Shown here: positions 1 to 64,000 of the stretch, one piece after another
Layout: every line of letters begins with the position of its first letter
Position numbering within the stretch: the first letter of the stretch is position 1
IMG/VR virus record: IMGVR_UViG_3300050509_000509
Location: 9,812 to 73,811 of that record
Direction: 5' to 3' (one strand)
Origin: a virus
Taxonomy: Duplodnaviria; Caudoviricetes
DNA: 64,000 nt
Made by a program: the position numbers and the translations under genes
The notes under the pieces: model-generated
Seen by the model: the letters and a program-made list of their open reading frames with translations, nothing else
The model's database searches: none
Told to the model about the DNA's origin: nothing

Positions 1-4
1 TAGT

Positions 5-40
5 CCTCCTGATCATTCCTGATTGAGGAGGTTATTTTTT
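5..40 (+). terminator. Putative intrinsic terminator upstream of recA
   Basis: CCTCCT-GATCA...TGATT-G-AGGAGG hairpin followed by TTATTTTTT. Confidence 0.45.
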
Positions 41-58
41 CTTTATCAAAAAAATAAC

Positions 59-1069
59 ATGCCACGACAATCAGAAAGTATGACAGAAGCCAGAACAGCC
101 TTACAGAAAGAATTAGATAGATGTGAAAAGGAATTTGGGGTTGGCACAGTAATTAGCTCCTCTCAGAGAGGAGAGAGAGTAGAGGTAATATCGACAGGAT
201 CGTTGACACTTGACAAGGCGACGGGAATAGGAGGTCTACCAAGAGGTAAGGTGGTAGAGATTAAGGGTTGGGAATCGAGTGGGAAGAGTACATTAATGTT
301 ACAGACCATTGCAAATGCGCAACATATGGGATTAAAGTGCCTCCTTGTAGACGGTGAGGAAAGTTTTGACAAGAAATATGCGCAAAATCTTGGTATAGAT
401 ACAGATGCTTTAATGATAAGACAATTGGATGAACATGGTGGGGAGAGATGTTATGATATAGCCGAAAGGCTCATGAGGACCAGGGAACTTGGGGTAGTAA
501 TATTTGACTCACAGACCTCACTGCTACCGAAGAAGGTATTGACGAGTTCATCAGCTGAAAGTGCTATTGGATTGCATGCTCGTTTAATGAGTCAGACTGT
601 GCCAAAAATTGTGAATGCAGCAGCCTATGGCAATACACTGGTTGTATATATATCTCAGCTCAGAGAGAAGGTAGGATTTATATTCGGCAACCCAGAGACC
701 ACTAATGGTGGGCATGCACTGAAGTTCTATGCGCATATGCGTATTGATGTAAGCAAGAGCGTGATTAAGGATACGGAGACCAAAGAGGCCATGGCTAATA
801 AGACGATCTGTAAGGTAATCAAGAATAAACTTGCCCCTCCATTTGGTGAGGCGAGTTTTCGAATAAATTTTGGAACAGGAGTAGATACCAACTTTGAACT
901 TATGGATCTTGGAGAAGAGCTCGGTATATTGATGCGCTCTGGTTCATGGTTTAAATACAAGGATGAAAATATAGCTAACGGAGACAAAAATATGCACCAG
1001 TTATTAGAGGATAATCCTTTACTGGCAGCTGAGCTACATCAGATTATCAAAGAAAAACTCTTACAATGA
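59..1069 (+). CDS. recA: RecA recombinase
   Basis: ISTGSLTLD, GGLPRGKVVEI, Walker A GWESSGKST, QLREKVG..GNPETT.GG.ALKFYA, VIKNKLAPPF. ATG at 59 after an A-rich leader is preferred to the TTG at 23. Confidence 0.95.
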   Translation: MPRQSESMTEARTALQKELDRCEKEFGVGTVISSSQRGERVEVISTGSLTLDKATGIGGLPRGKVVEIKGWESSGKSTLMLQTIANAQHMGLKCLLVDGEESFDKKYAQNLGIDTDALMIRQLDEHGGERCYDIAERLMRTRELGVVIFDSQTSLLPKKVLTSSSAESAIGLHARLMSQTVPKIVNAAAYGNTLVVYISQLREKVGFIFGNPETTNGGHALKFYAHMRIDVSKSVIKDTETKEAMANKTICKVIKNKLAPPFGEASFRINFGTGVDTNFELMDLGEELGILMRSGSWFKYKDENIANGDKNMHQLLEDNPLLAAELHQIIKEKLLQ

Positions 1070-1299
1070 AAATCTTCGCTGTGGTCCTGAGCTGCCTTAT
1101 GCTCAAGCCTGTAAGTGAACCGAAGCATATCTGCTCTTGCAAGATACAAGTTCGGTACTACCTGGAAGGAGAGCTTCAGATAACTGGCTATATAAAAGAT
1201 TCGGCATACATGTCGACTGAACTCCCTATCGCCAGCACAAATAAGTGGACTGGCAGTATCACCATATATGACTCCGTGGCAATAATCATAAATCCATAA
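1066..1299 (+). CDS. Small hypothetical protein, hydrophobic N-terminus
   Basis: ATGA overlap with the recA stop; fills the operon. Confidence 0.55.
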   Translation: MKIFAVVLSCLMLKPVSEPKHICSCKIQVRYYLEGELQITGYIKDSAYMSTELPIASTNKWTGSITIYDSVAIIINP

Positions 1300-1300
1300 T

Positions 1301-1501
1301 ATGACAATTAAAGAGTTTGCCACCCAATGGGGCCTAGATGAAAGAACGTTGCTGTATCTCAGAGATACCCAGCGCCGACTCTCAGAGGAGTGGATAGATG
1401 GGTCGGAGTACGAAGAATACCTGATGATGTGCGGCCTGACTATGGGCTCTATTGTAAGTAAACTGTCTATCACAGATATAGATATACTTGAAAATACATG
1501 A
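1301..1501 (+). CDS. Hypothetical protein
   Basis: Tightly packed ORF; ATGA overlap with the next gene. Confidence 0.65.
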   Translation: MTIKEFATQWGLDERTLLYLRDTQRRLSEEWIDGSEYEEYLMMCGLTMGSIVSKLSITDIDILENT

Positions 1502-1854
1502 AGAAGTCACCACTCAAAAAATACAGTAAAAGACGGAAGGAAAGAAGAGGCAAAGCCAATCGGGAGGTGAATGCCATGAAGGAATTCTTTGCATCCTTCT
1601 GGGGCTCTCTGAGAAAGGAGCAGAGAAGATGCTATGAGACAGGGGATGCTATATATGACCCCCGTACCTTCAATTTCCATCATGTGCTACCTAAAGAGAT
1701 ATACCCTCAGTACCAATATTCCACGTGGAACATTGTACTTGTGGGGTGGACGATACATGACCAGATTCACAGAGATATAGACCGGTTGCCAAAAGTAAAG
1801 GCGCTTTACGAAGAGTTATTACTCAAACATCAAAACGGAGAATTAAAACCATGA
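1498..1854 (+). CDS. HNH-type (NinG-like) endonuclease
   Basis: Basic N-terminus; C..TG, FHHVLPK..YP, NIVLV...HDQIH. Confidence 0.7.
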   Translation: MKKSPLKKYSKRRKERRGKANREVNAMKEFFASFWGSLRKEQRRCYETGDAIYDPRTFNFHHVLPKEIYPQYQYSTWNIVLVGWTIHDQIHRDIDRLPKVKALYEELLLKHQNGELKP

Positions 1855-2045
1855 TGGGCGAAGATAAATTCAGCCGCTTGCAGACAGTGAGGAAAGTAGG
1901 AGGGGATTACACCTTTGAAGGTGTTGTTGTAGCAGTATTTACCAAGCTTTCGGGCAAGGTAAGATATGTAGTGGAGGATGACAGAGGAGTTCTACATATA
2001 TTTTCGGATAAGCAATTAGAAGCAACCGATGAACTAACCTCCTAA
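1851..2045 (+). CDS. Small SH3-like phage hypothetical protein
   Basis: VRKVGGDYTFEGVVVAVFTKLSGKVRYVVE all-beta pattern; ATGA overlap. Confidence 0.7.
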   Translation: MMGEDKFSRLQTVRKVGGDYTFEGVVVAVFTKLSGKVRYVVEDDRGVLHIFSDKQLEATDELTS

Positions 2046-2069
2046 TTATACATTTAAAAATCAAGAAGT

Positions 2070-2285
2070 ATGAACAAGTTCAGTTTATTTCAGTATGCAG
2101 TAATCCTGCATAAAAAAGAGACGAAGGATGGCAAGACAGAGTTTGTAGGAGCAGAGATGATTATTGAGCCCACTACCATGCTGGCGCGCAACGAGCGGGA
2201 TGCTATATTCAAGATCACCAGGATGATCCCTGAGGAGAAAGCGACCAATCCGGATGACATTGATATCATCATCCGAAATTTTTAA
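2070..2285 (+). CDS. Hypothetical protein, possibly extended to 2539 by a -1 frameshift
   Basis: A-rich leader and ATG; ends A_AAT_TTT_TAA. Confidence 0.75.
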   Translation: MNKFSLFQYAVILHKKETKDGKTEFVGAEMIIEPTTMLARNERDAIFKITRMIPEEKATNPDDIDIIIRNF

Positions 2286-2351
2286 TTGCCCCACCTGCTG
2301 GGGGCCTGAGAGGACAGCTCGCGCAAGCCGTGAAAAACACAAGTCAGCAGG
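2276..2351 (+). promoter_or_regulatory. Candidate programmed -1 ribosomal frameshift signal
   Basis: In-frame heptamer A_AAT_TTT (2276-2282), 5-nt spacer, CCCCA/TGGGG stem; CCTGCT complementary to AGCAGG at 2346-2351; -1 frame open to 2539. Confidence 0.55.
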
Positions 2352-2570
2352 ACTGGGAAAGGAAAGTGAGAGCCAAAACCAGAGGAGTAAATATGGATTG
2401 GATGGAAGAGGAAAAACAGAGAGTTGCTCCGCAGTTCATGACCTCATCTTTTAATGTAGTACATGATCATGATCAGGATCAGCTACTCCCCAGCTCCACT
2501 GTTTACACAATGAGTTCGGCGCTTGCATCTGGACAATAAGAAGCTCGTATGGTTCGTATTTTAGGTAGAA

Positions 2571-2600
2571 GGCCCCGCAGTGTGTAGCGGGGCCATTTTT
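2571..2600. terminator. Terminator at the convergence of early (+) and late (-) blocks
   Basis: GGCCCCGC-loop-GCGGGGCC 8-bp stem followed by ATTTTT on +. Confidence 0.75.
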
Positions 2601-2928
2601 ATTTGTCAAATAGCGTCTTTACCTTGCCTTCCACCTCCTTCATACCTGAAGCTACCTCACTGGCAATTACTTGGGAAGTGTTTGCTTCCAGGATTACTCC
2701 CTGTTCGATACCTCGTTTCATGAGATCCATAATTACAGTATATGCCTCATATGTCAGTTGGATGGAAGCACCTCCTTTCTCCATGACTGCCTGATTGAGT
2801 GCATGATAAAGAGATGCAAATTGCATACCTGTCATCTCGAAAACATCGGTTGGATCCCATTTGTAGGAACGTTCTGAACTGTAGGGATTGTTACTTCGCT
2901 GCTGTTGATTGAGTGTCACTCTGCCCAT
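2599..2928 (-). CDS. Hypothetical protein
   Basis: ATG preceded by the AAAACCAAG leader seen before other late genes. Confidence 0.75.
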   Translation of the reverse strand: MGRVTLNQQQRSNNPYSSERSYKWDPTDVFEMTGMQFASLYHALNQAVMEKGGASIQLTYEAYTVIMDLMKRGIEQGVILEANTSQVIASEVASGMKEVEGKVKTLFDK

Positions 2929-3220
2929 TTTCTTGGTTTTGAAAGTTTATGTTGAAGAAAATATTACGTCCTGCACGCATGCTTTTGGAGAACTCTACCT
3001 GGATACCCAGTAATGAATGTAACCTTTTTATCTCTTGTAATACGGGAGCCAGGAACTGGGGCGACGCAGGACATATCCTTACAGATATACCTTCAATCCT
3101 TTTAGTGACCTGACCTACTGAACCTTCATCTATAGAGGAGATGACACCTTCCAGATATCGAAAATATGTCTGCTCATTCTCAGAGAGAAGCGTAGGGAAT
3201 CCGACTTTGTAGAGTTCCAC
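2891..3220 (-). CDS. Hypothetical protein
   Basis: GTG start overlaps the upstream TAG stop (TAGTG). Confidence 0.7.
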   Translation of the reverse strand: MELYKVGFPTLLSENEQTYFRYLEGVISSIDEGSVGQVTKRIEGISVRICPASPQFLAPVLQEIKRLHSLLGIQVEFSKSMRAGRNIFFNINFQNQENGQSDTQSTAAK

Positions 3221-3621
3221 TACAGCAAAGTTAATAGATATTTCACCTTATACCCAAGTCCGCTCAAATCTGCTGCTTTATTAGATAAAGCCCACCATTT
3301 TGTCATCTCCCCATAGTCATACAGATCATCTGCAAATTTGCATAGTGCATTTAGCAGTTGATCATTGCTCATATCGGTACGGATAGCTATATTCTCGAAT
3401 TTTCCAATCCTTTTAGGGACGACATAACCCAGTATAAGCTCACTTATTTCATCTTTGAATGTTTCCAGACCTGTATACAACTCGTCCAGCGCTTTATGCT
3501 CAGCAAAACTCCTTGTCTGCAGATGGTTGAAGTGTGCCTGCGAATGGAAATAAAACAGCCTGGATATGACTTTGTCGGGGGTAAGCTCTCCACCATTAGG
3601 AGCGCTGGGAAGTATCGCCAT
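3220..3621 (-). CDS. Ferritin/Dps-like four-helix protein (DUF5856-like)
   Basis: HSQAHFNHLQTRSFAEHKALDELY..L..D...E...G and C-terminal KYLLTL. Confidence 0.75.
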   Translation of the reverse strand: MAILPSAPNGGELTPDKVISRLFYFHSQAHFNHLQTRSFAEHKALDELYTGLETFKDEISELILGYVVPKRIGKFENIAIRTDMSNDQLLNALCKFADDLYDYGEMTKWWALSNKAADLSGLGYKVKYLLTLL

Positions 3622-4305
3622 TTAAAATCGTATTAAGGTTCTACCAAATGTTATACCTACAAAAGGCTGGGGCTCAGCCTTAGTACCTACTCCATAACCT
3701 ACTGAAAGCGAAAGTGCATATTTCTTTGATATCTTCTTTGCAACCTTCACGTATTGTCTGTCAAGATCATCATAAAGTATACTTATAGAATCCAGCGACT
3801 TACGCATCTTGCTATTGAAACTGAGAGCTGTAGCAAGACGGTTTTCACCAACCTGGACTAACTGATCCTTTGCCTGAAGTAAGCTATCTGTAACCCGTTT
3901 CTGATAGGCTAAGCTAAACTTCAACCTTGTCACTATATCAGACAAGCTATCGCATTTGTCCAGAGCTTCAATATTATTCCCTGCCAATCGGGCTCTTATG
4001 ACTTCGGCAGCCAGTTCGGCTGACCGATCTATATAGACCTTTAGCCGGTTATCCACCTGATATTTCAAGACTTTTAGTGAATCTGCTTTCTTTACTATAA
4101 GGTAGGTTGTTTGTTTTAGTGAATCTTCTGTTTCTTTCCATCGCTGTTGAGCTGAATCTAATGCTTTTATTATTGCATCCTTCATGGGCTTCTCAGAGAG
4201 GGAAGAGGTCCGATTGCAACGAGTATCATCCAACAGCAACCATAGAACTATGATTATGGCTGTTGCAAGTATAAATAATTTCCCAATCCCCTCAAGTCTC
4301 TTCAT
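3622..4305 (-). CDS. Spanin-like membrane-anchored coiled-coil protein
   Basis: N-terminal TM helix, long coiled coil, C-terminal Gly/aromatic beta strands ending in Phe; follows a holin-like gene; start re-called at MKRLEG. Confidence 0.55.
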   Translation of the reverse strand: MKRLEGIGKLFILATAIIIVLWLLLDDTRCNRTSSLSEKPMKDAIIKALDSAQQRWKETEDSLKQTTYLIVKKADSLKVLKYQVDNRLKVYIDRSAELAAEVIRARLAGNNIEALDKCDSLSDIVTRLKFSLAYQKRVTDSLLQAKDQLVQVGENRLATALSFNSKMRKSLDSISILYDDLDRQYVKVAKKISKKYALSLSVGYGVGTKAEPQPFVGITFGRTLIRF

Positions 4306-4495
4306 CTTTTTTCTTTTTAAGACCGAACATCCTGTACAGGTTGTATGCCATTGTAGAGAGAGCAGCAAATATTGTAGCAATCGCTGCCCACTCAGTTAGT
4401 GAAAGGCGTGCAATTAAGTACAGAAATACAGTAAGTAAAGTCATATACAGACTTCCGTCGTTGTTGTGTTCTCCGTGCATGGCTTTATCCCTCAT
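4292..4495 (-). CDS. Putative holin
   Basis: 67 aa, two hydrophobic segments, charged C-terminus KKKKDEET. Confidence 0.55.
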   Translation of the reverse strand: MRDKAMHGEHNNDGSLYMTLLTVFLYLIARLSLTEWAAIATIFAALSTMAYNLYRMFGLKKKKDEET

Positions 4496-4513
4496 AACCT
4501 TTTAATTACGATA

Positions 4514-5092
4514 CTATGGTGTAGTTGTAGTTGTAGTTGTTGTACTGGTTGTTGTAGTTGTAGTTGTGGTGGTCGTAGTAGTGGTCGTAGTGGTCGTTGT
4601 TGTGGTAGTAGTGGTGGTGGTTGTGGTTGTTGTAGTAGTTGTAGGTCCTACAGTAGCTGTAACTGTATAGGTCTGGAAAGGCTCCGCAGTGAACGAACAG
4701 GTGATCGCAGCAGTCTGCGATGCATCTGTACATACCACATCTCCTGCCACATTCGTTACTGTGACAGTACGATAAGTGCTACCATCTGCTACAGTAGCTT
4801 CAATGAAGTTGCCCTGTGTCGCAGTAAATGTACCTGTCTCAGTAGTTGTACTGGTAACAACTGTTGTACCATTAACATCAATAGTCAGTGTACCATTCTG
4901 ACCACCCAATTCTGCAAAGGAGAAGTTGTTGATGTCAGGAGTGCAACATTCATTGGCATTAATTTCAAACCAATAGAATCCCCTTCCACCTTCCGGCTTT
5001 TTATAGCGAAGGATGAGAGTTCCAGGGACGACCTGCCCAAGTTTATCAACTTTGACAAAGGCTCTTAGCCTCGGGTCTCTTCTTGTAGACAT
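4514..5092 (-). CDS. Putative virion protein with beta-rich domain and ~40-residue poly-Thr tail
   Basis: Thr-rich beta domain, then GP(T)nS(T)nP-stop encoded with mixed ACN codons. Confidence 0.8.
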   Translation of the reverse strand: MSTRRDPRLRAFVKVDKLGQVVPGTLILRYKKPEGGRGFYWFEINANECCTPDINNFSFAELGGQNGTLTIDVNGTTVVTSTTTETGTFTATQGNFIEATVADGSTYRTVTVTNVAGDVVCTDASQTAAITCSFTAEPFQTYTVTATVGPTTTTTTTTTTTTTTTTTTTTTTTTTTTTTTTTSTTTTTTTTP

Positions 5093-5096
5093 ATAT

Positions 5097-6185
5097 TTAA
5101 TTTTGATTTTGTCCTCTTCGTCGTACTTCGATACCTATCTGCTCCATGGGAGCTTCGAAGATCTTGTACATATCAAGTCTTGCTTCTTGTATCTCACCCA
5201 CATAATTCTTCGAGCAATACTCATTTGAAACAAAACTCAAATCATCTTCAAAGGGTGTCTTCTCATTATTCACATAAGGCAAATCCCTCTTATGGAAGAG
5301 CATATGCCCTTCCTCTACTGGCCGGGTAGATGCTCCTGCATCATGATATATCTGTACTTTATCCCACTTCTCTATCTTATCTGTGGCCCAGCAAAAATCC
5401 ATTTCAGGTGGGCATTCTGTCTTCATACCCTTTTTCCACAGGTTGAACAGAATACTCCACATATCTGCACACCAGGATTGGAAACCTTTGTCCTCATTCT
5501 CAAAGAAACGCTTGTTTACGCTCCTCAAATTCAACCTGACTGTTATACAACCTTTGAATACATCCTGCCAAAATTGAGCATCTATGTTCTTCAGGAGATA
5601 CTGTGCACCACCAGACCCTTGCTCGTTCATAACAGCTGTTTCACGTGAAACACCGAACTCTTTGAGCAGGTCACCTAATACATCAATCTTTTTATAGGAA
5701 TCAAGCCTTTGAGGAAGAACGTCCTTAATCTTGCTATCGAAGTAGGAAGCAGCGATGTAGCTACGAGTATCACTCAGGTAACATGTATCGTCACCCAGAA
5801 GATTATCGAAGTTAGGCTTTTTGGTGAATATTACATCACTATCCATATATAGAATTGCATTCTCTCTCAGAGAGGACGCAGTTTCGAAGTATTTGGCAAG
5901 GAGCCATGGTCTGAGCAGAGGTATATAGCCTGTTTGCTGGATAAGACGTGGAAGCTCCCCGGTAGTATCTTCTATGAATACGAAATTTGCTTCTGGATAA
6001 TCTCCTATTAGCCCTCCCCATTCTTCAGCAAAGGTTCTTCCTCCTTCTCTATTGCTATGTTTCCAGATGAGTGCTGTATAGTTCTCTGAGAGACCATACT
6101 TACGGAGATTATGAAGCTGCACCCTGAGCTGCCATACGAAGTAAAGATCGTTGGGTTGAGCTGTAATGATCCTAAGTTGTCGCAT
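5097..6185 (-). CDS. GT-A fold glycosyltransferase resembling peptide O-glycosyltransferases (HPAT/SERGT-like)
   Basis: YIPLLRPWLL, DxD in LYMDSDVIF, GGAQYLL, WCADMWS, IYHDAG. Confidence 0.65.
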   Translation of the reverse strand: MRQLRIITAQPNDLYFVWQLRVQLHNLRKYGLSENYTALIWKHSNREGGRTFAEEWGGLIGDYPEANFVFIEDTTGELPRLIQQTGYIPLLRPWLLAKYFETASSLRENAILYMDSDVIFTKKPNFDNLLGDDTCYLSDTRSYIAASYFDSKIKDVLPQRLDSYKKIDVLGDLLKEFGVSRETAVMNEQGSGGAQYLLKNIDAQFWQDVFKGCITVRLNLRSVNKRFFENEDKGFQSWCADMWSILFNLWKKGMKTECPPEMDFCWATDKIEKWDKVQIYHDAGASTRPVEEGHMLFHKRDLPYVNNEKTPFEDDLSFVSNEYCSKNYVGEIQEARLDMYKIFEAPMEQIGIEVRRRGQNQN

Positions 6186-6888
6186 GCTCTTCCTCCCTTT
6201 TTAAGAACTCCTCTACCGATATAATATTCATTAACTCTGTCCTTCGATTATCGAAGTAATCCCAATCTTCCTGAGCACGCTCAAAGTTGACATGGGCCAT
6301 ATTGAGTTGAAATGCTTTACCTCCTGCCGCCGGACCAGGATTCTGAAGGGGTCTTATTACACCAACTCCCCAGTCTGTATCTATAGTATAATACTCAAAA
6401 GGTATAGCTGCTCCATACCGGAGTATAGCTTTGTAGCAATCTCCATTCCAGTTGCCACCCTGATCTCCTGTAGTAGTATGCTGGTAAGTGGGCGGATTCA
6501 TATCATGAAGCACTATAGTGCCATTCTCTGAGAGGTGCGCGAGGGCATTTTGAATATCCCGGTATACCTGACTTGCTTCATGAAGACCGTCAATAAATAC
6601 TATATCGTATTTCTGGATCTCGTTTATTCTCTCGAAATATTGGTCGGAAGTACATTTGAATATGGCCTCCGCCTTTGTAGGCTGATCAGGCTCCCTCCAG
6701 AAGGTATGTACTATAGAATCAGCTGGCATTCTTTCCTTCCGGATATCTTTGGAAGGATTAGGGTCTACTGCTACCTTATGAGCACAATCTACATTATCAA
6801 ATGACCAGCCTTTAAAATATCCTATTTCCAGGTATGATTTGTAATCATACTTTGTAATGAAGTGATTAATGATGTCCCATCTATTCAT
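6172..6888 (-). CDS. Class I SAM-dependent methyltransferase (Methyltransf_24-like)
   Basis: YLEIG, VAVDP, YDIVFIDGLH, GTIVLHD. Confidence 0.85.
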   Translation of the reverse strand: MNRWDIINHFITKYDYKSYLEIGYFKGWSFDNVDCAHKVAVDPNPSKDIRKERMPADSIVHTFWREPDQPTKAEAIFKCTSDQYFERINEIQKYDIVFIDGLHEASQVYRDIQNALAHLSENGTIVLHDMNPPTYQHTTTGDQGGNWNGDCYKAILRYGAAIPFEYYTIDTDWGVGVIRPLQNPGPAAGGKAFQLNMAHVNFERAQEDWDYFDNRRTELMNIISVEEFLKREEEHATT

Positions 6889-6923
6889 ATATGCTTGGTT
6901 TTTAGCGACTTGACGTAGAGCCC

Positions 6924-7415
6924 CTACTTTGCCCAGTCGTCTATAGTTACTTTGACGCGCCTGAGGGCTTCTCGGGATCTCCTTTTATAATCCATAGTCT
7001 GTTCATAAGGACATTTTTCCCATCCTCTAACCTTTGTTCTTGGTTTTGGAGGAGTAGTATGCTTCAGGAATTTTAATATTGTCTTCTCCAAGGCAGAGAT
7101 ATGTTTTCTGCTAAGTCTCAACAACGCAAATCCCGACCTTCTAACAAGATCTGATTTCTTTGCATCATTCTCTTTCTGTTGTTTGGTGCTGTGATATTTC
7201 GCCCCATCATATTCAATTACTACCCTTTTCCCCGGAACTATAAAATCAAAAACGTAATATCCTCCCTGTTCGTTTCTTCCCTCCCAGAAAGAGATTTCCT
7301 GCTTGAACTTTACTCTGTTCTTTTTCAGGATATTAGCTATCCTGTTTTCCATCGGAGATCTCTCACTATTCTCTAATCTCCATGTATTAACGAACCATCC
7401 CTTGGGCTTTTTCAT
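6924..7415 (-). CDS. DUF559/Vsr-like endonuclease
   Basis: E..IANIL, FKQE, YVFDF, VIEYDG.KYH, ND..K..L....GF.LLR. Confidence 0.85.
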   Translation of the reverse strand: MKKPKGWFVNTWRLENSERSPMENRIANILKKNRVKFKQEISFWEGRNEQGGYYVFDFIVPGKRVVIEYDGAKYHSTKQQKENDAKKSDLVRRSGFALLRLSRKHISALEKTILKFLKHTTPPKPRTKVRGWEKCPYEQTMDYKRRSREALRRVKVTIDDWAK

Positions 7416-7417
7416 AT

Positions 7418-7730
7418 AAAATTTCTGCTTTTGGGTAATGGAACATTTACATCCGGAGACAGAACTCGGATTCCTGTGGCCTTTTTACGTACTTTTGTCC
7501 ACAGAAGGCTTAAACAAACACTCCATACATCCGTTTTTAGATGGAGAACTGAAAATTCTTTTTCCGTTTAAGTCTCCGTCGGGGGTCATCATGTTCGAGA
7601 TGTTGCCCCCACTTTTTTTTCAGTTTTGTCACTACGAGCCAGCTTTTCACCCCTACTCATAGCTTAGTTTGATAAACCGATTACCTTTTTACCACACCAT
7701 AAGTACGCGATGTGATTAACCGGGAGGAAC
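7418..7730 (-). ncRNA. Candidate structured RNA leader upstream of the endonuclease
   Basis: At least six stems, several completed by G-U pairs on the minus strand; largest intergenic gap in the late block. Confidence 0.45.
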
Positions 7731-7732
7731 CA

Positions 7733-8404
7733 CTAAGAACCGGTAGTTTGTGAATGTGAATCCACAAATCTTTTTGTTGTTGAAAATTCATTGCTCGAAC
7801 GAGTCAGCACATATTCCTCTTCATCGCTGAGCGCATTATAGTCCAGATACCAGGGTATGTGCTTTGCAGTCATATTGCCGGCTATTCGGATTGATTCATA
7901 TTGAAAGGGGAGACCCACCTTTATTACACTAAAAGTGGTGTCTACCCCTGCTATATAAACGTCTGTCTCCAGGGATTTCTCCCAGTATCTTTTCTCCCAA
8001 TGCCTAGCATAGTTCGCATACTCACTGTCTGGTAAATCATCTATTCGGAGGGCCAGTCCTGCTTTATCGTATTTATATTTTTCGGCCAACTGAATCATTT
8101 TTTCAATAAAGGCTTCAGGTGTATTAGGGTTTAGTTCTATATCTGAGTCAGTATAGGCTATCCATGAACCCTGCTCGAAATTATTTATGTAGTCACTGTT
8201 GTATACAGCAAGCTGTCCCAGGTTTGAATCCAGGCATACCACCTCACAACCACATTCTTTATACCACTCTCTGAGAGGGGTATACGAAGAGTTGTTATCA
8301 ATAATGTGTAGGTTTACGTACCCCAGTCTCTGCAGGTCCATTAGTAACTTCCGGGTAGTTGTCAACCTGTTGAAGTTGTTGATGATTATTGGTATCTGGC
8401 TCAC
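7733..8404 (-). CDS. Glycosyltransferase family 2-like
   Basis: IPIIINNFNR, IIDNNSSY, DxD in YTDSDI. Confidence 0.8.
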   Translation of the reverse strand: MSQIPIIINNFNRLTTTRKLLMDLQRLGYVNLHIIDNNSSYTPLREWYKECGCEVVCLDSNLGQLAVYNSDYINNFEQGSWIAYTDSDIELNPNTPEAFIEKMIQLAEKYKYDKAGLALRIDDLPDSEYANYARHWEKRYWEKSLETDVYIAGVDTTFSVIKVGLPFQYESIRIAGNMTAKHIPWYLDYNALSDEEEYVLTRSSNEFSTTKRFVDSHSQTTGS

Positions 8405-8534
8405 TCAGACTTTTTTGAATCATTAGAAACATTTCATGTAAAAGGGCAGCATCTTCTGTCTTTGATATTAAACCCATCTTAATAGCTCCATCACAAAGTT
8501 GTTTGAGCGTGCTTATAGCTTGTTCATTTGTCAT
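8298..8534 (-). CDS. Small hypothetical protein
   Basis: ATGA overlap with upstream gene; 3' end overlaps the GT2 start. Confidence 0.5.
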   Translation of the reverse strand: MTNEQAISTLKQLCDGAIKMGLISKTEDAALLHEMFLMIQKSLSEPDTNNHQQLQQVDNYPEVTNGPAETGVRKPTHY

Positions 8535-9337
8535 ACAGCTTGTGCTACTAATTTATAATTCGTTCCACCTATATTAACTGTAATTGTTGAGTCAGCTGTT
8601 ACAGTTTCAGTGGCAACACTGGATGCCATCAGGATATCTTCCCTGTCTGCTATTCGTACAAAAGTCAAATTAGTTCCATCATATTCCAATCCACCTACTT
8701 CTGAAGGAGACATAAAAGTACCAGCGTCTATTTTTATAGGGGCTGTTCCAGGACTACCTGAGCTGCCTCCTATATGTATCCTGGCAGTAGGGGTAGTCTC
8801 AATGCCTAACCTACCGCCATTTATTACTACTTCAGCGTTGTTCACATCTACTATGAAATCAAATGTAAGATCCTTAGTGATGTGGAAAAATCCCTGCAAG
8901 TTGATTAGATTAACCTGTTCAGATGCATTACTGGTATTAAGCTGTATATAAGGAGCATTGGAGAGATTGTCACGCAAATTGATGAATGTGCTTGCATTAG
9001 TGTTCATATTTATAACCAATGTGTTATCCTCGTTGTGCAAACCAATCACTCCTGCTGATACATCAGTACTGAGTCCCGAATCTATAAAATTTACACTGAA
9101 CCCTCCAGTGGGAACCTCACGTACAGAAGTAAGAACTGCTGGGCTTCCTGCTTCACCCACGTCCTGACCCAGTACAGTTTCACCAGCTGTGCTAATAGAC
9201 AAGCCATCAGCTGCAGCTCCTCCCCCGCCAGAGGAAGACAGGAAACATAGATATTGATGAATAAACCGGAGCCTCCGGTTTAAATCGCGAATAGATAGAT
9301 TGATAATAGGCTCGTAATTGCAAATGTTACCACTCAT
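8531..9337 (-). CDS. Fibre/spike-like structural protein
   Basis: Short coiled coil, Gly linker, DGLS...VLGQ and GRLGIETTPTARIHIGG fibre-type repeats. Confidence 0.55.
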   Translation of the reverse strand: MSGNICNYEPIINLSIRDLNRRLRFIHQYLCFLSSSGGGGAAADGLSISTAGETVLGQDVGEAGSPAVLTSVREVPTGGFSVNFIDSGLSTDVSAGVIGLHNEDNTLVINMNTNASTFINLRDNLSNAPYIQLNTSNASEQVNLINLQGFFHITKDLTFDFIVDVNNAEVVINGGRLGIETTPTARIHIGGSSGSPGTAPIKIDAGTFMSPSEVGGLEYDGTNLTFVRIADREDILMASSVATETVTADSTITVNIGGTNYKLVAQAV

Positions 9338-10089
9338 AATGTAAGGTTATAATATTTTTGAACTTTTTCTTTAGGCCAGGGAGTGATTATCCTATCTCCG
9401 TGATCCTGGCTAAAATTACGATAGTTTCCAAAATTATTGGGGTGTCCTGCATTTCCTGATGTTTTAAATGTTGGTACATCGGTATCTCCCCAGTTATATA
9501 TCAGTGTTGGTTTACCTTTCTCGTCTACCAGAATCTGCCCACCATAAGCTAGTGGATCTACCCATTTAAGATGCTGATCACTTGTCGATTCATGATACCC
9601 ATGCTCTCTGAGATGGGAGAATGGTACAAAGATCGAGGGTTCAAGTGTATTACTCATCAGCTGGATACCCCCCGGGTGTCTATAGTACGATTGTGCAGGT
9701 TTGTAGGCAATCTTTCCCTGCTCTCTTGCACGAAGTACTCCTTTGACTCCTTCAGAGATATGATTGGGCAAGAATAGATCATCATCATCCCAATGGATCA
9801 CTATATCCATGTCTTCAGGTATATACTTCAGTGCATCATTATATATATCTCCCAGGTTTTCGTAAGGAAGGCCTGTCCTATGACTTACATGCTGATTTAT
9901 GAGCAGGACTTTCTTGTTTGGTACGAGCTCAACATCTTTTGCATCCAGACCAGGATGTTGTTCAATAGGGGAATTGTTATATATCAGCAGGATATGCTCT
10001 CCCTCATAATCCTGATCTCTGAATAGCCGTACACTCCGCTCACAGAGTGTATGGCGGCCACAAGTGGCCATGATAGCAACTACTTTCAT
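9334..10089 (-). CDS. Glycosyltransferase family 2 / GT-A
   Basis: VAIMATCGR...RSVRLFRDQDY, HWDDDDLFLPNHI. Confidence 0.8.
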   Translation of the reverse strand: MKVVAIMATCGRHTLCERSVRLFRDQDYEGEHILLIYNNSPIEQHPGLDAKDVELVPNKKVLLINQHVSHRTGLPYENLGDIYNDALKYIPEDMDIVIHWDDDDLFLPNHISEGVKGVLRAREQGKIAYKPAQSYYRHPGGIQLMSNTLEPSIFVPFSHLREHGYHESTSDQHLKWVDPLAYGGQILVDEKGKPTLIYNWGDTDVPTFKTSGNAGHPNNFGNYRNFSQDHGDRIITPWPKEKVQKYYNLTL

Positions 10090-10109
10090 TATCTTGGTTT
10101 TTATTGGAC

Positions 10110-10421
10110 TTATTCCGGCTTATTTTCGCGTTCCTGCTCCCACTTCTGCTGTAATTCCTTACCTGCTTGTTGCAATTCTTTCTTCTCTTGCTGATTTTCA
10201 GGATGTGCTGTAGTATCTCCCAGCATAATGCCGATTGTTTTCACGGCGAGTACTAACAGCGGGAGTATTACTATAGTCAGATTGTCTTTAAGTACAGGAC
10301 TTATACCTTGTATCAGAGATACGATAGGTATCATACCTGTAAAAAAGAAAATGGCGGCAGTCTCCAGGCGTTTCCACCACCAGGGAGCATTGATTTGTGC
10401 ATTGCTAAATGATAATTTCAT
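10110..10421 (-). CDS. Two-TM membrane protein, holin-like
   Basis: Two hydrophobic helices and a charged C-terminal tail. Confidence 0.55.
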   Translation of the reverse strand: MKLSFSNAQINAPWWWKRLETAAIFFFTGMIPIVSLIQGISPVLKDNLTIVILPLLVLAVKTIGIMLGDTTAHPENQQEKKELQQAGKELQQKWEQERENKPE

Positions 10422-10424
10422 ACC

Positions 10425-11591
10425 CTATTTTATTTCAGTTGTTCCATCTTCATACACATATACATATTTACCAATCTTATTTACCCATACTCTTCCTTCT
10501 TCAATTTTCGATTGCATGACAGTGGTAGTTGTGGTAGTTGTGGTAGAAGTAGTAGAACCACCTCCCGCATAAGTTATTGTAACATCATCTGTTGCAATTC
10601 CTCCTTTGCCATCCTTCACTGTGAGCCTGTATGTATAATTGCCGACCTTCGGCATAAATGCATCTACGATATACCAACCAGATCCCTTAGGAAACAAAAG
10701 TCCACTGTCCCAAAGATTTACTCCATTAGGAACTGATATTGCAGACCAGCTACTAAGCTCAGGTTTGAAATTCTCTGACATACTGCCATCAAGCTGTATA
10801 GTTTGTGCATTGACTGTACGATCCGGACCTGCTGCAGCCTTCAGAGAGGTACCACCAGAAGATCCTGGAACAGCTACGGGAGCATCTTTCGAATTCATGT
10901 ACATCCACTCATAAATACTTACTGATGGATAGAGCAGACCCTGACCATTGGGAGCTATAGGAGGGGCATCTTTATAAACTGTATCCCATCCACCATGGCC
11001 TGTAGCATTAAAGAGAGTCTTCACCGCTTTAAAAGCATTCGTATTTGCATTAATAGCATCTACAATCCCGTTGGTAGCTGCCACAGGAGTCCCACCATTA
11101 GTGTCATTGATATTATGAAATGCCCATACGGGTAATTGAGCATCTGCTACGTTCTTCCAGGTACCATTTACCCATGTTGTGGCGATAGGGATAGCAGTAG
11201 ATAATTTCTGGGCTCTTGCAAGTGAGGAGCCTATGTAAGAGAAAGTACCCCCACCACCTAATGAAAGTCCTGTCAGGTTGATCTTGCTCTGGTTAACCTG
11301 TAGATTGGCCGAATAGGCGATCATTGCATCCACTTCATTGCCTGTGTAATTAGTAACCTGTGGTGCCAGCAAAAAAAATGGACGGGTAGTGCTTTGTACT
11401 GCAGATTTTAGATTGCCCGGAATCTCATTATTTAACAGATTATCCAGGCTATTTTCTCCATCTCCTGTACCACCTATACCATGTAGGAAGATGATAAGAG
11501 GTATATTAGTAGTGAGGGGTATATCTGGTTTGTATAATACAAATCCATACCCTGTCAAATTCTGCGATTTCCTGATTTTTTCGAAGCCCAT
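10425..11591 (-). CDS. Alpha/beta hydrolase (esterase) with PKD-like domain and Thr tract
   Basis: IFLHGIGG, nucleophile elbow LTGLSLGGG, WAFHNIND, GHGGW; AGPDRTV...LDGS...GNYTYRLTVKD PKD pattern. Confidence 0.85.
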   Translation of the reverse strand: MGFEKIRKSQNLTGYGFVLYKPDIPLTTNIPLIIFLHGIGGTGDGENSLDNLLNNEIPGNLKSAVQSTTRPFFLLAPQVTNYTGNEVDAMIAYSANLQVNQSKINLTGLSLGGGGTFSYIGSSLARAQKLSTAIPIATTWVNGTWKNVADAQLPVWAFHNINDTNGGTPVAATNGIVDAINANTNAFKAVKTLFNATGHGGWDTVYKDAPPIAPNGQGLLYPSVSIYEWMYMNSKDAPVAVPGSSGGTSLKAAAGPDRTVNAQTIQLDGSMSENFKPELSSWSAISVPNGVNLWDSGLLFPKGSGWYIVDAFMPKVGNYTYRLTVKDGKGGIATDDVTITYAGGGSTTSTTTTTTTTVMQSKIEEGRVWVNKIGKYVYVYEDGTTEIK

Positions 11592-11602
11592 GATGTCAGA
11601 TT

Positions 11603-13402
11603 TTATAATATTTCATACCAAAAATCAATATTCCATACTGCATTAATAGTAGCTCCACTCGTAAAGTCAAACTGCGCTCTATCGTTTGTTGCATCTCCTT
11701 GTATAAATCCGCCATAATATGTTCCTGCTGATGCATCTCCAGTACCTCGGCCTCCAAGTTGATAGTATTGAGTAAGGGCTGAGGCAAAAGGAAGAGAGAA
11801 TGATACTATTGTTGGAGTAGCAGCAGCTGTTGGGTCTACTTCTAACATACCCCAGACATGAACACGATTTCCAAATCTTTCGTAATACCATGTAGTTCCG
11901 GGGACAGCAGTTGCATCAACATTCGCCCCATTGGTTAATGTGGGCGTATATGTAGATACTGCAAACTGAGTCTTATTTAGTCGCCCTGCGTTGCTTCCCG
12001 AAGCTGTATCCGTAGTTACTAAGAAAGTGGATGTGGGTGTATTGCTCGTTGGTAAACTATCCTTTTGAAATCCTACACTTCCACCGACAAATAATTGTCT
12101 TTGATAAATATTGGTAGCTGTCGGGGTTGCTCCTATCATTACACCGCCGCCGTAATTAATACGCATTCTCTCGACATTGCCAGCAAGGAATCTTTGAGCA
12201 TAACCAGATTGGGTTTGAATATCCATAAATCCAGTAGCCTCATCAGTTAGTATATACCCTCTTCTACCACTTGGTGGCGTCTGTCCATAAAGCCCAAGAA
12301 TCGCTTGGGTGTTAGCTCTTACTATTCTAAATTCTCCGTTATGCGCACTCGAAGAAAATCCATTCGCATCAACAGCGAAACTTCCCGGAAGGGTAACAAG
12401 ATTAAACGTATGCATTCTTAATTGAATACCTGTGGTACTTGGCAATATATCTACTAATTTATTCGTGCTATCTACAAGTACACCAAGTGCGGGGCCAGTG
12501 GCTGTGCTGAACAATGTGAATTGAGAATATTTGCTTGTTATATTTCGCCCTATTGAATAATAGGCGTTGTGAGAGCTGTCATATAGGGTATAGCTCGCAG
12601 CAGTTCGATAAAATTGCAAATCGTTTGTTTCGGCATTTATAGTCCAGCTTTCTGCTCTTATTTGCTTTCCTTGCCGGGTATTAAAGTGTTTGTGATATTC
12701 ATATAACTGAGGCGTTCCGCCTATTGGGTCAGGTCTATAGTTAGATTCCCACGCTTCGCCCCATGCAGCTACGCCAGCGGTTTGATTGCCGCCGCCAAAA
12801 GTTAACCCAATTCCTCTTGTATAAACAACATTGGGTCTCTGTGGTGCTTGTAAAGCAAATCCCACCCCCTCGTACCATGACTGCATACCTTGTGCGGGGG
12901 TTCCAGAAAAAGCAGGTTTTATTTCTCTGAGAATATATCCCGAGCCAGTACTATCTGGCTGATCTGTTTCTTTAGCCGCCTCGACCTGTTTATAAGGATA
13001 CCCGCTCTGTAATCGCAGATAGTTACTGCCTTGCGTAATTGTTGTATTCTGATTTAATGTGCCACCCAGTTCTACAGTGTCCCCATCTTTTGAAAGACCA
13101 TTACTGGCAAAGATGTTACTAACATCTCCTGTCTTCAATACTTTAATCCACCTTTTGGGATTACAGGCTCTGAACCAGAATGAGTTCTCTGCATAGGTGA
13201 AAATCAGTGCAGCGCAGGTATCAATACCCTTTTGTAGATTGGCAGCTGTAGTGTCCAGGTACCTGGGAGCATATAGATTTGTCGAGGCCATAAGCCGTGG
13301 ATCATTGACAGTATTGGTGCCAAGAGTCCTGTTAATAATTGGCTGTGCTACTGCAAAACTGCTAATTATTGCAGTCATTATAACTAAAAATATGTGTTTC
13401 AT
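11603..13402 (-). CDS. Tail-fibre-like protein with apparent Sec signal peptide
   Basis: MKHIFLVIMTAIISSFAVA-Q; NGLSKDGDTVELGGTL, ERMRINYGGGVMIG and YTPTLT...YERFGNRVHV fibre-tip motifs. Confidence 0.6.
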   Translation of the reverse strand: MKHIFLVIMTAIISSFAVAQPIINRTLGTNTVNDPRLMASTNLYAPRYLDTTAANLQKGIDTCAALIFTYAENSFWFRACNPKRWIKVLKTGDVSNIFASNGLSKDGDTVELGGTLNQNTTITQGSNYLRLQSGYPYKQVEAAKETDQPDSTGSGYILREIKPAFSGTPAQGMQSWYEGVGFALQAPQRPNVVYTRGIGLTFGGGNQTAGVAAWGEAWESNYRPDPIGGTPQLYEYHKHFNTRQGKQIRAESWTINAETNDLQFYRTAASYTLYDSSHNAYYSIGRNITSKYSQFTLFSTATGPALGVLVDSTNKLVDILPSTTGIQLRMHTFNLVTLPGSFAVDANGFSSSAHNGEFRIVRANTQAILGLYGQTPPSGRRGYILTDEATGFMDIQTQSGYAQRFLAGNVERMRINYGGGVMIGATPTATNIYQRQLFVGGSVGFQKDSLPTSNTPTSTFLVTTDTASGSNAGRLNKTQFAVSTYTPTLTNGANVDATAVPGTTWYYERFGNRVHVWGMLEVDPTAAATPTIVSFSLPFASALTQYYQLGGRGTGDASAGTYYGGFIQGDATNDRAQFDFTSGATINAVWNIDFWYEIL

Positions 13403-13845
13403 GGTCTTGGAAATATATAGAGATGATAATCTATAGTATTAGCGTCAAATCCTGGTATGAGAATAGTAAATCCTCCTAATTGTTCGTAGTCCCACTCCTG
13501 ATTGCCTACTTCGTTATAGACAAAGCGATTTGCATCATTTAAGAAAATCTCAAATTCTATGCCCTCCAGTTCAGGTAAAAGACATGTAATGCCATCTGGC
13601 TCAAAATCACTACTTACTATCGGTATGATTGCTGAGGCAGTGGTTGGTACAGCGTCAATATAAGCTACCAGCTTGTTGATGACTATATTAAGTAGATCAC
13701 CTGTATTGATTCCGGGCGCTGTAATACGGGTACCAGAATAGTACACACACGTACCTGGTAATGTCATTATACAACCTGCTCCTGTTGTAGGAGCACAACA
13801 ACGTGCATTAGTACGACAGGAGTTACCTGGTATGGACATTCCCAT
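13399..13845 (-). CDS. Cys-rich fibre-associated protein
   Basis: CVYYSG..I...GI.TGD.L motif shared with 49503 and 50915 genes. Confidence 0.6.
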   Translation of the reverse strand: MGMSIPGNSCRTNARCCAPTTGAGCIMTLPGTCVYYSGTRITAPGINTGDLLNIVINKLVAYIDAVPTTASAIIPIVSSDFEPDGITCLLPELEGIEFEIFLNDANRFVYNEVGNQEWDYEQLGGFTILIPGFDANTIDYHLYIFPRP

Positions 13846-13875
13846 TAGTCAAACATTTATCTTATTAGTCAAAGT

Positions 13876-16800
13876 TTATCTAAACACACCGTACCTGGAC
13901 TGAACTCTTATATTATATTCCTTTGCAATATCTTCGTTAAATATAGCCAAATACGTTAACAACTCTTTTGTAATAGGTAGCATACGAAATAAATACTTAC
14001 TGGGTTTAAGATCTTCTGCATATCTCTCTGATTCCCGATCACCCAGCATGTAGTACCATCCCTTTAGAATGCCCGTTCCAATAAACCGCTCAAGCTCTAC
14101 CAACAAGTGCACCGCTGGAAATACTGATCCATTCACAATGTTTGTGAAGGAGATCGGGTTGTAGAAAAAGCTTACCTCGTCCTGTAGTTTATCAAGTCCT
14201 CGTAACATCCACTTGTACATACCCCTTACTTCAGGATCTCCTTCGTCAGGCTCTGCTGAACGGACTGCCAACAGGATACCCATTAGTGATAGGGCCAACA
14301 ACAACTCTTTTACTTCAGAACGTACCCCCTTGATGTACATATCAATAAATTCAGCTTCGTTCATCTCAAGCCTGTCTTCCTGCTCGACAAATTCGCGTTG
14401 CTTTTCCTTGTAAGCTCTCCTTGCAATTTCTACAAGTGGCTCTGCACTACCTGTCAAATAATACTTCAGATTGCTGATATTGCCTAGAGCCCCTTTTCTT
14501 AAGGCATCGCCAAGCATGCGAATTCTGCCCCATTCATACTTCTGGGAGCCTGGAACAAATTTTAGAGACTGTGCACGTACATCAAGCATTCTGGGTATCC
14601 AGTTCTTGAACATAAAGAAGCTTTGCCACATGATTGAGCGTTTGTACAACGAAAGATCTTCTCTTGAAGTATTACCCAACGCGTCACGTGAAGTCTGTAG
14701 CATCAGATGCCTGAAATCCACTACTGTTTGTGCGTCGTTACTGATTCCAGGTATTATGATCTGATCATCAACTATGTTAACATAGTTGAGTAATGCCTGA
14801 GGGGATTCCTGCATCTCCTCCACGCGTCTATCCAGTTCTCTCTCGAACTCTTGTGCTTCCTCATAGGTACCACTATACTTGTCCTGGTATCCCATCTGCT
14901 TGCGCATGTACTCTCTTATATTTACAATCTTCCCATCAATGACAGCAGCGTTCTTTATATGCGACATAGCAATTACGCTGTTCACTGCTGTCTCTGAGCC
15001 ACGTTGCAGAAAGAATAGATGGTCTGACGATAACCACCTCACAGCCCAGGATACACTCCTGTTACGAATATCCTTTGCAGTTACGTTATCAGTATAAGGG
15101 TGGAGCATTGCCAGCAAGCCTGCCTGCTTCTGATTCCTGAGAGGTCCATAGAACCTGCCAGATACAAGCTGGAGTTCGGATTCCAGTACATCTTTTTTGC
15201 TGAAGAATCTGCCCTGGTTGATGTATGTATTTACTGTTCCCCCGAATAGGTTGGATGCAGAAGTAAATACGTTCAAACCGAGTGTCTTCGCTACATAGAA
15301 GCGGTTAAGAGCATTCAATGCTTTCACACCAGATACGGTGATAGTATCCTGTTCTGGCTCATCAAGTACTTTTCTTCCGAGCAATTTGTTGATTCTTCTT
15401 ACGGCTGTACCATATGGTATCTCTATAGCTACATCTGACTCGTCAGATAGGTTTTTGTTGTAGTATATGGCATCAATGTGCTCCTTGATATAACGTGTGT
15501 TGATATCATTACTTATTATAATAGGATATCCGCTCTCATCACGATCTATGCCGCCTGTACGCTTGGTTTTATAGGCCATGCGATTTTCCTCTGTGTAATG
15601 CAGTAACCTGGCTATACCTTCGGACTCAGTCCTCAGCCTATATTTTATGATCTCTCTTTCCCATAGAGCCATAACCTTGAAGATGTCCATGGACTTCTCT
15701 GAATAGTCCAGAAAGTATTTGCCATCTGCCCCCTGCACCCACTCTCCGAGATCGGATACAAAAGAGGCGTGAACTTCATCAATTGGCTTACCAGTCAGTG
15801 GATCAATCTTTCCAAAAGAGGTATCTTCCCTTTCTATACGAAGGCCACCAAACAGACTTCCGAGCTTATTACCTCCTGGGGCAGTTGTTAGCTTTTCCAA
15901 TAGATTCCTGCGGACATTAGGAAACCAGCTCCATCCATTATGCTCATCTATCATACCTGATTCGAGAGACTCTTCGAGTCGGTCGATCCAGTAGTTATAT
16001 AGATCCAATAGTGCTTTGTTCTCTGGCTTCAGCAGTTCCTTATATTCATCAGACTCCCATTTGCCAGGTTTGGGGAAATCCTTCAGACGATAATTATTCC
16101 TGTTTACACCTCTGGAAGTGGAGATTGAATAAGTATTCACAAAGTCCTGGAGACTCTGTACAATACGACGCTGGTTCTCTGCGTCATCTTCATGCACACG
16201 GGTTGTCTTGGCATTCTCAATCAGCCTTTTATGCTCTTCAAGATACCATGCTTTATAGGCATCAACATCAATGTTGTCGATAACCCATTTCAAATTAGTT
16301 TTCTCCTGTGCTTCTCTGAGAGAGGAGTAGAAATCGCGGGAGTACTTCTGGACGAACCTACCATTCCATCGTCCTTCTTTATCAATCTGTAGTATATGGC
16401 GATATAGCTCTTTTACTCTCTTACCCCTCAGCCAGGCGTCAACAGCATCTTCAAGTTCTTTTAATCGTGTCAGTCTGGCCTGGAATTCCAGGTCGATCCT
16501 GTTATTAATATTCTTCACGAGTCCCCATAGGATGGCCCCCGCTCTTAGAGAGGATTGGGAGAGCGAGCGGATCATACGTCTGTACCAGGAGAGCTGCTTT
16601 TCAGGAGTAAATTCGTCGCGTATGCCCATCTTGGCAGCCATCTTGTTCTTGCGAAAGTCCACTGACATCTTCCAGTAGCGGTTCAGCATATCCTGTGCAT
16701 CGTCTGAGACCTTACGTGCATCTTCTATATACTTCTTTGACGCTTCAGAATCATCAGTGTACACCTCACGAAATACCTTATTCATGTCAGCGTACAATTC

Positions 16801-19800
16801 TACCTGATCTTTTTCATCCAGGATAGCATCAGCTATCTCATTCAGCTCTCCGATAGATGCCTCATCTGGATTTGTCTGGGCAATCTTTTCCTGCAGCTTT
16901 TGGAACTTTTCCTGCTGCCGGCGTACGATAGTTCTACCAGAGCTGATAATATCTTCAGCTTTCTTCTGCACCTGTAGTTTGCGGATGGCAGCGACAAGCT
17001 GTGCTATACGCTGTCCCTTCTCCAGGCGTTTATCTGGCGGAACTCTTTCATCTGCAAGTTTTCTGACAAGTCCTCTGAGCCTTGATAAAAAGCGATCAAA
17101 CTGTTCCTCTCCTGTAGTTTCTGAAAGTGATGGAACAGGCAACAATACATCATCCTGAATGAGTGTAGCATCAAGGCCACCTATTGTAATGCTACTTACT
17201 TTGAGCCCACTTCTCGCCTCTCCGAGAATGTTGTATTCATAATTCGCCCGCATTGGAATAGCGCGTGTCTGCCTGAATTTATTTCTTGGGACTCCGTATC
17301 CATTCTGCAGGATCCTGCGGATAGCCTCGATCTCTATATTATAGGCTTCTTGCACCCAGGTAGGTATGTCCCGCCTGAGACCTGTCAAACCTGGTACCTT
17401 GAACTGCAGCACGTCTATATCTTCATTCGGAAGTATGGCTATAAGGTCGACTGTCCCAGCCATATTGGTCTTATCATCAAGAATATTAACCTTCTTCAGG
17501 AATCTTGTACCTGCAGGATATGCACGCAATCTTTCAGCAATAGCTCCTTCCAGGGTATTGTAGAATGTACTATTATAAGGGTCAAGTACCGAAGGTATGG
17601 TTTGCTCCAGCGGATTATCCCTCAGCGCACCATTATCATCAATATAACGGTCTAGTATAGATTGTATATCCTCTTTGGCTCTTCCTTCAGTTTCTTCACG
17701 GAAATCCTGGTTAGCCTGAGCTATATCACTTAGTGTTCTCTTTCTCAACCGACGCTCGTAAAACTTCTCTACTTCGCCAATAATAGTACGACGTATTTCT
17801 GTACCATCGAGCTCGTAGCCTGTTTCTGTCCTCGCCAGATTTGCATGTACATTATTCAGTTTGCTGTATAGGTCTTCGTCAACCTGCAGAAATTCTCTAC
17901 CCGCACTTTTGTCACCTGTAAGATCACTGACCTTACCTATTTCTTTCCCTGTTAGGATATCAGATGCCAGTGACTCGAATGGATTCATACCTGCTCTATT
18001 GAACAATATCTTTAGCCAATCAAGTATTTTCTGCCACCATGTTTGTGTGCGTACCAGAAAATCTGGTCGCTCATTAATGTCCTGTGCGCGGTCAACGATT
18101 GTAGCCGCAAGTACTTTGGCAATCGCTTCTTTTTTGAGCTTGACGATATCAGGAGAGCCGTCTTTGTTTTGGTAAAAGCCCATATGCCTATACTCAGCTA
18201 CAACATCAGAGAAGATATTATAGCTTCCGATACTGTTCATCATCTCTTTAAAAAGTGCAGGATTGGTCTGTTCTACGATCTCTACAGCAACGTGCATAGC
18301 TTCTTCAGTGAGAGCAACATCCTGCTTTCCATTCACCACATATATCAAGCCCTCTAAAGGATAGGCAATACCATTTATGTTTACCTTCTTTCCATTCATA
18401 ATAAAGCCATCAGCTGTACGTACAGTTACGCCGATCCTATCAAGAAATTCCTCTACCCGGGCAATAGTTTGTGCAGATGCTCTTCCGGGAATAGTCTGCG
18501 AACCCTGTTGTAGAAATATAGGTTTAGCAGCTTTTTTGGGGTCTATGCTTACTTCGAACCATTCATTATCATATTCATCCTTTACCCTCTCTGGTTTTAA
18601 TCCCTGCTTTCTGAGAATGTTGTATATATCTGCCTCGTAAAACTTGGCTATAGCAGAGAATTTTTGTACGCCATCCGGACCTCTGAGATCCTCAACTTCT
18701 CTCTCAAAAGCTTGTTTTTCTAACAGGGAAGATCCCAAACTTTCCTGTAGGGTATCACGAAGTTTTTCAAGCTGTGAGTCAAAAAAACTCTTTGGTATAT
18801 CTGTTATAGTCTGATCCCCGTCGAGTTGTTGGTAGAAGTATTCGCTACCCTTGACTATAAACTTGAAAACCTGGTTCTCAAATCCGTTCGTCTCAGCATC
18901 TTTGAGTTTTTCCTGTAGTTCTTCTATGTGCTTTATCTCTCTGTCCAGTCGCGCGATCCTATCCTCACGCTCAGTGATAAAGGTTTCCACTGTATCGTGC
19001 CCCTGTATTTTCGAGGCTGTGTTTCCTGTAGGAAATCGCACCCTTTTATATTCCTTCCTGGCTGAATCCTGTATGATAGAGCGCACGAAGAATTTAACCC
19101 AGTTGTTGTCTATATTCAACAATTGCAGGAAATTGTTCTCAGGATTCAGGCCCACTTTCCTAATACGAAACCAGTCTATGTCTACATGGATGTCATCACC
19201 ACCTCCTGGATAACGAGAGGTGCGCTTTTCATATAAGTATCCATCAAATTCGATTTCTGTCTTTCCTTGTGCTGCCTCATCAAGCTCACGGATACGCGAC
19301 TTTGCAGTAACCTTAAGAAATTCACCTGCTAAATCCTTCTCTTTTCTCGATTTCTGGAACATATCAGACTGTATTTCCAGTATGCGGCGGGTCTTAGCCT
19401 GGGCAGCTTCTATTTTAGCTGCTTCTCTTTGTTTACCTTCTACCCACTCCTGAAAATCATCTTCATGCACTATATCCTCGTACTCCCCCTCTACTCCTTT
19501 CTCCCTTTTATACATTGCATAAAAGTTCTTGTCTGCTGGCACAAATACCTTGTCATCGCTTCTGAACCATCCTATTCCATGTCTGGAAGCGAACTGTCCA
19601 TGCCCTTGCACGATAGGAACAATTTCAGGAGTTCTGATTTCTATCTCCCTGTAATTTGTCCCACCACGTACGCTTATATTCTCGTAATATTGAGTTGGCC
19701 GTAACTTCCTGCTATCATTCAATCTTTCAGTTTCTTTCTCTGCCTCTGGTAAAGAGTCCGTTTTGAACATGGTATTTCCATCACTATCTATTACTGAATA

Positions 19801-20280
19801 GATATGTGTTGGCTTCTCAACATTCAGACCCGCTTGTGCATCCACTATATAATCTTCCATGTCATTATGTACCATGAAGTCAGCAGCCATATCTATTGAT
19901 ATGTTTATACCTACTGTAAATCCCATCTCTGAGATGAGCCCGGCGATTACGTCGTTTAGAGTGGGTGCTGTATTTCCTTCGAGCCAATCTTTAAGTAGGT
20001 CAATTTGTTCTTTGGGAGCTCTTGTCTGCAGTAGCTTACGGAAAAATACCTCAGGTCGCTTTTCTGCCTTATAGAAGCGTTCGAACCATCCTTCGACAGG
20101 TGGCTGCATGAGAGCATTAACAATTTGCAAACCGTAATTCACTCCCTGCACACTTGGTGTGTAATTGTTTGGATCTGGAATCTGCTCGCCGTGACGAATG
20201 AATTCCGAGAATGCATTATACAAACCTATTTTGCCCACCAATTCTTGCCATTGTGGTGAGTTCACGTTCGGACAAGCCAT
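13876..20280 (-). CDS. Large virion cargo (polyvalent) protein, 2134 aa
   Basis: Follows the virion RNAP gene as in crAss-like phages; degenerate zincin (EEAMH) and PD-(D/E)xK-like (GTVDLIAI...VLQFK) motifs. Confidence 0.7.
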   Translation of the reverse strand: MACPNVNSPQWQELVGKIGLYNAFSEFIRHGEQIPDPNNYTPSVQGVNYGLQIVNALMQPPVEGWFERFYKAEKRPEVFFRKLLQTRAPKEQIDLLKDWLEGNTAPTLNDVIAGLISEMGFTVGINISIDMAADFMVHNDMEDYIVDAQAGLNVEKPTHIYSVIDSDGNTMFKTDSLPEAEKETERLNDSRKLRPTQYYENISVRGGTNYREIEIRTPEIVPIVQGHGQFASRHGIGWFRSDDKVFVPADKNFYAMYKREKGVEGEYEDIVHEDDFQEWVEGKQREAAKIEAAQAKTRRILEIQSDMFQKSRKEKDLAGEFLKVTAKSRIRELDEAAQGKTEIEFDGYLYEKRTSRYPGGGDDIHVDIDWFRIRKVGLNPENNFLQLLNIDNNWVKFFVRSIIQDSARKEYKRVRFPTGNTASKIQGHDTVETFITEREDRIARLDREIKHIEELQEKLKDAETNGFENQVFKFIVKGSEYFYQQLDGDQTITDIPKSFFDSQLEKLRDTLQESLGSSLLEKQAFEREVEDLRGPDGVQKFSAIAKFYEADIYNILRKQGLKPERVKDEYDNEWFEVSIDPKKAAKPIFLQQGSQTIPGRASAQTIARVEEFLDRIGVTVRTADGFIMNGKKVNINGIAYPLEGLIYVVNGKQDVALTEEAMHVAVEIVEQTNPALFKEMMNSIGSYNIFSDVVAEYRHMGFYQNKDGSPDIVKLKKEAIAKVLAATIVDRAQDINERPDFLVRTQTWWQKILDWLKILFNRAGMNPFESLASDILTGKEIGKVSDLTGDKSAGREFLQVDEDLYSKLNNVHANLARTETGYELDGTEIRRTIIGEVEKFYERRLRKRTLSDIAQANQDFREETEGRAKEDIQSILDRYIDDNGALRDNPLEQTIPSVLDPYNSTFYNTLEGAIAERLRAYPAGTRFLKKVNILDDKTNMAGTVDLIAILPNEDIDVLQFKVPGLTGLRRDIPTWVQEAYNIEIEAIRRILQNGYGVPRNKFRQTRAIPMRANYEYNILGEARSGLKVSSITIGGLDATLIQDDVLLPVPSLSETTGEEQFDRFLSRLRGLVRKLADERVPPDKRLEKGQRIAQLVAAIRKLQVQKKAEDIISSGRTIVRRQQEKFQKLQEKIAQTNPDEASIGELNEIADAILDEKDQVELYADMNKVFREVYTDDSEASKKYIEDARKVSDDAQDMLNRYWKMSVDFRKNKMAAKMGIRDEFTPEKQLSWYRRMIRSLSQSSLRAGAILWGLVKNINNRIDLEFQARLTRLKELEDAVDAWLRGKRVKELYRHILQIDKEGRWNGRFVQKYSRDFYSSLREAQEKTNLKWVIDNIDVDAYKAWYLEEHKRLIENAKTTRVHEDDAENQRRIVQSLQDFVNTYSISTSRGVNRNNYRLKDFPKPGKWESDEYKELLKPENKALLDLYNYWIDRLEESLESGMIDEHNGWSWFPNVRRNLLEKLTTAPGGNKLGSLFGGLRIEREDTSFGKIDPLTGKPIDEVHASFVSDLGEWVQGADGKYFLDYSEKSMDIFKVMALWEREIIKYRLRTESEGIARLLHYTEENRMAYKTKRTGGIDRDESGYPIIISNDINTRYIKEHIDAIYYNKNLSDESDVAIEIPYGTAVRRINKLLGRKVLDEPEQDTITVSGVKALNALNRFYVAKTLGLNVFTSASNLFGGTVNTYINQGRFFSKKDVLESELQLVSGRFYGPLRNQKQAGLLAMLHPYTDNVTAKDIRNRSVSWAVRWLSSDHLFFLQRGSETAVNSVIAMSHIKNAAVIDGKIVNIREYMRKQMGYQDKYSGTYEEAQEFERELDRRVEEMQESPQALLNYVNIVDDQIIIPGISNDAQTVVDFRHLMLQTSRDALGNTSREDLSLYKRSIMWQSFFMFKNWIPRMLDVRAQSLKFVPGSQKYEWGRIRMLGDALRKGALGNISNLKYYLTGSAEPLVEIARRAYKEKQREFVEQEDRLEMNEAEFIDMYIKGVRSEVKELLLALSLMGILLAVRSAEPDEGDPEVRGMYKWMLRGLDKLQDEVSFFYNPISFTNIVNGSVFPAVHLLVELERFIGTGILKGWYYMLGDRESERYAEDLKPSKYLFRMLPITKELLTYLAIFNEDIAKEYNIRVQSRYGVFR

Positions 20281-20284
20281 AACT

Positions 20285-23200
20285 CTATGAAGGTTTTATG
20301 CAGTTATCTATCTTGTTCTGTATATCATCACCGGATGGTCGACTCAGTCTGAATTCAACCTGGTAGGATCCTACGAATTTCTGATTCTTTAGATGTGCTA
20401 CTGTCCAGTTCTCTTTCTGTGACCACTGCTCCATGAATTCCTTGTTCTTCAGATCTTCCTTAGTGATCTTGTGTACATCTATCACTTCTACACTTACGAT
20501 CCTGCCATCCGGAGAACCAAAGGTGAGGGTTTTCCCCTTCATTTCCATCGCATTTGGTATATAGCCTTTTGCTACATTATGCCAATAGCTACGAGTTGTA
20601 GATGTGCGCTCTCCTTTCACTATTTGGTCAAAGGTGGTAGTATCCTTTCCTATAATATTCAGAGCTGCCGGCATAGGGAAGTCCATAGGTTCAGGTAGAG
20701 GCAAATGGTTTGGATCAGTCTCTACTATTTTTAGTGGTGCATCAGGCATGTTAGGGTCAGGAGAACGATTACCTTGGTCATCCTCGCTGGGATCATCATC
20801 GCCTTCATACTTACGCACTATATCAAATAGCATCTGATCACTAGTATTTGTAGGAAATCCTGCTCTGGATAATGCATATATAAGTGCATCATCTGTATAC
20901 TCCTGGACTTTTGGATTTAGCGGTAGCACAGAGGGTTTTGCTTCAGCATAGAACTCCTGTGTTGTAGCATCTCCCCATGCATTGATCTCTCTGAATAGTA
21001 TTCTTCCCTTTGTAACAGAAAGAGGAGCTCTTCCAAAATCTCCAAAAGTATCTACCCTTACGAACAAACGTGGGATGACACCTATGAACACTCCTTTCTC
21101 ATCTCTGAGAGGGTCGAGGATCTTGACAGCACGGAAACCTTTATACTTCCAAGCCTGTAGATTTAACACATTACCTGGCTTCTCTAACTGTGTGATCTCT
21201 TTAAGTGCTTCGGTAATCTTCGCTGATCTCAGATAGGTATAAATCAATGGAGAAGTTGGATCCTGTGGATCGAGCTGCTCCATTTCTACCTGTGGAACGA
21301 GTCTGTTATTCGTCCATAATGCCCGATAGAACGTATAATTGTTATAGAAATTCTCAAACTGCTGATTCTTAAGCGACTGCTGGGTAAATTCAGAATATGT
21401 GACGTTTGGAATCAGATGACTTATTGAATTGGAGCCACGCTTAGAGCCGCTTTGTATCAGTGCGGCAAGTACCAGGTTCTTGTATATCTGTGCTACAGTT
21501 CTATCATCAGCCTCATTGTTATTGATACTTATCACTGTGACATCATCCTTCATTTCGCGGAATGCATCTGTCCATACGTTTGAAGTATATGTATCATAGT
21601 CACGCTCCAGCAGATTTATTACAGAAGGGTATCCCTGCCTGGAGTCTATACTGGCAATAAGATTCTTGATAAAGGGATTGTTTGCCAGCCTTTTGTCATT
21701 AGACTTCTGAAGAGCACGGATATAACGGGCCACGGCTTTATCGCCAAGCATTAATGGATAGATGAAAGTATTCAGTGACTGACCGGCTATATTAGAGCGC
21801 GTCTGGATCAGGTAATCTACCATAGCCAGTTCAGCTGCAAGCAGCAGACTTCTACGCAATTGCTCGTTGAGACCAACCTGGTTAAACAGATCCCATGCAA
21901 TCTTGTCAAGGATGTCCCCCCCCTGACCTGTTTGCACTCCAATAAGTGTACGAAGGGCCCTATCCAAACGTTCTGTGCTACGCTTCATTGCACCTATAAA
22001 AGTACTACTCATCACCTTTGTTACAGGTGAGATTGGCAGACCATTGGCCTTATCAAAACGAAGCTGCTTAAGCCGTATTGCGTTTGGATCATTAAGTCTG
22101 GCAGTATCCCAGTTGTAACCCTGATAGAAGTGGAATAAATCCCATGCCAGTGCTTCGTAACCTTCATACCTGCCTACTGCCCTGTTGAAGCGAGTATAGT
22201 CATCAAGTATCATCAACTGTAACTTCTTCTGAGCAGCATTCAATTGCTCACCTTGCGCAATAGCCCTGATCATTTCTGTCATCTGTTCGATGGTATAACG
22301 CTTAGGTTTATTCTTTAATTCCTTTCGGTCTTTGCTCACTCCACCGAACTTTGCATATACACGATTGAGTAATCTCCAGTCTGGCAAACGTATTATCCTT
22401 GGATTGATGGATGAGACGGAATTGTGAATAGCTTTCAGTTTCAGGAACTCCTGTATTGAGGGTTGGTTGATATAGAGCACTGCCCATTCAGGCGAAGCAC
22501 CCATTCTTACCAGAGATAGAAAGTTCTTAAGCGTATCTGAGGTAATGCCCATTTCTGCAAGGAACTTGTCTTTTGATACGTCCACACCACCATCCGTAGT
22601 CTGTGAATTGATGTTAGAAATAAGCTTATTTGTGCCAGCTATATGAAGACCACTTAACGTGAGTTTTCCATTGATGTAGTTAGCCGCAAATCGTGCTTCT
22701 ATAGAAGGATCTTCTATTATCAGGCCACCCTGCATGTTCTGAGAAACAGCATGTGCTGTCTGAGATACAGCAGATGTGCCTACCACACCTTTCGATGCCA
22801 TGTAAGCCTGTCTCTCCTGCATCATATACATGCTGTCTACCAATCTTCCATAATCACCAAGGGAATTTTCCTGTGTGTCCAGACCTTTTATCTTCTTTAG
22901 TTTGTCACGTAAATCTTTCAGATCTGATGCATCATTAGGTGCTACCAGGCTGGCATATTTCTCAGGAAGGCTCATCAGATCCTCGATTGCATCAAAGAAC
23001 TCATTCTCCATTGCCTGCATAGTAAGCTTGCTGGTAAGGAATTCCTTTGTTTTACCAAGGAAGTCGCGCGTGATAGCCTCATCAGTGAACATGGCCATTA
23101 CAGCAGGAATGCGCATGAGCAGGTTATTTTCATCCAGATCTTCGGTTTCTTCTGCTATGATTCTATCCAACTCTTCCTTCTGCTGCCTCGTTATGACATT

Positions 23201-26200
23201 ACCTGAGTCAAGAAGCTGTCCGATATATTCTTTCGTTTTCTCGATAGATCCTTTCCATTCTACCATCTTAGGATAACCTGTCGCATTATCAACATAGAAG
23301 TTGTACAAGTACATATTGATCTTATCAATATCAAAATCAGAACCTGCTTTCACAGTAATCTCAGATGGGAATATTGCAACAGATCCCATCTGCTCAGGAA
23401 GGAAATCCTTTACTGTGAAAAAATCAATTGAGTTAGGACCTTGCGTAGGAATACGGAAACCTACACCACGTAACAATCTCTGTCCTTCTTTTGTGGTATT
23501 CAGATATTTTATCACCTCTTCTTTCGTTCTCAGAGAACCTTGTTCTAACAACTTCTTTCCAAACCAGTAAGGAAGCATTATTTCACATCCCACGGTCTTG
23601 TCCTCTCCCCGTGTATAAAACTTTAATGTATCACTTGTATATACAGGTTTCCCATTAACCATACGTTTTATTACACGTGCTCCCTTTTCCCACCCTGTTA
23701 CAGCAAGGAGCGTCTTCTGTCCACCATTTACAGTAGGACGCATGATAGTGCGGTCCATCACAGAATATAGAATATCCCTGATCTTCTTATACTGTGCGTT
23801 TGCTTCTAAGGGTTGAGCGAAGTCTCCTGTGGCTGGATCAATCTCCAAACCATATGCAATATTCCTTGGAAGCTCCCTACGCTCCAGCTCTCCGAGAAGG
23901 AATTCACTTACGCGTTGTCTATCATTGATGACTGGCTGATCATTTACCATTGTGATACCAAGTTTGCGCATTGTATCATCAACACGAGCCCATGTAAGTC
24001 GCTCTATAGCATCATCATGTCGTTTGACTTTTTTGTAGATCGCAGAAGATCTAAGTTTCTCTTTTTCTTCCAACTTGTTCCAGCTATCGTATGCCTCGTC
24101 CTCAGTAGAGAATTGCGATATATAGTCAATAGGCACACCATTGCTCATCAAATCGGCAGTAACCATCTTTCTGGCTTGCGAACCCTCTGTCTGACCTTTT
24201 GATTTCTTAGATTGCTCTACCTGCACACCCATAAATTTATGAGGGATATATTCGGGTATGGCTTTGCTGATAGCAAGTCCATTTATATTTCCATTGGTAT
24301 CATAGAGTGATACCAGACCATCTCTTTGTATACCTACTTTGTGGGCGCTTTCCATGCGTACATAGTCAATACCATCTTCCTGCATGCGATTATACAATGT
24401 GCCGAGCTTAGTGCCCTTCACCCATCTATAGAATAAGGGAGCCCAGGATGCTTTATCCAATGAGGCAAGAGCATTGCCATTTACTACTTGCATACCTGAA
24501 TGTACCAGCTTCAGGATAGGGAACTCAACAGTTGTGTCAGCAGGAGCTTTGAGTAACTCATTATCTGCAGCTCTCAGAGAGTCGGAAGTATAGGTATAGA
24601 GCCCTTCTTTGGCTCTATCCTGACGCTCCCAGGCCAATTCCCATTGGAATTGTCTCTCCTGTACATTAGTGAACCTACCACCTGATTTCCATAAGATCTC
24701 CCGGTAGGCTGTATTAGACAGGTATGCTTGAGCATCTGCTTCGTTGCCCTTTCTATAAGGCTTCGCCTTTTCAGCTCCGATTGCATCCTCTATTTCGTCT
24801 ATCTGGTTGGATTCAAAATCTATGTCAAAAACTGTGATAGTTGTAGCGAATTCTCCAAAGTGGTGCCATCCGGGGTCTCCTTCCTTGAGAAGGACCTCGT
24901 TGTTCACCATGTTTAGTGCTGTATTCGCCCACTGGTCAAACCCTTCAGAGGTTTCCAGTGTGTCGACGTGCATGACCTCTCTTCCTGAGAGGAACGATTT
25001 GATACGTTTCAGCTCATCTTTATACTGTGCAGGGTCTCCAAAGAAGAACTTATGCAGCTCAATATTATTAACGATATAGTTCATTTCACGGAAGCCCAGT
25101 AATCTTACTACTTCCGTGCGTGTAAAATGTTGTCTCTTTCCCAGGTATGTATCCAGGAAGGTTCGATCAAATCCATTTAGCCTGTACTCATTTCCATCTG
25201 TGCCTGATATGCCTATAATCTTCCAGTCAATGAGATTGTTAAGTACTGCTTCTGCTTTGCGCTCTGCAAACTCTCGAATGATAGGACGTAGCTGCTCCTC
25301 CGTAATAATTCTGTCCAGGGGATGCTCATTGTCAATCACCGAGATATGAATCTTATCGACAATCTCCTTTGGTAGAATATCTTTGAAGAAGCGTAGTGAG
25401 TTACCTACAGTCCTGTCCGCTATCTTTCTATTTAGTGCTACGATATCTGTACGATCACCATAACCTTTGGCCAGTTCCACTTCTGTGTCCAGCCAGTTAT
25501 ACATTAGTTTGGTAAGGCGTGTTATTTCATTAGAGCGACTTGAATCATCCCCAAAGAAATTCTGTGCATTTAGGAACGTGCCCGAATTTATAGCCCATTC
25601 TGTCTTGGCATCTGCAGGGAGCAACGTGTAGAACACGCCATTTAGGTTATTATTAATCTCGTACAGCTGACGTTCAGCTTCAGTAAGCTTTGAAGCTGAT
25701 CGGTTATCCTGGTTCCATGTCTCTCTTCCTTCCACTACACCCAGTTGAACTGCACGGTTGAACTTACCATCCGCATCGAAGATTACACTGTTTAACAGCC
25801 ATGAGTCTTCATGGAATATGTCGTTGAAGTATCCCATTTCCTTCTTGCTGAGGAATTCATCCCTGGTTGCTGAACTGTTCGCATCATTCAATACTGTAGA
25901 CACGAAATTATTCAGCACAAAATTGCTCGTAGGTTCATTATCCAGATTCGGGTGCTGTGACTGCGTATCATCACCTGTTATATTGGTTACATAGATTTCT
26001 GCCAGGTCGCTCAGGCGGGAGTCAAAATCCATATGCTTTGCCGACATAATAGGGATCTGAGTCTTCTCCCTGGCAGCTTTCTCTATAAGAGATTTTATAT
26101 TGTTGACTGCCTTATTGAATTTTGCCTGATCGCGGGCAGATAGCCTGTCGTACTCTTTTTTCTCTATATCAATACCTACTTTGCTCAGGAATCGTAGATT

Positions 26201-29200
26201 ATCTGCAATCCCTATCACAGATGGCGAGAATATAAATACGTTCTCTCTGCTGGCCATCACTATACCCGATCCCTTTATATCTGCTATCCAAGCTTGCTTT
26301 ATCTGATCTATCTTCGAGTTTAGCACACTGGTCTTGAAGAAAGTATTGCGCTGGAAATCCACAAACTGTCTGAAGAATTCAGGCTTCTGCTTGGAAAGGG
26401 TATTCTCCAGCGAAAGCAATAGTTTGGCCTGGTTAGGAGTCTTGCCTTCGAATCCCCTATCGAAGCTCAATCTGTTAATCAGGCGTTGTACATTCGCATC
26501 TATTGGCTTACGATGCTCCCGATCAGATGTCATCTCCTTGAGACGCTTCACAATATCATACAGCCCATTTATATTGGATGTATTGTGTAGCATATAGTTG
26601 AATACCTTCGCATATTGGACCTGTTTAGGCAGGAACATTAGCGAATTATCCCTTTTTATGCCAATCAGCTGCGGGTTACGAGCAGCTCCTATAGATGCTG
26701 CAGTTGCCTGCTGCCAGTAAGAATCTGCCATTGTAGCAATCAGCAACTTCACCTTTAGCGAAGCTGAATTCTTGGCATCAATCCTAAATATATCGCGATC
26801 ATATTCAACCTGATTTGCACTGTCTCCTACTACATCTTCTTCTACCTCTTCTGAGAAAGCAATATTTCCTTCATCATCTATCACAAACTCAACATTGAAC
26901 ACGCGCATATATCGCTTGTGTTCTCTTGTAAAAGAAGGCCAGTTATCCTTGATACGTTGCCAGTTCTCCAGTATAGATCTTATCTGGTTTCTCATAGCCT
27001 CACGATCATCATCTTTAGTCAACCTTTTATACCTATCATTGAATTCGGCAGCTAGTGTATCTCCATATTTTGGATCTGTCTGCTCGAAATAGTGAACTAA
27101 TCTTGACCGTAGCTTTTCATACAATATCCACGAAGCGGCACCTCCCCCCTCTTCTATATTGGAGACAATATCCGAGGCTTCGCGATATGCTTGCTGGAAC
27201 ATTTCTATCGTCATCCCTTGCAATACATCCTGTACAAATGCTTCAGAGAATTGCTCAAGACCTACTTCACGGAATGCAGATTCTGCTGTATCTCTGAGAG
27301 GAGTAGAGTAGTTGCGGTAATACCCCTGATTCATACGTTTGAACAGGAGATTCACATCATATTCGTCACCAAAGATGATACGTTTGATGAAATCAAGTAA
27401 TCTGCGCAGAAAGCTCTTAGCTTTTGGACCCTGTGGTAATGTGCCATTCAGCTTGTAATCACGGAACTCCTCAGCAATCTGTTCCTTCGCTTCCTTAAGA
27501 CTTGCTTCGGAAAAGTTCTTGGTCTGGCCGGTGAATGTTTTAAAAGTACCATCACGGCGCAGAAACTCATTATATATATCCTGCTGCTCGCTCCCCGAAA
27601 GGAAGTGATTCCAAATTACTTCGAATGCTTCATGGTATACAGTTCCTACTTCGGCATGCTTGTATATATATACCATCTTGTCACGTAGTGCACCCCAGGC
27701 AAATCCACCTGAAGTAGTACGTAGCAAGTGATCTGTCTGACGGATCAGAATATCATCTGGTATAATACGATGGAACTCCTTAAATTCCTCAGCGAGATTG
27801 GCTCTTTTGTAATCGTTATTAGCAGGGTTGAAAGCACGATACTGATCATCTCCTTCTTTCTTTCCTCCGTTACCACCAAGCCAGGGCATGTCATTGCCAC
27901 TATTGGTATCATCCTTCTTTATCTGGCTCTTACGTATATTATCGAGAATAATCTGCTTGACTACCTCTGGTTTTGTAAAGGGCTTAATAGGTTTGCCCTC
28001 CTCTATAATACCTACAGGTGTCAGATCTATTATATTGTCCTGGGCATCACGAACTACATCTTTGAAAACAAGTTTTACCAAGCTTCCTCCCAGATCGACC
28101 TCTACCCACTGTAGTTTTTCTGCTGCACCACCTACTCCTTGCGTCTGCGCAGCCTGTTGTGGTATGGGCTGCTGTGGTTGAATGGGGGGAGGAGTTGGGG
28201 ATGAGGTTGGCTGTCCTGACGCACGGGCGTACAGATGACTGTCAAAGTCAATTCCCTTCAGGACGGAATATTTTTGGACAATAGGTACTTCTCCTTCCAT
28301 AGGCACAACAATGTGTGTTGTCAATGGAGGTTCGCCCCTATTCTTACCATCAGGAGCTTTCGAAGAGAGTAGGTAATAGTTGTAATTCTTCCATCTGCGT
28401 GCAACCTTTACTTTACCATCATATACGTCAAGTTCAGCAAATTCAAGATCGTTTGCCTTGGGATTCCTTGCAATACGAAGTAGCTCCGAATTATTTGTTA
28501 CATGGTACAAATCATTTAGGAAATCTACTATTCTTCCCCGGTGTAAATCCAAACTGGCTGGCGCTAATTGTATAGGATCCTTTGACGTTCCTAAAAACAG
28601 GCTTGATCCATCTATTGTGATAGAGTTCGGTCCAGCCATAATACCCTTCTTTGGGTTTGCCAGGTATACTACCTTATTCAGGAATTTGAATAGAGCTGAC
28701 TTATTCTCAGTTGATGAGCGATCAGATATCACTTTCAGTAATTCGAATATATTTGCTGCTTCACTCTGTGTAAGCTTACGTGTGTTCAGGAATTCAAGAT
28801 TGCCCCCAAAATTGAGTAATGGGGTTCCGAGAGGCATATTAATACCTGCTTTTGCTGCTGATATACCCTCTCCAGATGCATTATATGCACCAAGAACAGC
28901 TACATTACCTTGTGTTGCCACAGTAATAATAGGCAGGTCCATATCTTCCTCGCGGATAAGTTTGGATTCTACCACGCTATTACGTGTATCGTAGTTTGCT
29001 ACATTCGGTCTTCCACGACTTACATAAAACTGGAAGATGGGGGTTCCTTCAACAGAATCAACAGCGAGTATTTCTGCTCTCTTCTCTCTCCACCAATCCT
29101 GGACCTTTTTCTCGTCAAGGTTCTCTTTGTTAGTATAGCGCGGACCATTCTGGAAAGTAATATCTGTTGAAGCCAGATTAGTATAGATCAAGCGGTTGGG

Positions 29201-32200
29201 ATTTGCCTCGCGTGTGATTTGGCTGAGTACATTCCCATTTTCGTCCACGTAGTAAAGCTCCCTCCCCTCTCTGAGAGCGATGATCTTATCGAGTAACTCC
29301 TCGCTCCCGGTAAGCTTAATCATTTCATCTCGGGCAGGTGTACCATAGTCAGCTCCCTCCTGAGTTAATCCTACTGCTTGCTGGTAGATGAAGTCGATAA
29401 AATCACTATTTACTTCCCACATCTTGAAAGTCCCGGGCATTTCAGGCTGCCGCTGCGTAAGAGCAGCTATGATTTCATCATGGGCCTTTTGAGGATCAAC
29501 ATTCATATCCACTACATATACTGCACGGATAGATGAATTATTCGGATCGTCGCCCTTATCAGTAATCCAATCTTCAGGAAATCCGAATAACTCCTGCGTT
29601 TTAGCTGTGATAGGAATGATTCGCAACTTCCCTTTATTCTCCTGATTGAACAGTTCAGGATTACTGCTTCCCAGATTAAACAGGAAATTCTGATGCCTGC
29701 GTTGGAAATTATCATCCGGCGTAGTACGTACGTTATATGTAGGATCTGTAGTTGAATACAGACCGAATGCAAGATCCTTCTTGTCTTCTCCAACTACTAC
29801 ATTACCAGGCTGATCGTTAGGTGGGGGAGCACTTCCATCTTTCGTTGTTGCATCATCCACCTCTTCATTAATGTCTTCTGTGAACTTATCTTCCCTGAAG
29901 AATACATCATTTGGCACAACTGCTGTTGAACCATCTTCCTTCTCTATAACTACCCCATTTGGGTTCTGACCACGTACTTTTACCCTTTCCGGGTTAACAG
30001 CTGGGTTCGGATCAATATTGACGAAATACCATGCGTCCTGATCGAATATGAACTGCTGATTCTGGGGAGATTTTACAATTACACTCGTAGGTGTCGTCTG
30101 CTGTGTAGTTGCTTTTGCTGGGGCGGGCGCAACAGGTGCAGTGGCAGGCTGAGGAGGGGTACTAGCTTTCTGCTGCTCTCTGGTTATAGTATTGAAATAT
30201 TTATTGAACCCTTCTTCGGAAGAGAGCTTTTCAAATGCTTCGTTCGCAGCTTGCTTCATTTTCTCCAACCTATTCAGGTCTATACCATATTGGATAAGCT
30301 GGTTTACTGCTTCCTGAGGGATAGTAACACGAGGTTCATCTGTCTCACCATTAGCTATAAAAGTGAGTATATCAGCAAATATTCTGGCATATTTATCACC
30401 AGAAAGTTCTTTCTCAGAGAGTGCTGACTCAAGGGCTTTTAAATGCTTATTCAAAAGGTTGGCCCTTTTGGTATCAGCCTCACGATCAGGAGAAGTTTTA
30501 TCATCCAATGCACGCTGTAATACTCCAGCTTCTTCCTTTAACCGGTTAATATATCTCTTTACAGAATCTCTGTTAGTGAGCATGCGTACTGCCTGAGGGC
30601 TCACTGCTGGTGTTATAGCTGATATGGCCAGTGCAATTGTACCTTCCCTACGTGTAGCTTCAGGTAATACACGAGCCAGATATACCAACTCGTCTTTCCA
30701 TTGATTGAATTGGTGATATTTTTCATTCTCCAGCGACTGTTCTGCATTGGCCGCACGAGATTTATATGCAAAGGGGTTAGTAAAGGTATTCTCAATCAGG
30801 TTATATGTATCTCTGATAGATATTGCTTCATTCCGAAGTGCATCTACGTATTCTGTAACAGTACGTACATTTTCAGTTGTCTTATCAAGTCCAAACGCCT
30901 TTTTGAACTCCTCATCACTCATATCCTTGAGCATATTGAGTTGTTCTATTCTAACATCGAACCTATTTGCTCTGAGACCACTTACTACGAAATTTACGAA
31001 CTGCTCATGCTGGAAGTTCTTGTACTTGAATACATCATTATTACGAGCAGCTTCTTTCATATCCTCAGCAATACGCTGAGATTTTACTGCTGCGTCATAG
31101 TTATTACGGATAGTACCTGTGATACCTTGAGAGTTTAGCAGATTAAGTACTGCCATTCTCTCCTGATCATTTCGTGACTTAGACAGCACGTTCTGTACGC
31201 CACCAGTTAATGCACCAGTGATAGCTCCAAGGAATACGCTTTCCAGGCCAGAATCTGTCCCATATGCACCTTCCATCCCCTCTGAGATGGAATGCATGAT
31301 ATTGTTCATCTGGCTGCGCGCATCCCACGGAGTTTCGTCCTTCATGTACTGTGTACCTGGGATTCCCTTATCGTAGAGATAATTTCTTACATAATAGTTT
31401 TCTGTACCAATCTGTGTAGCATATTGTCCACCTTCTTCGAAAATACCTTCACTAAAAATAGAGGGTGCTACAGGACGTATCTTACTCCATATTTTGCCAG
31501 CAACTGTTGAAGGAACCACTTTTTCAAACACATCTATTGACCCTTCTCTGAGACCTATTTGCGATGCACTCAGCTCTTTTTGTATAGATGATCGGAAACC
31601 AGCCTTTGCTGCAGTAAACGGCTTCAAAAAAGTCTCAAATTGTATTGCATTTGATATACCAAGAAGTACCAGATTGATACCAAATCTCGTATTGCCTGCT
31701 GCTTTTGCATATCTCTCTATATCTTCCAATTCTTTGCCTGTTGCAGAGTAACCATTTTCGCGCTGGTAAGCTGTGAGCAATTCCTCACGGACTGTATTAT
31801 ATCCTTCGCGGGCTTCGAATCCTGCTTCAGAGGCGGCAGATCCATATAATGCAAGCGCATAACGCGTACCATTGAGTGCTCTGGTAGCAGCAGCTGCACG
31901 TGCCAGTGATTCAAGTTGTACAAGCTGCTGAGGCGTCCGCCCCACAGCCTGTCCGAGTGCCATTAAATCTGATACCTTATCTGCGCCTGTGAATATCTTG
32001 TTTAAATATAGTGCTGCTCTACCAATCTGGTTAGCAACCAATGGGATTTCACCTATTCCTTTTGTCGCAGCAGCTACTATAAGATCTGTTGCAACAGCAC
32101 CACCAATTGCACCTATGGTAAAGCCAAGATTCTTCAGAAATTTATCACCCCAGAAGTTAGCAAAGCCCCCGGAGAAAGGGACTGCGCTCATAAAAGGATG

Positions 32201-32737
32201 CTCCTGTTGCCATTTTGTATAATAGTTAGGAAAATCGTTCTCAAGATTTTTGAGCCACCTGTCGATGTCAGCACCAGTTTCTGTATTCCAGGGCTGCCCG
32301 GATCCGATAGAAGCTACAGTATCCGGAATTGCTGTAACAGTGTTCCAGAATGTTCCCGCCGCGAAAGCACCTGTCTTGACAAGTGCATTTGCCCATTTAT
32401 TATACCATGGTTGGGCTTTACCGAAAGCCTCCTCGCTGTCCTCTCCAGGGAGTATTGATCTATATCTTGGGTTGAATACTTCGGATGCACTGAAAGAAGG
32501 TATACGACCAGGCGTAAGTTTATCCTGAGTTCCAAGAACCGAGGCATTGAATTGCTCCATGAATCTTTCGGAGTTCTCTGCAGGCGTAAAATCACCTGTT
32601 CCTGGAATAGGAATGGGAGCAATATTGGGTACCTCGAACCCACCAGGAGAAGGTAGGTCTTCAGTGAGGAACCCAGGGTCGCGCTGTTGGGAAAGGATAT
32701 CCCCTTCCCTGAGTATATTCTCTTCTGGTAAGGCCAT
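20285..32737 (-). CDS. Virion-packaged DNA-dependent RNA polymerase (crAss-type), 4150 aa
   Basis: GFRIPTQG and AGSDFDIDK (DFDID at 23324-23338), matching the phi14:2 gp66-type catalytic motif; zincin-like HEAFE; synteny. Confidence 0.9.
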   Translation of the reverse strand: MALPEENILREGDILSQQRDPGFLTEDLPSPGGFEVPNIAPIPIPGTGDFTPAENSERFMEQFNASVLGTQDKLTPGRIPSFSASEVFNPRYRSILPGEDSEEAFGKAQPWYNKWANALVKTGAFAAGTFWNTVTAIPDTVASIGSGQPWNTETGADIDRWLKNLENDFPNYYTKWQQEHPFMSAVPFSGGFANFWGDKFLKNLGFTIGAIGGAVATDLIVAAATKGIGEIPLVANQIGRAALYLNKIFTGADKVSDLMALGQAVGRTPQQLVQLESLARAAAATRALNGTRYALALYGSAASEAGFEAREGYNTVREELLTAYQRENGYSATGKELEDIERYAKAAGNTRFGINLVLLGISNAIQFETFLKPFTAAKAGFRSSIQKELSASQIGLREGSIDVFEKVVPSTVAGKIWSKIRPVAPSIFSEGIFEEGGQYATQIGTENYYVRNYLYDKGIPGTQYMKDETPWDARSQMNNIMHSISEGMEGAYGTDSGLESVFLGAITGALTGGVQNVLSKSRNDQERMAVLNLLNSQGITGTIRNNYDAAVKSQRIAEDMKEAARNNDVFKYKNFQHEQFVNFVVSGLRANRFDVRIEQLNMLKDMSDEEFKKAFGLDKTTENVRTVTEYVDALRNEAISIRDTYNLIENTFTNPFAYKSRAANAEQSLENEKYHQFNQWKDELVYLARVLPEATRREGTIALAISAITPAVSPQAVRMLTNRDSVKRYINRLKEEAGVLQRALDDKTSPDREADTKRANLLNKHLKALESALSEKELSGDKYARIFADILTFIANGETDEPRVTIPQEAVNQLIQYGIDLNRLEKMKQAANEAFEKLSSEEGFNKYFNTITREQQKASTPPQPATAPVAPAPAKATTQQTTPTSVIVKSPQNQQFIFDQDAWYFVNIDPNPAVNPERVKVRGQNPNGVVIEKEDGSTAVVPNDVFFREDKFTEDINEEVDDATTKDGSAPPPNDQPGNVVVGEDKKDLAFGLYSTTDPTYNVRTTPDDNFQRRHQNFLFNLGSSNPELFNQENKGKLRIIPITAKTQELFGFPEDWITDKGDDPNNSSIRAVYVVDMNVDPQKAHDEIIAALTQRQPEMPGTFKMWEVNSDFIDFIYQQAVGLTQEGADYGTPARDEMIKLTGSEELLDKIIALREGRELYYVDENGNVLSQITREANPNRLIYTNLASTDITFQNGPRYTNKENLDEKKVQDWWREKRAEILAVDSVEGTPIFQFYVSRGRPNVANYDTRNSVVESKLIREEDMDLPIITVATQGNVAVLGAYNASGEGISAAKAGINMPLGTPLLNFGGNLEFLNTRKLTQSEAANIFELLKVISDRSSTENKSALFKFLNKVVYLANPKKGIMAGPNSITIDGSSLFLGTSKDPIQLAPASLDLHRGRIVDFLNDLYHVTNNSELLRIARNPKANDLEFAELDVYDGKVKVARRWKNYNYYLLSSKAPDGKNRGEPPLTTHIVVPMEGEVPIVQKYSVLKGIDFDSHLYARASGQPTSSPTPPPIQPQQPIPQQAAQTQGVGGAAEKLQWVEVDLGGSLVKLVFKDVVRDAQDNIIDLTPVGIIEEGKPIKPFTKPEVVKQIILDNIRKSQIKKDDTNSGNDMPWLGGNGGKKEGDDQYRAFNPANNDYKRANLAEEFKEFHRIIPDDILIRQTDHLLRTTSGGFAWGALRDKMVYIYKHAEVGTVYHEAFEVIWNHFLSGSEQQDIYNEFLRRDGTFKTFTGQTKNFSEASLKEAKEQIAEEFRDYKLNGTLPQGPKAKSFLRRLLDFIKRIIFGDEYDVNLLFKRMNQGYYRNYSTPLRDTAESAFREVGLEQFSEAFVQDVLQGMTIEMFQQAYREASDIVSNIEEGGGAASWILYEKLRSRLVHYFEQTDPKYGDTLAAEFNDRYKRLTKDDDREAMRNQIRSILENWQRIKDNWPSFTREHKRYMRVFNVEFVIDDEGNIAFSEEVEEDVVGDSANQVEYDRDIFRIDAKNSASLKVKLLIATMADSYWQQATAASIGAARNPQLIGIKRDNSLMFLPKQVQYAKVFNYMLHNTSNINGLYDIVKRLKEMTSDREHRKPIDANVQRLINRLSFDRGFEGKTPNQAKLLLSLENTLSKQKPEFFRQFVDFQRNTFFKTSVLNSKIDQIKQAWIADIKGSGIVMASRENVFIFSPSVIGIADNLRFLSKVGIDIEKKEYDRLSARDQAKFNKAVNNIKSLIEKAAREKTQIPIMSAKHMDFDSRLSDLAEIYVTNITGDDTQSQHPNLDNEPTSNFVLNNFVSTVLNDANSSATRDEFLSKKEMGYFNDIFHEDSWLLNSVIFDADGKFNRAVQLGVVEGRETWNQDNRSASKLTEAERQLYEINNNLNGVFYTLLPADAKTEWAINSGTFLNAQNFFGDDSSRSNEITRLTKLMYNWLDTEVELAKGYGDRTDIVALNRKIADRTVGNSLRFFKDILPKEIVDKIHISVIDNEHPLDRIITEEQLRPIIREFAERKAEAVLNNLIDWKIIGISGTDGNEYRLNGFDRTFLDTYLGKRQHFTRTEVVRLLGFREMNYIVNNIELHKFFFGDPAQYKDELKRIKSFLSGREVMHVDTLETSEGFDQWANTALNMVNNEVLLKEGDPGWHHFGEFATTITVFDIDFESNQIDEIEDAIGAEKAKPYRKGNEADAQAYLSNTAYREILWKSGGRFTNVQERQFQWELAWERQDRAKEGLYTYTSDSLRAADNELLKAPADTTVEFPILKLVHSGMQVVNGNALASLDKASWAPLFYRWVKGTKLGTLYNRMQEDGIDYVRMESAHKVGIQRDGLVSLYDTNGNINGLAISKAIPEYIPHKFMGVQVEQSKKSKGQTEGSQARKMVTADLMSNGVPIDYISQFSTEDEAYDSWNKLEEKEKLRSSAIYKKVKRHDDAIERLTWARVDDTMRKLGITMVNDQPVINDRQRVSEFLLGELERRELPRNIAYGLEIDPATGDFAQPLEANAQYKKIRDILYSVMDRTIMRPTVNGGQKTLLAVTGWEKGARVIKRMVNGKPVYTSDTLKFYTRGEDKTVGCEIMLPYWFGKKLLEQGSLRTKEEVIKYLNTTKEGQRLLRGVGFRIPTQGPNSIDFFTVKDFLPEQMGSVAIFPSEITVKAGSDFDIDKINMYLYNFYVDNATGYPKMVEWKGSIEKTKEYIGQLLDSGNVITRQQKEELDRIIAEETEDLDENNLLMRIPAVMAMFTDEAITRDFLGKTKEFLTSKLTMQAMENEFFDAIEDLMSLPEKYASLVAPNDASDLKDLRDKLKKIKGLDTQENSLGDYGRLVDSMYMMQERQAYMASKGVVGTSAVSQTAHAVSQNMQGGLIIEDPSIEARFAANYINGKLTLSGLHIAGTNKLISNINSQTTDGGVDVSKDKFLAEMGITSDTLKNFLSLVRMGASPEWAVLYINQPSIQEFLKLKAIHNSVSSINPRIIRLPDWRLLNRVYAKFGGVSKDRKELKNKPKRYTIEQMTEMIRAIAQGEQLNAAQKKLQLMILDDYTRFNRAVGRYEGYEALAWDLFHFYQGYNWDTARLNDPNAIRLKQLRFDKANGLPISPVTKVMSSTFIGAMKRSTERLDRALRTLIGVQTGQGGDILDKIAWDLFNQVGLNEQLRRSLLLAAELAMVDYLIQTRSNIAGQSLNTFIYPLMLGDKAVARYIRALQKSNDKRLANNPFIKNLIASIDSRQGYPSVINLLERDYDTYTSNVWTDAFREMKDDVTVISINNNEADDRTVAQIYKNLVLAALIQSGSKRGSNSISHLIPNVTYSEFTQQSLKNQQFENFYNNYTFYRALWTNNRLVPQVEMEQLDPQDPTSPLIYTYLRSAKITEALKEITQLEKPGNVLNLQAWKYKGFRAVKILDPLRDEKGVFIGVIPRLFVRVDTFGDFGRAPLSVTKGRILFREINAWGDATTQEFYAEAKPSVLPLNPKVQEYTDDALIYALSRAGFPTNTSDQMLFDIVRKYEGDDDPSEDDQGNRSPDPNMPDAPLKIVETDPNHLPLPEPMDFPMPAALNIIGKDTTTFDQIVKGERTSTTRSYWHNVAKGYIPNAMEMKGKTLTFGSPDGRIVSVEVIDVHKITKEDLKNKEFMEQWSQKENWTVAHLKNQKFVGSYQVEFRLSRPSGDDIQNKIDNCIKPS

Positions 32738-35394
32738 TACTTATTTTTCTGGAGTAAAGCGTCAATATATTGATCGTTCACCATACCGAGAAACCTGGTT
32801 ATCTGTGCCTCGGATAGGAGCTGACCAAAGTTAGCGGTTTTTTCTGTCCACTGCTTTGTGTCTTTATCATATACGTATAGCTTGGCCTGAAGACCGCCAT
32901 TCTTAAGTGGCTCTTCGACGTGGTACATTACTCCATACTTCTTGAGAGAATTGTTGCGAAGTGTAAAAGCCGATGATCTGCCCGTTCCATCAACATCTGT
33001 TGTTACGCGTCCTGTGCCTCGTGTAAGTTGAAGTGCTTCACGAATGGCCTGGAAGTTATCAAGGAATTGATTGGCACCAAATAGATCTTGGGCCTGTGCC
33101 TTACTAATATCTACCTCGACTGGTTTATCTCTGACTGTTGTATTGCTTGCTCTGAGAGCATAGCGATCTCCGCCATAAGACATGAGTGAGTAAGTAGTAT
33201 TGCCAGCATTTGCTTTGTTCAGCATGGAAGATAGATCGTCCTGATCATAGAGAGGATTTGGATTTTCCTTACCTTCCTTTGCAATACTATTGAGCAGATT
33301 CACTACAACCGCCTGTGTACCACCCTGATCCTCCTGTTTGAACGCTTCTACCACAAAGGAAGTAGGTTGGTCCGCACCTACAATGCTTCTCACTGCATTG
33401 TTCATATAGGTATTACGGTTGTTTATGATGGCCCTGGCTCTGGTATTTATACTCTCATTCACACTATTCAGCCGGTTGTAAATCTCCCTCTCTGGTCCGA
33501 ACATACCGGCGCTACTATTACGTTCCATAGTCTTGGCAATACGTTGCTCTGATGGTGTCATGATTTGACGCGCTCTTGCCCAGTCTATTTCGTTGTATGG
33601 TACACCCTTTTCATCTCTGCGTTTCCTCATTACCTGTTCCAGCTTGCTATTGAAATCTACCTGCTGCTGAGCATTCCATACCTCCCCCCCTCCAATATCC
33701 AATGGTTTGACATTCTTTAAGAGATCTTTAGTATTCCATACCTGATCTGCTTCTCCTTGCAGCCCATTTATTGCAGCTTTTCTATTCTGTACACGCCTAT
33801 CAGTAGTAGAGAGGTTGTCAAAATAAGTCTTCACTCCATCAGGAACTTGTTCTCCTCTATCGTACGACTCCTTGAATTTGAGAATAGTAGCCTCTGCCTC
33901 ATTCTTTATGAGGTTTGGATCCTTCCCAGTCACATTATATTCGTATCTGGGTGATGTTCCATCCGGATTACGTACTACCTTGACTAGGTCTGGTCTGGCC
34001 TGTGCGAGCAATGCCATCTTCTGTGTTTCAATGCCCTGCTCCATCTGAGATGTCTCATCAACAAATTTACTGGTGTTGATAGCTTCCAATTGTTGCTGGT
34101 CAATAGCCTCTCTGATAGCAGCTCCGGTGAGAGTAAGAGGTGCTCCATCAGCCCCAATCCCCTTTTTCCTCAGCTCTGCCTCAGCCTTCATACGCTCAAT
34201 ACCCAGTCTTTCACGATCTATATCTACACGCTGAGCTTCCAGACCTATCCTGGCAGCTTCAAACTGTTTATTGACCAGGAATTCCTGGAATTTAATGTCA
34301 TTCTCTCTTTTGCGCTCAGCAGCCATGAAATAAGGATTCTCTTTGTAAGTGAGTGCATTTTCTGCATAGGCAAAGCCATCCCCAAATCTGGTAAGCCAAT
34401 TCTGCATATATAGGTTAGCCTTGTAACCTTCAAGATTACTATCTATGGATTGTATATCCTTACGATAATCATTCTGATATTGAGTTGCCCTCTCTCTGAG
34501 AGAGGCGATGCGTGCATCTACCTGAGCAACATGATTTGGATCTCCCTGGTTGGTCTGCCTATCTACCATAAGCCCTTTGATGGCATCATTGATCTGCTCC
34601 AGCCTGTAGGTATAGCTGGCATCAGATACCTGCTTCATGGTATTCTTATCGTAATCCTTGTAGTTGTATGCACCATCAATACTGAGCTGCTGCATGTCGT
34701 TCGGGTCCAGTGATGCACGAATGGCTGCCTGTATACGCTCCGGAGTTATTCCTTTTACAGATTTCTCCATCATAGCAAAGTCTATTTCTGGCAATCCATC
34801 CTTACCTAACAGAATATTTCCATCACGCCCGCGTTTGTATGGGATATCTTCTAATGTGGAATTGGGATCTAAATCCTTGATCACTCCGAGTACTTTCTTA
34901 TTGACATCTGTAAATGGAGTATAATCTCCATTAAACACAGATGAAATGTCTCCATCAGATAGCCAGTTATTGACCTGCTTTTGGAAGTACCACTCATTCG
35001 AAGGCGAAGAAGCTCCTTTGGATTGAGCCTCTTTCATCTTTGCCATTCCTGCTTTATATCGACGTGTAGATTGCTCAGCCCCCTGTATGATAGGATCACT
35101 GGCTATTTTGGATGTGAGTACACCCACAGAATTTACCAGTTGCTGATTGGAGAAATCACGCTGAACGATCTTACTTACTTCTCCCTGCAACTGCATAGTA
35201 CGCTTCTGTAAATAGTCTTTCTGCTCAGGCTTGATTACTTCAATACCTGCAACAGAATCTATATAAGATTGGACCTTCCTTACCCCTTCATTGTACTGCA
35301 TCTGCTTTGCCATGCCTACGCGCACATAGTCATCTACAGGCAGCTGTGAGATATAAGGATTGAATGGTATAAGTTGGTCTGTAAATGATGCCAT
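32737..35394 (-). CDS. Virion cargo/ejection protein
   Basis: Helical 885-aa protein between the first cargo gene and the RNAP gene; FNPYISQLP N-terminus. Confidence 0.65.
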   Translation of the reverse strand: MASFTDQLIPFNPYISQLPVDDYVRVGMAKQMQYNEGVRKVQSYIDSVAGIEVIKPEQKDYLQKRTMQLQGEVSKIVQRDFSNQQLVNSVGVLTSKIASDPIIQGAEQSTRRYKAGMAKMKEAQSKGASSPSNEWYFQKQVNNWLSDGDISSVFNGDYTPFTDVNKKVLGVIKDLDPNSTLEDIPYKRGRDGNILLGKDGLPEIDFAMMEKSVKGITPERIQAAIRASLDPNDMQQLSIDGAYNYKDYDKNTMKQVSDASYTYRLEQINDAIKGLMVDRQTNQGDPNHVAQVDARIASLRERATQYQNDYRKDIQSIDSNLEGYKANLYMQNWLTRFGDGFAYAENALTYKENPYFMAAERKRENDIKFQEFLVNKQFEAARIGLEAQRVDIDRERLGIERMKAEAELRKKGIGADGAPLTLTGAAIREAIDQQQLEAINTSKFVDETSQMEQGIETQKMALLAQARPDLVKVVRNPDGTSPRYEYNVTGKDPNLIKNEAEATILKFKESYDRGEQVPDGVKTYFDNLSTTDRRVQNRKAAINGLQGEADQVWNTKDLLKNVKPLDIGGGEVWNAQQQVDFNSKLEQVMRKRRDEKGVPYNEIDWARARQIMTPSEQRIAKTMERNSSAGMFGPEREIYNRLNSVNESINTRARAIINNRNTYMNNAVRSIVGADQPTSFVVEAFKQEDQGGTQAVVVNLLNSIAKEGKENPNPLYDQDDLSSMLNKANAGNTTYSLMSYGGDRYALRASNTTVRDKPVEVDISKAQAQDLFGANQFLDNFQAIREALQLTRGTGRVTTDVDGTGRSSAFTLRNNSLKKYGVMYHVEEPLKNGGLQAKLYVYDKDTKQWTEKTANFGQLLSEAQITRFLGMVNDQYIDALLQKNK

Positions 35395-35398
35395 TTCT

Positions 35399-38300
35399 TT
35401 ACTTTTTATTCAGTGGAGGTACAGTCATAAGCGGTAGATTTCTACGTTTCATTTCCAGATCCAGCGCTCTTTGCATCTCTCTGAGATCAAAATCATCATA
35501 TTCTGTATAACCTTTCACGTTACCCTGTGCATCATATCTGGTTACTGTACGCAAATCAGGAGTCTGATTAGCTGCCCGATTTCCTGAGAAATTGAATAAT
35601 GCATTAGGACCAAAGTAGGTGGCCTTCAGACCGCCATCTTCTTGGGGCACGAATCTATAATCATACAGATTTTCGTAAGCTGCCAGACGCTTGTTTTCAT
35701 ATCTATTCTGCATATACTTACTCGATAGACTGTTCACAATCATCTGGTTTGTTGCACGAGTATTACTACGTGCCTGCGACTGACGTACCATCTGAGTATC
35801 AGCCAGTGCCAGGTTCTTCAGATTGGCATCATTGAGTAATGCTACATTCTTGTTGGTTACATCACTGGCTATTGCCTGGTTAGTTCTAAACTCCTCACCT
35901 TTTACGTTAGTATCAGCAGCATATTTTTGAGCAGCAAGTTCTCCGAGAGAGGATGGATTTTGTGCTCCGACAGCCCTGCGCAGGGCATTAAATGAGTTCT
36001 GATTTGCATTCAGCCTATCCTGGAAGCTTACCTGGTAGGGTTGATAGAGTTGTGGTTCATACCGCTGTGTAGGTACGGGCTCTACACTATTGGTAGCTGC
36101 TGCATATATCTCTCCAAGGAGCTGGTTTATATGCAGCGGTTCTACATTGCTGGGCAGATTTACATCATCTGGTGGATTCAATGGATCATATGGCGGTTCC
36201 ACTGTACCAGGTCTGGGTCTTTGTGCACCTGGAGTGAATCCAGGCACATTAGGAAGATCATATGGGGTAAATGGAGGTGCCACAGAAGGAGTTTTAGCCC
36301 CTGGGCCATATCGAGTACCTTCACCTTGTTTCATGGTACCAACCATGAGTTCGAACTCAGCAGGACTCAAATCACCTACTTTTGCATTACTTAATGCACT
36401 CAAGTCATACTTATAAGGATGTTTGCCAGTCCATTTATGAATGGCCTTATCAATAGGCAAATTCTTGTACTCAGAACTTTTCAAAAGGGTACGCATTGCC
36501 TTATCGCCAGCTTCTTTGTTAGGGAAAACAGCGAAGTTCCCACCATCATCAGCAGGTGGGCCTTTTATGGCACCCATTTTCTTGGCAAATTTGCCCCATT
36601 TGATATTACCTGGATTGTTATTGCGATCCGCCATTGTGGGATCATTTATAGCTCCTCCTGCCTGGTAGTACCCCTTACCTTTTACTTTCTTTCCCTTCTT
36701 GGCTTTTGCCATTCTGCCAGCCGAGAGCTTTTCAGCATCCAGTCCAAATTCATCTGCTGTGTCCAACATTGCTTTCTGTAAAGCAGAAAGACTCTCCTTC
36801 TTCTGTGCCAGATCACGTTGACCCAGCTCTCCGCCTTGCATCATTACCATGCCTGAATTGAACTTCAGCTTCTCGAATTTATTGGAAGGGTTGGCTTCAT
36901 TGACATACTTGGATCCACTTGTTTTCAATCTATCGTAGTGTTGCTCCTTCTTGGCAATCTCTTTAGCGACAGTTTTGAACTTAGTTCTTGTACCAGGCAG
37001 GTACATATTGCCAAATATATTCAGGTTACCTTCTGTATCCTGCGCAGCATATTCTCCACCTTCAACTTCTACAGGTGTACCATTATAGTGCATACCGATC
37101 CCACCGTTATCATGAGAAGCACCTTGAAACTCTACTGTGCCACCATCGTAGGGATTGTATGATGCAAGCTTGGAGTTGCCACCCCACATAGTTCCTATTT
37201 GTCCGCCATCATCATAGATCACACCCCCTTTTTTAAGGCTGGCTGTAGCCCCTGCGATAGGAGGAGTAGGAGCACTTAAATAGGATGGTCTCATCGCAAG
37301 GTCACCTCTCTCAGAGAAGGATACCTGCCGTGTTTTTGGATCATACTTGTATTCTCTACCATAGCTCTTTGTACCCTCTGTGTTGCTTACGCCAACAGAA
37401 GGAGTAAGCTGGAGACTTGCAAAGCGTCTTCCATAATTCAGATTCCTTACATCATTTTCACCTTCTTTGGTACCATATAATGGTTGACGACCCTGCTGCA
37501 CATTGTAGGAATTCACATCCTGTAATGCTCCAACATATTCATTATAGTCCTCAGGATTGAGCGTAGACTGAACTTCAGCAGGTGTCAGATAATCATCAAA
37601 TGGAGTATCCTGCACATACTTCTCTGCACCAGCCATATCTCCTGTCCTTCTCAGACCTGTAAGACCTGTGAAATAATCTTTGAACCCTTGAGGATTCTTT
37701 GCTTTCAACTTGTCATTTAGAATGTTCTTGAAATGACCCAGTCTGGCGCTCGCCTGATAATATTTTTCCTGCGCAGAAAGTTGGGGCGCGCCAGGTGCTG
37801 TATTATTCACCTGAGTACCCATCTGGGCCTTACCAGCAGCTACCATTCCAAAGTATTGTTTCTGCTTCTTGGTGAGTTTCTTACCGCTTGCTGTACCATC
37901 TCTGAGCATCTCTTTTGCTTTTGCTGCACTCAGGCCCGCGCGAGCCATTGGATATTCCATAACTCCATCCGCATTGAAGTTATAATCCTGTCCAGGCATC
38001 ATCATCATTTCCTCTCCTAAGGAGCCTTTTTGAATAGGACGTGCCATTATAGGTTGAGAGACTCCCTGCATAGTAATATTACCACCAGGTATAATATTGT
38101 AAGGATTGTTAGCAGTTGCACTACCATCGAGATAGCCAGTATTATTGATTGGACCTCCCTGTTGGTACTGTAACCATTGCTCAAAAAGATCTGTGTTGGG
38201 GTATCGAGGACCTACTTCACGGAATTCTCTACCATTCCAGTTGACCTGACCGCCTTCTTTATACTGAATCCACTGTTCAAGCAAATCAGTATTTGGATAC

Positions 38301-40729
38301 CTGGCAGGCACCTCACGAAACTCTTTTCCTGTCCAATTTACCTGACCGCCATCTTTGTATAGTAGCCACTGTTCCATCAGGTCAGCATTGGGATATACAG
38401 CATTCACATCATTGATGATAGCATCACCATTTACTGATCCGCCTTGTTTGTAAAGAAGCCATTGCTCCAGCAGATCTGAATTGGGGTAGCTGGCACCTAC
38501 CATCCTGATATCAGCCCCACCATTCACATTACCTCCCTGCTCATATCGCTTAGGGTAGAAGTTGCTCATGTTGTCAGGAATGATCATTCCTTCTGCGCCT
38601 TTGCGCTTTCTGGCCATCTTTTTTAGTGTCTTTGCCAAAGCTTTCCTCCTTGGTGTGCACGTTTTTTTAGTCATTGGCGTACAGTAACCCTTGTGCTTGG
38701 GGTTGATAGCCTTCTGGATCCAGCCGCCGTCCTTCATTTTTGGCTGCTGGACATAGGGCTGTACCGTATCTACCATATTACGAATATCCTGGTTATTCCT
38801 GAGTATTTCATCTCTGAGAGAGAGAACGGTTTTTCCATAAGCAGGATTTTTCTTCAGATCCAGGGGTTGTTTCGCTGAAACAGGGATTTCATAGAATGCA
38901 CGGCTGGTCCCTTTATGATACTCCTTTTCTGTATCAGGTGTTAATACCCCCAGTCCATTATAGGTCTGAAGGCGGTAAGCGTCCGTAGCAGGAATCACCC
39001 CTTTTCGAGCAAGAGTTTTGGCATAGGTATTCTTGTCTTTTAAAGCTATACTTAGTAGGTAGGGTTCTATATCCTCATTTCTCATCTGCTTGAAAGTCTC
39101 CCAATTTGGCTCGATATATTCCTTACTCCTGACATGCCCAAGATTGTCATCGGTGGTTCCCAACTCACTTTCCTGCATCGCTACTGCAAGTGCATCATAT
39201 GGATCAACTCCTTGAGCTTTCGCATGAGCAATGATCTTTTGTATAATGGCCTGGGGGGCATCAATAGTTTTAGCTGATTTGTTTTTGAATGGTTTGCCGG
39301 TAGCAGGATTGATTTTTCTTTTATCATCCAGATGAATACTCTTCACCGTGTCCTTTGGCAGATACAAATTCAGTATGCCATGTTCCCTCGAACGGTTATC
39401 GAGCACACCCCCCTCCTGCATTGCACGATAACCTGCTGCGGTAGCACTATCCTCTCTTTCCTCAGAGGAAATAGGTGAAATAGCTCCTGCATCCATGAAA
39501 TCTCTCCAGGCTTTCTTATCCTTGAAATATATACTACGTTGTTTGCCCGGCGCATTCTCATCTCTGACAGTAACAGAATATTTGGTAGGCTTTTGAGATA
39601 GATCCGACAGTTTTCCCGATGGTGATATTCTACTTGTGGTAGTCATATCTGTACCTCTTACTCTGGAGGATTTAAGGTTCGGTAACTCTTGTTGTGGCTC
39701 ACCATATCTTTGTATTCTAATCTCCTTTTCCTTTGGACTAAGCATATCCCAAGGTTTAACTGCTACGGGATCATATTCGTATATTTTAACACTATCGCTA
39801 AAAAGACCTGATCCAGGATCAATATTATTATAGACCTTTAAATATTGTGGATTAATTCTTCTATCATATAAAGGAGCAGGAGAATTCAAATCTAATATAC
39901 CATCATACGCTTCTCTCTGAGTAAATTGGTTATTATCAACTTTTTTATAAAAATCGTCTATTGTGAAATTTTTGTCATTCCATTCTCCTTGTTGAACAGA
40001 CCTTGAAGTTACAGGATAGTTTCTATCAAGAAGTTTGTTTTCCATATTTTCTCTAACTCCTGCAAGATTAGAAAATATGTTATTTTTAACTTTAAATTCG
40101 TCTTGTTTTTTATAATTTTTGGAATTGTAATATTTCTCAATTTCCATCGCTCTTCTATATAACTTTAAACTATCTTGTCGAGTGGCCTGACCACCTGCCT
40201 GTGCGCTGGGTGTATTACCATCATCCTTGATATATCCACCATATTCAGCAATAGCCTGCGATCCTGTACCATATAGGTCGGGGTTATAACCCATCTGGGG
40301 CTGTGCTGGCGTGTATTTAGGATACCAGTCAGGAAGTATTGCATCAAATGCTGCAAGGCCCAATAGTGTTGCCTGACCAGGATTAAGTCCTTTCTTTCTC
40401 AGAGAGGCTGCAGGTTGCTGTGGCTGTGTTACGGGCTTTTTAGGAGCAGGTCCCCCCATAGGATCCCAGGTAGCTGTGCTGGTCATATCACCAGTAGGCT
40501 GAAAAGGTGTTATACCCTTGATATTATCAAAGGCATTCATAGGAGGCTGCTGGGGAGGCTGGAGCATATTCTCCAGCTTCTTGAAATAGTCATCTGGCAT
40601 GCTATTCAATGTGATTGGAGGGGCCCCTGTTTCGCCCATTCGCTTCCCCATCTGGGCTTTTTTCATCTTCTTGCCTGCCTTGGCTTTAGGAAGGCTGCTG
40701 AAGAGTAGCTGCTTCGGTTTTACCTTCAT
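35399..40729 (-). CDS. Modular cargo protein with putative muralytic domains
   Basis: GVDPYDALAVAMQES...YNG (SLT-like), DRNNNPGNI, SHDNGGI...VEVEGGE; recurring xxxGG junctions. Confidence 0.7.
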   Translation of the reverse strand: MKVKPKQLLFSSLPKAKAGKKMKKAQMGKRMGETGAPPITLNSMPDDYFKKLENMLQPPQQPPMNAFDNIKGITPFQPTGDMTSTATWDPMGGPAPKKPVTQPQQPAASLRKKGLNPGQATLLGLAAFDAILPDWYPKYTPAQPQMGYNPDLYGTGSQAIAEYGGYIKDDGNTPSAQAGGQATRQDSLKLYRRAMEIEKYYNSKNYKKQDEFKVKNNIFSNLAGVRENMENKLLDRNYPVTSRSVQQGEWNDKNFTIDDFYKKVDNNQFTQREAYDGILDLNSPAPLYDRRINPQYLKVYNNIDPGSGLFSDSVKIYEYDPVAVKPWDMLSPKEKEIRIQRYGEPQQELPNLKSSRVRGTDMTTTSRISPSGKLSDLSQKPTKYSVTVRDENAPGKQRSIYFKDKKAWRDFMDAGAISPISSEEREDSATAAGYRAMQEGGVLDNRSREHGILNLYLPKDTVKSIHLDDKRKINPATGKPFKNKSAKTIDAPQAIIQKIIAHAKAQGVDPYDALAVAMQESELGTTDDNLGHVRSKEYIEPNWETFKQMRNEDIEPYLLSIALKDKNTYAKTLARKGVIPATDAYRLQTYNGLGVLTPDTEKEYHKGTSRAFYEIPVSAKQPLDLKKNPAYGKTVLSLRDEILRNNQDIRNMVDTVQPYVQQPKMKDGGWIQKAINPKHKGYCTPMTKKTCTPRRKALAKTLKKMARKRKGAEGMIIPDNMSNFYPKRYEQGGNVNGGADIRMVGASYPNSDLLEQWLLYKQGGSVNGDAIINDVNAVYPNADLMEQWLLYKDGGQVNWTGKEFREVPARYPNTDLLEQWIQYKEGGQVNWNGREFREVGPRYPNTDLFEQWLQYQQGGPINNTGYLDGSATANNPYNIIPGGNITMQGVSQPIMARPIQKGSLGEEMMMMPGQDYNFNADGVMEYPMARAGLSAAKAKEMLRDGTASGKKLTKKQKQYFGMVAAGKAQMGTQVNNTAPGAPQLSAQEKYYQASARLGHFKNILNDKLKAKNPQGFKDYFTGLTGLRRTGDMAGAEKYVQDTPFDDYLTPAEVQSTLNPEDYNEYVGALQDVNSYNVQQGRQPLYGTKEGENDVRNLNYGRRFASLQLTPSVGVSNTEGTKSYGREYKYDPKTRQVSFSERGDLAMRPSYLSAPTPPIAGATASLKKGGVIYDDGGQIGTMWGGNSKLASYNPYDGGTVEFQGASHDNGGIGMHYNGTPVEVEGGEYAAQDTEGNLNIFGNMYLPGTRTKFKTVAKEIAKKEQHYDRLKTSGSKYVNEANPSNKFEKLKFNSGMVMMQGGELGQRDLAQKKESLSALQKAMLDTADEFGLDAEKLSAGRMAKAKKGKKVKGKGYYQAGGAINDPTMADRNNNPGNIKWGKFAKKMGAIKGPPADDGGNFAVFPNKEAGDKAMRTLLKSSEYKNLPIDKAIHKWTGKHPYKYDLSALSNAKVGDLSPAEFELMVGTMKQGEGTRYGPGAKTPSVAPPFTPYDLPNVPGFTPGAQRPRPGTVEPPYDPLNPPDDVNLPSNVEPLHINQLLGEIYAAATNSVEPVPTQRYEPQLYQPYQVSFQDRLNANQNSFNALRRAVGAQNPSSLGELAAQKYAADTNVKGEEFRTNQAIASDVTNKNVALLNDANLKNLALADTQMVRQSQARSNTRATNQMIVNSLSSKYMQNRYENKRLAAYENLYDYRFVPQEDGGLKATYFGPNALFNFSGNRAANQTPDLRTVTRYDAQGNVKGYTEYDDFDLREMQRALDLEMKRRNLPLMTVPPLNKK
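38150..38546 (-). repeat. Four tandem 31-32 aa repeats (YPNxDLxEQWxxYxxGG)
   Basis: Visible directly in the translation; diverged at DNA level. Confidence 0.9.
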
Positions 40730-40734
40730 TGGTA

Positions 40735-43700
40735 TTACTTGTAAGAGATCATAGTCTCTGTTAAAATGAATTGAGATGTAAGTCGTACATCTGACCTGTT
40801 ATCAAGAATATGCCTTATCCGACAGTCCTTTGCTCTCAATGGATATTTCCTGAAACTGCGCACAGAATAATCCATATTGTCGTCATTAAGCACTTTGTCA
40901 TCTGATAGGTTCTCGCATTGTGTCAGCCAGATAGGTTCTCCATAATCACGCACCACATCCCATAACCCATTGTAATTGTAGAAGTTATCTGACTTTACTA
41001 CCAGGATATCTACCCCATTACCGTTAATGCGCGGATATTGCAGATAAGATAATAAATTATTCTTGGGTTTGAATATCAGATTTCTCATCCCTGTACATTG
41101 CTGATCGTTCGATATAATTGCCTTATTAAAGTATATATCATTGGTCTGCACAAAGCTTTGTGCATTTGTTATCCTGTTGACTTTAGTATAATCTTTCACA
41201 CTCTGCAGGATTTCATCTTGCGCGTTATAATGAAATGGGTAGTCCAATATATAAGCATGTATATCGCCATAAAAGTTATTGAAACCAGTGTCTGTGGTAT
41301 CATGTAACCATACAGAATTTCCATTCGGATTGTTGCTATAGAATCTGCTTATATCCTGGATATAGAAATTTGGTAGGTAACTATGGAAAGAAACCCACAT
41401 CTTCATCGGGATCCAGTAGGAAAGAGTGAAGCTGGTACTGCAGAACATCGTTGGATCAGTAAGCGATACTTCTGCCCCATTCAGAGTAAATATGTCCAGT
41501 TCACTATCGTAAACAATGGCACTGTTGAGTGGTCTATAATCCAGTTTCGTGATAATGATTCTGTCGTAGTAATTGTCGTATACACCATGCAGACCTATGC
41601 CTTTAAAATGATTATCTATACTATAATTCGGGAATGCCTTCTGTATCTGGAAAGGTAGGTTGTTGGTCAGAAACTTGCTCACACCCTCATTTCCGATATT
41701 CTCCAGACTCTGTCCGCCTATCATAAATACCTGTCCACGCTTGGCATCAATAGTGAAGTGCCCATATTCCGTTTTGAGCAGGAATTTATGTTGTGTGCCA
41801 GCGTATCCTGTATCCGTCTCAGCGAAGTCCACAGGTGGAACATTGCTGTTGAACAGAGATTGTCCAAGATAAACATCTCCTATAGACGAAGCTGCAGTCA
41901 ATAATGCATTGTACAACTGCATTTTGTTCTCAAAACGTGCAAGTACCTGCCTTGTCTCCAGCCCATCCAGAGAGATTAGTCGTCCATAGTTCAATGGAAA
42001 GTCGAAGAACGCAGCTGGTCTATATATGAGCCAGTTGTTCCTGAAGTAGTTTACTACGTCTGACTGCCTCTCAGAGAAGATTGCTTTGTTAGGGAACATA
42101 TGTCTGCAATCCTCACCAGGAACAAAATCAACGGGAAGTGTGCTGAATACATTTTCTGTGTTTTGCTTTGAAAAAGTCTTGTTGTATGTATAGGTATTGT
42201 CCTGAACGATAGGAACAAATGACTCCTGTAACCAGTCATCAGGGACATCTGTACCTACATGTGGATAGAAATCTCCTTCACGCGCATTAGTTGCCTGCCT
42301 GTAATCCACATTCACCTGGCTTTCCACATAGAAGTTTACTATACCATAAGCGAATAGGTAGATCTTACCTGCATCATAGAAGAAAGCACTGTTTTCACAA
42401 TCAAAGTTGTTTACTTTGACACCAAACAGGCTTCCTATGCCAAATCCTCCACCATCTCCACGCCTGATATCTGTAGAGAACCAGTACCTGGGAAACCCGA
42501 TGTTTCCGAGCTCATCATAGAAGACATCACTTTCATCCGGGAAACCAACCCTATTGTCAATAAAGAAGGGTATTTTTCTCTTGAATGCGAATTTGTTAAT
42601 GAAGGTATCTCCGCCAAATACATCTTTGAAATGGGGACCTGTGAAGTCGGCAGATACATCTATAAGGAACTGATATCCTGTGTCAATGGCATCATACGAA
42701 TAAATCTGGCCGTATTGATCTGGGGAAGGAACCTTGATAGAACCGTAATAAGATGATATATCACGGTTGTAAAACCTATTTTGGCATCCTACTTCTCCGA
42801 GAGTGAAGCGTGAATTATCCTGGGGAATACCAGGTATGGAATCGGGGTAGGGTAAAGGAGCAGTTGTCCTTAGGTAAACTGAGGATTCACGCTGATAATT
42901 ATTTACAATGTTCTCATCCCCTACACCCTGCAGACCAGGTGCCAAATATGCTGCAATATCTAATCTGCGGATTTTGTTGCCTGTATCATTAGGCAAAGTG
43001 GTAGTTTCTGTATAGTTACCTACCGAATTGAACTGGTAGGCCATATTCTTTTTGGGCAACAATTTGAAGATGATATCTTCCAGTATGGTAAATGCAGTGA
43101 ATGCCGCTGCTCCATCAAAAGGTTGGTTGGACACACCATACATACCTGATGCAAATCCTATAGCTATACCTACTGCCAGTGCAGTAAGGTATGATTCCAG
43201 TGAAGGAAATCTATACTTGGAGTGATCCTTTACCTGCACAAAATGCGAACGTGTACTGCCGTATTCTACTGTTTCTATTTTGAGCACAGTACCCAGGAAC
43301 GGCTGAAAGAATGATGTATCGGGGCTATGGAAGGTATACCGCATCCCACTGGCCGTCTCAGAGAAGCCATCAAGAAGATGGCTGCCTACCGGAAGGCGTG
43401 GGGCAGCCACATAGGTTACTTCTGCACTGTTGCCAGTTATTTCACCATCTACAGCAGTACCAGGAGTTGGGAAATCATATACTTGTGCTGTTAGTACCAG
43501 TGTATGATCAATGGAAAAATCCACACCATTGACAAAGCTGTCAAACGATACAAATCTTGGAACTCCGCCCAGAATTTGCAACGTCGTATGTGTATCTATA
43601 CGTGAAGAGTTAGTGCGCTTTAAATTAGTAACCAGTATCCAGGAATTTGTGTTGTCTACTGTCAGTTGTCCTGTGTCGTATATCACTGTCGAATCGAAGT

Positions 43701-45642
43701 ACACACGAAGACGCTTCTTCGTAGTGGTACCACCAAATGTTCCTCTATAAGTACCTACCACCTTATCATTATCGACGGTAAGTGTATCTAATGGAATAGT
43801 TCCTTCGTATAGGATTGTCTCAGATATACCAACACTCTGAGAAGATTCAAATGAACCAAAGAGCTGCTGACTCAACATTCCAGTAGCCGAATTACTGATA
43901 AAAGGATCCGGCCTCAGATCATTGAAGGGGTAATTGGGATAGAAATATTCAGTTCCTTCTTTTGCATATTGTCCGACATTGAAAAGCAATCCTTTTGCAA
44001 TAACGGACTTTGCATTAGCACGATTGGCCCTTACTACTTTCACCGCAGCAATATTGTTCTTCTGATCTTCGGTTAGATTAGACGACCTGATAGCCTCATA
44101 AAGAGTTTGCATATCAATACGTAGACCCAATGGATATACATTCCCTCCATCATCGTGATGATTAGTAATTGCGTTATCAGGATACTTGAAATGGCGAATG
44201 GGTCGTCCCTGGAGATCTCCCCATACCGGCTCATTGCAGGGGTATGTCTCAGTAGATTGCCAGAAGGAGAACTCACCAAACTGGTAAGGACCCTGATAGC
44301 ATGGATCGTCCGGATCATATGCAGGATCTATACCTGTAACACTGGCTGTATTGTATACTTCCCAACGCTGTTTAGGCTCAGGTTCTTCACAAACATTTCC
44401 GTCCTGTACTACATCTGCATTATCCACAATTACCAGATCTGAGGCAAGTGGTGCTCTTCCAACCAATGGGAATCTATCTGTCTGGTGACCATTTCTCAGG
44501 ATGAACACAAGATCATAAGCATATACTTCATCTCTCATATATCCTCTGAGACCGGCTGCATTCAGTTCGTTTTTATATTGTTCCTGATCTGGCGGCAACT
44601 TCCAGCTTACCCATTGCAGTTTTACTTTACTGGCAATATCCTGGTAGTTGAGCCGCTCGGTTGTAGTCATGCCTTTGAATACCAGTATATCATTCACTGT
44701 AGTAAGGTCATCTGCTGTATCGTAGGAAGGAAAGCGTTCGAAAATATCGTTTATACTAAGTGTTATACCTGCTTTCGACTGACCTGTGTATACGATGTTC
44801 TGTACAGGACCTTGTATAGGAAATGTCCCAACCAGATCAACAGATGGAATACTGTTGATTGTTTTGATCACTGCTATGTTGAAGAACTCGTATAAACCTG
44901 TTGTATCAATATTGCTGATGAGAAGTTCTATAGATTTACCTACTTGGTAATTGAAATCAGGAGTAACTTTCAGCGGATCGAATATAGGTAATGGATTAGT
45001 GATAGAATAATACGATGTATATGGATCTCCCAATGAGCTTGCATACTGAAATGCGAACTGATAACTGCCAGCAGTGAGAGTACCATCCGATTCCACATCC
45101 GTATAGCTTACCTGAGGAATAAAGAACTCAGGCATCACACGCATTTTATTACAATCTATCTCCGCAGAAGTATTATTCTCACAACCTTCCAACCTTTCAA
45201 CGAATGGAAGATTATCCAAATCTATATAGCGCATAGGATTAAATCCATCTGTCCAATAGATTTCAGTAGAACAGTTTGTAATCTTGTGAACTGCCTTCAT
45301 GATCGGATAGTTCAGATTGAAGTTCAAGCAGTCCGCATTGATCACTGTTGAGTAGGTACAATCAATAACTCTACCTATCTCAGAGAGGGATGAGGTAGGA
45401 TTGGCGAGGAAAAGGATTTTGATGTTCTTCTCAACTATATTATGTGTGCCGATTACTCTATATCCATCAGGAATATCAAAGCAGAACGAATTCTGAGTTT
45501 CATTCTGGTAAGTAATAGCATTGCCATCAAAAGCCGATATCATTGCATTCTTGGCATAGGCCAGCTGACCAGGCTTGATCTGGGCAGTGATTGAATCCAG
45601 GTTCAAACCCAGATAGGCATTGTTAGGTCTTATTTGACTCAT
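40735..45642 (-). CDS. Tail stabilisation/muzzle protein
   Basis: 1635-aa beta-rich protein; GLNLD, YWTDGFNPMRYIDLD, FGGDTFI, WVSFHSYLPN; crAss synteny. Confidence 0.8.
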   Translation of the reverse strand: MSQIRPNNAYLGLNLDSITAQIKPGQLAYAKNAMISAFDGNAITYQNETQNSFCFDIPDGYRVIGTHNIVEKNIKILFLANPTSSLSEIGRVIDCTYSTVINADCLNFNLNYPIMKAVHKITNCSTEIYWTDGFNPMRYIDLDNLPFVERLEGCENNTSAEIDCNKMRVMPEFFIPQVSYTDVESDGTLTAGSYQFAFQYASSLGDPYTSYYSITNPLPIFDPLKVTPDFNYQVGKSIELLISNIDTTGLYEFFNIAVIKTINSIPSVDLVGTFPIQGPVQNIVYTGQSKAGITLSINDIFERFPSYDTADDLTTVNDILVFKGMTTTERLNYQDIASKVKLQWVSWKLPPDQEQYKNELNAAGLRGYMRDEVYAYDLVFILRNGHQTDRFPLVGRAPLASDLVIVDNADVVQDGNVCEEPEPKQRWEVYNTASVTGIDPAYDPDDPCYQGPYQFGEFSFWQSTETYPCNEPVWGDLQGRPIRHFKYPDNAITNHHDDGGNVYPLGLRIDMQTLYEAIRSSNLTEDQKNNIAAVKVVRANRANAKSVIAKGLLFNVGQYAKEGTEYFYPNYPFNDLRPDPFISNSATGMLSQQLFGSFESSQSVGISETILYEGTIPLDTLTVDNDKVVGTYRGTFGGTTTKKRLRVYFDSTVIYDTGQLTVDNTNSWILVTNLKRTNSSRIDTHTTLQILGGVPRFVSFDSFVNGVDFSIDHTLVLTAQVYDFPTPGTAVDGEITGNSAEVTYVAAPRLPVGSHLLDGFSETASGMRYTFHSPDTSFFQPFLGTVLKIETVEYGSTRSHFVQVKDHSKYRFPSLESYLTALAVGIAIGFASGMYGVSNQPFDGAAAFTAFTILEDIIFKLLPKKNMAYQFNSVGNYTETTTLPNDTGNKIRRLDIAAYLAPGLQGVGDENIVNNYQRESSVYLRTTAPLPYPDSIPGIPQDNSRFTLGEVGCQNRFYNRDISSYYGSIKVPSPDQYGQIYSYDAIDTGYQFLIDVSADFTGPHFKDVFGGDTFINKFAFKRKIPFFIDNRVGFPDESDVFYDELGNIGFPRYWFSTDIRRGDGGGFGIGSLFGVKVNNFDCENSAFFYDAGKIYLFAYGIVNFYVESQVNVDYRQATNAREGDFYPHVGTDVPDDWLQESFVPIVQDNTYTYNKTFSKQNTENVFSTLPVDFVPGEDCRHMFPNKAIFSERQSDVVNYFRNNWLIYRPAAFFDFPLNYGRLISLDGLETRQVLARFENKMQLYNALLTAASSIGDVYLGQSLFNSNVPPVDFAETDTGYAGTQHKFLLKTEYGHFTIDAKRGQVFMIGGQSLENIGNEGVSKFLTNNLPFQIQKAFPNYSIDNHFKGIGLHGVYDNYYDRIIITKLDYRPLNSAIVYDSELDIFTLNGAEVSLTDPTMFCSTSFTLSYWIPMKMWVSFHSYLPNFYIQDISRFYSNNPNGNSVWLHDTTDTGFNNFYGDIHAYILDYPFHYNAQDEILQSVKDYTKVNRITNAQSFVQTNDIYFNKAIISNDQQCTGMRNLIFKPKNNLLSYLQYPRINGNGVDILVVKSDNFYNYNGLWDVVRDYGEPIWLTQCENLSDDKVLNDDNMDYSVRSFRKYPLRAKDCRIRHILDNRSDVRLTSQFILTETMISYK

Positions 45643-46571
45643 AATCTATCATTATACCCCCAGCTACTGGAAGGCCAACCAGTTGCGCCTCTCCATCTCC
45701 ACGCATTCCCATACATCATTCTTTCATAAGGATTGAACCTGTTCTGATCCCTGCGAATACCGTATGCCTTACGATAGATGGTTTCTTTTTTAATTTCAGT
45801 ATCTGCTATAATATAGGCTTCATCAGCCATTTGCTTATACATCTGATATTTGAGCTGCATCTGGTTGAAAGTCTCATCAGTGATTTGGTTGGATAACATT
45901 TCAAAGACTTTCTGCTTAATGAATGCCTCAATGAATTCCTGTATCCTGTAGTTGTCAGGTATCATTGGACATCCTGCCGCATCCACGTTCTGACCATAAT
46001 ATACCAGGTATATATCTCCGAGCCTGAAATTTGTCACGAATTTCCCATCCCTGATATCAAATACATCCGGGCAGTTTGCACCATAGTTCAGACAAGGAAG
46101 ATCACAGTGTTCTCTTGCTGCGATGTTGCCTGGTCTGAGCAGATATTTAAGACTTACAGGGAAGGCTATATTAGTCGTTGTTTTAGCAACTACAGTTATA
46201 ATATCCGGGTTGCATGGATCGCAGTTTACAACCGGATTACATGCATCATAGGGTTTATTCAATACTGTTGTGATCTGCTGATAAAAAGCACCAGGCTTCC
46301 TCATCTCCAGTGGAAAGGAGGTGGCTGTTAACCAGGCTTCCCTCACCGCTATAAAATCAGGTGGCAACTTTGCCTCAAATGTGTCCATGAATAATAGAGT
46401 CTGCTGAATCGGTAAGGAAGATCTACCCAACTTCTGCAAGCACTTCTTAGTCCAAACTGGAAACATAAGATCATCTACAGCTCCTGTATCAAAATAGCTT
46501 TTCAGTTCTTCCTTTACGCGAGCATAAAGGTTATCAGGAGATTCAAATTTGTATTGATAGTAATAAGACAT
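45639..46571 (-). CDS. Tail tubular/ring protein
   Basis: AKLPPDF, YLVYYG...GCPMIPD; directly upstream of the muzzle gene. Confidence 0.7.
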   Translation of the reverse strand: MSYYYQYKFESPDNLYARVKEELKSYFDTGAVDDLMFPVWTKKCLQKLGRSSLPIQQTLLFMDTFEAKLPPDFIAVREAWLTATSFPLEMRKPGAFYQQITTVLNKPYDACNPVVNCDPCNPDIITVVAKTTTNIAFPVSLKYLLRPGNIAAREHCDLPCLNYGANCPDVFDIRDGKFVTNFRLGDIYLVYYGQNVDAAGCPMIPDNYRIQEFIEAFIKQKVFEMLSNQITDETFNQMQLKYQMYKQMADEAYIIADTEIKKETIYRKAYGIRRDQNRFNPYERMMYGNAWRWRGATGWPSSSWGYNDRL

Positions 46572-47053
46572 TATCTACGTTTCCATTGTTTATAAATGTC
46601 GATGTACTTAGGATCATTTGCTACATTCCCTATTGCACGGGAAGTATCGCGAGCAGGCTTGAACACCCATATAGATGCCTGGGGTAGTTTTGATTCCTGC
46701 ACAAACCAGTACCAGTGATATACATACCCGTTAGTGTGTAGATTCAAATGATACACACGCTTTCCAAGTGCTTTAGATCGGGCCCAGTCTATAGGTAGCA
46801 TCATTCTTTCTACCCCATCCCGGCACTTAACCATTCTACGTGCTTTCTTCTTGGATACAGCCAAAGGTCCTATTCCCCACGGAAGTTTAACCTTATCTCC
46901 TGTCGCAACCAGGTAATCTCTATAACCCAGATTGTAAGCTTTTAATACTGCCTTCCATTCTTTATAACCTATTGTCAGTTCTGGATGACGTGCACAGAAC
47001 TTCTCATATACACTTTTCGACGAGCACGAATAATCAACTCTTTGTCTTGGCAT
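46571..47053 (-). CDS. IHF/HU-like basic protein (crAss IHF_53-like)
   Basis: GDKVKLPWGIGPLAVSKK, IDWARSK; very basic; lies between ring genes. Confidence 0.7.
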   Translation of the reverse strand: MPRQRVDYSCSSKSVYEKFCARHPELTIGYKEWKAVLKAYNLGYRDYLVATGDKVKLPWGIGPLAVSKKKARRMVKCRDGVERMMLPIDWARSKALGKRVYHLNLHTNGYVYHWYWFVQESKLPQASIWVFKPARDTSRAIGNVANDPKYIDIYKQWKRR

Positions 47054-47056
47054 ATC

Positions 47057-47752
47057 TTATTGTTTGTTTACCTGGTCATCCTTGTTATCACTGGTGTGGT
47101 CTACCGGAATACGGAAATATGTTTTCAGAAGTGTATCGAGGGTATCCTTTACAACTGCCTCTTCCAAATAACCTGGGCATTTGAATTCATCGTCGAGCGG
47201 ATTAATACATGGATTTCTCCTGGTAGCTATGCACTCACACTCAGGATAAAGCAATTCATCTGGTATATCTTCCTCGAAATATGCCCATATATTTACTATA
47301 CGTACATAAGGAGATGAAACATACAGATATCTGTCATATACCCAGTAATATGTATCCTTTTTTGGCAATCCTAACTTTAACAAGTTGATATAGCGCGATA
47401 AGGTAACCTCTTTCAATCTCTGAGAGGTGTCCACAGAGAATACACCATGGATAAGCAGGCCATATATCCCATCAGATATCTTGGGTAGTCTGAACCTACT
47501 CCTTGCTATTTTCTGATCTGACTCATAATCACAACATTCGGCCATGGAAACTTCTTTCATCTCCACACATGGAATGTTGGTAAATATGGTAGATGTTTGC
47601 CAAAGCCTTCTGCGATCTGCTTGTTGCTTGATAAAAAGGATAGCTCGACTCTTCAATTCTGCCGCAATAACGCGATCTGTAATTGAATTGTCCGAATTCA
47701 ATAGCTTGTCCAGTGATCTCACTCTTGATACAACTTGTCTGACTGTTGACAT
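47057..47752 (-). CDS. Tail ring protein
   Basis: Synteny; CVEMKEV..AECC, LPK, YYWVYDRYLYV, LDDEFKCP. Confidence 0.65.
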   Translation of the reverse strand: MSTVRQVVSRVRSLDKLLNSDNSITDRVIAAELKSRAILFIKQQADRRRLWQTSTIFTNIPCVEMKEVSMAECCDYESDQKIARSRFRLPKISDGIYGLLIHGVFSVDTSQRLKEVTLSRYINLLKLGLPKKDTYYWVYDRYLYVSSPYVRIVNIWAYFEEDIPDELLYPECECIATRRNPCINPLDDEFKCPGYLEEAVVKDTLDTLLKTYFRIPVDHTSDNKDDQVNKQ

Positions 47753-47779
47753 ACGCTTTCGAAATTACGATAATGTTTC

Positions 47780-47807
47780 AAAAAAGCCTATCCAGTAATG
47801 GATAGGC
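47780..47807 (-). terminator. Intrinsic terminator
   Basis: GCCTATCCA/TGGATAGGC 9-bp stem followed by T6 on the minus strand. Confidence 0.8.
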
Positions 47808-47834
47808 CGACCCCTTAAACCAAGAAACCGAGGT

Positions 47835-48077
47835 CTATATCGCCTGAGCCGGAAAAATTACCGGCTCAGAAAAAATCCCTCCTGAACAGCTTGGGCAAAG
47901 TGTCGTTAGTTCAACTTCATAGTTGCCCAGTGCCAGCCCATCAAATGTGAATGGCGAATCATTGTAAGTAGGAAAAGTAGTCAGATATGTAAATGCAGCT
48001 GATGAGTTTTGGATCCTGTATCCTACTCTCATAGAAGCGCCGAAGGGTAGGCTATAGTTTATTTGTATAGATGCCAT
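47835..48077 (-). CDS. Small Fn3/Ig-like protein
   Basis: VGYR...FTFDGLALGNYEVELTTLC. Confidence 0.6.
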   Translation of the reverse strand: MASIQINYSLPFGASMRVGYRIQNSSAAFTYLTTFPTYNDSPFTFDGLALGNYEVELTTLCPSCSGGIFSEPVIFPAQAI

Positions 48078-48086
48078 AGTTTGCTT

Positions 48087-49502
48087 TTATGGTGTGAATG
48101 TAATTTGCACAAAATCTGCACCTGTAAAAGTTTGCGGATCAAATGTCTCAGTTGCTCCAGCTACCACAATTGTATCTACCGGCGAGCCGTTAATCAGTAG
48201 TGTAAGTGTTGCACCAGCGCCTCCTGTGAGATCTACAGCAATAGACATACTCGTTTCATCTCCATGGGTACCCACCAGGTTCTGACCATTTGATAATGGG
48301 AAAGATCCTCCTGTTGGTACATAAAAAGCAGGAGTTACATCATCTATAGTAGATCCTGCAACTGAATTAGCTACCTGAAAGTTGAATGTTGTTGTGGTAG
48401 TCGTTGTAGTAGTACTTGTAGTACTTGTTGTTGTACTGGTCGTAGTAGTGGTTGTAGTTGTAGTAGTTGTAGTTGTACAAGGTATAGTCTCTGTAGTAAG
48501 AACCTGTCTGCAAAAAGCAGGTCCTTCACATAGAACTAATGAATAGTCAGTAGGGCACTCATACCCTATACCACCTGATCCTACCTGTACATCTTCGCCG
48601 ATATAATCCTTGGTAGAGAATATCAACCCCGAGCCCATTGATGCATAGGAAGTGGCAGCTTGCAACTGCGCAGAAGTGAGATTGTATATCTCCGCTCCCA
48701 TAGCAGCAACAGAGCTTACGTTATGTCCAATGATTTCTATCACATGATCTCCTGCAGCAAGCGAAACAGGGTAGATATGCCATAACTTAAAGGCAAGATC
48801 CACACCTATACCTGGAAAGCCATGTGTATTGAAATAGGCTGCCATTGCTGTAGGATCCATCTCTACAACAGTATTGCCATCAATACGAATGATGGACAGA
48901 TTATCTGCACCCGTTCCTACATAATAAGTAGCATTGGCAGGAACTGTTACACATACCGAAAAGCCTACGTCCTGGTTAGATACTGTAGTAGTTGCCCATA
49001 ACCCTGCTCGATTCAATGGTCCATCTACCAGTGTACTACTACCATTAATCCAAAAGGAATTGCCAGTACTAATCTGTGTATAGGTACCAAATCCCTGTAC
49101 ATCATATCCTGGATCGTAGATCAGTGTTCCAAATTGCCCGTAATTTGTGTTATTCTGTTCTACAGTCGCCTCAGGAGAACTGGGTGGGGTTGCTGTAGTT
49201 TCGTTAATCTGAAAACAATATGTACCGTCCTCTGAGAGGGTGTACGATGGTGGGCAGCATTCGCCCCCTGCTGTGAATATTTGAAATGTTGTAGAGCGGG
49301 GACCGCATGCAATTCCATTAGTAGTAAGCCTTACATCATAGGTAACATTTTCCTCTATTTCCAGTACATAACTGTTGGTAATAGTAGGATTGTTCGGGCT
49401 TGTTGGAGTGATCCAATCAGGATCTCCCTGAACACGATATTCTACCAGCGTACTTAATGAGCCTGGCACAAAATTCCATGTTATCGTCGCGAATGCACTC
49501 AT
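48087..49502 (-). CDS. Multi-domain surface/fibre protein with Thr linker
   Basis: Fn3-like N-terminus, CPPSYTL/CPTDYSL Cys motifs, beta-sandwich core, ~30-residue Thr/Ser tract. Confidence 0.65.
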   Translation of the reverse strand: MSAFATITWNFVPGSLSTLVEYRVQGDPDWITPTSPNNPTITNSYVLEIEENVTYDVRLTTNGIACGPRSTTFQIFTAGGECCPPSYTLSEDGTYCFQINETTATPPSSPEATVEQNNTNYGQFGTLIYDPGYDVQGFGTYTQISTGNSFWINGSSTLVDGPLNRAGLWATTTVSNQDVGFSVCVTVPANATYYVGTGADNLSIIRIDGNTVVEMDPTAMAAYFNTHGFPGIGVDLAFKLWHIYPVSLAAGDHVIEIIGHNVSSVAAMGAEIYNLTSAQLQAATSYASMGSGLIFSTKDYIGEDVQVGSGGIGYECPTDYSLVLCEGPAFCRQVLTTETIPCTTTTTTTTTTTTTSTTTSTTSTTTTTTTTTFNFQVANSVAGSTIDDVTPAFYVPTGGSFPLSNGQNLVGTHGDETSMSIAVDLTGGAGATLTLLINGSPVDTIVVAGATETFDPQTFTGADFVQITFTP

Positions 49503-50915
49503 TTATGGGGTTGTAGTAGTAGTTGTGGTTGTTGAAGTAGTTGTAGTAGTGGTTCCACCTGGTGTATATATTACCTGTACATTACTCGGCGCATCACATG
49601 GAGAAGGACATCCTGCTACAGCGGAGCAAAATGCCTGATATAAACCTGTATCTGTCTGCAATGCATCAATCAATGATTGAAATAGTGTAACCGCATTTAC
49701 TCCTACGTTGAGTACAACTACTTCATTGGTGGTATCTACTGATGGTATTACCTGAATACCATTGGTGACCCCACCTGCTGTGATCTTGGCTCCCAGATAA
49801 TCCGGGCTGCCATCTGTTCCATCTACGGCTACTTTATGATCTCCTGTTCCTGATCCACCTGTGCTATTTATTATCACAGAGTCAGGGATAGTCAGGAAGT
49901 CAAATGTTATATTGGTTCCTGGGACAACTTTATCCTGGAATACACCAGGAGACATATCTGATGCTGTTACAGCAAATAATCTGTCTGCATTCACCAATGG
50001 AGCAAGCTCAACATTCTTACCCAGACACAGATTCCCGTTACTTACATTACTTATAGTAAAGTCTCCTGACCACTGGGTAGGCAATGCCTGAGCAATAGCT
50101 GTGACCCGGGTGAGTATATTCTGTAGTGTATCTTGCAGGTTCTGTGCGCCCGATGGTTGCGTTACACAACCCCAGGTGAGCGTAGTAGTATCCAGAGTAC
50201 CAGTCTGACAAAGTCTTGTCTTGATTTTGTTGACAGTATCTACCAATGTGTCACTGGCCGTGAGCGGTGCAGGCAAACAACTTCCTATATTATTGAAAGT
50301 TGGGAGTACAGCTCCTGCATCGACAGCTGTTTTCAGCAGGCATATCTGGTCAATGAGTATATTGAATCCTTCCTCTGGAGTATCCGGAGCAGGACTAACT
50401 ACATAACAGCTGCTCCAGTCTGCTGCAGATACATCGAGCAGCGCATCTATAGCACCGAACTTAGTACAGTAAGCATTCAGCACTTGCTGTAGGGTCATTC
50501 CTGATGTTACACTTGCAGTAGCACACGTAATACCTGGCACTTCCAGGGCATCCAGCCTTCCATCAATAGTAGTCTGGTAAGCAGGGAAGGTAGTATCTAC
50601 GAATGTATCGAACTCATCTCTGAGATCGCACACAAAGGCGGAGATGGATTCAACAAATTCCTGCTGTGTGGAGATAGGCGCAAGACAGAATGTATTATAC
50701 TGCGAGTAATCTCCTGTTGATGCACACAGTAATGGATCTATCTTCTGCAAGATTGTCTGTAGGTCATCATTAGTCTCAATACCTGAGCATTCAAGGGCAG
50801 GTCCTGTATATATTACACAGGCTGCATCAAGTGCGCAGGGAGTAGTGCTGGTGCAGTTAGCTGGAACAAATCCAGTTACTGTAGCAGTTGTTTGTATGCA
50901 ATTTGTACAGGCCAT
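49503..50915 (-). CDS. Cys-rich fibre protein with C-terminal Thr tail
   Basis: CVIYTGP motif, repeated Cys/helical units, ends GG(T)6S(T)8P. Confidence 0.65.
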   Translation of the reverse strand: MACTNCIQTTATVTGFVPANCTSTTPCALDAACVIYTGPALECSGIETNDDLQTILQKIDPLLCASTGDYSQYNTFCLAPISTQQEFVESISAFVCDLRDEFDTFVDTTFPAYQTTIDGRLDALEVPGITCATASVTSGMTLQQVLNAYCTKFGAIDALLDVSAADWSSCYVVSPAPDTPEEGFNILIDQICLLKTAVDAGAVLPTFNNIGSCLPAPLTASDTLVDTVNKIKTRLCQTGTLDTTTLTWGCVTQPSGAQNLQDTLQNILTRVTAIAQALPTQWSGDFTISNVSNGNLCLGKNVELAPLVNADRLFAVTASDMSPGVFQDKVVPGTNITFDFLTIPDSVIINSTGGSGTGDHKVAVDGTDGSPDYLGAKITAGGVTNGIQVIPSVDTTNEVVVLNVGVNAVTLFQSLIDALQTDTGLYQAFCSAVAGCPSPCDAPSNVQVIYTPGGTTTTTTSTTTTTTTTP

Positions 50916-51991
50916 TATGGGATATACATTATATAGTTAGCGCCCATTGAAGGCTGAATATTGTTATGTGGCTGTCCTCCACCTGAGCTTCCCAGAGTTA
51001 TACCAGTAGTTGCCGTTTGACAAGCTGTTGTATTGGTGAAGAAGAAGCCACTTTCATTTTGTCCTTTATCTCCACCTGCAAACCGGGTAGTATTGTTATT
51101 ATCGTTATTGTCACCACCTGTCTGACCAAGGATGTTATGTTTGTGACCGGGATCTGTCACGCCATGGGTATGAGCAGGTGTTTCAGGTATGGTAAGTGTA
51201 TGACCACCTTCACCAAACTTCATAGATAGTTCCCAATTGGGGTTGAAGGTGCTTACTGCAGGATCTACTGCAGCATCCAGGCTTCCACCAGGGACACTTC
51301 TTATTGCACCGACAATTGTCCGACCTCTGAGATCAGGCGTTCCGTTCTGCCCATTGCATAGGTATATCTTTTGATATCCAAGGGCTGTTACACCTATCCC
51401 CCCCGAGTCAAAATTGCTGAGCGGACCAAAGTAAGCTTGTGCTACATAAGGTACCATCCTGCTATTAAACTGCGATGTGCCAGCATTATCATTTATAATT
51501 TGTATGACCAGATTAGTAAGATCACTCAGGCGCACGTACGTTGTTGGGATTTCATCCACCGTAGCACTTACTTCACAGAGAAGGGTAACGGCGGCTTGGA
51601 GAATATCATCCCTTGTTGGGTTACTGCCCAGTCCTGTAAGACATGCTGTATTAAATACGGGATTATCGGCAAGCTGCTCATCTATCCCATCAATTAACTC
51701 CTTAAGCGTACAACCCGTATTCCATAGAATCTGTAGTATATTCTGCAACGTTTTTGGCAGGACGCCTAACTGATCCTCCATGAAGCTGCAGCCAGATACA
51801 GTAAGTTCTTCTATGGTAATGCCTGTACCATCAGAAAGAGAAAGCAGTCTCTCCACTATGGCAGCTTCAAGTTGAGACAAAGTATCTCCCTGGCAAATGC
51901 CCAGTTCCGGGATATCAGGACCCGTATACTGCACACATCTGTCTGACAGTATTGTTTCACAATTTTGAAGACAATCTCTACAAATTGCCAT
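50915..51991 (-). CDS. Tail fibre with collar-type C-terminal domain
   Basis: YLCNGQNGTPDLRGR, GE..HTLT..E.PAHTH, GGGQPHNNIQP. Confidence 0.75.
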   Translation of the reverse strand: MAICRDCLQNCETILSDRCVQYTGPDIPELGICQGDTLSQLEAAIVERLLSLSDGTGITIEELTVSGCSFMEDQLGVLPKTLQNILQILWNTGCTLKELIDGIDEQLADNPVFNTACLTGLGSNPTRDDILQAAVTLLCEVSATVDEIPTTYVRLSDLTNLVIQIINDNAGTSQFNSRMVPYVAQAYFGPLSNFDSGGIGVTALGYQKIYLCNGQNGTPDLRGRTIVGAIRSVPGGSLDAAVDPAVSTFNPNWELSMKFGEGGHTLTIPETPAHTHGVTDPGHKHNILGQTGGDNNDNNNTTRFAGGDKGQNESGFFFTNTTACQTATTGITLGSSGGGQPHNNIQPSMGANYIMYIP

Positions 51992-51993
51992 AT

Positions 51994-52911
51994 CTAAGGT
52001 GTTGTTGTAGTTGTAGTTGTGGTACTTGTCGTCGTAGTAGTGGTAGTCGTTGTAGTTGTTGTCGTACAGACATTACCTGTATCTGTAACAATGATCACCA
52101 CTGCCTGCGAGTTGTCCACCACTACACCTGTGAACGTATATATTGATGCTCCGCTATAATTCTGACACTGAGCTACATCATCACTTCCAGTAATCTGTAT
52201 ATAACCAAACGGATCCCCGTCAACTGTTATAGTGAATTCACCAGGAATAAAGCTGGCAGGTATATCTGCTGTTTTGCTCTGACCTGCAAGCACAGGGTAT
52301 GCACCTGTGGCAGGACCATTTTCATTTGGCGGGTACCTATCGTATTCCACAAGCAATACTGCAACTCCACCCACATTGGCATTATTGGTCACCGTTAGCT
52401 CCGGTGAAGCTGTAGTGGTTGTAGTGGTTGTAGTACTGGTGGTGGAAGAAGTACTTGTACTTGTCGTGCTACTTGTTGTGGTGGAAGTAGTCGTACTGGT
52501 GGTAGTACTTGTCGTTGTACTCGTAGTACTGGTCGTCGTGGATGTAGTTGTAGATGTCGTAGTCGAAGTAGTCGATGTAGTTGTACTGGTGGTAGTTGTC
52601 GTCGTGGTATACGTCGGCAAAAATATCCCCCTTGCTACTTTCTGTACTCCGGCTGTCAGGGCATTTACCCTGGAAACTATCTGTGCGACTGTATAGTCGC
52701 AATAAAATCCTTGATTCCATCTGAGGTCTTCAAGTATCTTACGATAATAAATCAGTGCCCGTACTCTCCCAAAGGGCGTCGGTCGGGTGGTAAGATACGT
52801 TACATTTTGCCAACCATTCTTACCATACTGGGCCAGTACTGCATCAACTGCACAGATGGCATCCTCTAAAGAGGAGCAATCTGAACAATCCTTTACCAGA
52901 AATCCGACCAT
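51994..52911 (-). CDS. Putative tail hub protein with two Thr/Ser tracts
   Basis: Helical Cys-containing N-terminus, ~65-residue Thr/Ser linker, beta domain, (T)nP-stop; hub call is by synteny only. Confidence 0.55.
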   Translation of the reverse strand: MVGFLVKDCSDCSSLEDAICAVDAVLAQYGKNGWQNVTYLTTRPTPFGRVRALIYYRKILEDLRWNQGFYCDYTVAQIVSRVNALTAGVQKVARGIFLPTYTTTTTTTSTTTSTTSTTTSTTTSTTTSTTSTTTSTTTSTTTSTTTSSTTSTSTSSTTSTTTTTTTTASPELTVTNNANVGGVAVLLVEYDRYPPNENGPATGAYPVLAGQSKTADIPASFIPGEFTITVDGDPFGYIQITGSDDVAQCQNYSGASIYTFTGVVVDNSQAVVIIVTDTGNVCTTTTTTTTTTTTTSTTTTTTTTP

Positions 52912-53042
52912 CTCTTTATAAATTTACTTGTCGTGTTCTTAAACTTTTCATAGCATGCTACACAATATCCATTGATCAGTTGGCAAGCTGCCATCCGAAT
53001 ATTACAGTCTGGATTCTTGCACTTTTTACTGGCACATCCCAT
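52893..53042 (-). CDS. 49-aa Cys-rich protein (not in the ORF track)
   Basis: Hand translation MGCASKKCKNPDCNIRMAACQLINGYCVACYEKF...; preceded by the AAAAACCAAG leader; fills the gap. Confidence 0.65.
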   Translation of the reverse strand: MGCASKKCKNPDCNIRMAACQLINGYCVACYEKFKNTTSKFIKRWSDFW

Positions 53043-53053
53043 ACACTTGGTTT

Positions 53054-53626
53054 TTAGCACCACAGAGTCGGCGCAACACCCCTACACCTATCTCTGAGGA
53101 AGTTGTCAATCATAGTATTGGCAAGCTTGTATAGATTCATAGCCAATAGATTATTGCACTGGTTGGCTGCTGCTATAGCTGCCTGTATATAAAACCATAC
53201 CTCATCAAGCACTTTCATCTGTTCTGTCTTTACATCCTGATTGCATTGCACCAGGTCAGTCTTCAGGAAAGCACGTCCAAATTTCTGTTCCAGTTTAGTG
53301 GTGCGGATAAATGTTCTTTCTATATTGAAAGTGATTGGTGGAGCAATAGTTTGTTTGACCGTCCATATTCCATCTGGCAGATCAATTAACTGGCTTACCT
53401 CACTCACGCAGGTGATGTTGAGCGTGTTACTATTGAATACCGTCATAGCACCTGCTGTATATGCCACTGTTGCCTTCATGAAACTGGGCGGCGTTATCTC
53501 CAATGTAGGGTTAGTTACTGCAAAATTTGACGGATAAAATGAAGTATCCGCAATCCCTAATGTTAGGGTGTTGTGGGTATCTACCACTACAAAGTCTAAT
53601 ATAGGTGATGTCTCTGGATAAGCCAT
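53054..53626 (-). CDS. Putative tail hub/structural protein
   Basis: LGIADTSFYP, LEITPP, LPDGIW; synteny. Confidence 0.6.
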   Translation of the reverse strand: MAYPETSPILDFVVVDTHNTLTLGIADTSFYPSNFAVTNPTLEITPPSFMKATVAYTAGAMTVFNSNTLNITCVSEVSQLIDLPDGIWTVKQTIAPPITFNIERTFIRTTKLEQKFGRAFLKTDLVQCNQDVKTEQMKVLDEVWFYIQAAIAAANQCNNLLAMNLYKLANTMIDNFLRDRCRGVAPTLWC

Positions 53627-54156
53627 TACTGCTCGTTTGTTGATATTTGACCATCAGCCGAGATCCATATAGGCCGTATATTCGCTGGCTGAGCAATTTT
53701 CCATATAGGTCTGCGTACAGCTATTGCCCTATTCTTCATAATGCGAGTGATAGTCACTGCATCAGATTGGTTACCACCTATTACATGATAGGTCGTTGCA
53801 TCTTCAGCAACATATAATGCTACATGACCACCTTTCTCTCTTTTAAATACTACCACATCTCCGAGAGATGGTAAGGGGGATGGGTTACCAAATTTCTTCC
53901 AGCTAAGAGCCCATAATGGGTCAGTAGGAATCTCTTTGTCAGCCCATTTAGCTACAATAGCCATAAAAAGTCCACACCAAGGAACACTATCCGCCGAATA
54001 GATCTTCTGCAGACCCAGTTCCCTGGCCCAAGATAGGATCTCTTCGTTGTCGGCATTACCAGGTTGCTCCTTGGTGCCATATAGCGCGAGAGCTACATCC
54101 AGCATCTTAGGACCCGGTTCATCCATCAACCATTGATATTTCTGCGGTAGTATCAT
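53626..54156 (-). CDS. NlpC/P60-like peptidoglycan hydrolase (TIGR02594-like)
   Basis: GTKEQPG..N, PWCGLF, ALSW, GDVVVFKR..GGHV, GGNQSD. Confidence 0.85.
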   Translation of the reverse strand: MILPQKYQWLMDEPGPKMLDVALALYGTKEQPGNADNEEILSWARELGLQKIYSADSVPWCGLFMAIVAKWADKEIPTDPLWALSWKKFGNPSPLPSLGDVVVFKREKGGHVALYVAEDATTYHVIGGNQSDAVTITRIMKNRAIAVRRPIWKIAQPANIRPIWISADGQISTNEQ

Positions 54157-54167
54157 AGTCTTTTAGT

Positions 54168-54203
54168 AAAAAAGGCCAGGAGCGGAAACTCCTCCCCTGG
54201 CCT
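54168..54203 (-). terminator. Intrinsic terminator after the capsid gene block
   Basis: AGGCCAGG/CCTGGCCT stem followed by a T-run on the minus strand. Confidence 0.75.
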
Positions 54204-54231
54204 GAAACGGCATTATGATGAAAAACCCCTC

Positions 54232-55353
54232 TTACGGTATCAATGTAGTTGTACTGGTTGTCGAAGTAGATGTAGTCGATGTAGTGGTAGTAGTTGTTGG
54301 ATTAGTACCACTGAAATCTTCAACGTCTCCCAGATACACTTCCAGTAAGGTCTCAAAGTCTGTACCTGTACCTGTAGGGAATGCCAGGATGATTGTTTGA
54401 TCCTGAGGCACGCCCGGATTCCAGGTGTCCAGATACTCATCGTACGGATAGTACTTGATGTAGTATGTATCATAGTAGGTACCGGCTGTCACATAGCTTT
54501 GGAAAGCCTGGTTCCAGCTTTGGTACTTATAAAGCGATTTGAAATGACTTGTCTGGTAGCTGTAGAAATCCTTTTCCATCTGCGCGATTTCTGCCGAAGA
54601 TCCAGTACCAAAGTCTGATCGCTGAACTACAGTAGAAGTAGCAATGATATCACATGCATCATTCACAATGAAGTCCTGTGTAGTTACCGGACCATTGATC
54701 ACGAAAGCACGGAACCACAGCCTGTCATACTCCCAGGGGTAAGCTTCCAGATCGCAAGGATTGCCATATACTGTCAGCGGCTTCTCAGTAATGTACATGA
54801 CAGAGTTGTCACCTGTACCAAACCTGGAGAAGGTCAGGAACTGGGAGAGCATAGGATCTGCATTACCCTTAGCAGCAGCCTCATCTACGAAATTCTGTAA
54901 TGCTGTACCTGATACGTCCGTACAAGGATTTGCGCCACATTCGCAACAAGGAGTATCTATCACAAATGAACGGGTAAGACCATTGAAGAACCCAGTATCA
55001 ATGTAGCTCGAATGTAGAACAAACGAGAAGGTTACCTGCTGGCTACACTGCAGATTCCAACCACTTATAGACTGGATCTGAGTTGGTATGTTTGAAACAG
55101 CTGTGATTTTATACCACTCAATCACCTTGTTTGCAGCGATCTTGTCCGAAGTCTTGCTGCCCAGACCGGGAATAGTTTCAATTCTTCCCTCACGGATGTA
55201 GATGTACTTCGCAGCGGCAATATTACCTGCATTTGCTATAGTATAGTCAGGCAGGAATACTCCGATTTGTCCACCAGTAAGGTTCTGCGTAGAACCGCTG
55301 GATGCCAAGGTACCCGAAGTAGCAACAAAGAGTGACGTTAAAGAGTAATCCAT
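54232..55353 (-). CDS. Auxiliary capsid protein-like (crAss gene 73 position) with Thr tail
   Basis: Third gene after the major capsid gene; beta-rich; ends NPTTTTTTSTTSTSTTSTTTLIP. Confidence 0.65.
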   Translation of the reverse strand: MDYSLTSLFVATSGTLASSGSTQNLTGGQIGVFLPDYTIANAGNIAAAKYIYIREGRIETIPGLGSKTSDKIAANKVIEWYKITAVSNIPTQIQSISGWNLQCSQQVTFSFVLHSSYIDTGFFNGLTRSFVIDTPCCECGANPCTDVSGTALQNFVDEAAAKGNADPMLSQFLTFSRFGTGDNSVMYITEKPLTVYGNPCDLEAYPWEYDRLWFRAFVINGPVTTQDFIVNDACDIIATSTVVQRSDFGTGSSAEIAQMEKDFYSYQTSHFKSLYKYQSWNQAFQSYVTAGTYYDTYYIKYYPYDEYLDTWNPGVPQDQTIILAFPTGTGTDFETLLEVYLGDVEDFSGTNPTTTTTTSTTSTSTTSTTTLIP

Positions 55354-55369
55354 TTTCTATGATTTATTG

Positions 55370-56098
55370 TTATTCAGATGTCTTTATTCGTTGTTGGGTG
55401 AACTGCACTGCTGGTACATTCTCTGTATCCATTGCCAGTTCCTCAATAGTAAAATTGAGGAGTTCATCTTCCAGATATTCGTTCAGTTCACAATCAGCAT
55501 GAGCAGAAGCAGTACCATCGAAATTCACATATCCTGGATAATCTATCTTCTGCGGATACCTAATGTATGAAACATATATGGTGTTGGGAGTAAAGGTTCC
55601 GTCAGTATAGATACCCAGTCTCATCCCTGAGATGGTGCAGAAGGTTTCCTCGTACTCGAACGAAGGTTTGTAATTGGAGTTGTTAAGAAGTGTTACAACA
55701 TCAGCATGCTTTGCCAGATCGTTGTTTACATAGATGAGACGATTCTTACAATCGCCCTTATCTGCCACAACATAGCTGTCTACATAAAACATGTACTGAG
55801 GATCAAGATCTTCCAGATTACAGGTCCACATATGGAGCTTGTTATCATCCTCTATGAGAGGAAGGGGGTGTGCTCCAGGAACCTCTATCAGGATCTCGAC
55901 ATCCTCGTAACGTTTCTTAAAACTATCCAGTCCTAACCCCAATGTGTTGTTTGGACTGATCTTCGTTTTTACCAACTTTAGTTGGGCCTCGTTAAGGGCC
56001 AATATCTTATTCTCAAGCGGTATGATCTGATGATCGAGAGCCGCTACTTTATTGAGTTTTTGATCAATCTTGTACAGCAGGCTCTCTACAACTATCAT
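55370..56098 (-). CDS. Ring/structural protein (crAss gene 74-like)
   Basis: LNEAQ, KKRYED, YIRYP, CEL..YLEDE; synteny. Confidence 0.7.
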   Translation of the reverse strand: MIVVESLLYKIDQKLNKVAALDHQIIPLENKILALNEAQLKLVKTKISPNNTLGLGLDSFKKRYEDVEILIEVPGAHPLPLIEDDNKLHMWTCNLEDLDPQYMFYVDSYVVADKGDCKNRLIYVNNDLAKHADVVTLLNNSNYKPSFEYEETFCTISGMRLGIYTDGTFTPNTIYVSYIRYPQKIDYPGYVNFDGTASAHADCELNEYLEDELLNFTIEELAMDTENVPAVQFTQQRIKTSE

Positions 56099-57048
56099 AC
56101 TTCAGCTATCTTTTTGAGTTTTAATTTCCGCTCCAGATCCAGGAGATCTTCCTGATGCGCATCATCGAGCAAATGCTCTACCAGTTCTTCCTTATCTTTA
56201 AACAATTCCAGCTCTCCCTCATAAACTTTTCCACCTTGTTTGAGCCGGTAAATATGGTGTGTGAATGCCATCTCTACTACATCCTTAACATACAACACAT
56301 CATCTTTGAGATTTGCATACACTGAGAACACTTTGATGGGATCTTGCCCTTTGAAAGGTCCGCTATCTGCGGATTGCTTCTTCAGGAATGTATCTACCAT
56401 ATTGTAGACAACTTCCTCACGGGTATCCTCGGTGACAGGTAGCCCCAGTAATCGGGCAACTTTACGACGCTTCTCCAGCGACCAACTATCAAACTTAATG
56501 ATAGCATCATTGGAATTTTTCTTCTTACGATAGAGTATCTCATTTTCCACATCCTCATCATTGATGAAGTATTGAGTGTCGTGAGGATACTCACCCCGCT
56601 CGTAAGCCTGCAGACTGGAAGCTATTGTTGGGTGTGCCTTTAACCAGCAGTAGGTGATATATTGTAAAGGAACATCGAGATTGAATATATTATCTCCGTC
56701 GATCAGCTTTACAGGTTCCACCTTCTTATGTGAACCTTTGGACGTATAGTTGTAGTATGGTGACATTGGAGACAGATCAAGACCACTTTCATACTCCAGT
56801 TTCTTTCTAAGTTCTATGATCCTATTCCTCTCGATGTCCCTCATTTTAGTATCAGTGATTCTATCGAGGTATTTGGCATCTGGATCAAGTCCTGTCCTGT
56901 ACTTACCATTGAGCTCCCTATAAGGAAAGATCATCTTTACTGTACCAGGGATCCTACTCATTCCTTTCTCTCTCAGAGATTTCTCCATGGTCGGAAAGGC
57001 TGAACTAAAGTCCTTCGGTATCACGCTGATTTTACCGATTCTACCCAT
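56095..57048 (-). CDS. Conserved crAss-like protein (gene 75-like)
   Basis: Immediately after the major capsid gene; GKYRTGLD, HPTIA. Confidence 0.65.
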   Translation of the reverse strand: MGRIGKISVIPKDFSSAFPTMEKSLREKGMSRIPGTVKMIFPYRELNGKYRTGLDPDAKYLDRITDTKMRDIERNRIIELRKKLEYESGLDLSPMSPYYNYTSKGSHKKVEPVKLIDGDNIFNLDVPLQYITYCWLKAHPTIASSLQAYERGEYPHDTQYFINDEDVENEILYRKKKNSNDAIIKFDSWSLEKRRKVARLLGLPVTEDTREEVVYNMVDTFLKKQSADSGPFKGQDPIKVFSVYANLKDDVLYVKDVVEMAFTHHIYRLKQGGKVYEGELELFKDKEELVEHLLDDAHQEDLLDLERKLKLKKIAEV

Positions 57049-57157
57049 TATTTAGTTGTTTTGTGCCCCTCAGCATGGTTGCGAGCCAATAGGTCTTTCA
57101 CCCTGAGGGATGAAGAGACGGACAGCTTTCAATCAGTCCTCCTCCTCGTTTTGTATC

Positions 57158-58702
57158 TTAGAACTGAGGTACTTCCTCAATTACAACACATCTTGAAAGG
57201 TCTTCGATGAACACGTCGTAGCGGTCATCCATGAAGATGGTATAACCATCAAACATGTTGGCAGCTGAGTGTCCCTGAGAGCGGAAAGCGCCCAGGTGAT
57301 GACGACGACCATCAATATAACCCCAGGTCATTGATGGACGACCTTGCATGCGCACTTCACGAATGTTGTTGCGCAGCGTGCCATCTCCTTCTGGAGATAC
57401 ATCAAATACCAGGAAGAGTGGAGTTGATTTCTTGTTCTGGCCAAACTCCAGGTTAGATTGTGGCAGATCCAGTTCTTTTAAGTGAACCAGCTCTATTCTA
57501 CCAGTCTCACGAGTTACCATCGAGCTGAAGGCATAGTTCAAGGTAAGCTTCTGCTCTGCACCCTGAATAAAGCGTTCGTCAGCTATAATGGTCAGACCTG
57601 AGTTTAATGCGTCTTCCTTCAGAGCCTGATCGAATACATCGAAGCCAGCCTCATTGGTATAAATCTTCACACGACGATCCTTCACATCTACCCTACGATA
57701 GAACAAGTCTCCAAATACTGCACGTAGGATGTTGGTGGAGAACTCACCACGATTATATTGAACCAGGTTGCCATTATTGCGCATACGATAGTACACGCCA
57801 GCAGATACCTTTTTAATTTCTTGTTTGGCACCACGGGTACGCACTGTACCTGGCTTACCCCAGATCATCTTCTGTACCTTCAGATCCATCATCGCTTTAC
57901 GCATCCAGAATTCGATAAAGGGTTCCCAACGGATGTCATGACGGGTGACTGGCTTCTCATTGCGCTTGCCATTAATATATACCATCAGATCCAAAGGCAT
58001 ACCATTGCTATTGCGTAGCATGCGGTCATCTGCCCAACCAGTGATGGTGTGTTTGTAACCTACTGCAGATCCAAGTGATTCAAACATGGTAATCTTCTCA
58101 GCCATACGAGGCAGACCCAGCAGATCTTCGTCGAACTCACCGATAGAGGCATTCACCAGAGTATACTCTATACCTGCCTGCAAATATGTTGGATCCACAA
58201 ACTCCGTCTTGGGGTTGTTGGATATAAGTGCAAGGGTATAGAGGAAACCACGATTGGCTGGCTGAGGATCCTTAAGTACAACAAACTGAGGACCATAGAT
58301 TTTATGCGGGGTAATGATTGCGTTCTGGGTAAACTCGGCTGAGTCCATGATGATCCAGAACTCCTGACCATCTATACCAGGAGTGGTAAGATTGACGGTT
58401 TGAGTAGGAATCTCAGTAATCTTGGGGAATTTATAAGGTACTTCGATATCCCATTTCCACGCGTCTGAATTAGTGTTGATATAGAACGGTGTGGACTTGT
58501 TAATCATATCCAGAAAATCATTCGCATATAGCGAGCTCTGGGTATAAATGGATATGATCTTCTTGTCATAATCCGCCGGGTCTGTGGTGTGAAAGCTTTC
58601 CAGGTGGTTAGTGTCCGTAAGCTTACCGACAGCGCGTTTGTCCATCGAGGCAACTCGGGCATACGCAAACCCAGTAAATCCAGGTATTGTTTGTAAGGCC
58701 AT
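57158..58702 (-). CDS. Major capsid protein
   Basis: 514 aa; position after portal and scaffold; MIWGK, SAG.Y, KIYTNEAG, typical crAss-like size and order. Confidence 0.85.
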   Translation of the reverse strand: MALQTIPGFTGFAYARVASMDKRAVGKLTDTNHLESFHTTDPADYDKKIISIYTQSSLYANDFLDMINKSTPFYINTNSDAWKWDIEVPYKFPKITEIPTQTVNLTTPGIDGQEFWIIMDSAEFTQNAIITPHKIYGPQFVVLKDPQPANRGFLYTLALISNNPKTEFVDPTYLQAGIEYTLVNASIGEFDEDLLGLPRMAEKITMFESLGSAVGYKHTITGWADDRMLRNSNGMPLDLMVYINGKRNEKPVTRHDIRWEPFIEFWMRKAMMDLKVQKMIWGKPGTVRTRGAKQEIKKVSAGVYYRMRNNGNLVQYNRGEFSTNILRAVFGDLFYRRVDVKDRRVKIYTNEAGFDVFDQALKEDALNSGLTIIADERFIQGAEQKLTLNYAFSSMVTRETGRIELVHLKELDLPQSNLEFGQNKKSTPLFLVFDVSPEGDGTLRNNIREVRMQGRPSMTWGYIDGRRHHLGAFRSQGHSAANMFDGYTIFMDDRYDVFIEDLSRCVVIEEVPQF

Positions 58703-58726
58703 TTTACTTTACAGTTTTTGTTTATC

Positions 58727-60043
58727 TTATGATTGGAACCAACTCTTTGGCTCCGAATTTTTCTTTGGCTGATCTCCTGATTTTATGGCGGTTCTTTTCA
58801 ATCCCTTGAATAGCTCGTTGGTTTCTTTGCTTACAGCTTTTTTAGCAAGCTTAGATAGTGTCGGATCTTCTCTGAGAAGCTGCATGAGCATAGCAAGTTT
58901 GATCTTCATCTCGTGATTCTCCGGGCGATTCAGATCCAGAATATCCTTGTCGAACTCAGTTAGTGTCTGTCGATCCTTCGTTTCATAACGCTCCTGAGTA
59001 ATATATGCATAAGTACGTTCTGCAAAGTTTTTGTCTATGGGTATACCATCAAACTCCTTGGTACGTATCTTATCATTGAGTATTCTGGAGACATTGGTGA
59101 TGTACTCACTACGGATCATCTGTTTGCGTTTATTCTCCTGATCCTTATTAGCTTCAGCTTCCTGGACAGCTTGTTCCTCGCGTTGAACAAGGATACGCTG
59201 TGCTTCAGTAGCTTCATCAGCCAGATCACTATAATTCTTGAGTTGAGTAATCCTTTTTTCAATATACTCAGTTGAGCGACCTTCTGTACGATAAAGTTCG
59301 CGCACCACTCTTTCCTGATTACCCTCATCAGAAAGGTCAAGGTTCTTGACAGTTTCTATCTTGGCATAACGATTCAGGTAGTCGAGTGGGTTAACCCCTT
59401 TTACAAAAACACTGTTGAACATTTCTCTGTAATCATCTCCAAAACGTCCGAGGAACTTATTGATAACAGCGGTAGCATGTTTCTGACCTTCGTACTGAAA
59501 TCTTTCCAGTAACTCCTCCGGAGTTTCTATCTGGACTTCCTCTTCTCCTTCATCCAGTGTGATTATACCATGAGTCACTAACTCTTTAGCGATTGTAGAA
59601 TAGACAGATTCTTCCTCTTCTCCTTCGGTAGATTGTTCTTCGATCCCTTCCTCAGTTTTGTCTGGTGCAGACTCTAAGGTTTTTTGAGCTCCGACTTTCT
59701 TTTCCTTTTTCTCAACCGGCTTTTCCTCCTCTTCTTCCTCTTCATCTTCATTATCAGTAGTGAATGAGGTGAACATATCCTCCTCACTTAGCTCATTGGG
59801 TATAGCAACTGCCTCTTTAATAGGCTTCTTTTCCTTGATCTTTAACTTGTCTTCCTTGCTTTCGATTTCATCTTCAGATTCATCTTCGTCTTCTTCCTGC
59901 TTTTTCTTGGAGGATTTCTTTCGTGGGGCGAGTGTAATATCATCAGGATTAGAGTTCAGAAAATTTTCACCGGCAATGACTTCTTCTGTGGAAAGGATAC
60001 CCAATTCTCCTGCGGAGAGGGCGAACTCCTGTCTTTCCGCCAT
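58727..60043 (-). CDS. Scaffold-like acidic protein
   Basis: Very acidic disordered N-terminus and coiled coil; lies between portal and major capsid. Confidence 0.6.
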   Translation of the reverse strand: MAERQEFALSAGELGILSTEEVIAGENFLNSNPDDITLAPRKKSSKKKQEEDEDESEDEIESKEDKLKIKEKKPIKEAVAIPNELSEEDMFTSFTTDNEDEEEEEEEKPVEKKEKKVGAQKTLESAPDKTEEGIEEQSTEGEEEESVYSTIAKELVTHGIITLDEGEEEVQIETPEELLERFQYEGQKHATAVINKFLGRFGDDYREMFNSVFVKGVNPLDYLNRYAKIETVKNLDLSDEGNQERVVRELYRTEGRSTEYIEKRITQLKNYSDLADEATEAQRILVQREEQAVQEAEANKDQENKRKQMIRSEYITNVSRILNDKIRTKEFDGIPIDKNFAERTYAYITQERYETKDRQTLTEFDKDILDLNRPENHEMKIKLAMLMQLLREDPTLSKLAKKAVSKETNELFKGLKRTAIKSGDQPKKNSEPKSWFQS

Positions 60044-60129
60044 ATTTAGTTGTTTTTGATATGCGTAAAATTATAGTTCGTCAGTGTGTTACGCGAGTGT
60101 TAAGTATGATTTTTTTGCTCAGTATAGCG

Positions 60130-62700
60130 TTATGTTTTCTTTTTGGTCTTGACTTGCTGCCTTTTGAGAGCTCTATCGGCCTTTTTGTCGGCCATCTGGG
60201 CACGTAGCTTCTCTTTCTCAAGTTGGATCTTCCTAAGTTCAAGTGAGATATAATCCTGGTTCTCTCTCTGTTTCTGATCGAGCTGTTGGCGTTTCAATTC
60301 CAGTTCCCTATCAGCAGTAGCCTGATCTATACGTCTATCATCTATCTCAGAGAGAGTGGTAGAGTTGTCCGGAGTACGGTCAGCTCCTCTTGCTGCGGCA
60401 CGGATAAGCTCAACCTCTCTGTCATTCATACGATCAAGCTCTTTCTGCTGTGCTTCGAACTGGCGATCAATCTCCTGTTGTTGCATCTGTGCCTGTAGAT
60501 TAGCCTCAGCTATAGCCTGCTGATTTTGCATTTCCTGCTGTTGCATTTGCATCTGTTGCTGTTGCATTGCCTCCATCTTATCTCTGAGACTCTTGAAGAT
60601 CTGTCTCATCTGTCGTACAGAATTAGTGCTGTATAGTACAGAGATTTCATATGGTGTAGCACCATTCTGCAACATTGGTTGGGCAAGCTGACGGAATTCC
60701 TGGAACTCCTGTACATCCCTTGCGCGTGATGTAGCAAATACTTTGAGATCGCGCATGGAGATATCCTCTCCATTTACGCGTATGAAACCTTGTTCTCCTT
60801 CCGTATTTACATATGAGATAGTAGAATATGGTTTCTTGGTTTCTATATACTGCACTGCATCAAGCATTGCCTGATACAGATCATTCATGACATATTCGTG
60901 CTGTGCAAAATAGGGTTCTGTCTGAGCATAGCTCTGAGAGAGCGCTGCATTGGTGCCTGTTGCAGTTTGTGTGGCAGCCACCCCACCCGTGCGCTCGCGC
61001 GTAATACCTACAAGCTCCCATGCCTCTATCTTGAGTTGTTGAGCCAGTGTGTATCTGGATTGGATCTCACTGGTACGTGTAAGATCTACATTCTTAAACA
61101 TATTAAAGTTGGAAGGACTCTTGAGATTCTCTGGCGAATCATCAATCATAACAATACCACGTTTACGTGCTTCCAATTCCCAGATATCTAGCGCATCTTG
61201 TCCATCACCATCCTTTGGTGTTGGTACGTGCCGGATAGATCCTTGGTATACATTACCAATTTCCTTTTCCAGGAGTTGGTACAATTGATTAAGGCAGATG
61301 TTATACAATACCTGGTAAGGTTTCAACATATCCACCAGGCTCTTTGCTTCATTAACGTTCTTGATTTCATGCACCACACCTATTATAGGACAGTGATCGA
61401 GCAGCTCGTAGGGTTCTACCTTGTATACATCCGAACCAATTTTATATCCCTTGTACCACTGATTCACATAATTCCATTCGATAGATATTTCACCGGGTAC
61501 CTTACGATAATTCTCATCCACCATTGTACTGAACTCCTCACCACTCTCATCCACATATGTAAGTTGGCCCACTTTCTTTTTGCTCAGCCAATATGCCTGC
61601 ACAACAACATATTTATTCCCGAACGTGTTGACATTCGAAGACAGACCAAGCCAATTGCCCAAAGAATCCGTATTCTCTTTCAGTTGAGATTCGATGAATA
61701 ATCGTTGCTGAACTATATAAGGGGAGTAAGTATCATATTTGATCGAATCCCAACCACTGGTTGTAGGATTCTCGAAGTTGGACTCTCTCGGAGAGAAGAG
61801 CGAGAGCTCGCGCACACCTTTTCGCAGATGATCTATTTCATCTTTAGTCAGATCAAAGCGCTCAATGATCTCAGATAGTTCCATTACATGTACTGTACCT
61901 GCAGCGAACGCATCCTTATGAATATATTTTTTATCGGGAAGTGTAAGATACCATACGTTCTTTGGGTTCAGGTTCTCCACACCCAGACCAAGCTTGCTGT
62001 TATTTTCAAACACATGAGCGAATTCCCTGGAGCTTATCAACAGATCGCGCATGCAATCTTCAGATAACTCCTTCATGTTGAGTTCTACCTTCAAAGCTTC
62101 GATTACATGATTGCCCCACTTTTCAGCAGTAGAAGTGTAATCCGTAAGATATTCCTGAACCTGCTCCAGCGACATCTGTTGAAGTTGTTCCTCTTCCACC
62201 TCTTCTCCTGCCATCGCCAGTTTCGATCTTATTTGCTGCATAGCATTTTCCAGGATGTAATTCTGCATTACCTCTGTCATATACTGCAGTTGTTCATTCT
62301 TGGATTCCTCATCCATGGCTTTTATCCTTACCTGATCGGGTCGCTTGGACAACTCACCGACCATTGTATTAAGTGGAGGGTTGAGTATTGGATAATGTTT
62401 TACATGTGGAGGCAGTTCGACTTCCTTGAGAAGTGTCTCTGCGAAAGATTGCATATCAGATGGGGCCTCTTCTATATAAAAATCTCTGGGTCCTATGATG
62501 CCCTTCACCAGATTATAGTTACGCACAAACGTATCTTTGGCCTTTATGAATTGTGAATAAGCTACATTGGCAAAGTAGTCCATATTGGACTTGACCCAGT
62601 TCTTGCCACGCTTCTCCTTTTCAGTAACAAATTGATCCGGGTAGATATTCCACCTGGCCCAGTCCATATTCTGGTACTCCGAATGAATGATGATAGGCAT
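60130..62700 (-). CDS. Portal protein
   Basis: HYPIL.P.LNTMVGE.SKRP, SLVDMLKPYQVLYN, GITRERTG; Gln-rich C-terminal coiled coil; follows the terminase. Confidence 0.9.
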   Translation of the reverse strand: MPIIIHSEYQNMDWARWNIYPDQFVTEKEKRGKNWVKSNMDYFANVAYSQFIKAKDTFVRNYNLVKGIIGPRDFYIEEAPSDMQSFAETLLKEVELPPHVKHYPILNPPLNTMVGELSKRPDQVRIKAMDEESKNEQLQYMTEVMQNYILENAMQQIRSKLAMAGEEVEEEQLQQMSLEQVQEYLTDYTSTAEKWGNHVIEALKVELNMKELSEDCMRDLLISSREFAHVFENNSKLGLGVENLNPKNVWYLTLPDKKYIHKDAFAAGTVHVMELSEIIERFDLTKDEIDHLRKGVRELSLFSPRESNFENPTTSGWDSIKYDTYSPYIVQQRLFIESQLKENTDSLGNWLGLSSNVNTFGNKYVVVQAYWLSKKKVGQLTYVDESGEEFSTMVDENYRKVPGEISIEWNYVNQWYKGYKIGSDVYKVEPYELLDHCPIIGVVHEIKNVNEAKSLVDMLKPYQVLYNICLNQLYQLLEKEIGNVYQGSIRHVPTPKDGDGQDALDIWELEARKRGIVMIDDSPENLKSPSNFNMFKNVDLTRTSEIQSRYTLAQQLKIEAWELVGITRERTGGVAATQTATGTNAALSQSYAQTEPYFAQHEYVMNDLYQAMLDAVQYIETKKPYSTISYVNTEGEQGFIRVNGEDISMRDLKVFATSRARDVQEFQEFRQLAQPMLQNGATPYEISVLYSTNSVRQMRQIFKSLRDKMEAMQQQQMQMQQQEMQNQQAIAEANLQAQMQQQEIDRQFEAQQKELDRMNDREVELIRAAARGADRTPDNSTTLSEIDDRRIDQATADRELELKRQQLDQKQRENQDYISLELRKIQLEKEKLRAQMADKKADRALKRQQVKTKKKT

Positions 62701-64000
62701 TATATAAAGAGTTTAGACCCATGTGATTTCTTCATGGCGTTTGTCCTGGCAGACATATCTATCACCGATCGTGCTGTATTGCGCTTGTTACCGAAATATG
62801 CTTTTAACCTCGGATCTATCTTCGTATCAGATACATAAAACTGCGCATTCAGGTGATCAGCCATTACTACTGCCAGTTCAGCTGCCACAAGCCGGTCAAA
62901 ATTACCTTCGTCGAAGTTAAATCTAATAATTTCTTCCAACAGCATGGAATCAAATACCTTGGTAATACCTAGAACTTCGCGTATGATAGATCCATTTTCA
63001 TCCTTTTCGATGAGGATAGGCTCATCAAGATACTTTTTGAATAAGCCATCAAGATGCCTTCTCACCCTCTCTGAGGCACGTGAGATTCCGTAATCCCTAT
63101 AAACTCTGGAGTTAGGTGAAACTTCTCTTAGCCATGAAGGTTGGGGAGCCAGGTAGATAGCTGCATCTCCTTTCTTGATCATATAGTCAATGAAACTATA
63201 CTCATCGTTCTCTACTAATGTATACGCATTGTAATACTTGATCAGCAGACGTGCCTGTTCATTCCATACTTCCTTGCTGCCAGGTCTGGCCACATAAGAA
63301 GCTACCAGCATATTTTGGTACTTCTCCCCCTGTATATCATGTATGCGCTTGAAGATATATACAGCACCTAATGACTCACTCCATTCAGAATTCTCCTGAC
63401 GATAAGGGTCAACGCCAGCAGTATAAAGCCCAAATGGTGGAACCTCCTCTATCGGAAATTCCCAGATAACTACCGGAGCATCTGTATTCTGATCCTTAAT
63501 TGGATATTGGGTAATGGGAACCTTATCCGTGAAGTCATGTCTTACCTTCTCACCATCGTGATATAACCATACAAGTTTGCCGGTCTTCTCCAGCCCTCTG
63601 AGTCTTGCTTGCTGAGAACGAGCCGCATCTGTATTAAAATCATTCTTAGTGATAACTAAGAACGAATCGCTGGGATTGAGTGGCTGATATGCCTTGAATT
63701 TAAGAATGGTTTTCAGGTTACCGCTCTTGAGTGCTCGCTGATAGGCAGGTTCCCACCACTCTTTAAGAGCTCGTTCTTCATTAGCTACCCTGATCTTAAC
63801 GTGGGATATTGCTCTTTCTTCTATACCGAGATATTCGGATAAAAACTTCTCTTCTTTAAAAGCCATCTTGGCCTTCAATGCATTAACAAATCTGCCTATC
63901 CTTCCCAACCCTTCGTAAGTATCCTGGAAACTTAGCATGTTATAAGAGTCCGGATTACGGAATATTTCAGCTGCTTCTGCGCCTACTTCCATGTCACCGC
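62700..64000 (-). CDS. terL: Terminase large subunit, C-terminal part (truncated by window edge)
   Basis: Nuclease-domain motifs YTAGVDPY, SLGAVYIFKR, YYNA..LVEN, GNFDR; frame is open to the window end. Confidence 0.9.
   Translation of the reverse strand, partial: GDMEVGAEAAEIFRNPDSYNMLSFQDTYEGLGRIGRFVNALKAKMAFKEEKFLSEYLGIEERAISHVKIRVANEERALKEWWEPAYQRALKSGNLKTILKFKAYQPLNPSDSFLVITKNDFNTDAARSQQARLRGLEKTGKLVWLYHDGEKVRHDFTDKVPITQYPIKDQNTDAPVVIWEFPIEEVPPFGLYTAGVDPYRQENSEWSESLGAVYIFKRIHDIQGEKYQNMLVASYVARPGSKEVWNEQARLLIKYYNAYTLVENDEYSFIDYMIKKGDAAIYLAPQPSWLREVSPNSRVYRDYGISRASERVRRHLDGLFKKYLDEPILIEKDENGSIIREVLGITKVFDSMLLEEIIRFNFDEGNFDRLVAAELAVVMADHLNAQFYVSDTKIDPRLKAYFGNKRNTARSVIDMSARTNAMKKSHGSKLFI

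Follow-up and report, generated by a model that had tools for sequence, protein, structure and literature searches.

A palindrome private to one crAss-like phage lineage, TCTCWGAGA, recurs at regular intervals inside its genes

Why should one short palindrome recur dozens of times, at fairly regular intervals and almost always inside genes, along the genome of an uncultured soil crAss-like phage? The question is raised by a stretch of 64,000 nucleotides (the window), which covers positions 9812–73811 of a viral record of 73,811 b that is 59% complete, and in which a first-pass annotation had listed by eye 34 exact copies of TCTCWGAGA. Our recount also gave 34, and every listed start was matched exactly: 161, 1357, 1606, 3178, 4191, 5865, 6083, 6525, 8268, 9605, 12924, 16313, 19926, 21102, 23528, 24572, 27291, 29268, 30412, 31545, 34493, 35478, 37309, 38811, 40397, 42069, 43356, 45378, 47417, 50617, 56971, 58869, 60345 and 60581. 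These copies form an array at 161..60589, to which no strand is assigned, and the record has 5 further copies upstream of the window, giving 39 in all and a density of 528 per Mb. The GC content of the window is 0.412–0.442 when taken per 4 kb. The same word with a G or C at its centre, TCTCSGAGA, occurs seven times (15743..61794, again with no strand; starts 15743, 17219, 23889, 35940, 42794, 53858 and 61786) against 0.54 expected under an order-3 Markov model, and the copy at 53858 falls within the widest gap between W-centred copies (50617–56971).

The strong over-representation claimed for TCTCWGAGA was upheld, with 39 copies observed against 1.2–3.4 under five nulls. Dinucleotide-preserving shuffles of the window gave a mean of 1.18 copies (sd 1.00, maximum 4), and none of the 100 reached 34. 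An order-3 Markov model predicts 1.54 copies in the whole record, where TCTCWGAGA is the most enriched word among all 7–10-mers, and an order-5 model predicts 7.25. The reversed word, used as a control, is found once in the 73,811 b. Null models that take account of coding gave 2.89 ± 1.24 copies for the synonymous-codon shuffle (200 shuffles, maximum 6) and 1.82 ± 0.90 for codon permutation (maximum 4). The annotation had named a codon-pair-preserving shuffle as the test that could refute the signal, and the enrichment survives it: a dicodon-preserving Euler shuffle gave 3.20 ± 1.59 (100 shuffles, maximum 7) against 38 copies in coding sequence. The enrichment is ∼12- to 25-fold.

The copies lie in open reading frames in 38 of 39 cases, with a single intergenic copy, in a record whose coding fraction is 0.956. 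All three phases are occupied (9/14/15), as had been noted from the different frames, and the peptides encoded are SLR or SQR, xSEx and xLR[DE]. Motif-compatible peptides occur at 60 positions in the record and are 1.8–2.5 times commoner there than in three relatives; 38 of these positions carry TCTCWGAGA, so that about two thirds of the positions able to encode it are filled. Furthermore, of 29 sites that align without gaps to G001, the closest complete relative, 27 differ in their residues, mostly by changes of the K to R or D to E type. The use of three frames, the share of compatible positions filled and the changed residues all support the claim of a signal at the DNA level, and TCTCWGAGA is written in all three frames at the cost of amino-acid replacement. 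This pressure is relevant to phage protein evolution, with residues swapped at most sites. The centre base is A in 15 of 15 phase-2 copies, where A is obligatory on the coding strand because T would give a TGA stop; phases 0 and 1 carry either letter. Where the centre falls on a synonymous third position of a serine codon, it is A or T at 14 of 14 sites (background 0.644, P = 0.002).

The spacing had been described as fairly even, and a dispersion test agrees, with under-dispersed gaps at a coefficient of variation (CV) of 0.58–0.63. For the W-centred copies the CV is 0.634 (P = 0.0015 in 20,000 simulations and 0.0010 in 5,000). When the 7 S-centred copies are added (TCTCNGAGA, n = 46) it is 0.584, and 0 of 5000 simulations were as even. 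The resulting interval is about 1.6–1.9 kb. When the occupied positions are compared with random 38-subsets of the 60 motif-compatible positions, the evenness reaches only P = 0.04, and the empty compatible positions do not lie closer to occupied sites than positions drawn at random.

TCTCWGAGA is private to the lineage of this record, and sister lineages carry other palindromes of the same build. TCTCWGAGA itself has a 4+1+4 architecture, with flanks of ∼4 nt that are pyrimidine-rich on the 5′ side and purine-rich on the 3′ side. In G001 there are 3 copies of TCTCWGAGA in 126 kb, and the palindrome of that genome is instead an evenly spaced CCCYNRGGG: CCCN3GGG is counted 155 times against 16 expected, and the 179 merged sites have a CV of 0.647, with 0 of 5000 simulations as even. 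This is the densest lattice among the lineages compared. At 77% nucleotide identity, 13 of 22 G001 sites are kept in L149 against a background of 0.209, while all-GC control words are kept in 7 of 42 cases; sites are also kept in 8 of 16 cases in L146 and 3 of 4 in L075. Within this lineage the half-sites are kept and the centre base varies. A third relative, L076, has TCCNGGA 18 times against 1.86 expected, and in G003 the both-strand count of CTCTAGAG is 18 (9 sites) against an order-3 expectation of 1.5. Relatives with 68–75% portal identity thus far compared show three or more alternative motifs, strong lattices are seen in few lineages only, and 32 of 35 compared site positions differ between this record and G001. 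In three lineages the density is 1 per 1.6 kb, 0.7 kb and 0.27 kb, and the shorter the motif the denser the lattice, which looks like a balance of pressure against cost rather than one required spacing.

The closest known cases are HIP1 of cyanobacteria, as the annotation had proposed, and the dyad repeats of Cluster O mycobacteriophages. In the part of Elhai 2015 (PMC4390886) available to us, iterated palindromes are replaced by others in a lineage-specific manner, saturate near one site per kb and have their single-nucleotide deviants mostly at outer positions, and both selection and a repair ratchet are debated as explanations of HIP1 (GCGATCGC). HIP1 and the alternate HIPs resemble the lattice described here in being short palindromes found inside and outside genes at ∼1 per kb, in their replacement by a different palindrome in some lineages, in a gross genome-wide excess (here 39 against 1.2–3.4) and in the outer-position bias of one-nucleotide deviants (here 19 at the outermost positions against 8–14 per inner position pair). 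In contrast, the cognate DNA methyltransferase of the HIP1 type was found in none of five related phage records, HIP1 occurs in cellular genomes whereas this lattice is in a phage genome and was not matched in density by any of 301 bacterial genomes sampled, and TCTCWGAGA has an odd length, a free centre base and half-sites made of a pyrimidine run and a purine run. The accessible part of Cresawn et al. 2015 (PMC4351075) describes 17-bp dyad repeats in Cluster O, TGTTCGGNNNCCGAACA, with >30 copies of one palindrome across a ∼70-kb phage genome (compared with 39 in 73.8 kb here) and with invariant half-sites around a variable centre. In Cluster O, however, a 3-bp spacer separates half-sites of 7 bp, rather than a 1-bp centre separating half-sites of 4 bp, and in Corndog 14 of 34 sites are intergenic with 10 more near gene 5′ ends, according to the same portion of that source. 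TCTCWGAGA differs in having 38 of 39 copies inside open reading frames, no preference for gene boundaries and a motif that changes between sister lineages. Both HIP1 and the Cluster O repeats have gone unexplained for decades, and this record together with G001 provides a system that is small and tractable: the word has only 9 bp, the sister genome uses another word built in the same way, site conservation is measurable at 77% identity, and the list of candidate genes is short.

Our best explanation, which we hold tentatively and place close to but short of probable, is that TCTCWGAGA and its flanks form a genome-wide recognition lattice on double-stranded DNA, read by a phage-encoded protein that is symmetric and binds or processes DNA. 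A signal that is palindromic, acts at the DNA level, is regularly spaced and is kept against a coding cost fits a symmetric reader, and to this extent the earlier proposal of a site for a dimeric protein stands, though without its analogies to parS and Chi. The reader would be encoded by the phage rather than the host, since the word reaches at most ∼19/Mb, compared with 528/Mb in the phage, among 301 genomes sampled from the phylum of a Cytophagales MAG that co-bins a relative, a phylum that may not be the host's. Such a protein would have two-fold symmetry, each half contacting one TCTC/GAGA half-site, and would tolerate any centre while preferring A/T; its specificity may have shifted from one lineage to another, chiefly through C↔T and G↔A exchanges in the half-site. 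The process served would require one site within ∼1–3 kb of every point in the genome and would most likely be the bending or condensing of a genome of 100+ kb for packaging, or the handling of replication or recombination intermediates. Because crAss-like phages rank with the most abundant phages known, a DNA signal running through whole genomes of this order would bear on their packaging, replication or self-recognition.

The first candidate for this reader is a 160-aa HU/IHF-like late protein encoded at 46571..47053 on the minus strand, with support that is circumstantial and leaves it an unlikely choice. Its gene sits where crAss-like phages have their ‘IHF’ gene, immediately upstream of a homologue of crAss ring protein 1 (45639..46571, minus strand; PF24228 CrAss_Ring_1, 46.1 bits), and the latter ties the synteny to the tail module of crAss001, whose gene order was taken from the available part of PMC10172136; synteny thus equates the protein with the gene of the crAss ‘IHF’ block, which the accessible part of PMC10136315 describes as conserved across crAss-like phages. 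The HU/IHF assignment itself falls below significance: there was no Pfam match at E ≤ 0.01, the only PHROG match was phrog_12177, of unknown function, the best PDB profile match was HU 5eka_A at E = 0.15 over the β-arm region, an Atlas lead to PF00216 (Bac_DNA_binding) scored 0.87 on 27% of one cluster, and the AF2 (AlphaFold) model was poor (pLDDT 49.7). The divergence of the protein speaks for it, as its identity between this record and G001 is 39%, compared with 68–73% for its neighbours, and no other protein of the late block has diverged as far. Since the G001 protein is 44–48% identical to those of the more distant G003 and G002 (neighbours 47–49%), the allele of this record lies on a long branch. 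Against the candidate, the G001 allele, from the densest lattice, has diverged from those of G002 and G003, which are poor in lattice sites, to no greater extent than the neighbouring proteins have, and the ‘IHF’ gene is widespread in crAss-like phages while strong lattices occur in few lineages. The analysis gave no pointer to the cargo proteins, which had also been proposed as readers. Among ∼40 proteins scanned from the record, none was recognized as a sequence-specific binder of the helix-turn-helix, ParB or any other type, and because the record is 59% complete the reader may be encoded in the missing ∼50 kb.

A bolder form of the recognition lattice, which we consider rather improbable, is that, within a clade of soil crAss-like phages, each lineage has its own pyrimidine-run/N/purine-run palindrome every 0.3–2 kb as a re-codable ‘genome barcode’ read by a co-evolving phage protein. 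If true, this would let a phage distinguish its DNA from any other, for instance to package or condense it selectively or to protect it from a nuclease of the phage or the host. The barcode would then be a counterpart of Chi or uptake sequences, but palindromic and private to a lineage, and changing it would isolate lineages from each other.

The most serious alternative to a recognition lattice, unlikely but with an appreciable chance of being right, is a HIP-type ratchet, in which the word needs no function of its own and accumulates through sequence-directed repair, nicking or methylation. Biased mismatch repair or gene conversion would favour the word-bearing strand and would saturate once every point lies within repair range, which is Elhai's proposal for HIP1 and the alternate HIPs. 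Motif turnover, regular spacing and outer-position deviants (19 against 8–14) are all seen here, and such a drive would account for the many fixed residue changes and for the scaling of density with motif length. The phage also has a UvsX-like recombinase, a PD-(D/E)xK exonuclease and a weak RusA-like match, so heteroduplex DNA should be frequent. An enzyme could be supplied by a 163-aa DUF559 (Vsr-like PD-(D/E)xK) nuclease (6924..7415, minus strand; PF04480, 35 bits, cut-off 20.6), for which a word-based homologue search returned only the protein itself and which could act in repair or nicking or may simply be a selfish endonuclease. It adjoins the gene of a 238-aa Methyltransf_24-fold protein (6172..6888, minus strand; PF13578, 49.7 bits), whose weak PHROG matches are labelled ‘DNA methyltransferase’ but which falls outside the recognized DNA methyltransferase families and has a 50% identical orthologue in G001.

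The Dcm/Vsr system of E. coli offers a precedent for such a drive. It acts on CCWGG, an odd palindrome with a W centre, and its repair bias raises the frequency of the word, though the effect is small. The likeness lies in the W-centred odd palindrome and the Vsr-fold nuclease gene; in contrast, the enrichment here is ∼25-fold, a search of five related phage records turned up no C5 methyltransferase, and the DUF559 protein is a putative nuclease rather than an established mismatch endonuclease. Several results weigh against the ratchet. The classical DNA methyltransferase families PF01555, PF00145 and PF02086 were found in 0 of the 5 related records, among them complete G001 and this 59%-complete one, and the DUF559 nuclease occurs in one of the five, this record, and is missing from G001 with its densest lattice. 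A Vsr-type T:G to C:G drive is unable to make the T and A positions of the word, and among inner one-off variants none is conspicuously missing at 8–14 per position pair (raw counts). A ratchet run by a host enzyme predicts the word in the host, and 0 of the 301 genomes sampled, from a phylum that may not be the host's, showed it.

It is also possible, but quite doubtful, that a site-specific enzyme acts on the palindrome, whether a nickase, a resolvase, a primase or a nuclease linked to the terminase, providing regular nicks, primers or cleavage points for recombination-dependent replication or for branch resolution before packaging. A palindrome presents an identical signal on both strands, on each strand a pyrimidine tract is followed by a purine tract, and the size range of Okazaki fragments and repair tracts covers the 0.3–2 kb lattice spacing. 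The recombination genes are joined by lineage-specific nucleases, DUF559 and HNH in this record and GIY-YIG/NUMOD3 in G001, but these resemble ordinary homing endonucleases and are not common to the lattice lineages. Moreover, a palindrome nicked on both strands would yield double-strand breaks, and the primase and resolvase recognition sequences known to us are 2–5 nt long, not 9.

Far less probable is that the phage mimics or exploits a host word of the Chi, uptake, nucleoid-protein or restriction-modification kind. The lattice motifs do resemble Type IIP recognition sites, and TCCNGGA and CAGNNNCTG are known restriction sites; motif identity shifts between lineages that possibly have different hosts, and a classical response to host restriction is visible in this record, where ATCGAT is absent against 15.5 expected and CTCGAG absent against 7.3. 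However, restriction sites should be avoided rather than enriched, and the ∼19/Mb maximum in the 301 genomes of the MAG's phylum stands against 528/Mb. The Chi, KOPS and uptake class needs an asymmetric, oriented and strand-biased word that is also enriched in the host, and the Chi analogy fails for TCTCWGAGA, which is palindromic, has no orientation bias and is not enriched in the sampled bacterial genomes. The parS analogy fares no better, as parS/ParB systems need a few clustered sites by parB and here 39–46 are dispersed; no ParB-like match was seen among the proteins scanned, with the missing ∼50 kb outside that scan.

That codon usage, codon pairs, a repeated peptide or assembly produced the word is practically negligible as an explanation: a maximal-order Markov model does predict the number of copies seen (38.5 against 39), but this is circular and uninformative because its underlying 8-mers come from the motif itself, whereas four coding- or composition-aware nulls give 1.2–3.4 against 38–39, the copies use three frames and at least ten distinct peptides, and contigs of three runs hold identical sequence, an agreement that is not independent because this DNA may itself derive from two of the three.

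The extended palindromes pointed out at three loci (157–173, 1354–1368 and 34489–34505) do exist, with perfect extensions of 4, 3 and 4 bp, but they are chance products rather than a signal, because flank complementarity at offsets 1–6 equals the expectation from column composition. Since the flanks are no more complementary than composition predicts, there is no hairpin covariation, and a hairpin or cruciform signal of the kind seen in N4-type hairpin promoters or terminators was rejected for this lack of extra stem complementarity and for the single intergenic copy among 39. The many one-mismatch variants reported earlier are confirmed at the outermost positions, where they are commonest, but 39 of the 61 CTCWGAG matches in the record are the full TCTCWGAGA. 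The inner-position count of 14 includes nine occurrences of one word, which probably overlaps copies of the motif that are followed by GA.

We confirmed that the palindrome TCTCWGAGA is a stronger signal than could be seen from the sequence alone. All 34 copies that the first-pass annotation had listed in the window were found at their claimed coordinates, against 1.18 ± 1.00 (maximum 4) in dinucleotide shuffles of the window. The whole virus record (G000) is 73,811 b long, the window being its bases 9812–73811; it holds 39 copies and a single copy of the reversed word, and TCTCWGAGA is its top-enriched 7- to 10-mer. For these 39 copies, the expectation was 1.54 under an order-3 and 7.25 under an order-5 Markov model of the record, 2.89 ± 1.24 (maximum 6) when synonymous codons were shuffled and 1.82 ± 0.90 (maximum 4) when codons were permuted; a maximal-order Markov model gives 38.5, but by circular reasoning, and is uninformative. 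The enrichment also survived a codon-pair-preserving Euler shuffle, set beforehand as the refuting test, which predicts 3.20 ± 1.59 copies (maximum 7) where 38 are observed in coding sequence. Since S-centred copies (TCTCSGAGA) are enriched too, 7 versus about 0.5 expected, the motif is TCTCNGAGA with W preferred. In all 14 copies centred on the synonymous third position of a Ser codon, the centre base is A or T (background 0.644), and the W preference is real and acts at the DNA level.

As had been noticed from the sequence, the motif lies within coding sequence in different frames: 38 of the 39 copies are in ORFs, with 9, 14 and 15 copies in the three phases. Sixty peptide positions could encode the word synonymously, and 38 of them are occupied; six of the 22 empty positions are 2-nt-shifted overlaps of occupied sites. 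Motif-compatible peptides are 1.8–2.5 times commoner per residue in G000 than in three relatives, and of 29 sites aligned without gaps, 27 have residues other than those of the closest relative, typically by K to R or D to E, so that the word has been written by amino acid replacement plus codon choice. The half-sites behave independently, as expected of a symmetric protein on duplex DNA. Perfect palindromes of 13–17 bp do exist, as had been reported, but they are chance extensions: the four flanking bases on each side are pyrimidine-rich 5′ and purine-rich 3′, and their complementarity is what composition predicts at every offset from 1 to 6.

The copies are also evenly spaced. For 39 copies the coefficient of variation (CV) of the gaps is 0.634 (P = 0.0015 in 20,000 simulations; P = 0.0010 in 5,000), and with W- and S-centred copies taken together (46) it falls to 0.584, with 0 of 5,000 simulations as even and the largest gap shrinking from 6354 to 3319. 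The evenness is weaker against random subsets of motif-compatible positions (P = 0.04). The closest complete relative, G001, provides an independent repeat of this result with a different word: its 179 merged sites lie on average 705 b apart, with a CV of 0.647, and again 0 of 5,000 simulations were as even.

We found relatives through the portal protein, at 51 viral and 55 metagenome loci. G001 (126 kb) is syntenic with G000 at 50–75% protein identity and has only 3 copies of TCTCWGAGA; it carries instead, across its whole genome, 155 copies of CCCN3GGG versus 16 expected, with the consensus YCCCYNRGGGR. On a 4.9-kb contig whose portal is 69% identical (L076), TCCNGGA occurs 18 times versus 1.86. 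Of two more distant relatives, G003 is modestly enriched in CTCTAGAG, with a both-strand count of 18 (that is, 9 sites) versus an order-3 expectation of 1.5, and the same scan returned no iterated palindrome of its own in G002. The motifs of the close clade are built alike, with a run of pyrimidines leading through a free centre into a run of purines. A search with the IHF-like protein yielded 80 further loci, and among the 67 of at least 9 kb that were scanned, several lineages have weaker private palindromes at 4–6 times expectation: TAGN2CTA, CTGN3CAG, CAGN3CTG and CCTN2AGG (contigs L134, L135, L141; L176, L183; L133, L197; L185, L190, L204, L208). Iterated palindromes peculiar to single lineages may therefore be common across the crAss-like group, for which our literature searches gave no account of a lattice of this kind.

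Maintenance of sites was assessed in the sister lineage, for the G001 motif, on three contigs ∼77% nucleotide-identical to G001, using any gapped 6-base word as background and all-GC words as control. CCCN3GGG sites of G001 were kept at 13 of 22 positions on L149 (background 0.209; control 7 of 42), 8 of 16 on L146 (background 0.192; control 0.056 of 18 words) and 3 of 4 on L075 (background 0.191; control 0 of 17). In this lineage the centre base changes and the half-sites are retained. Between G000 and G001, 3 of 35 site positions coincide within 3 nt where 0.33 are expected (P = 0.004); as a sign of shared positions this is weak, with 32 of 35 unshared and similar peptides usable by both motifs. 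Retention in the sister lineage together with so few coincidences indicates that sites are long-lived yet turning over, with the word itself replaced. Closer relatives of the G000 type have IHF-like proteins 88, 74 and 71% identical (P0002–P0004).

We tentatively favour a reader encoded by the phage: a symmetric protein, binding or processing DNA, that would recognise the lattice sites with a specificity drifting from one lineage to another. The IHF-like protein that had been put forward as a reader is a 160-aa product of 46571–47053 (−). It adjoins ring protein 1, at the place of the conserved crAss-like ‘IHF’ gene, and its assignment to HU/IHF is weakly supported. No other protein of the late block has diverged as far: it shares 39% identity with its G001 counterpart where its neighbours share 68–73%, and the G001 copy is 44–48% identical to those of G002 and G003, which are more distant. 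Its long branch coincides with the new motif, a single coincidence, and the copy of G001 itself has not accelerated in this way. An AlphaFold2 model of the protein was too poor for a fold search (pLDDT 49.7), a complex prediction with two copies scored 0.02, and word searches for IHF, gp41 and gp42 in the text of the crAss001 structural atlas (PMC10172136) gave no match. A protein that may bind DNA non-specifically is the 133-aa DUF5856/phrog_858 product at 3220–3621 (−), labelled ‘starvation-inducible transcriptional regulator’ (Dps-like) and conserved in G001 (66%), G003 and G002.

The main rival, which we consider unlikely, is that a HIP-type repair ratchet writes the sites. The lattice matches HIP1 of cyanobacteria in form, and to that extent the analogy drawn in the first-pass annotation holds, but G000 is a phage rather than a cellular genome and the methyltransferase link is missing. 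Elhai proposes a methylation-based mechanism for HIP1 (PMC4390886); since none of three classical DNA methyltransferase families was found in five related records, complete G001 included, such a mechanism would here be without its enzyme. That the sites are processed enzymatically seems more doubtful still. A DUF559 (Vsr-fold) nuclease is encoded at 6924–7415 (−), an insertion with a Methyltransf_24-fold gene on one side and a weak glycosyltransferase-2-like gene on the other, and occurs only in the G000 lineage; a word-based protein search with it returned no homologue except itself. G001, with the denser lattice, lacks it and has a GIY-YIG/NUMOD3 endonuclease instead, and both enzymes look like ordinary selfish endonucleases. 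Host mimicry is unsupported in the genomes sampled: a Cytophagales MAG of 5.6 Mb contains 69 copies, and none of 301 genomes of its phylum shows a comparable density (at most ∼19 per Mb versus 528 per Mb in the phage). A hairpin or cruciform is rejected by flanks without complementarity beyond composition, and general template-switch palindrome formation by an enrichment confined to one half-site family. The lattice lacks defining features of Chi and parS, analogies that had been proposed and now fall away, and likewise those of hairpin signals and of the dyad repeats of Cluster O mycobacteriophages.

By its encoded proteins, G000 (completeness estimated by CheckV at 59%) is laid out as a crAss-like phage: it encodes the terminase large subunit, portal, major head protein, crAss ring protein 1 (PF24228) and a UvsX-like recombinase, with giant ORFs of 885–4150 aa in a row on the minus strand and, upstream of the window, a PD-(D/E)xK exonuclease and a ThiF-family protein. 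The latter (E1-like, 66.8 bits) stands between three proteins of unknown function at G000:C1:3650–6734 (locus L131), a gene group common to G000 and G001 and absent from G002 and G003, with a weak RusA-like match at L131:6279–6734. A megablast of window positions 1–20000 against deposited phages gave no match. The same sequence occurs in contigs from three rhizosphere metagenome runs, two of them perhaps the origin of this DNA; these assembled contigs are invariant at the motif sites and match the window throughout, save one short contig at 12071–12477. This second contig, ∼85% identical over ∼400 b and present in two of the runs, indicates that a related strain co-occurs or that the gene for a 599-aa protein has a diverged allele. 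A relative with 73% major head protein identity lies on a contig binned in the Cytophagales MAG, which hints weakly at a host among the Bacteroidota.

Further observations concern other words and genes. GTAGTT-type enriched words were dropped as palindrome-related, being poly-Thr coding repeats: their 6/9/21-nt arrays (4520–4644, 48391–48478, 52000–52065, 52421–52607), which explain a second group of enriched k-mers, read ACT/ACA/ACC on the coding (minus) strand and form poly-threonine linkers in several late proteins. TCTTNAAGA was rejected as a further variant in the related records G004 and G005, where it is not enriched over whole records (8 versus control 5; 6 versus 3). Genes of G001 without counterpart in the G000 fragment lie at L057:6833–7396, L057:4825–5220, L057:9363–9773 and L061:18367–19131. 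Their products are a protein with a dATP/dGTP diphosphohydrolase N-terminal domain (PF18909, 97 bits), of a family linked to base-replacement pathways, an Acb2/Tad1-like hairpin-domain protein, a cREC_REC protein and the GIY-YIG/NUMOD3 endonuclease. At 40–72 kb (L058, L059) G001 has a metabolic module with a NAMPT-like nicotinamide phosphoribosyltransferase, a PRPP-synthetase-like protein, NADAR, an NAD-dependent epimerase/dehydratase, a weak GT2 match and two VWA proteins; of the 20 ORFs of 177 to 668 aa that were scanned in this stretch, Pfam recognised none as a DNA polymerase. CCGG-containing hexamers have an expectation of 0.0 in G002 and G003, suggesting that these two genomes have little or no CCGG. 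Classical restriction-site avoidance coexists with the enriched palindrome: in G000, ATCGAT (15.5 expected), CTCGAG (7.3), GGCGCC (4.9) and GACGTC (4.6) each occur 0 times, as does ATCGAT in G001 (11.9 expected).
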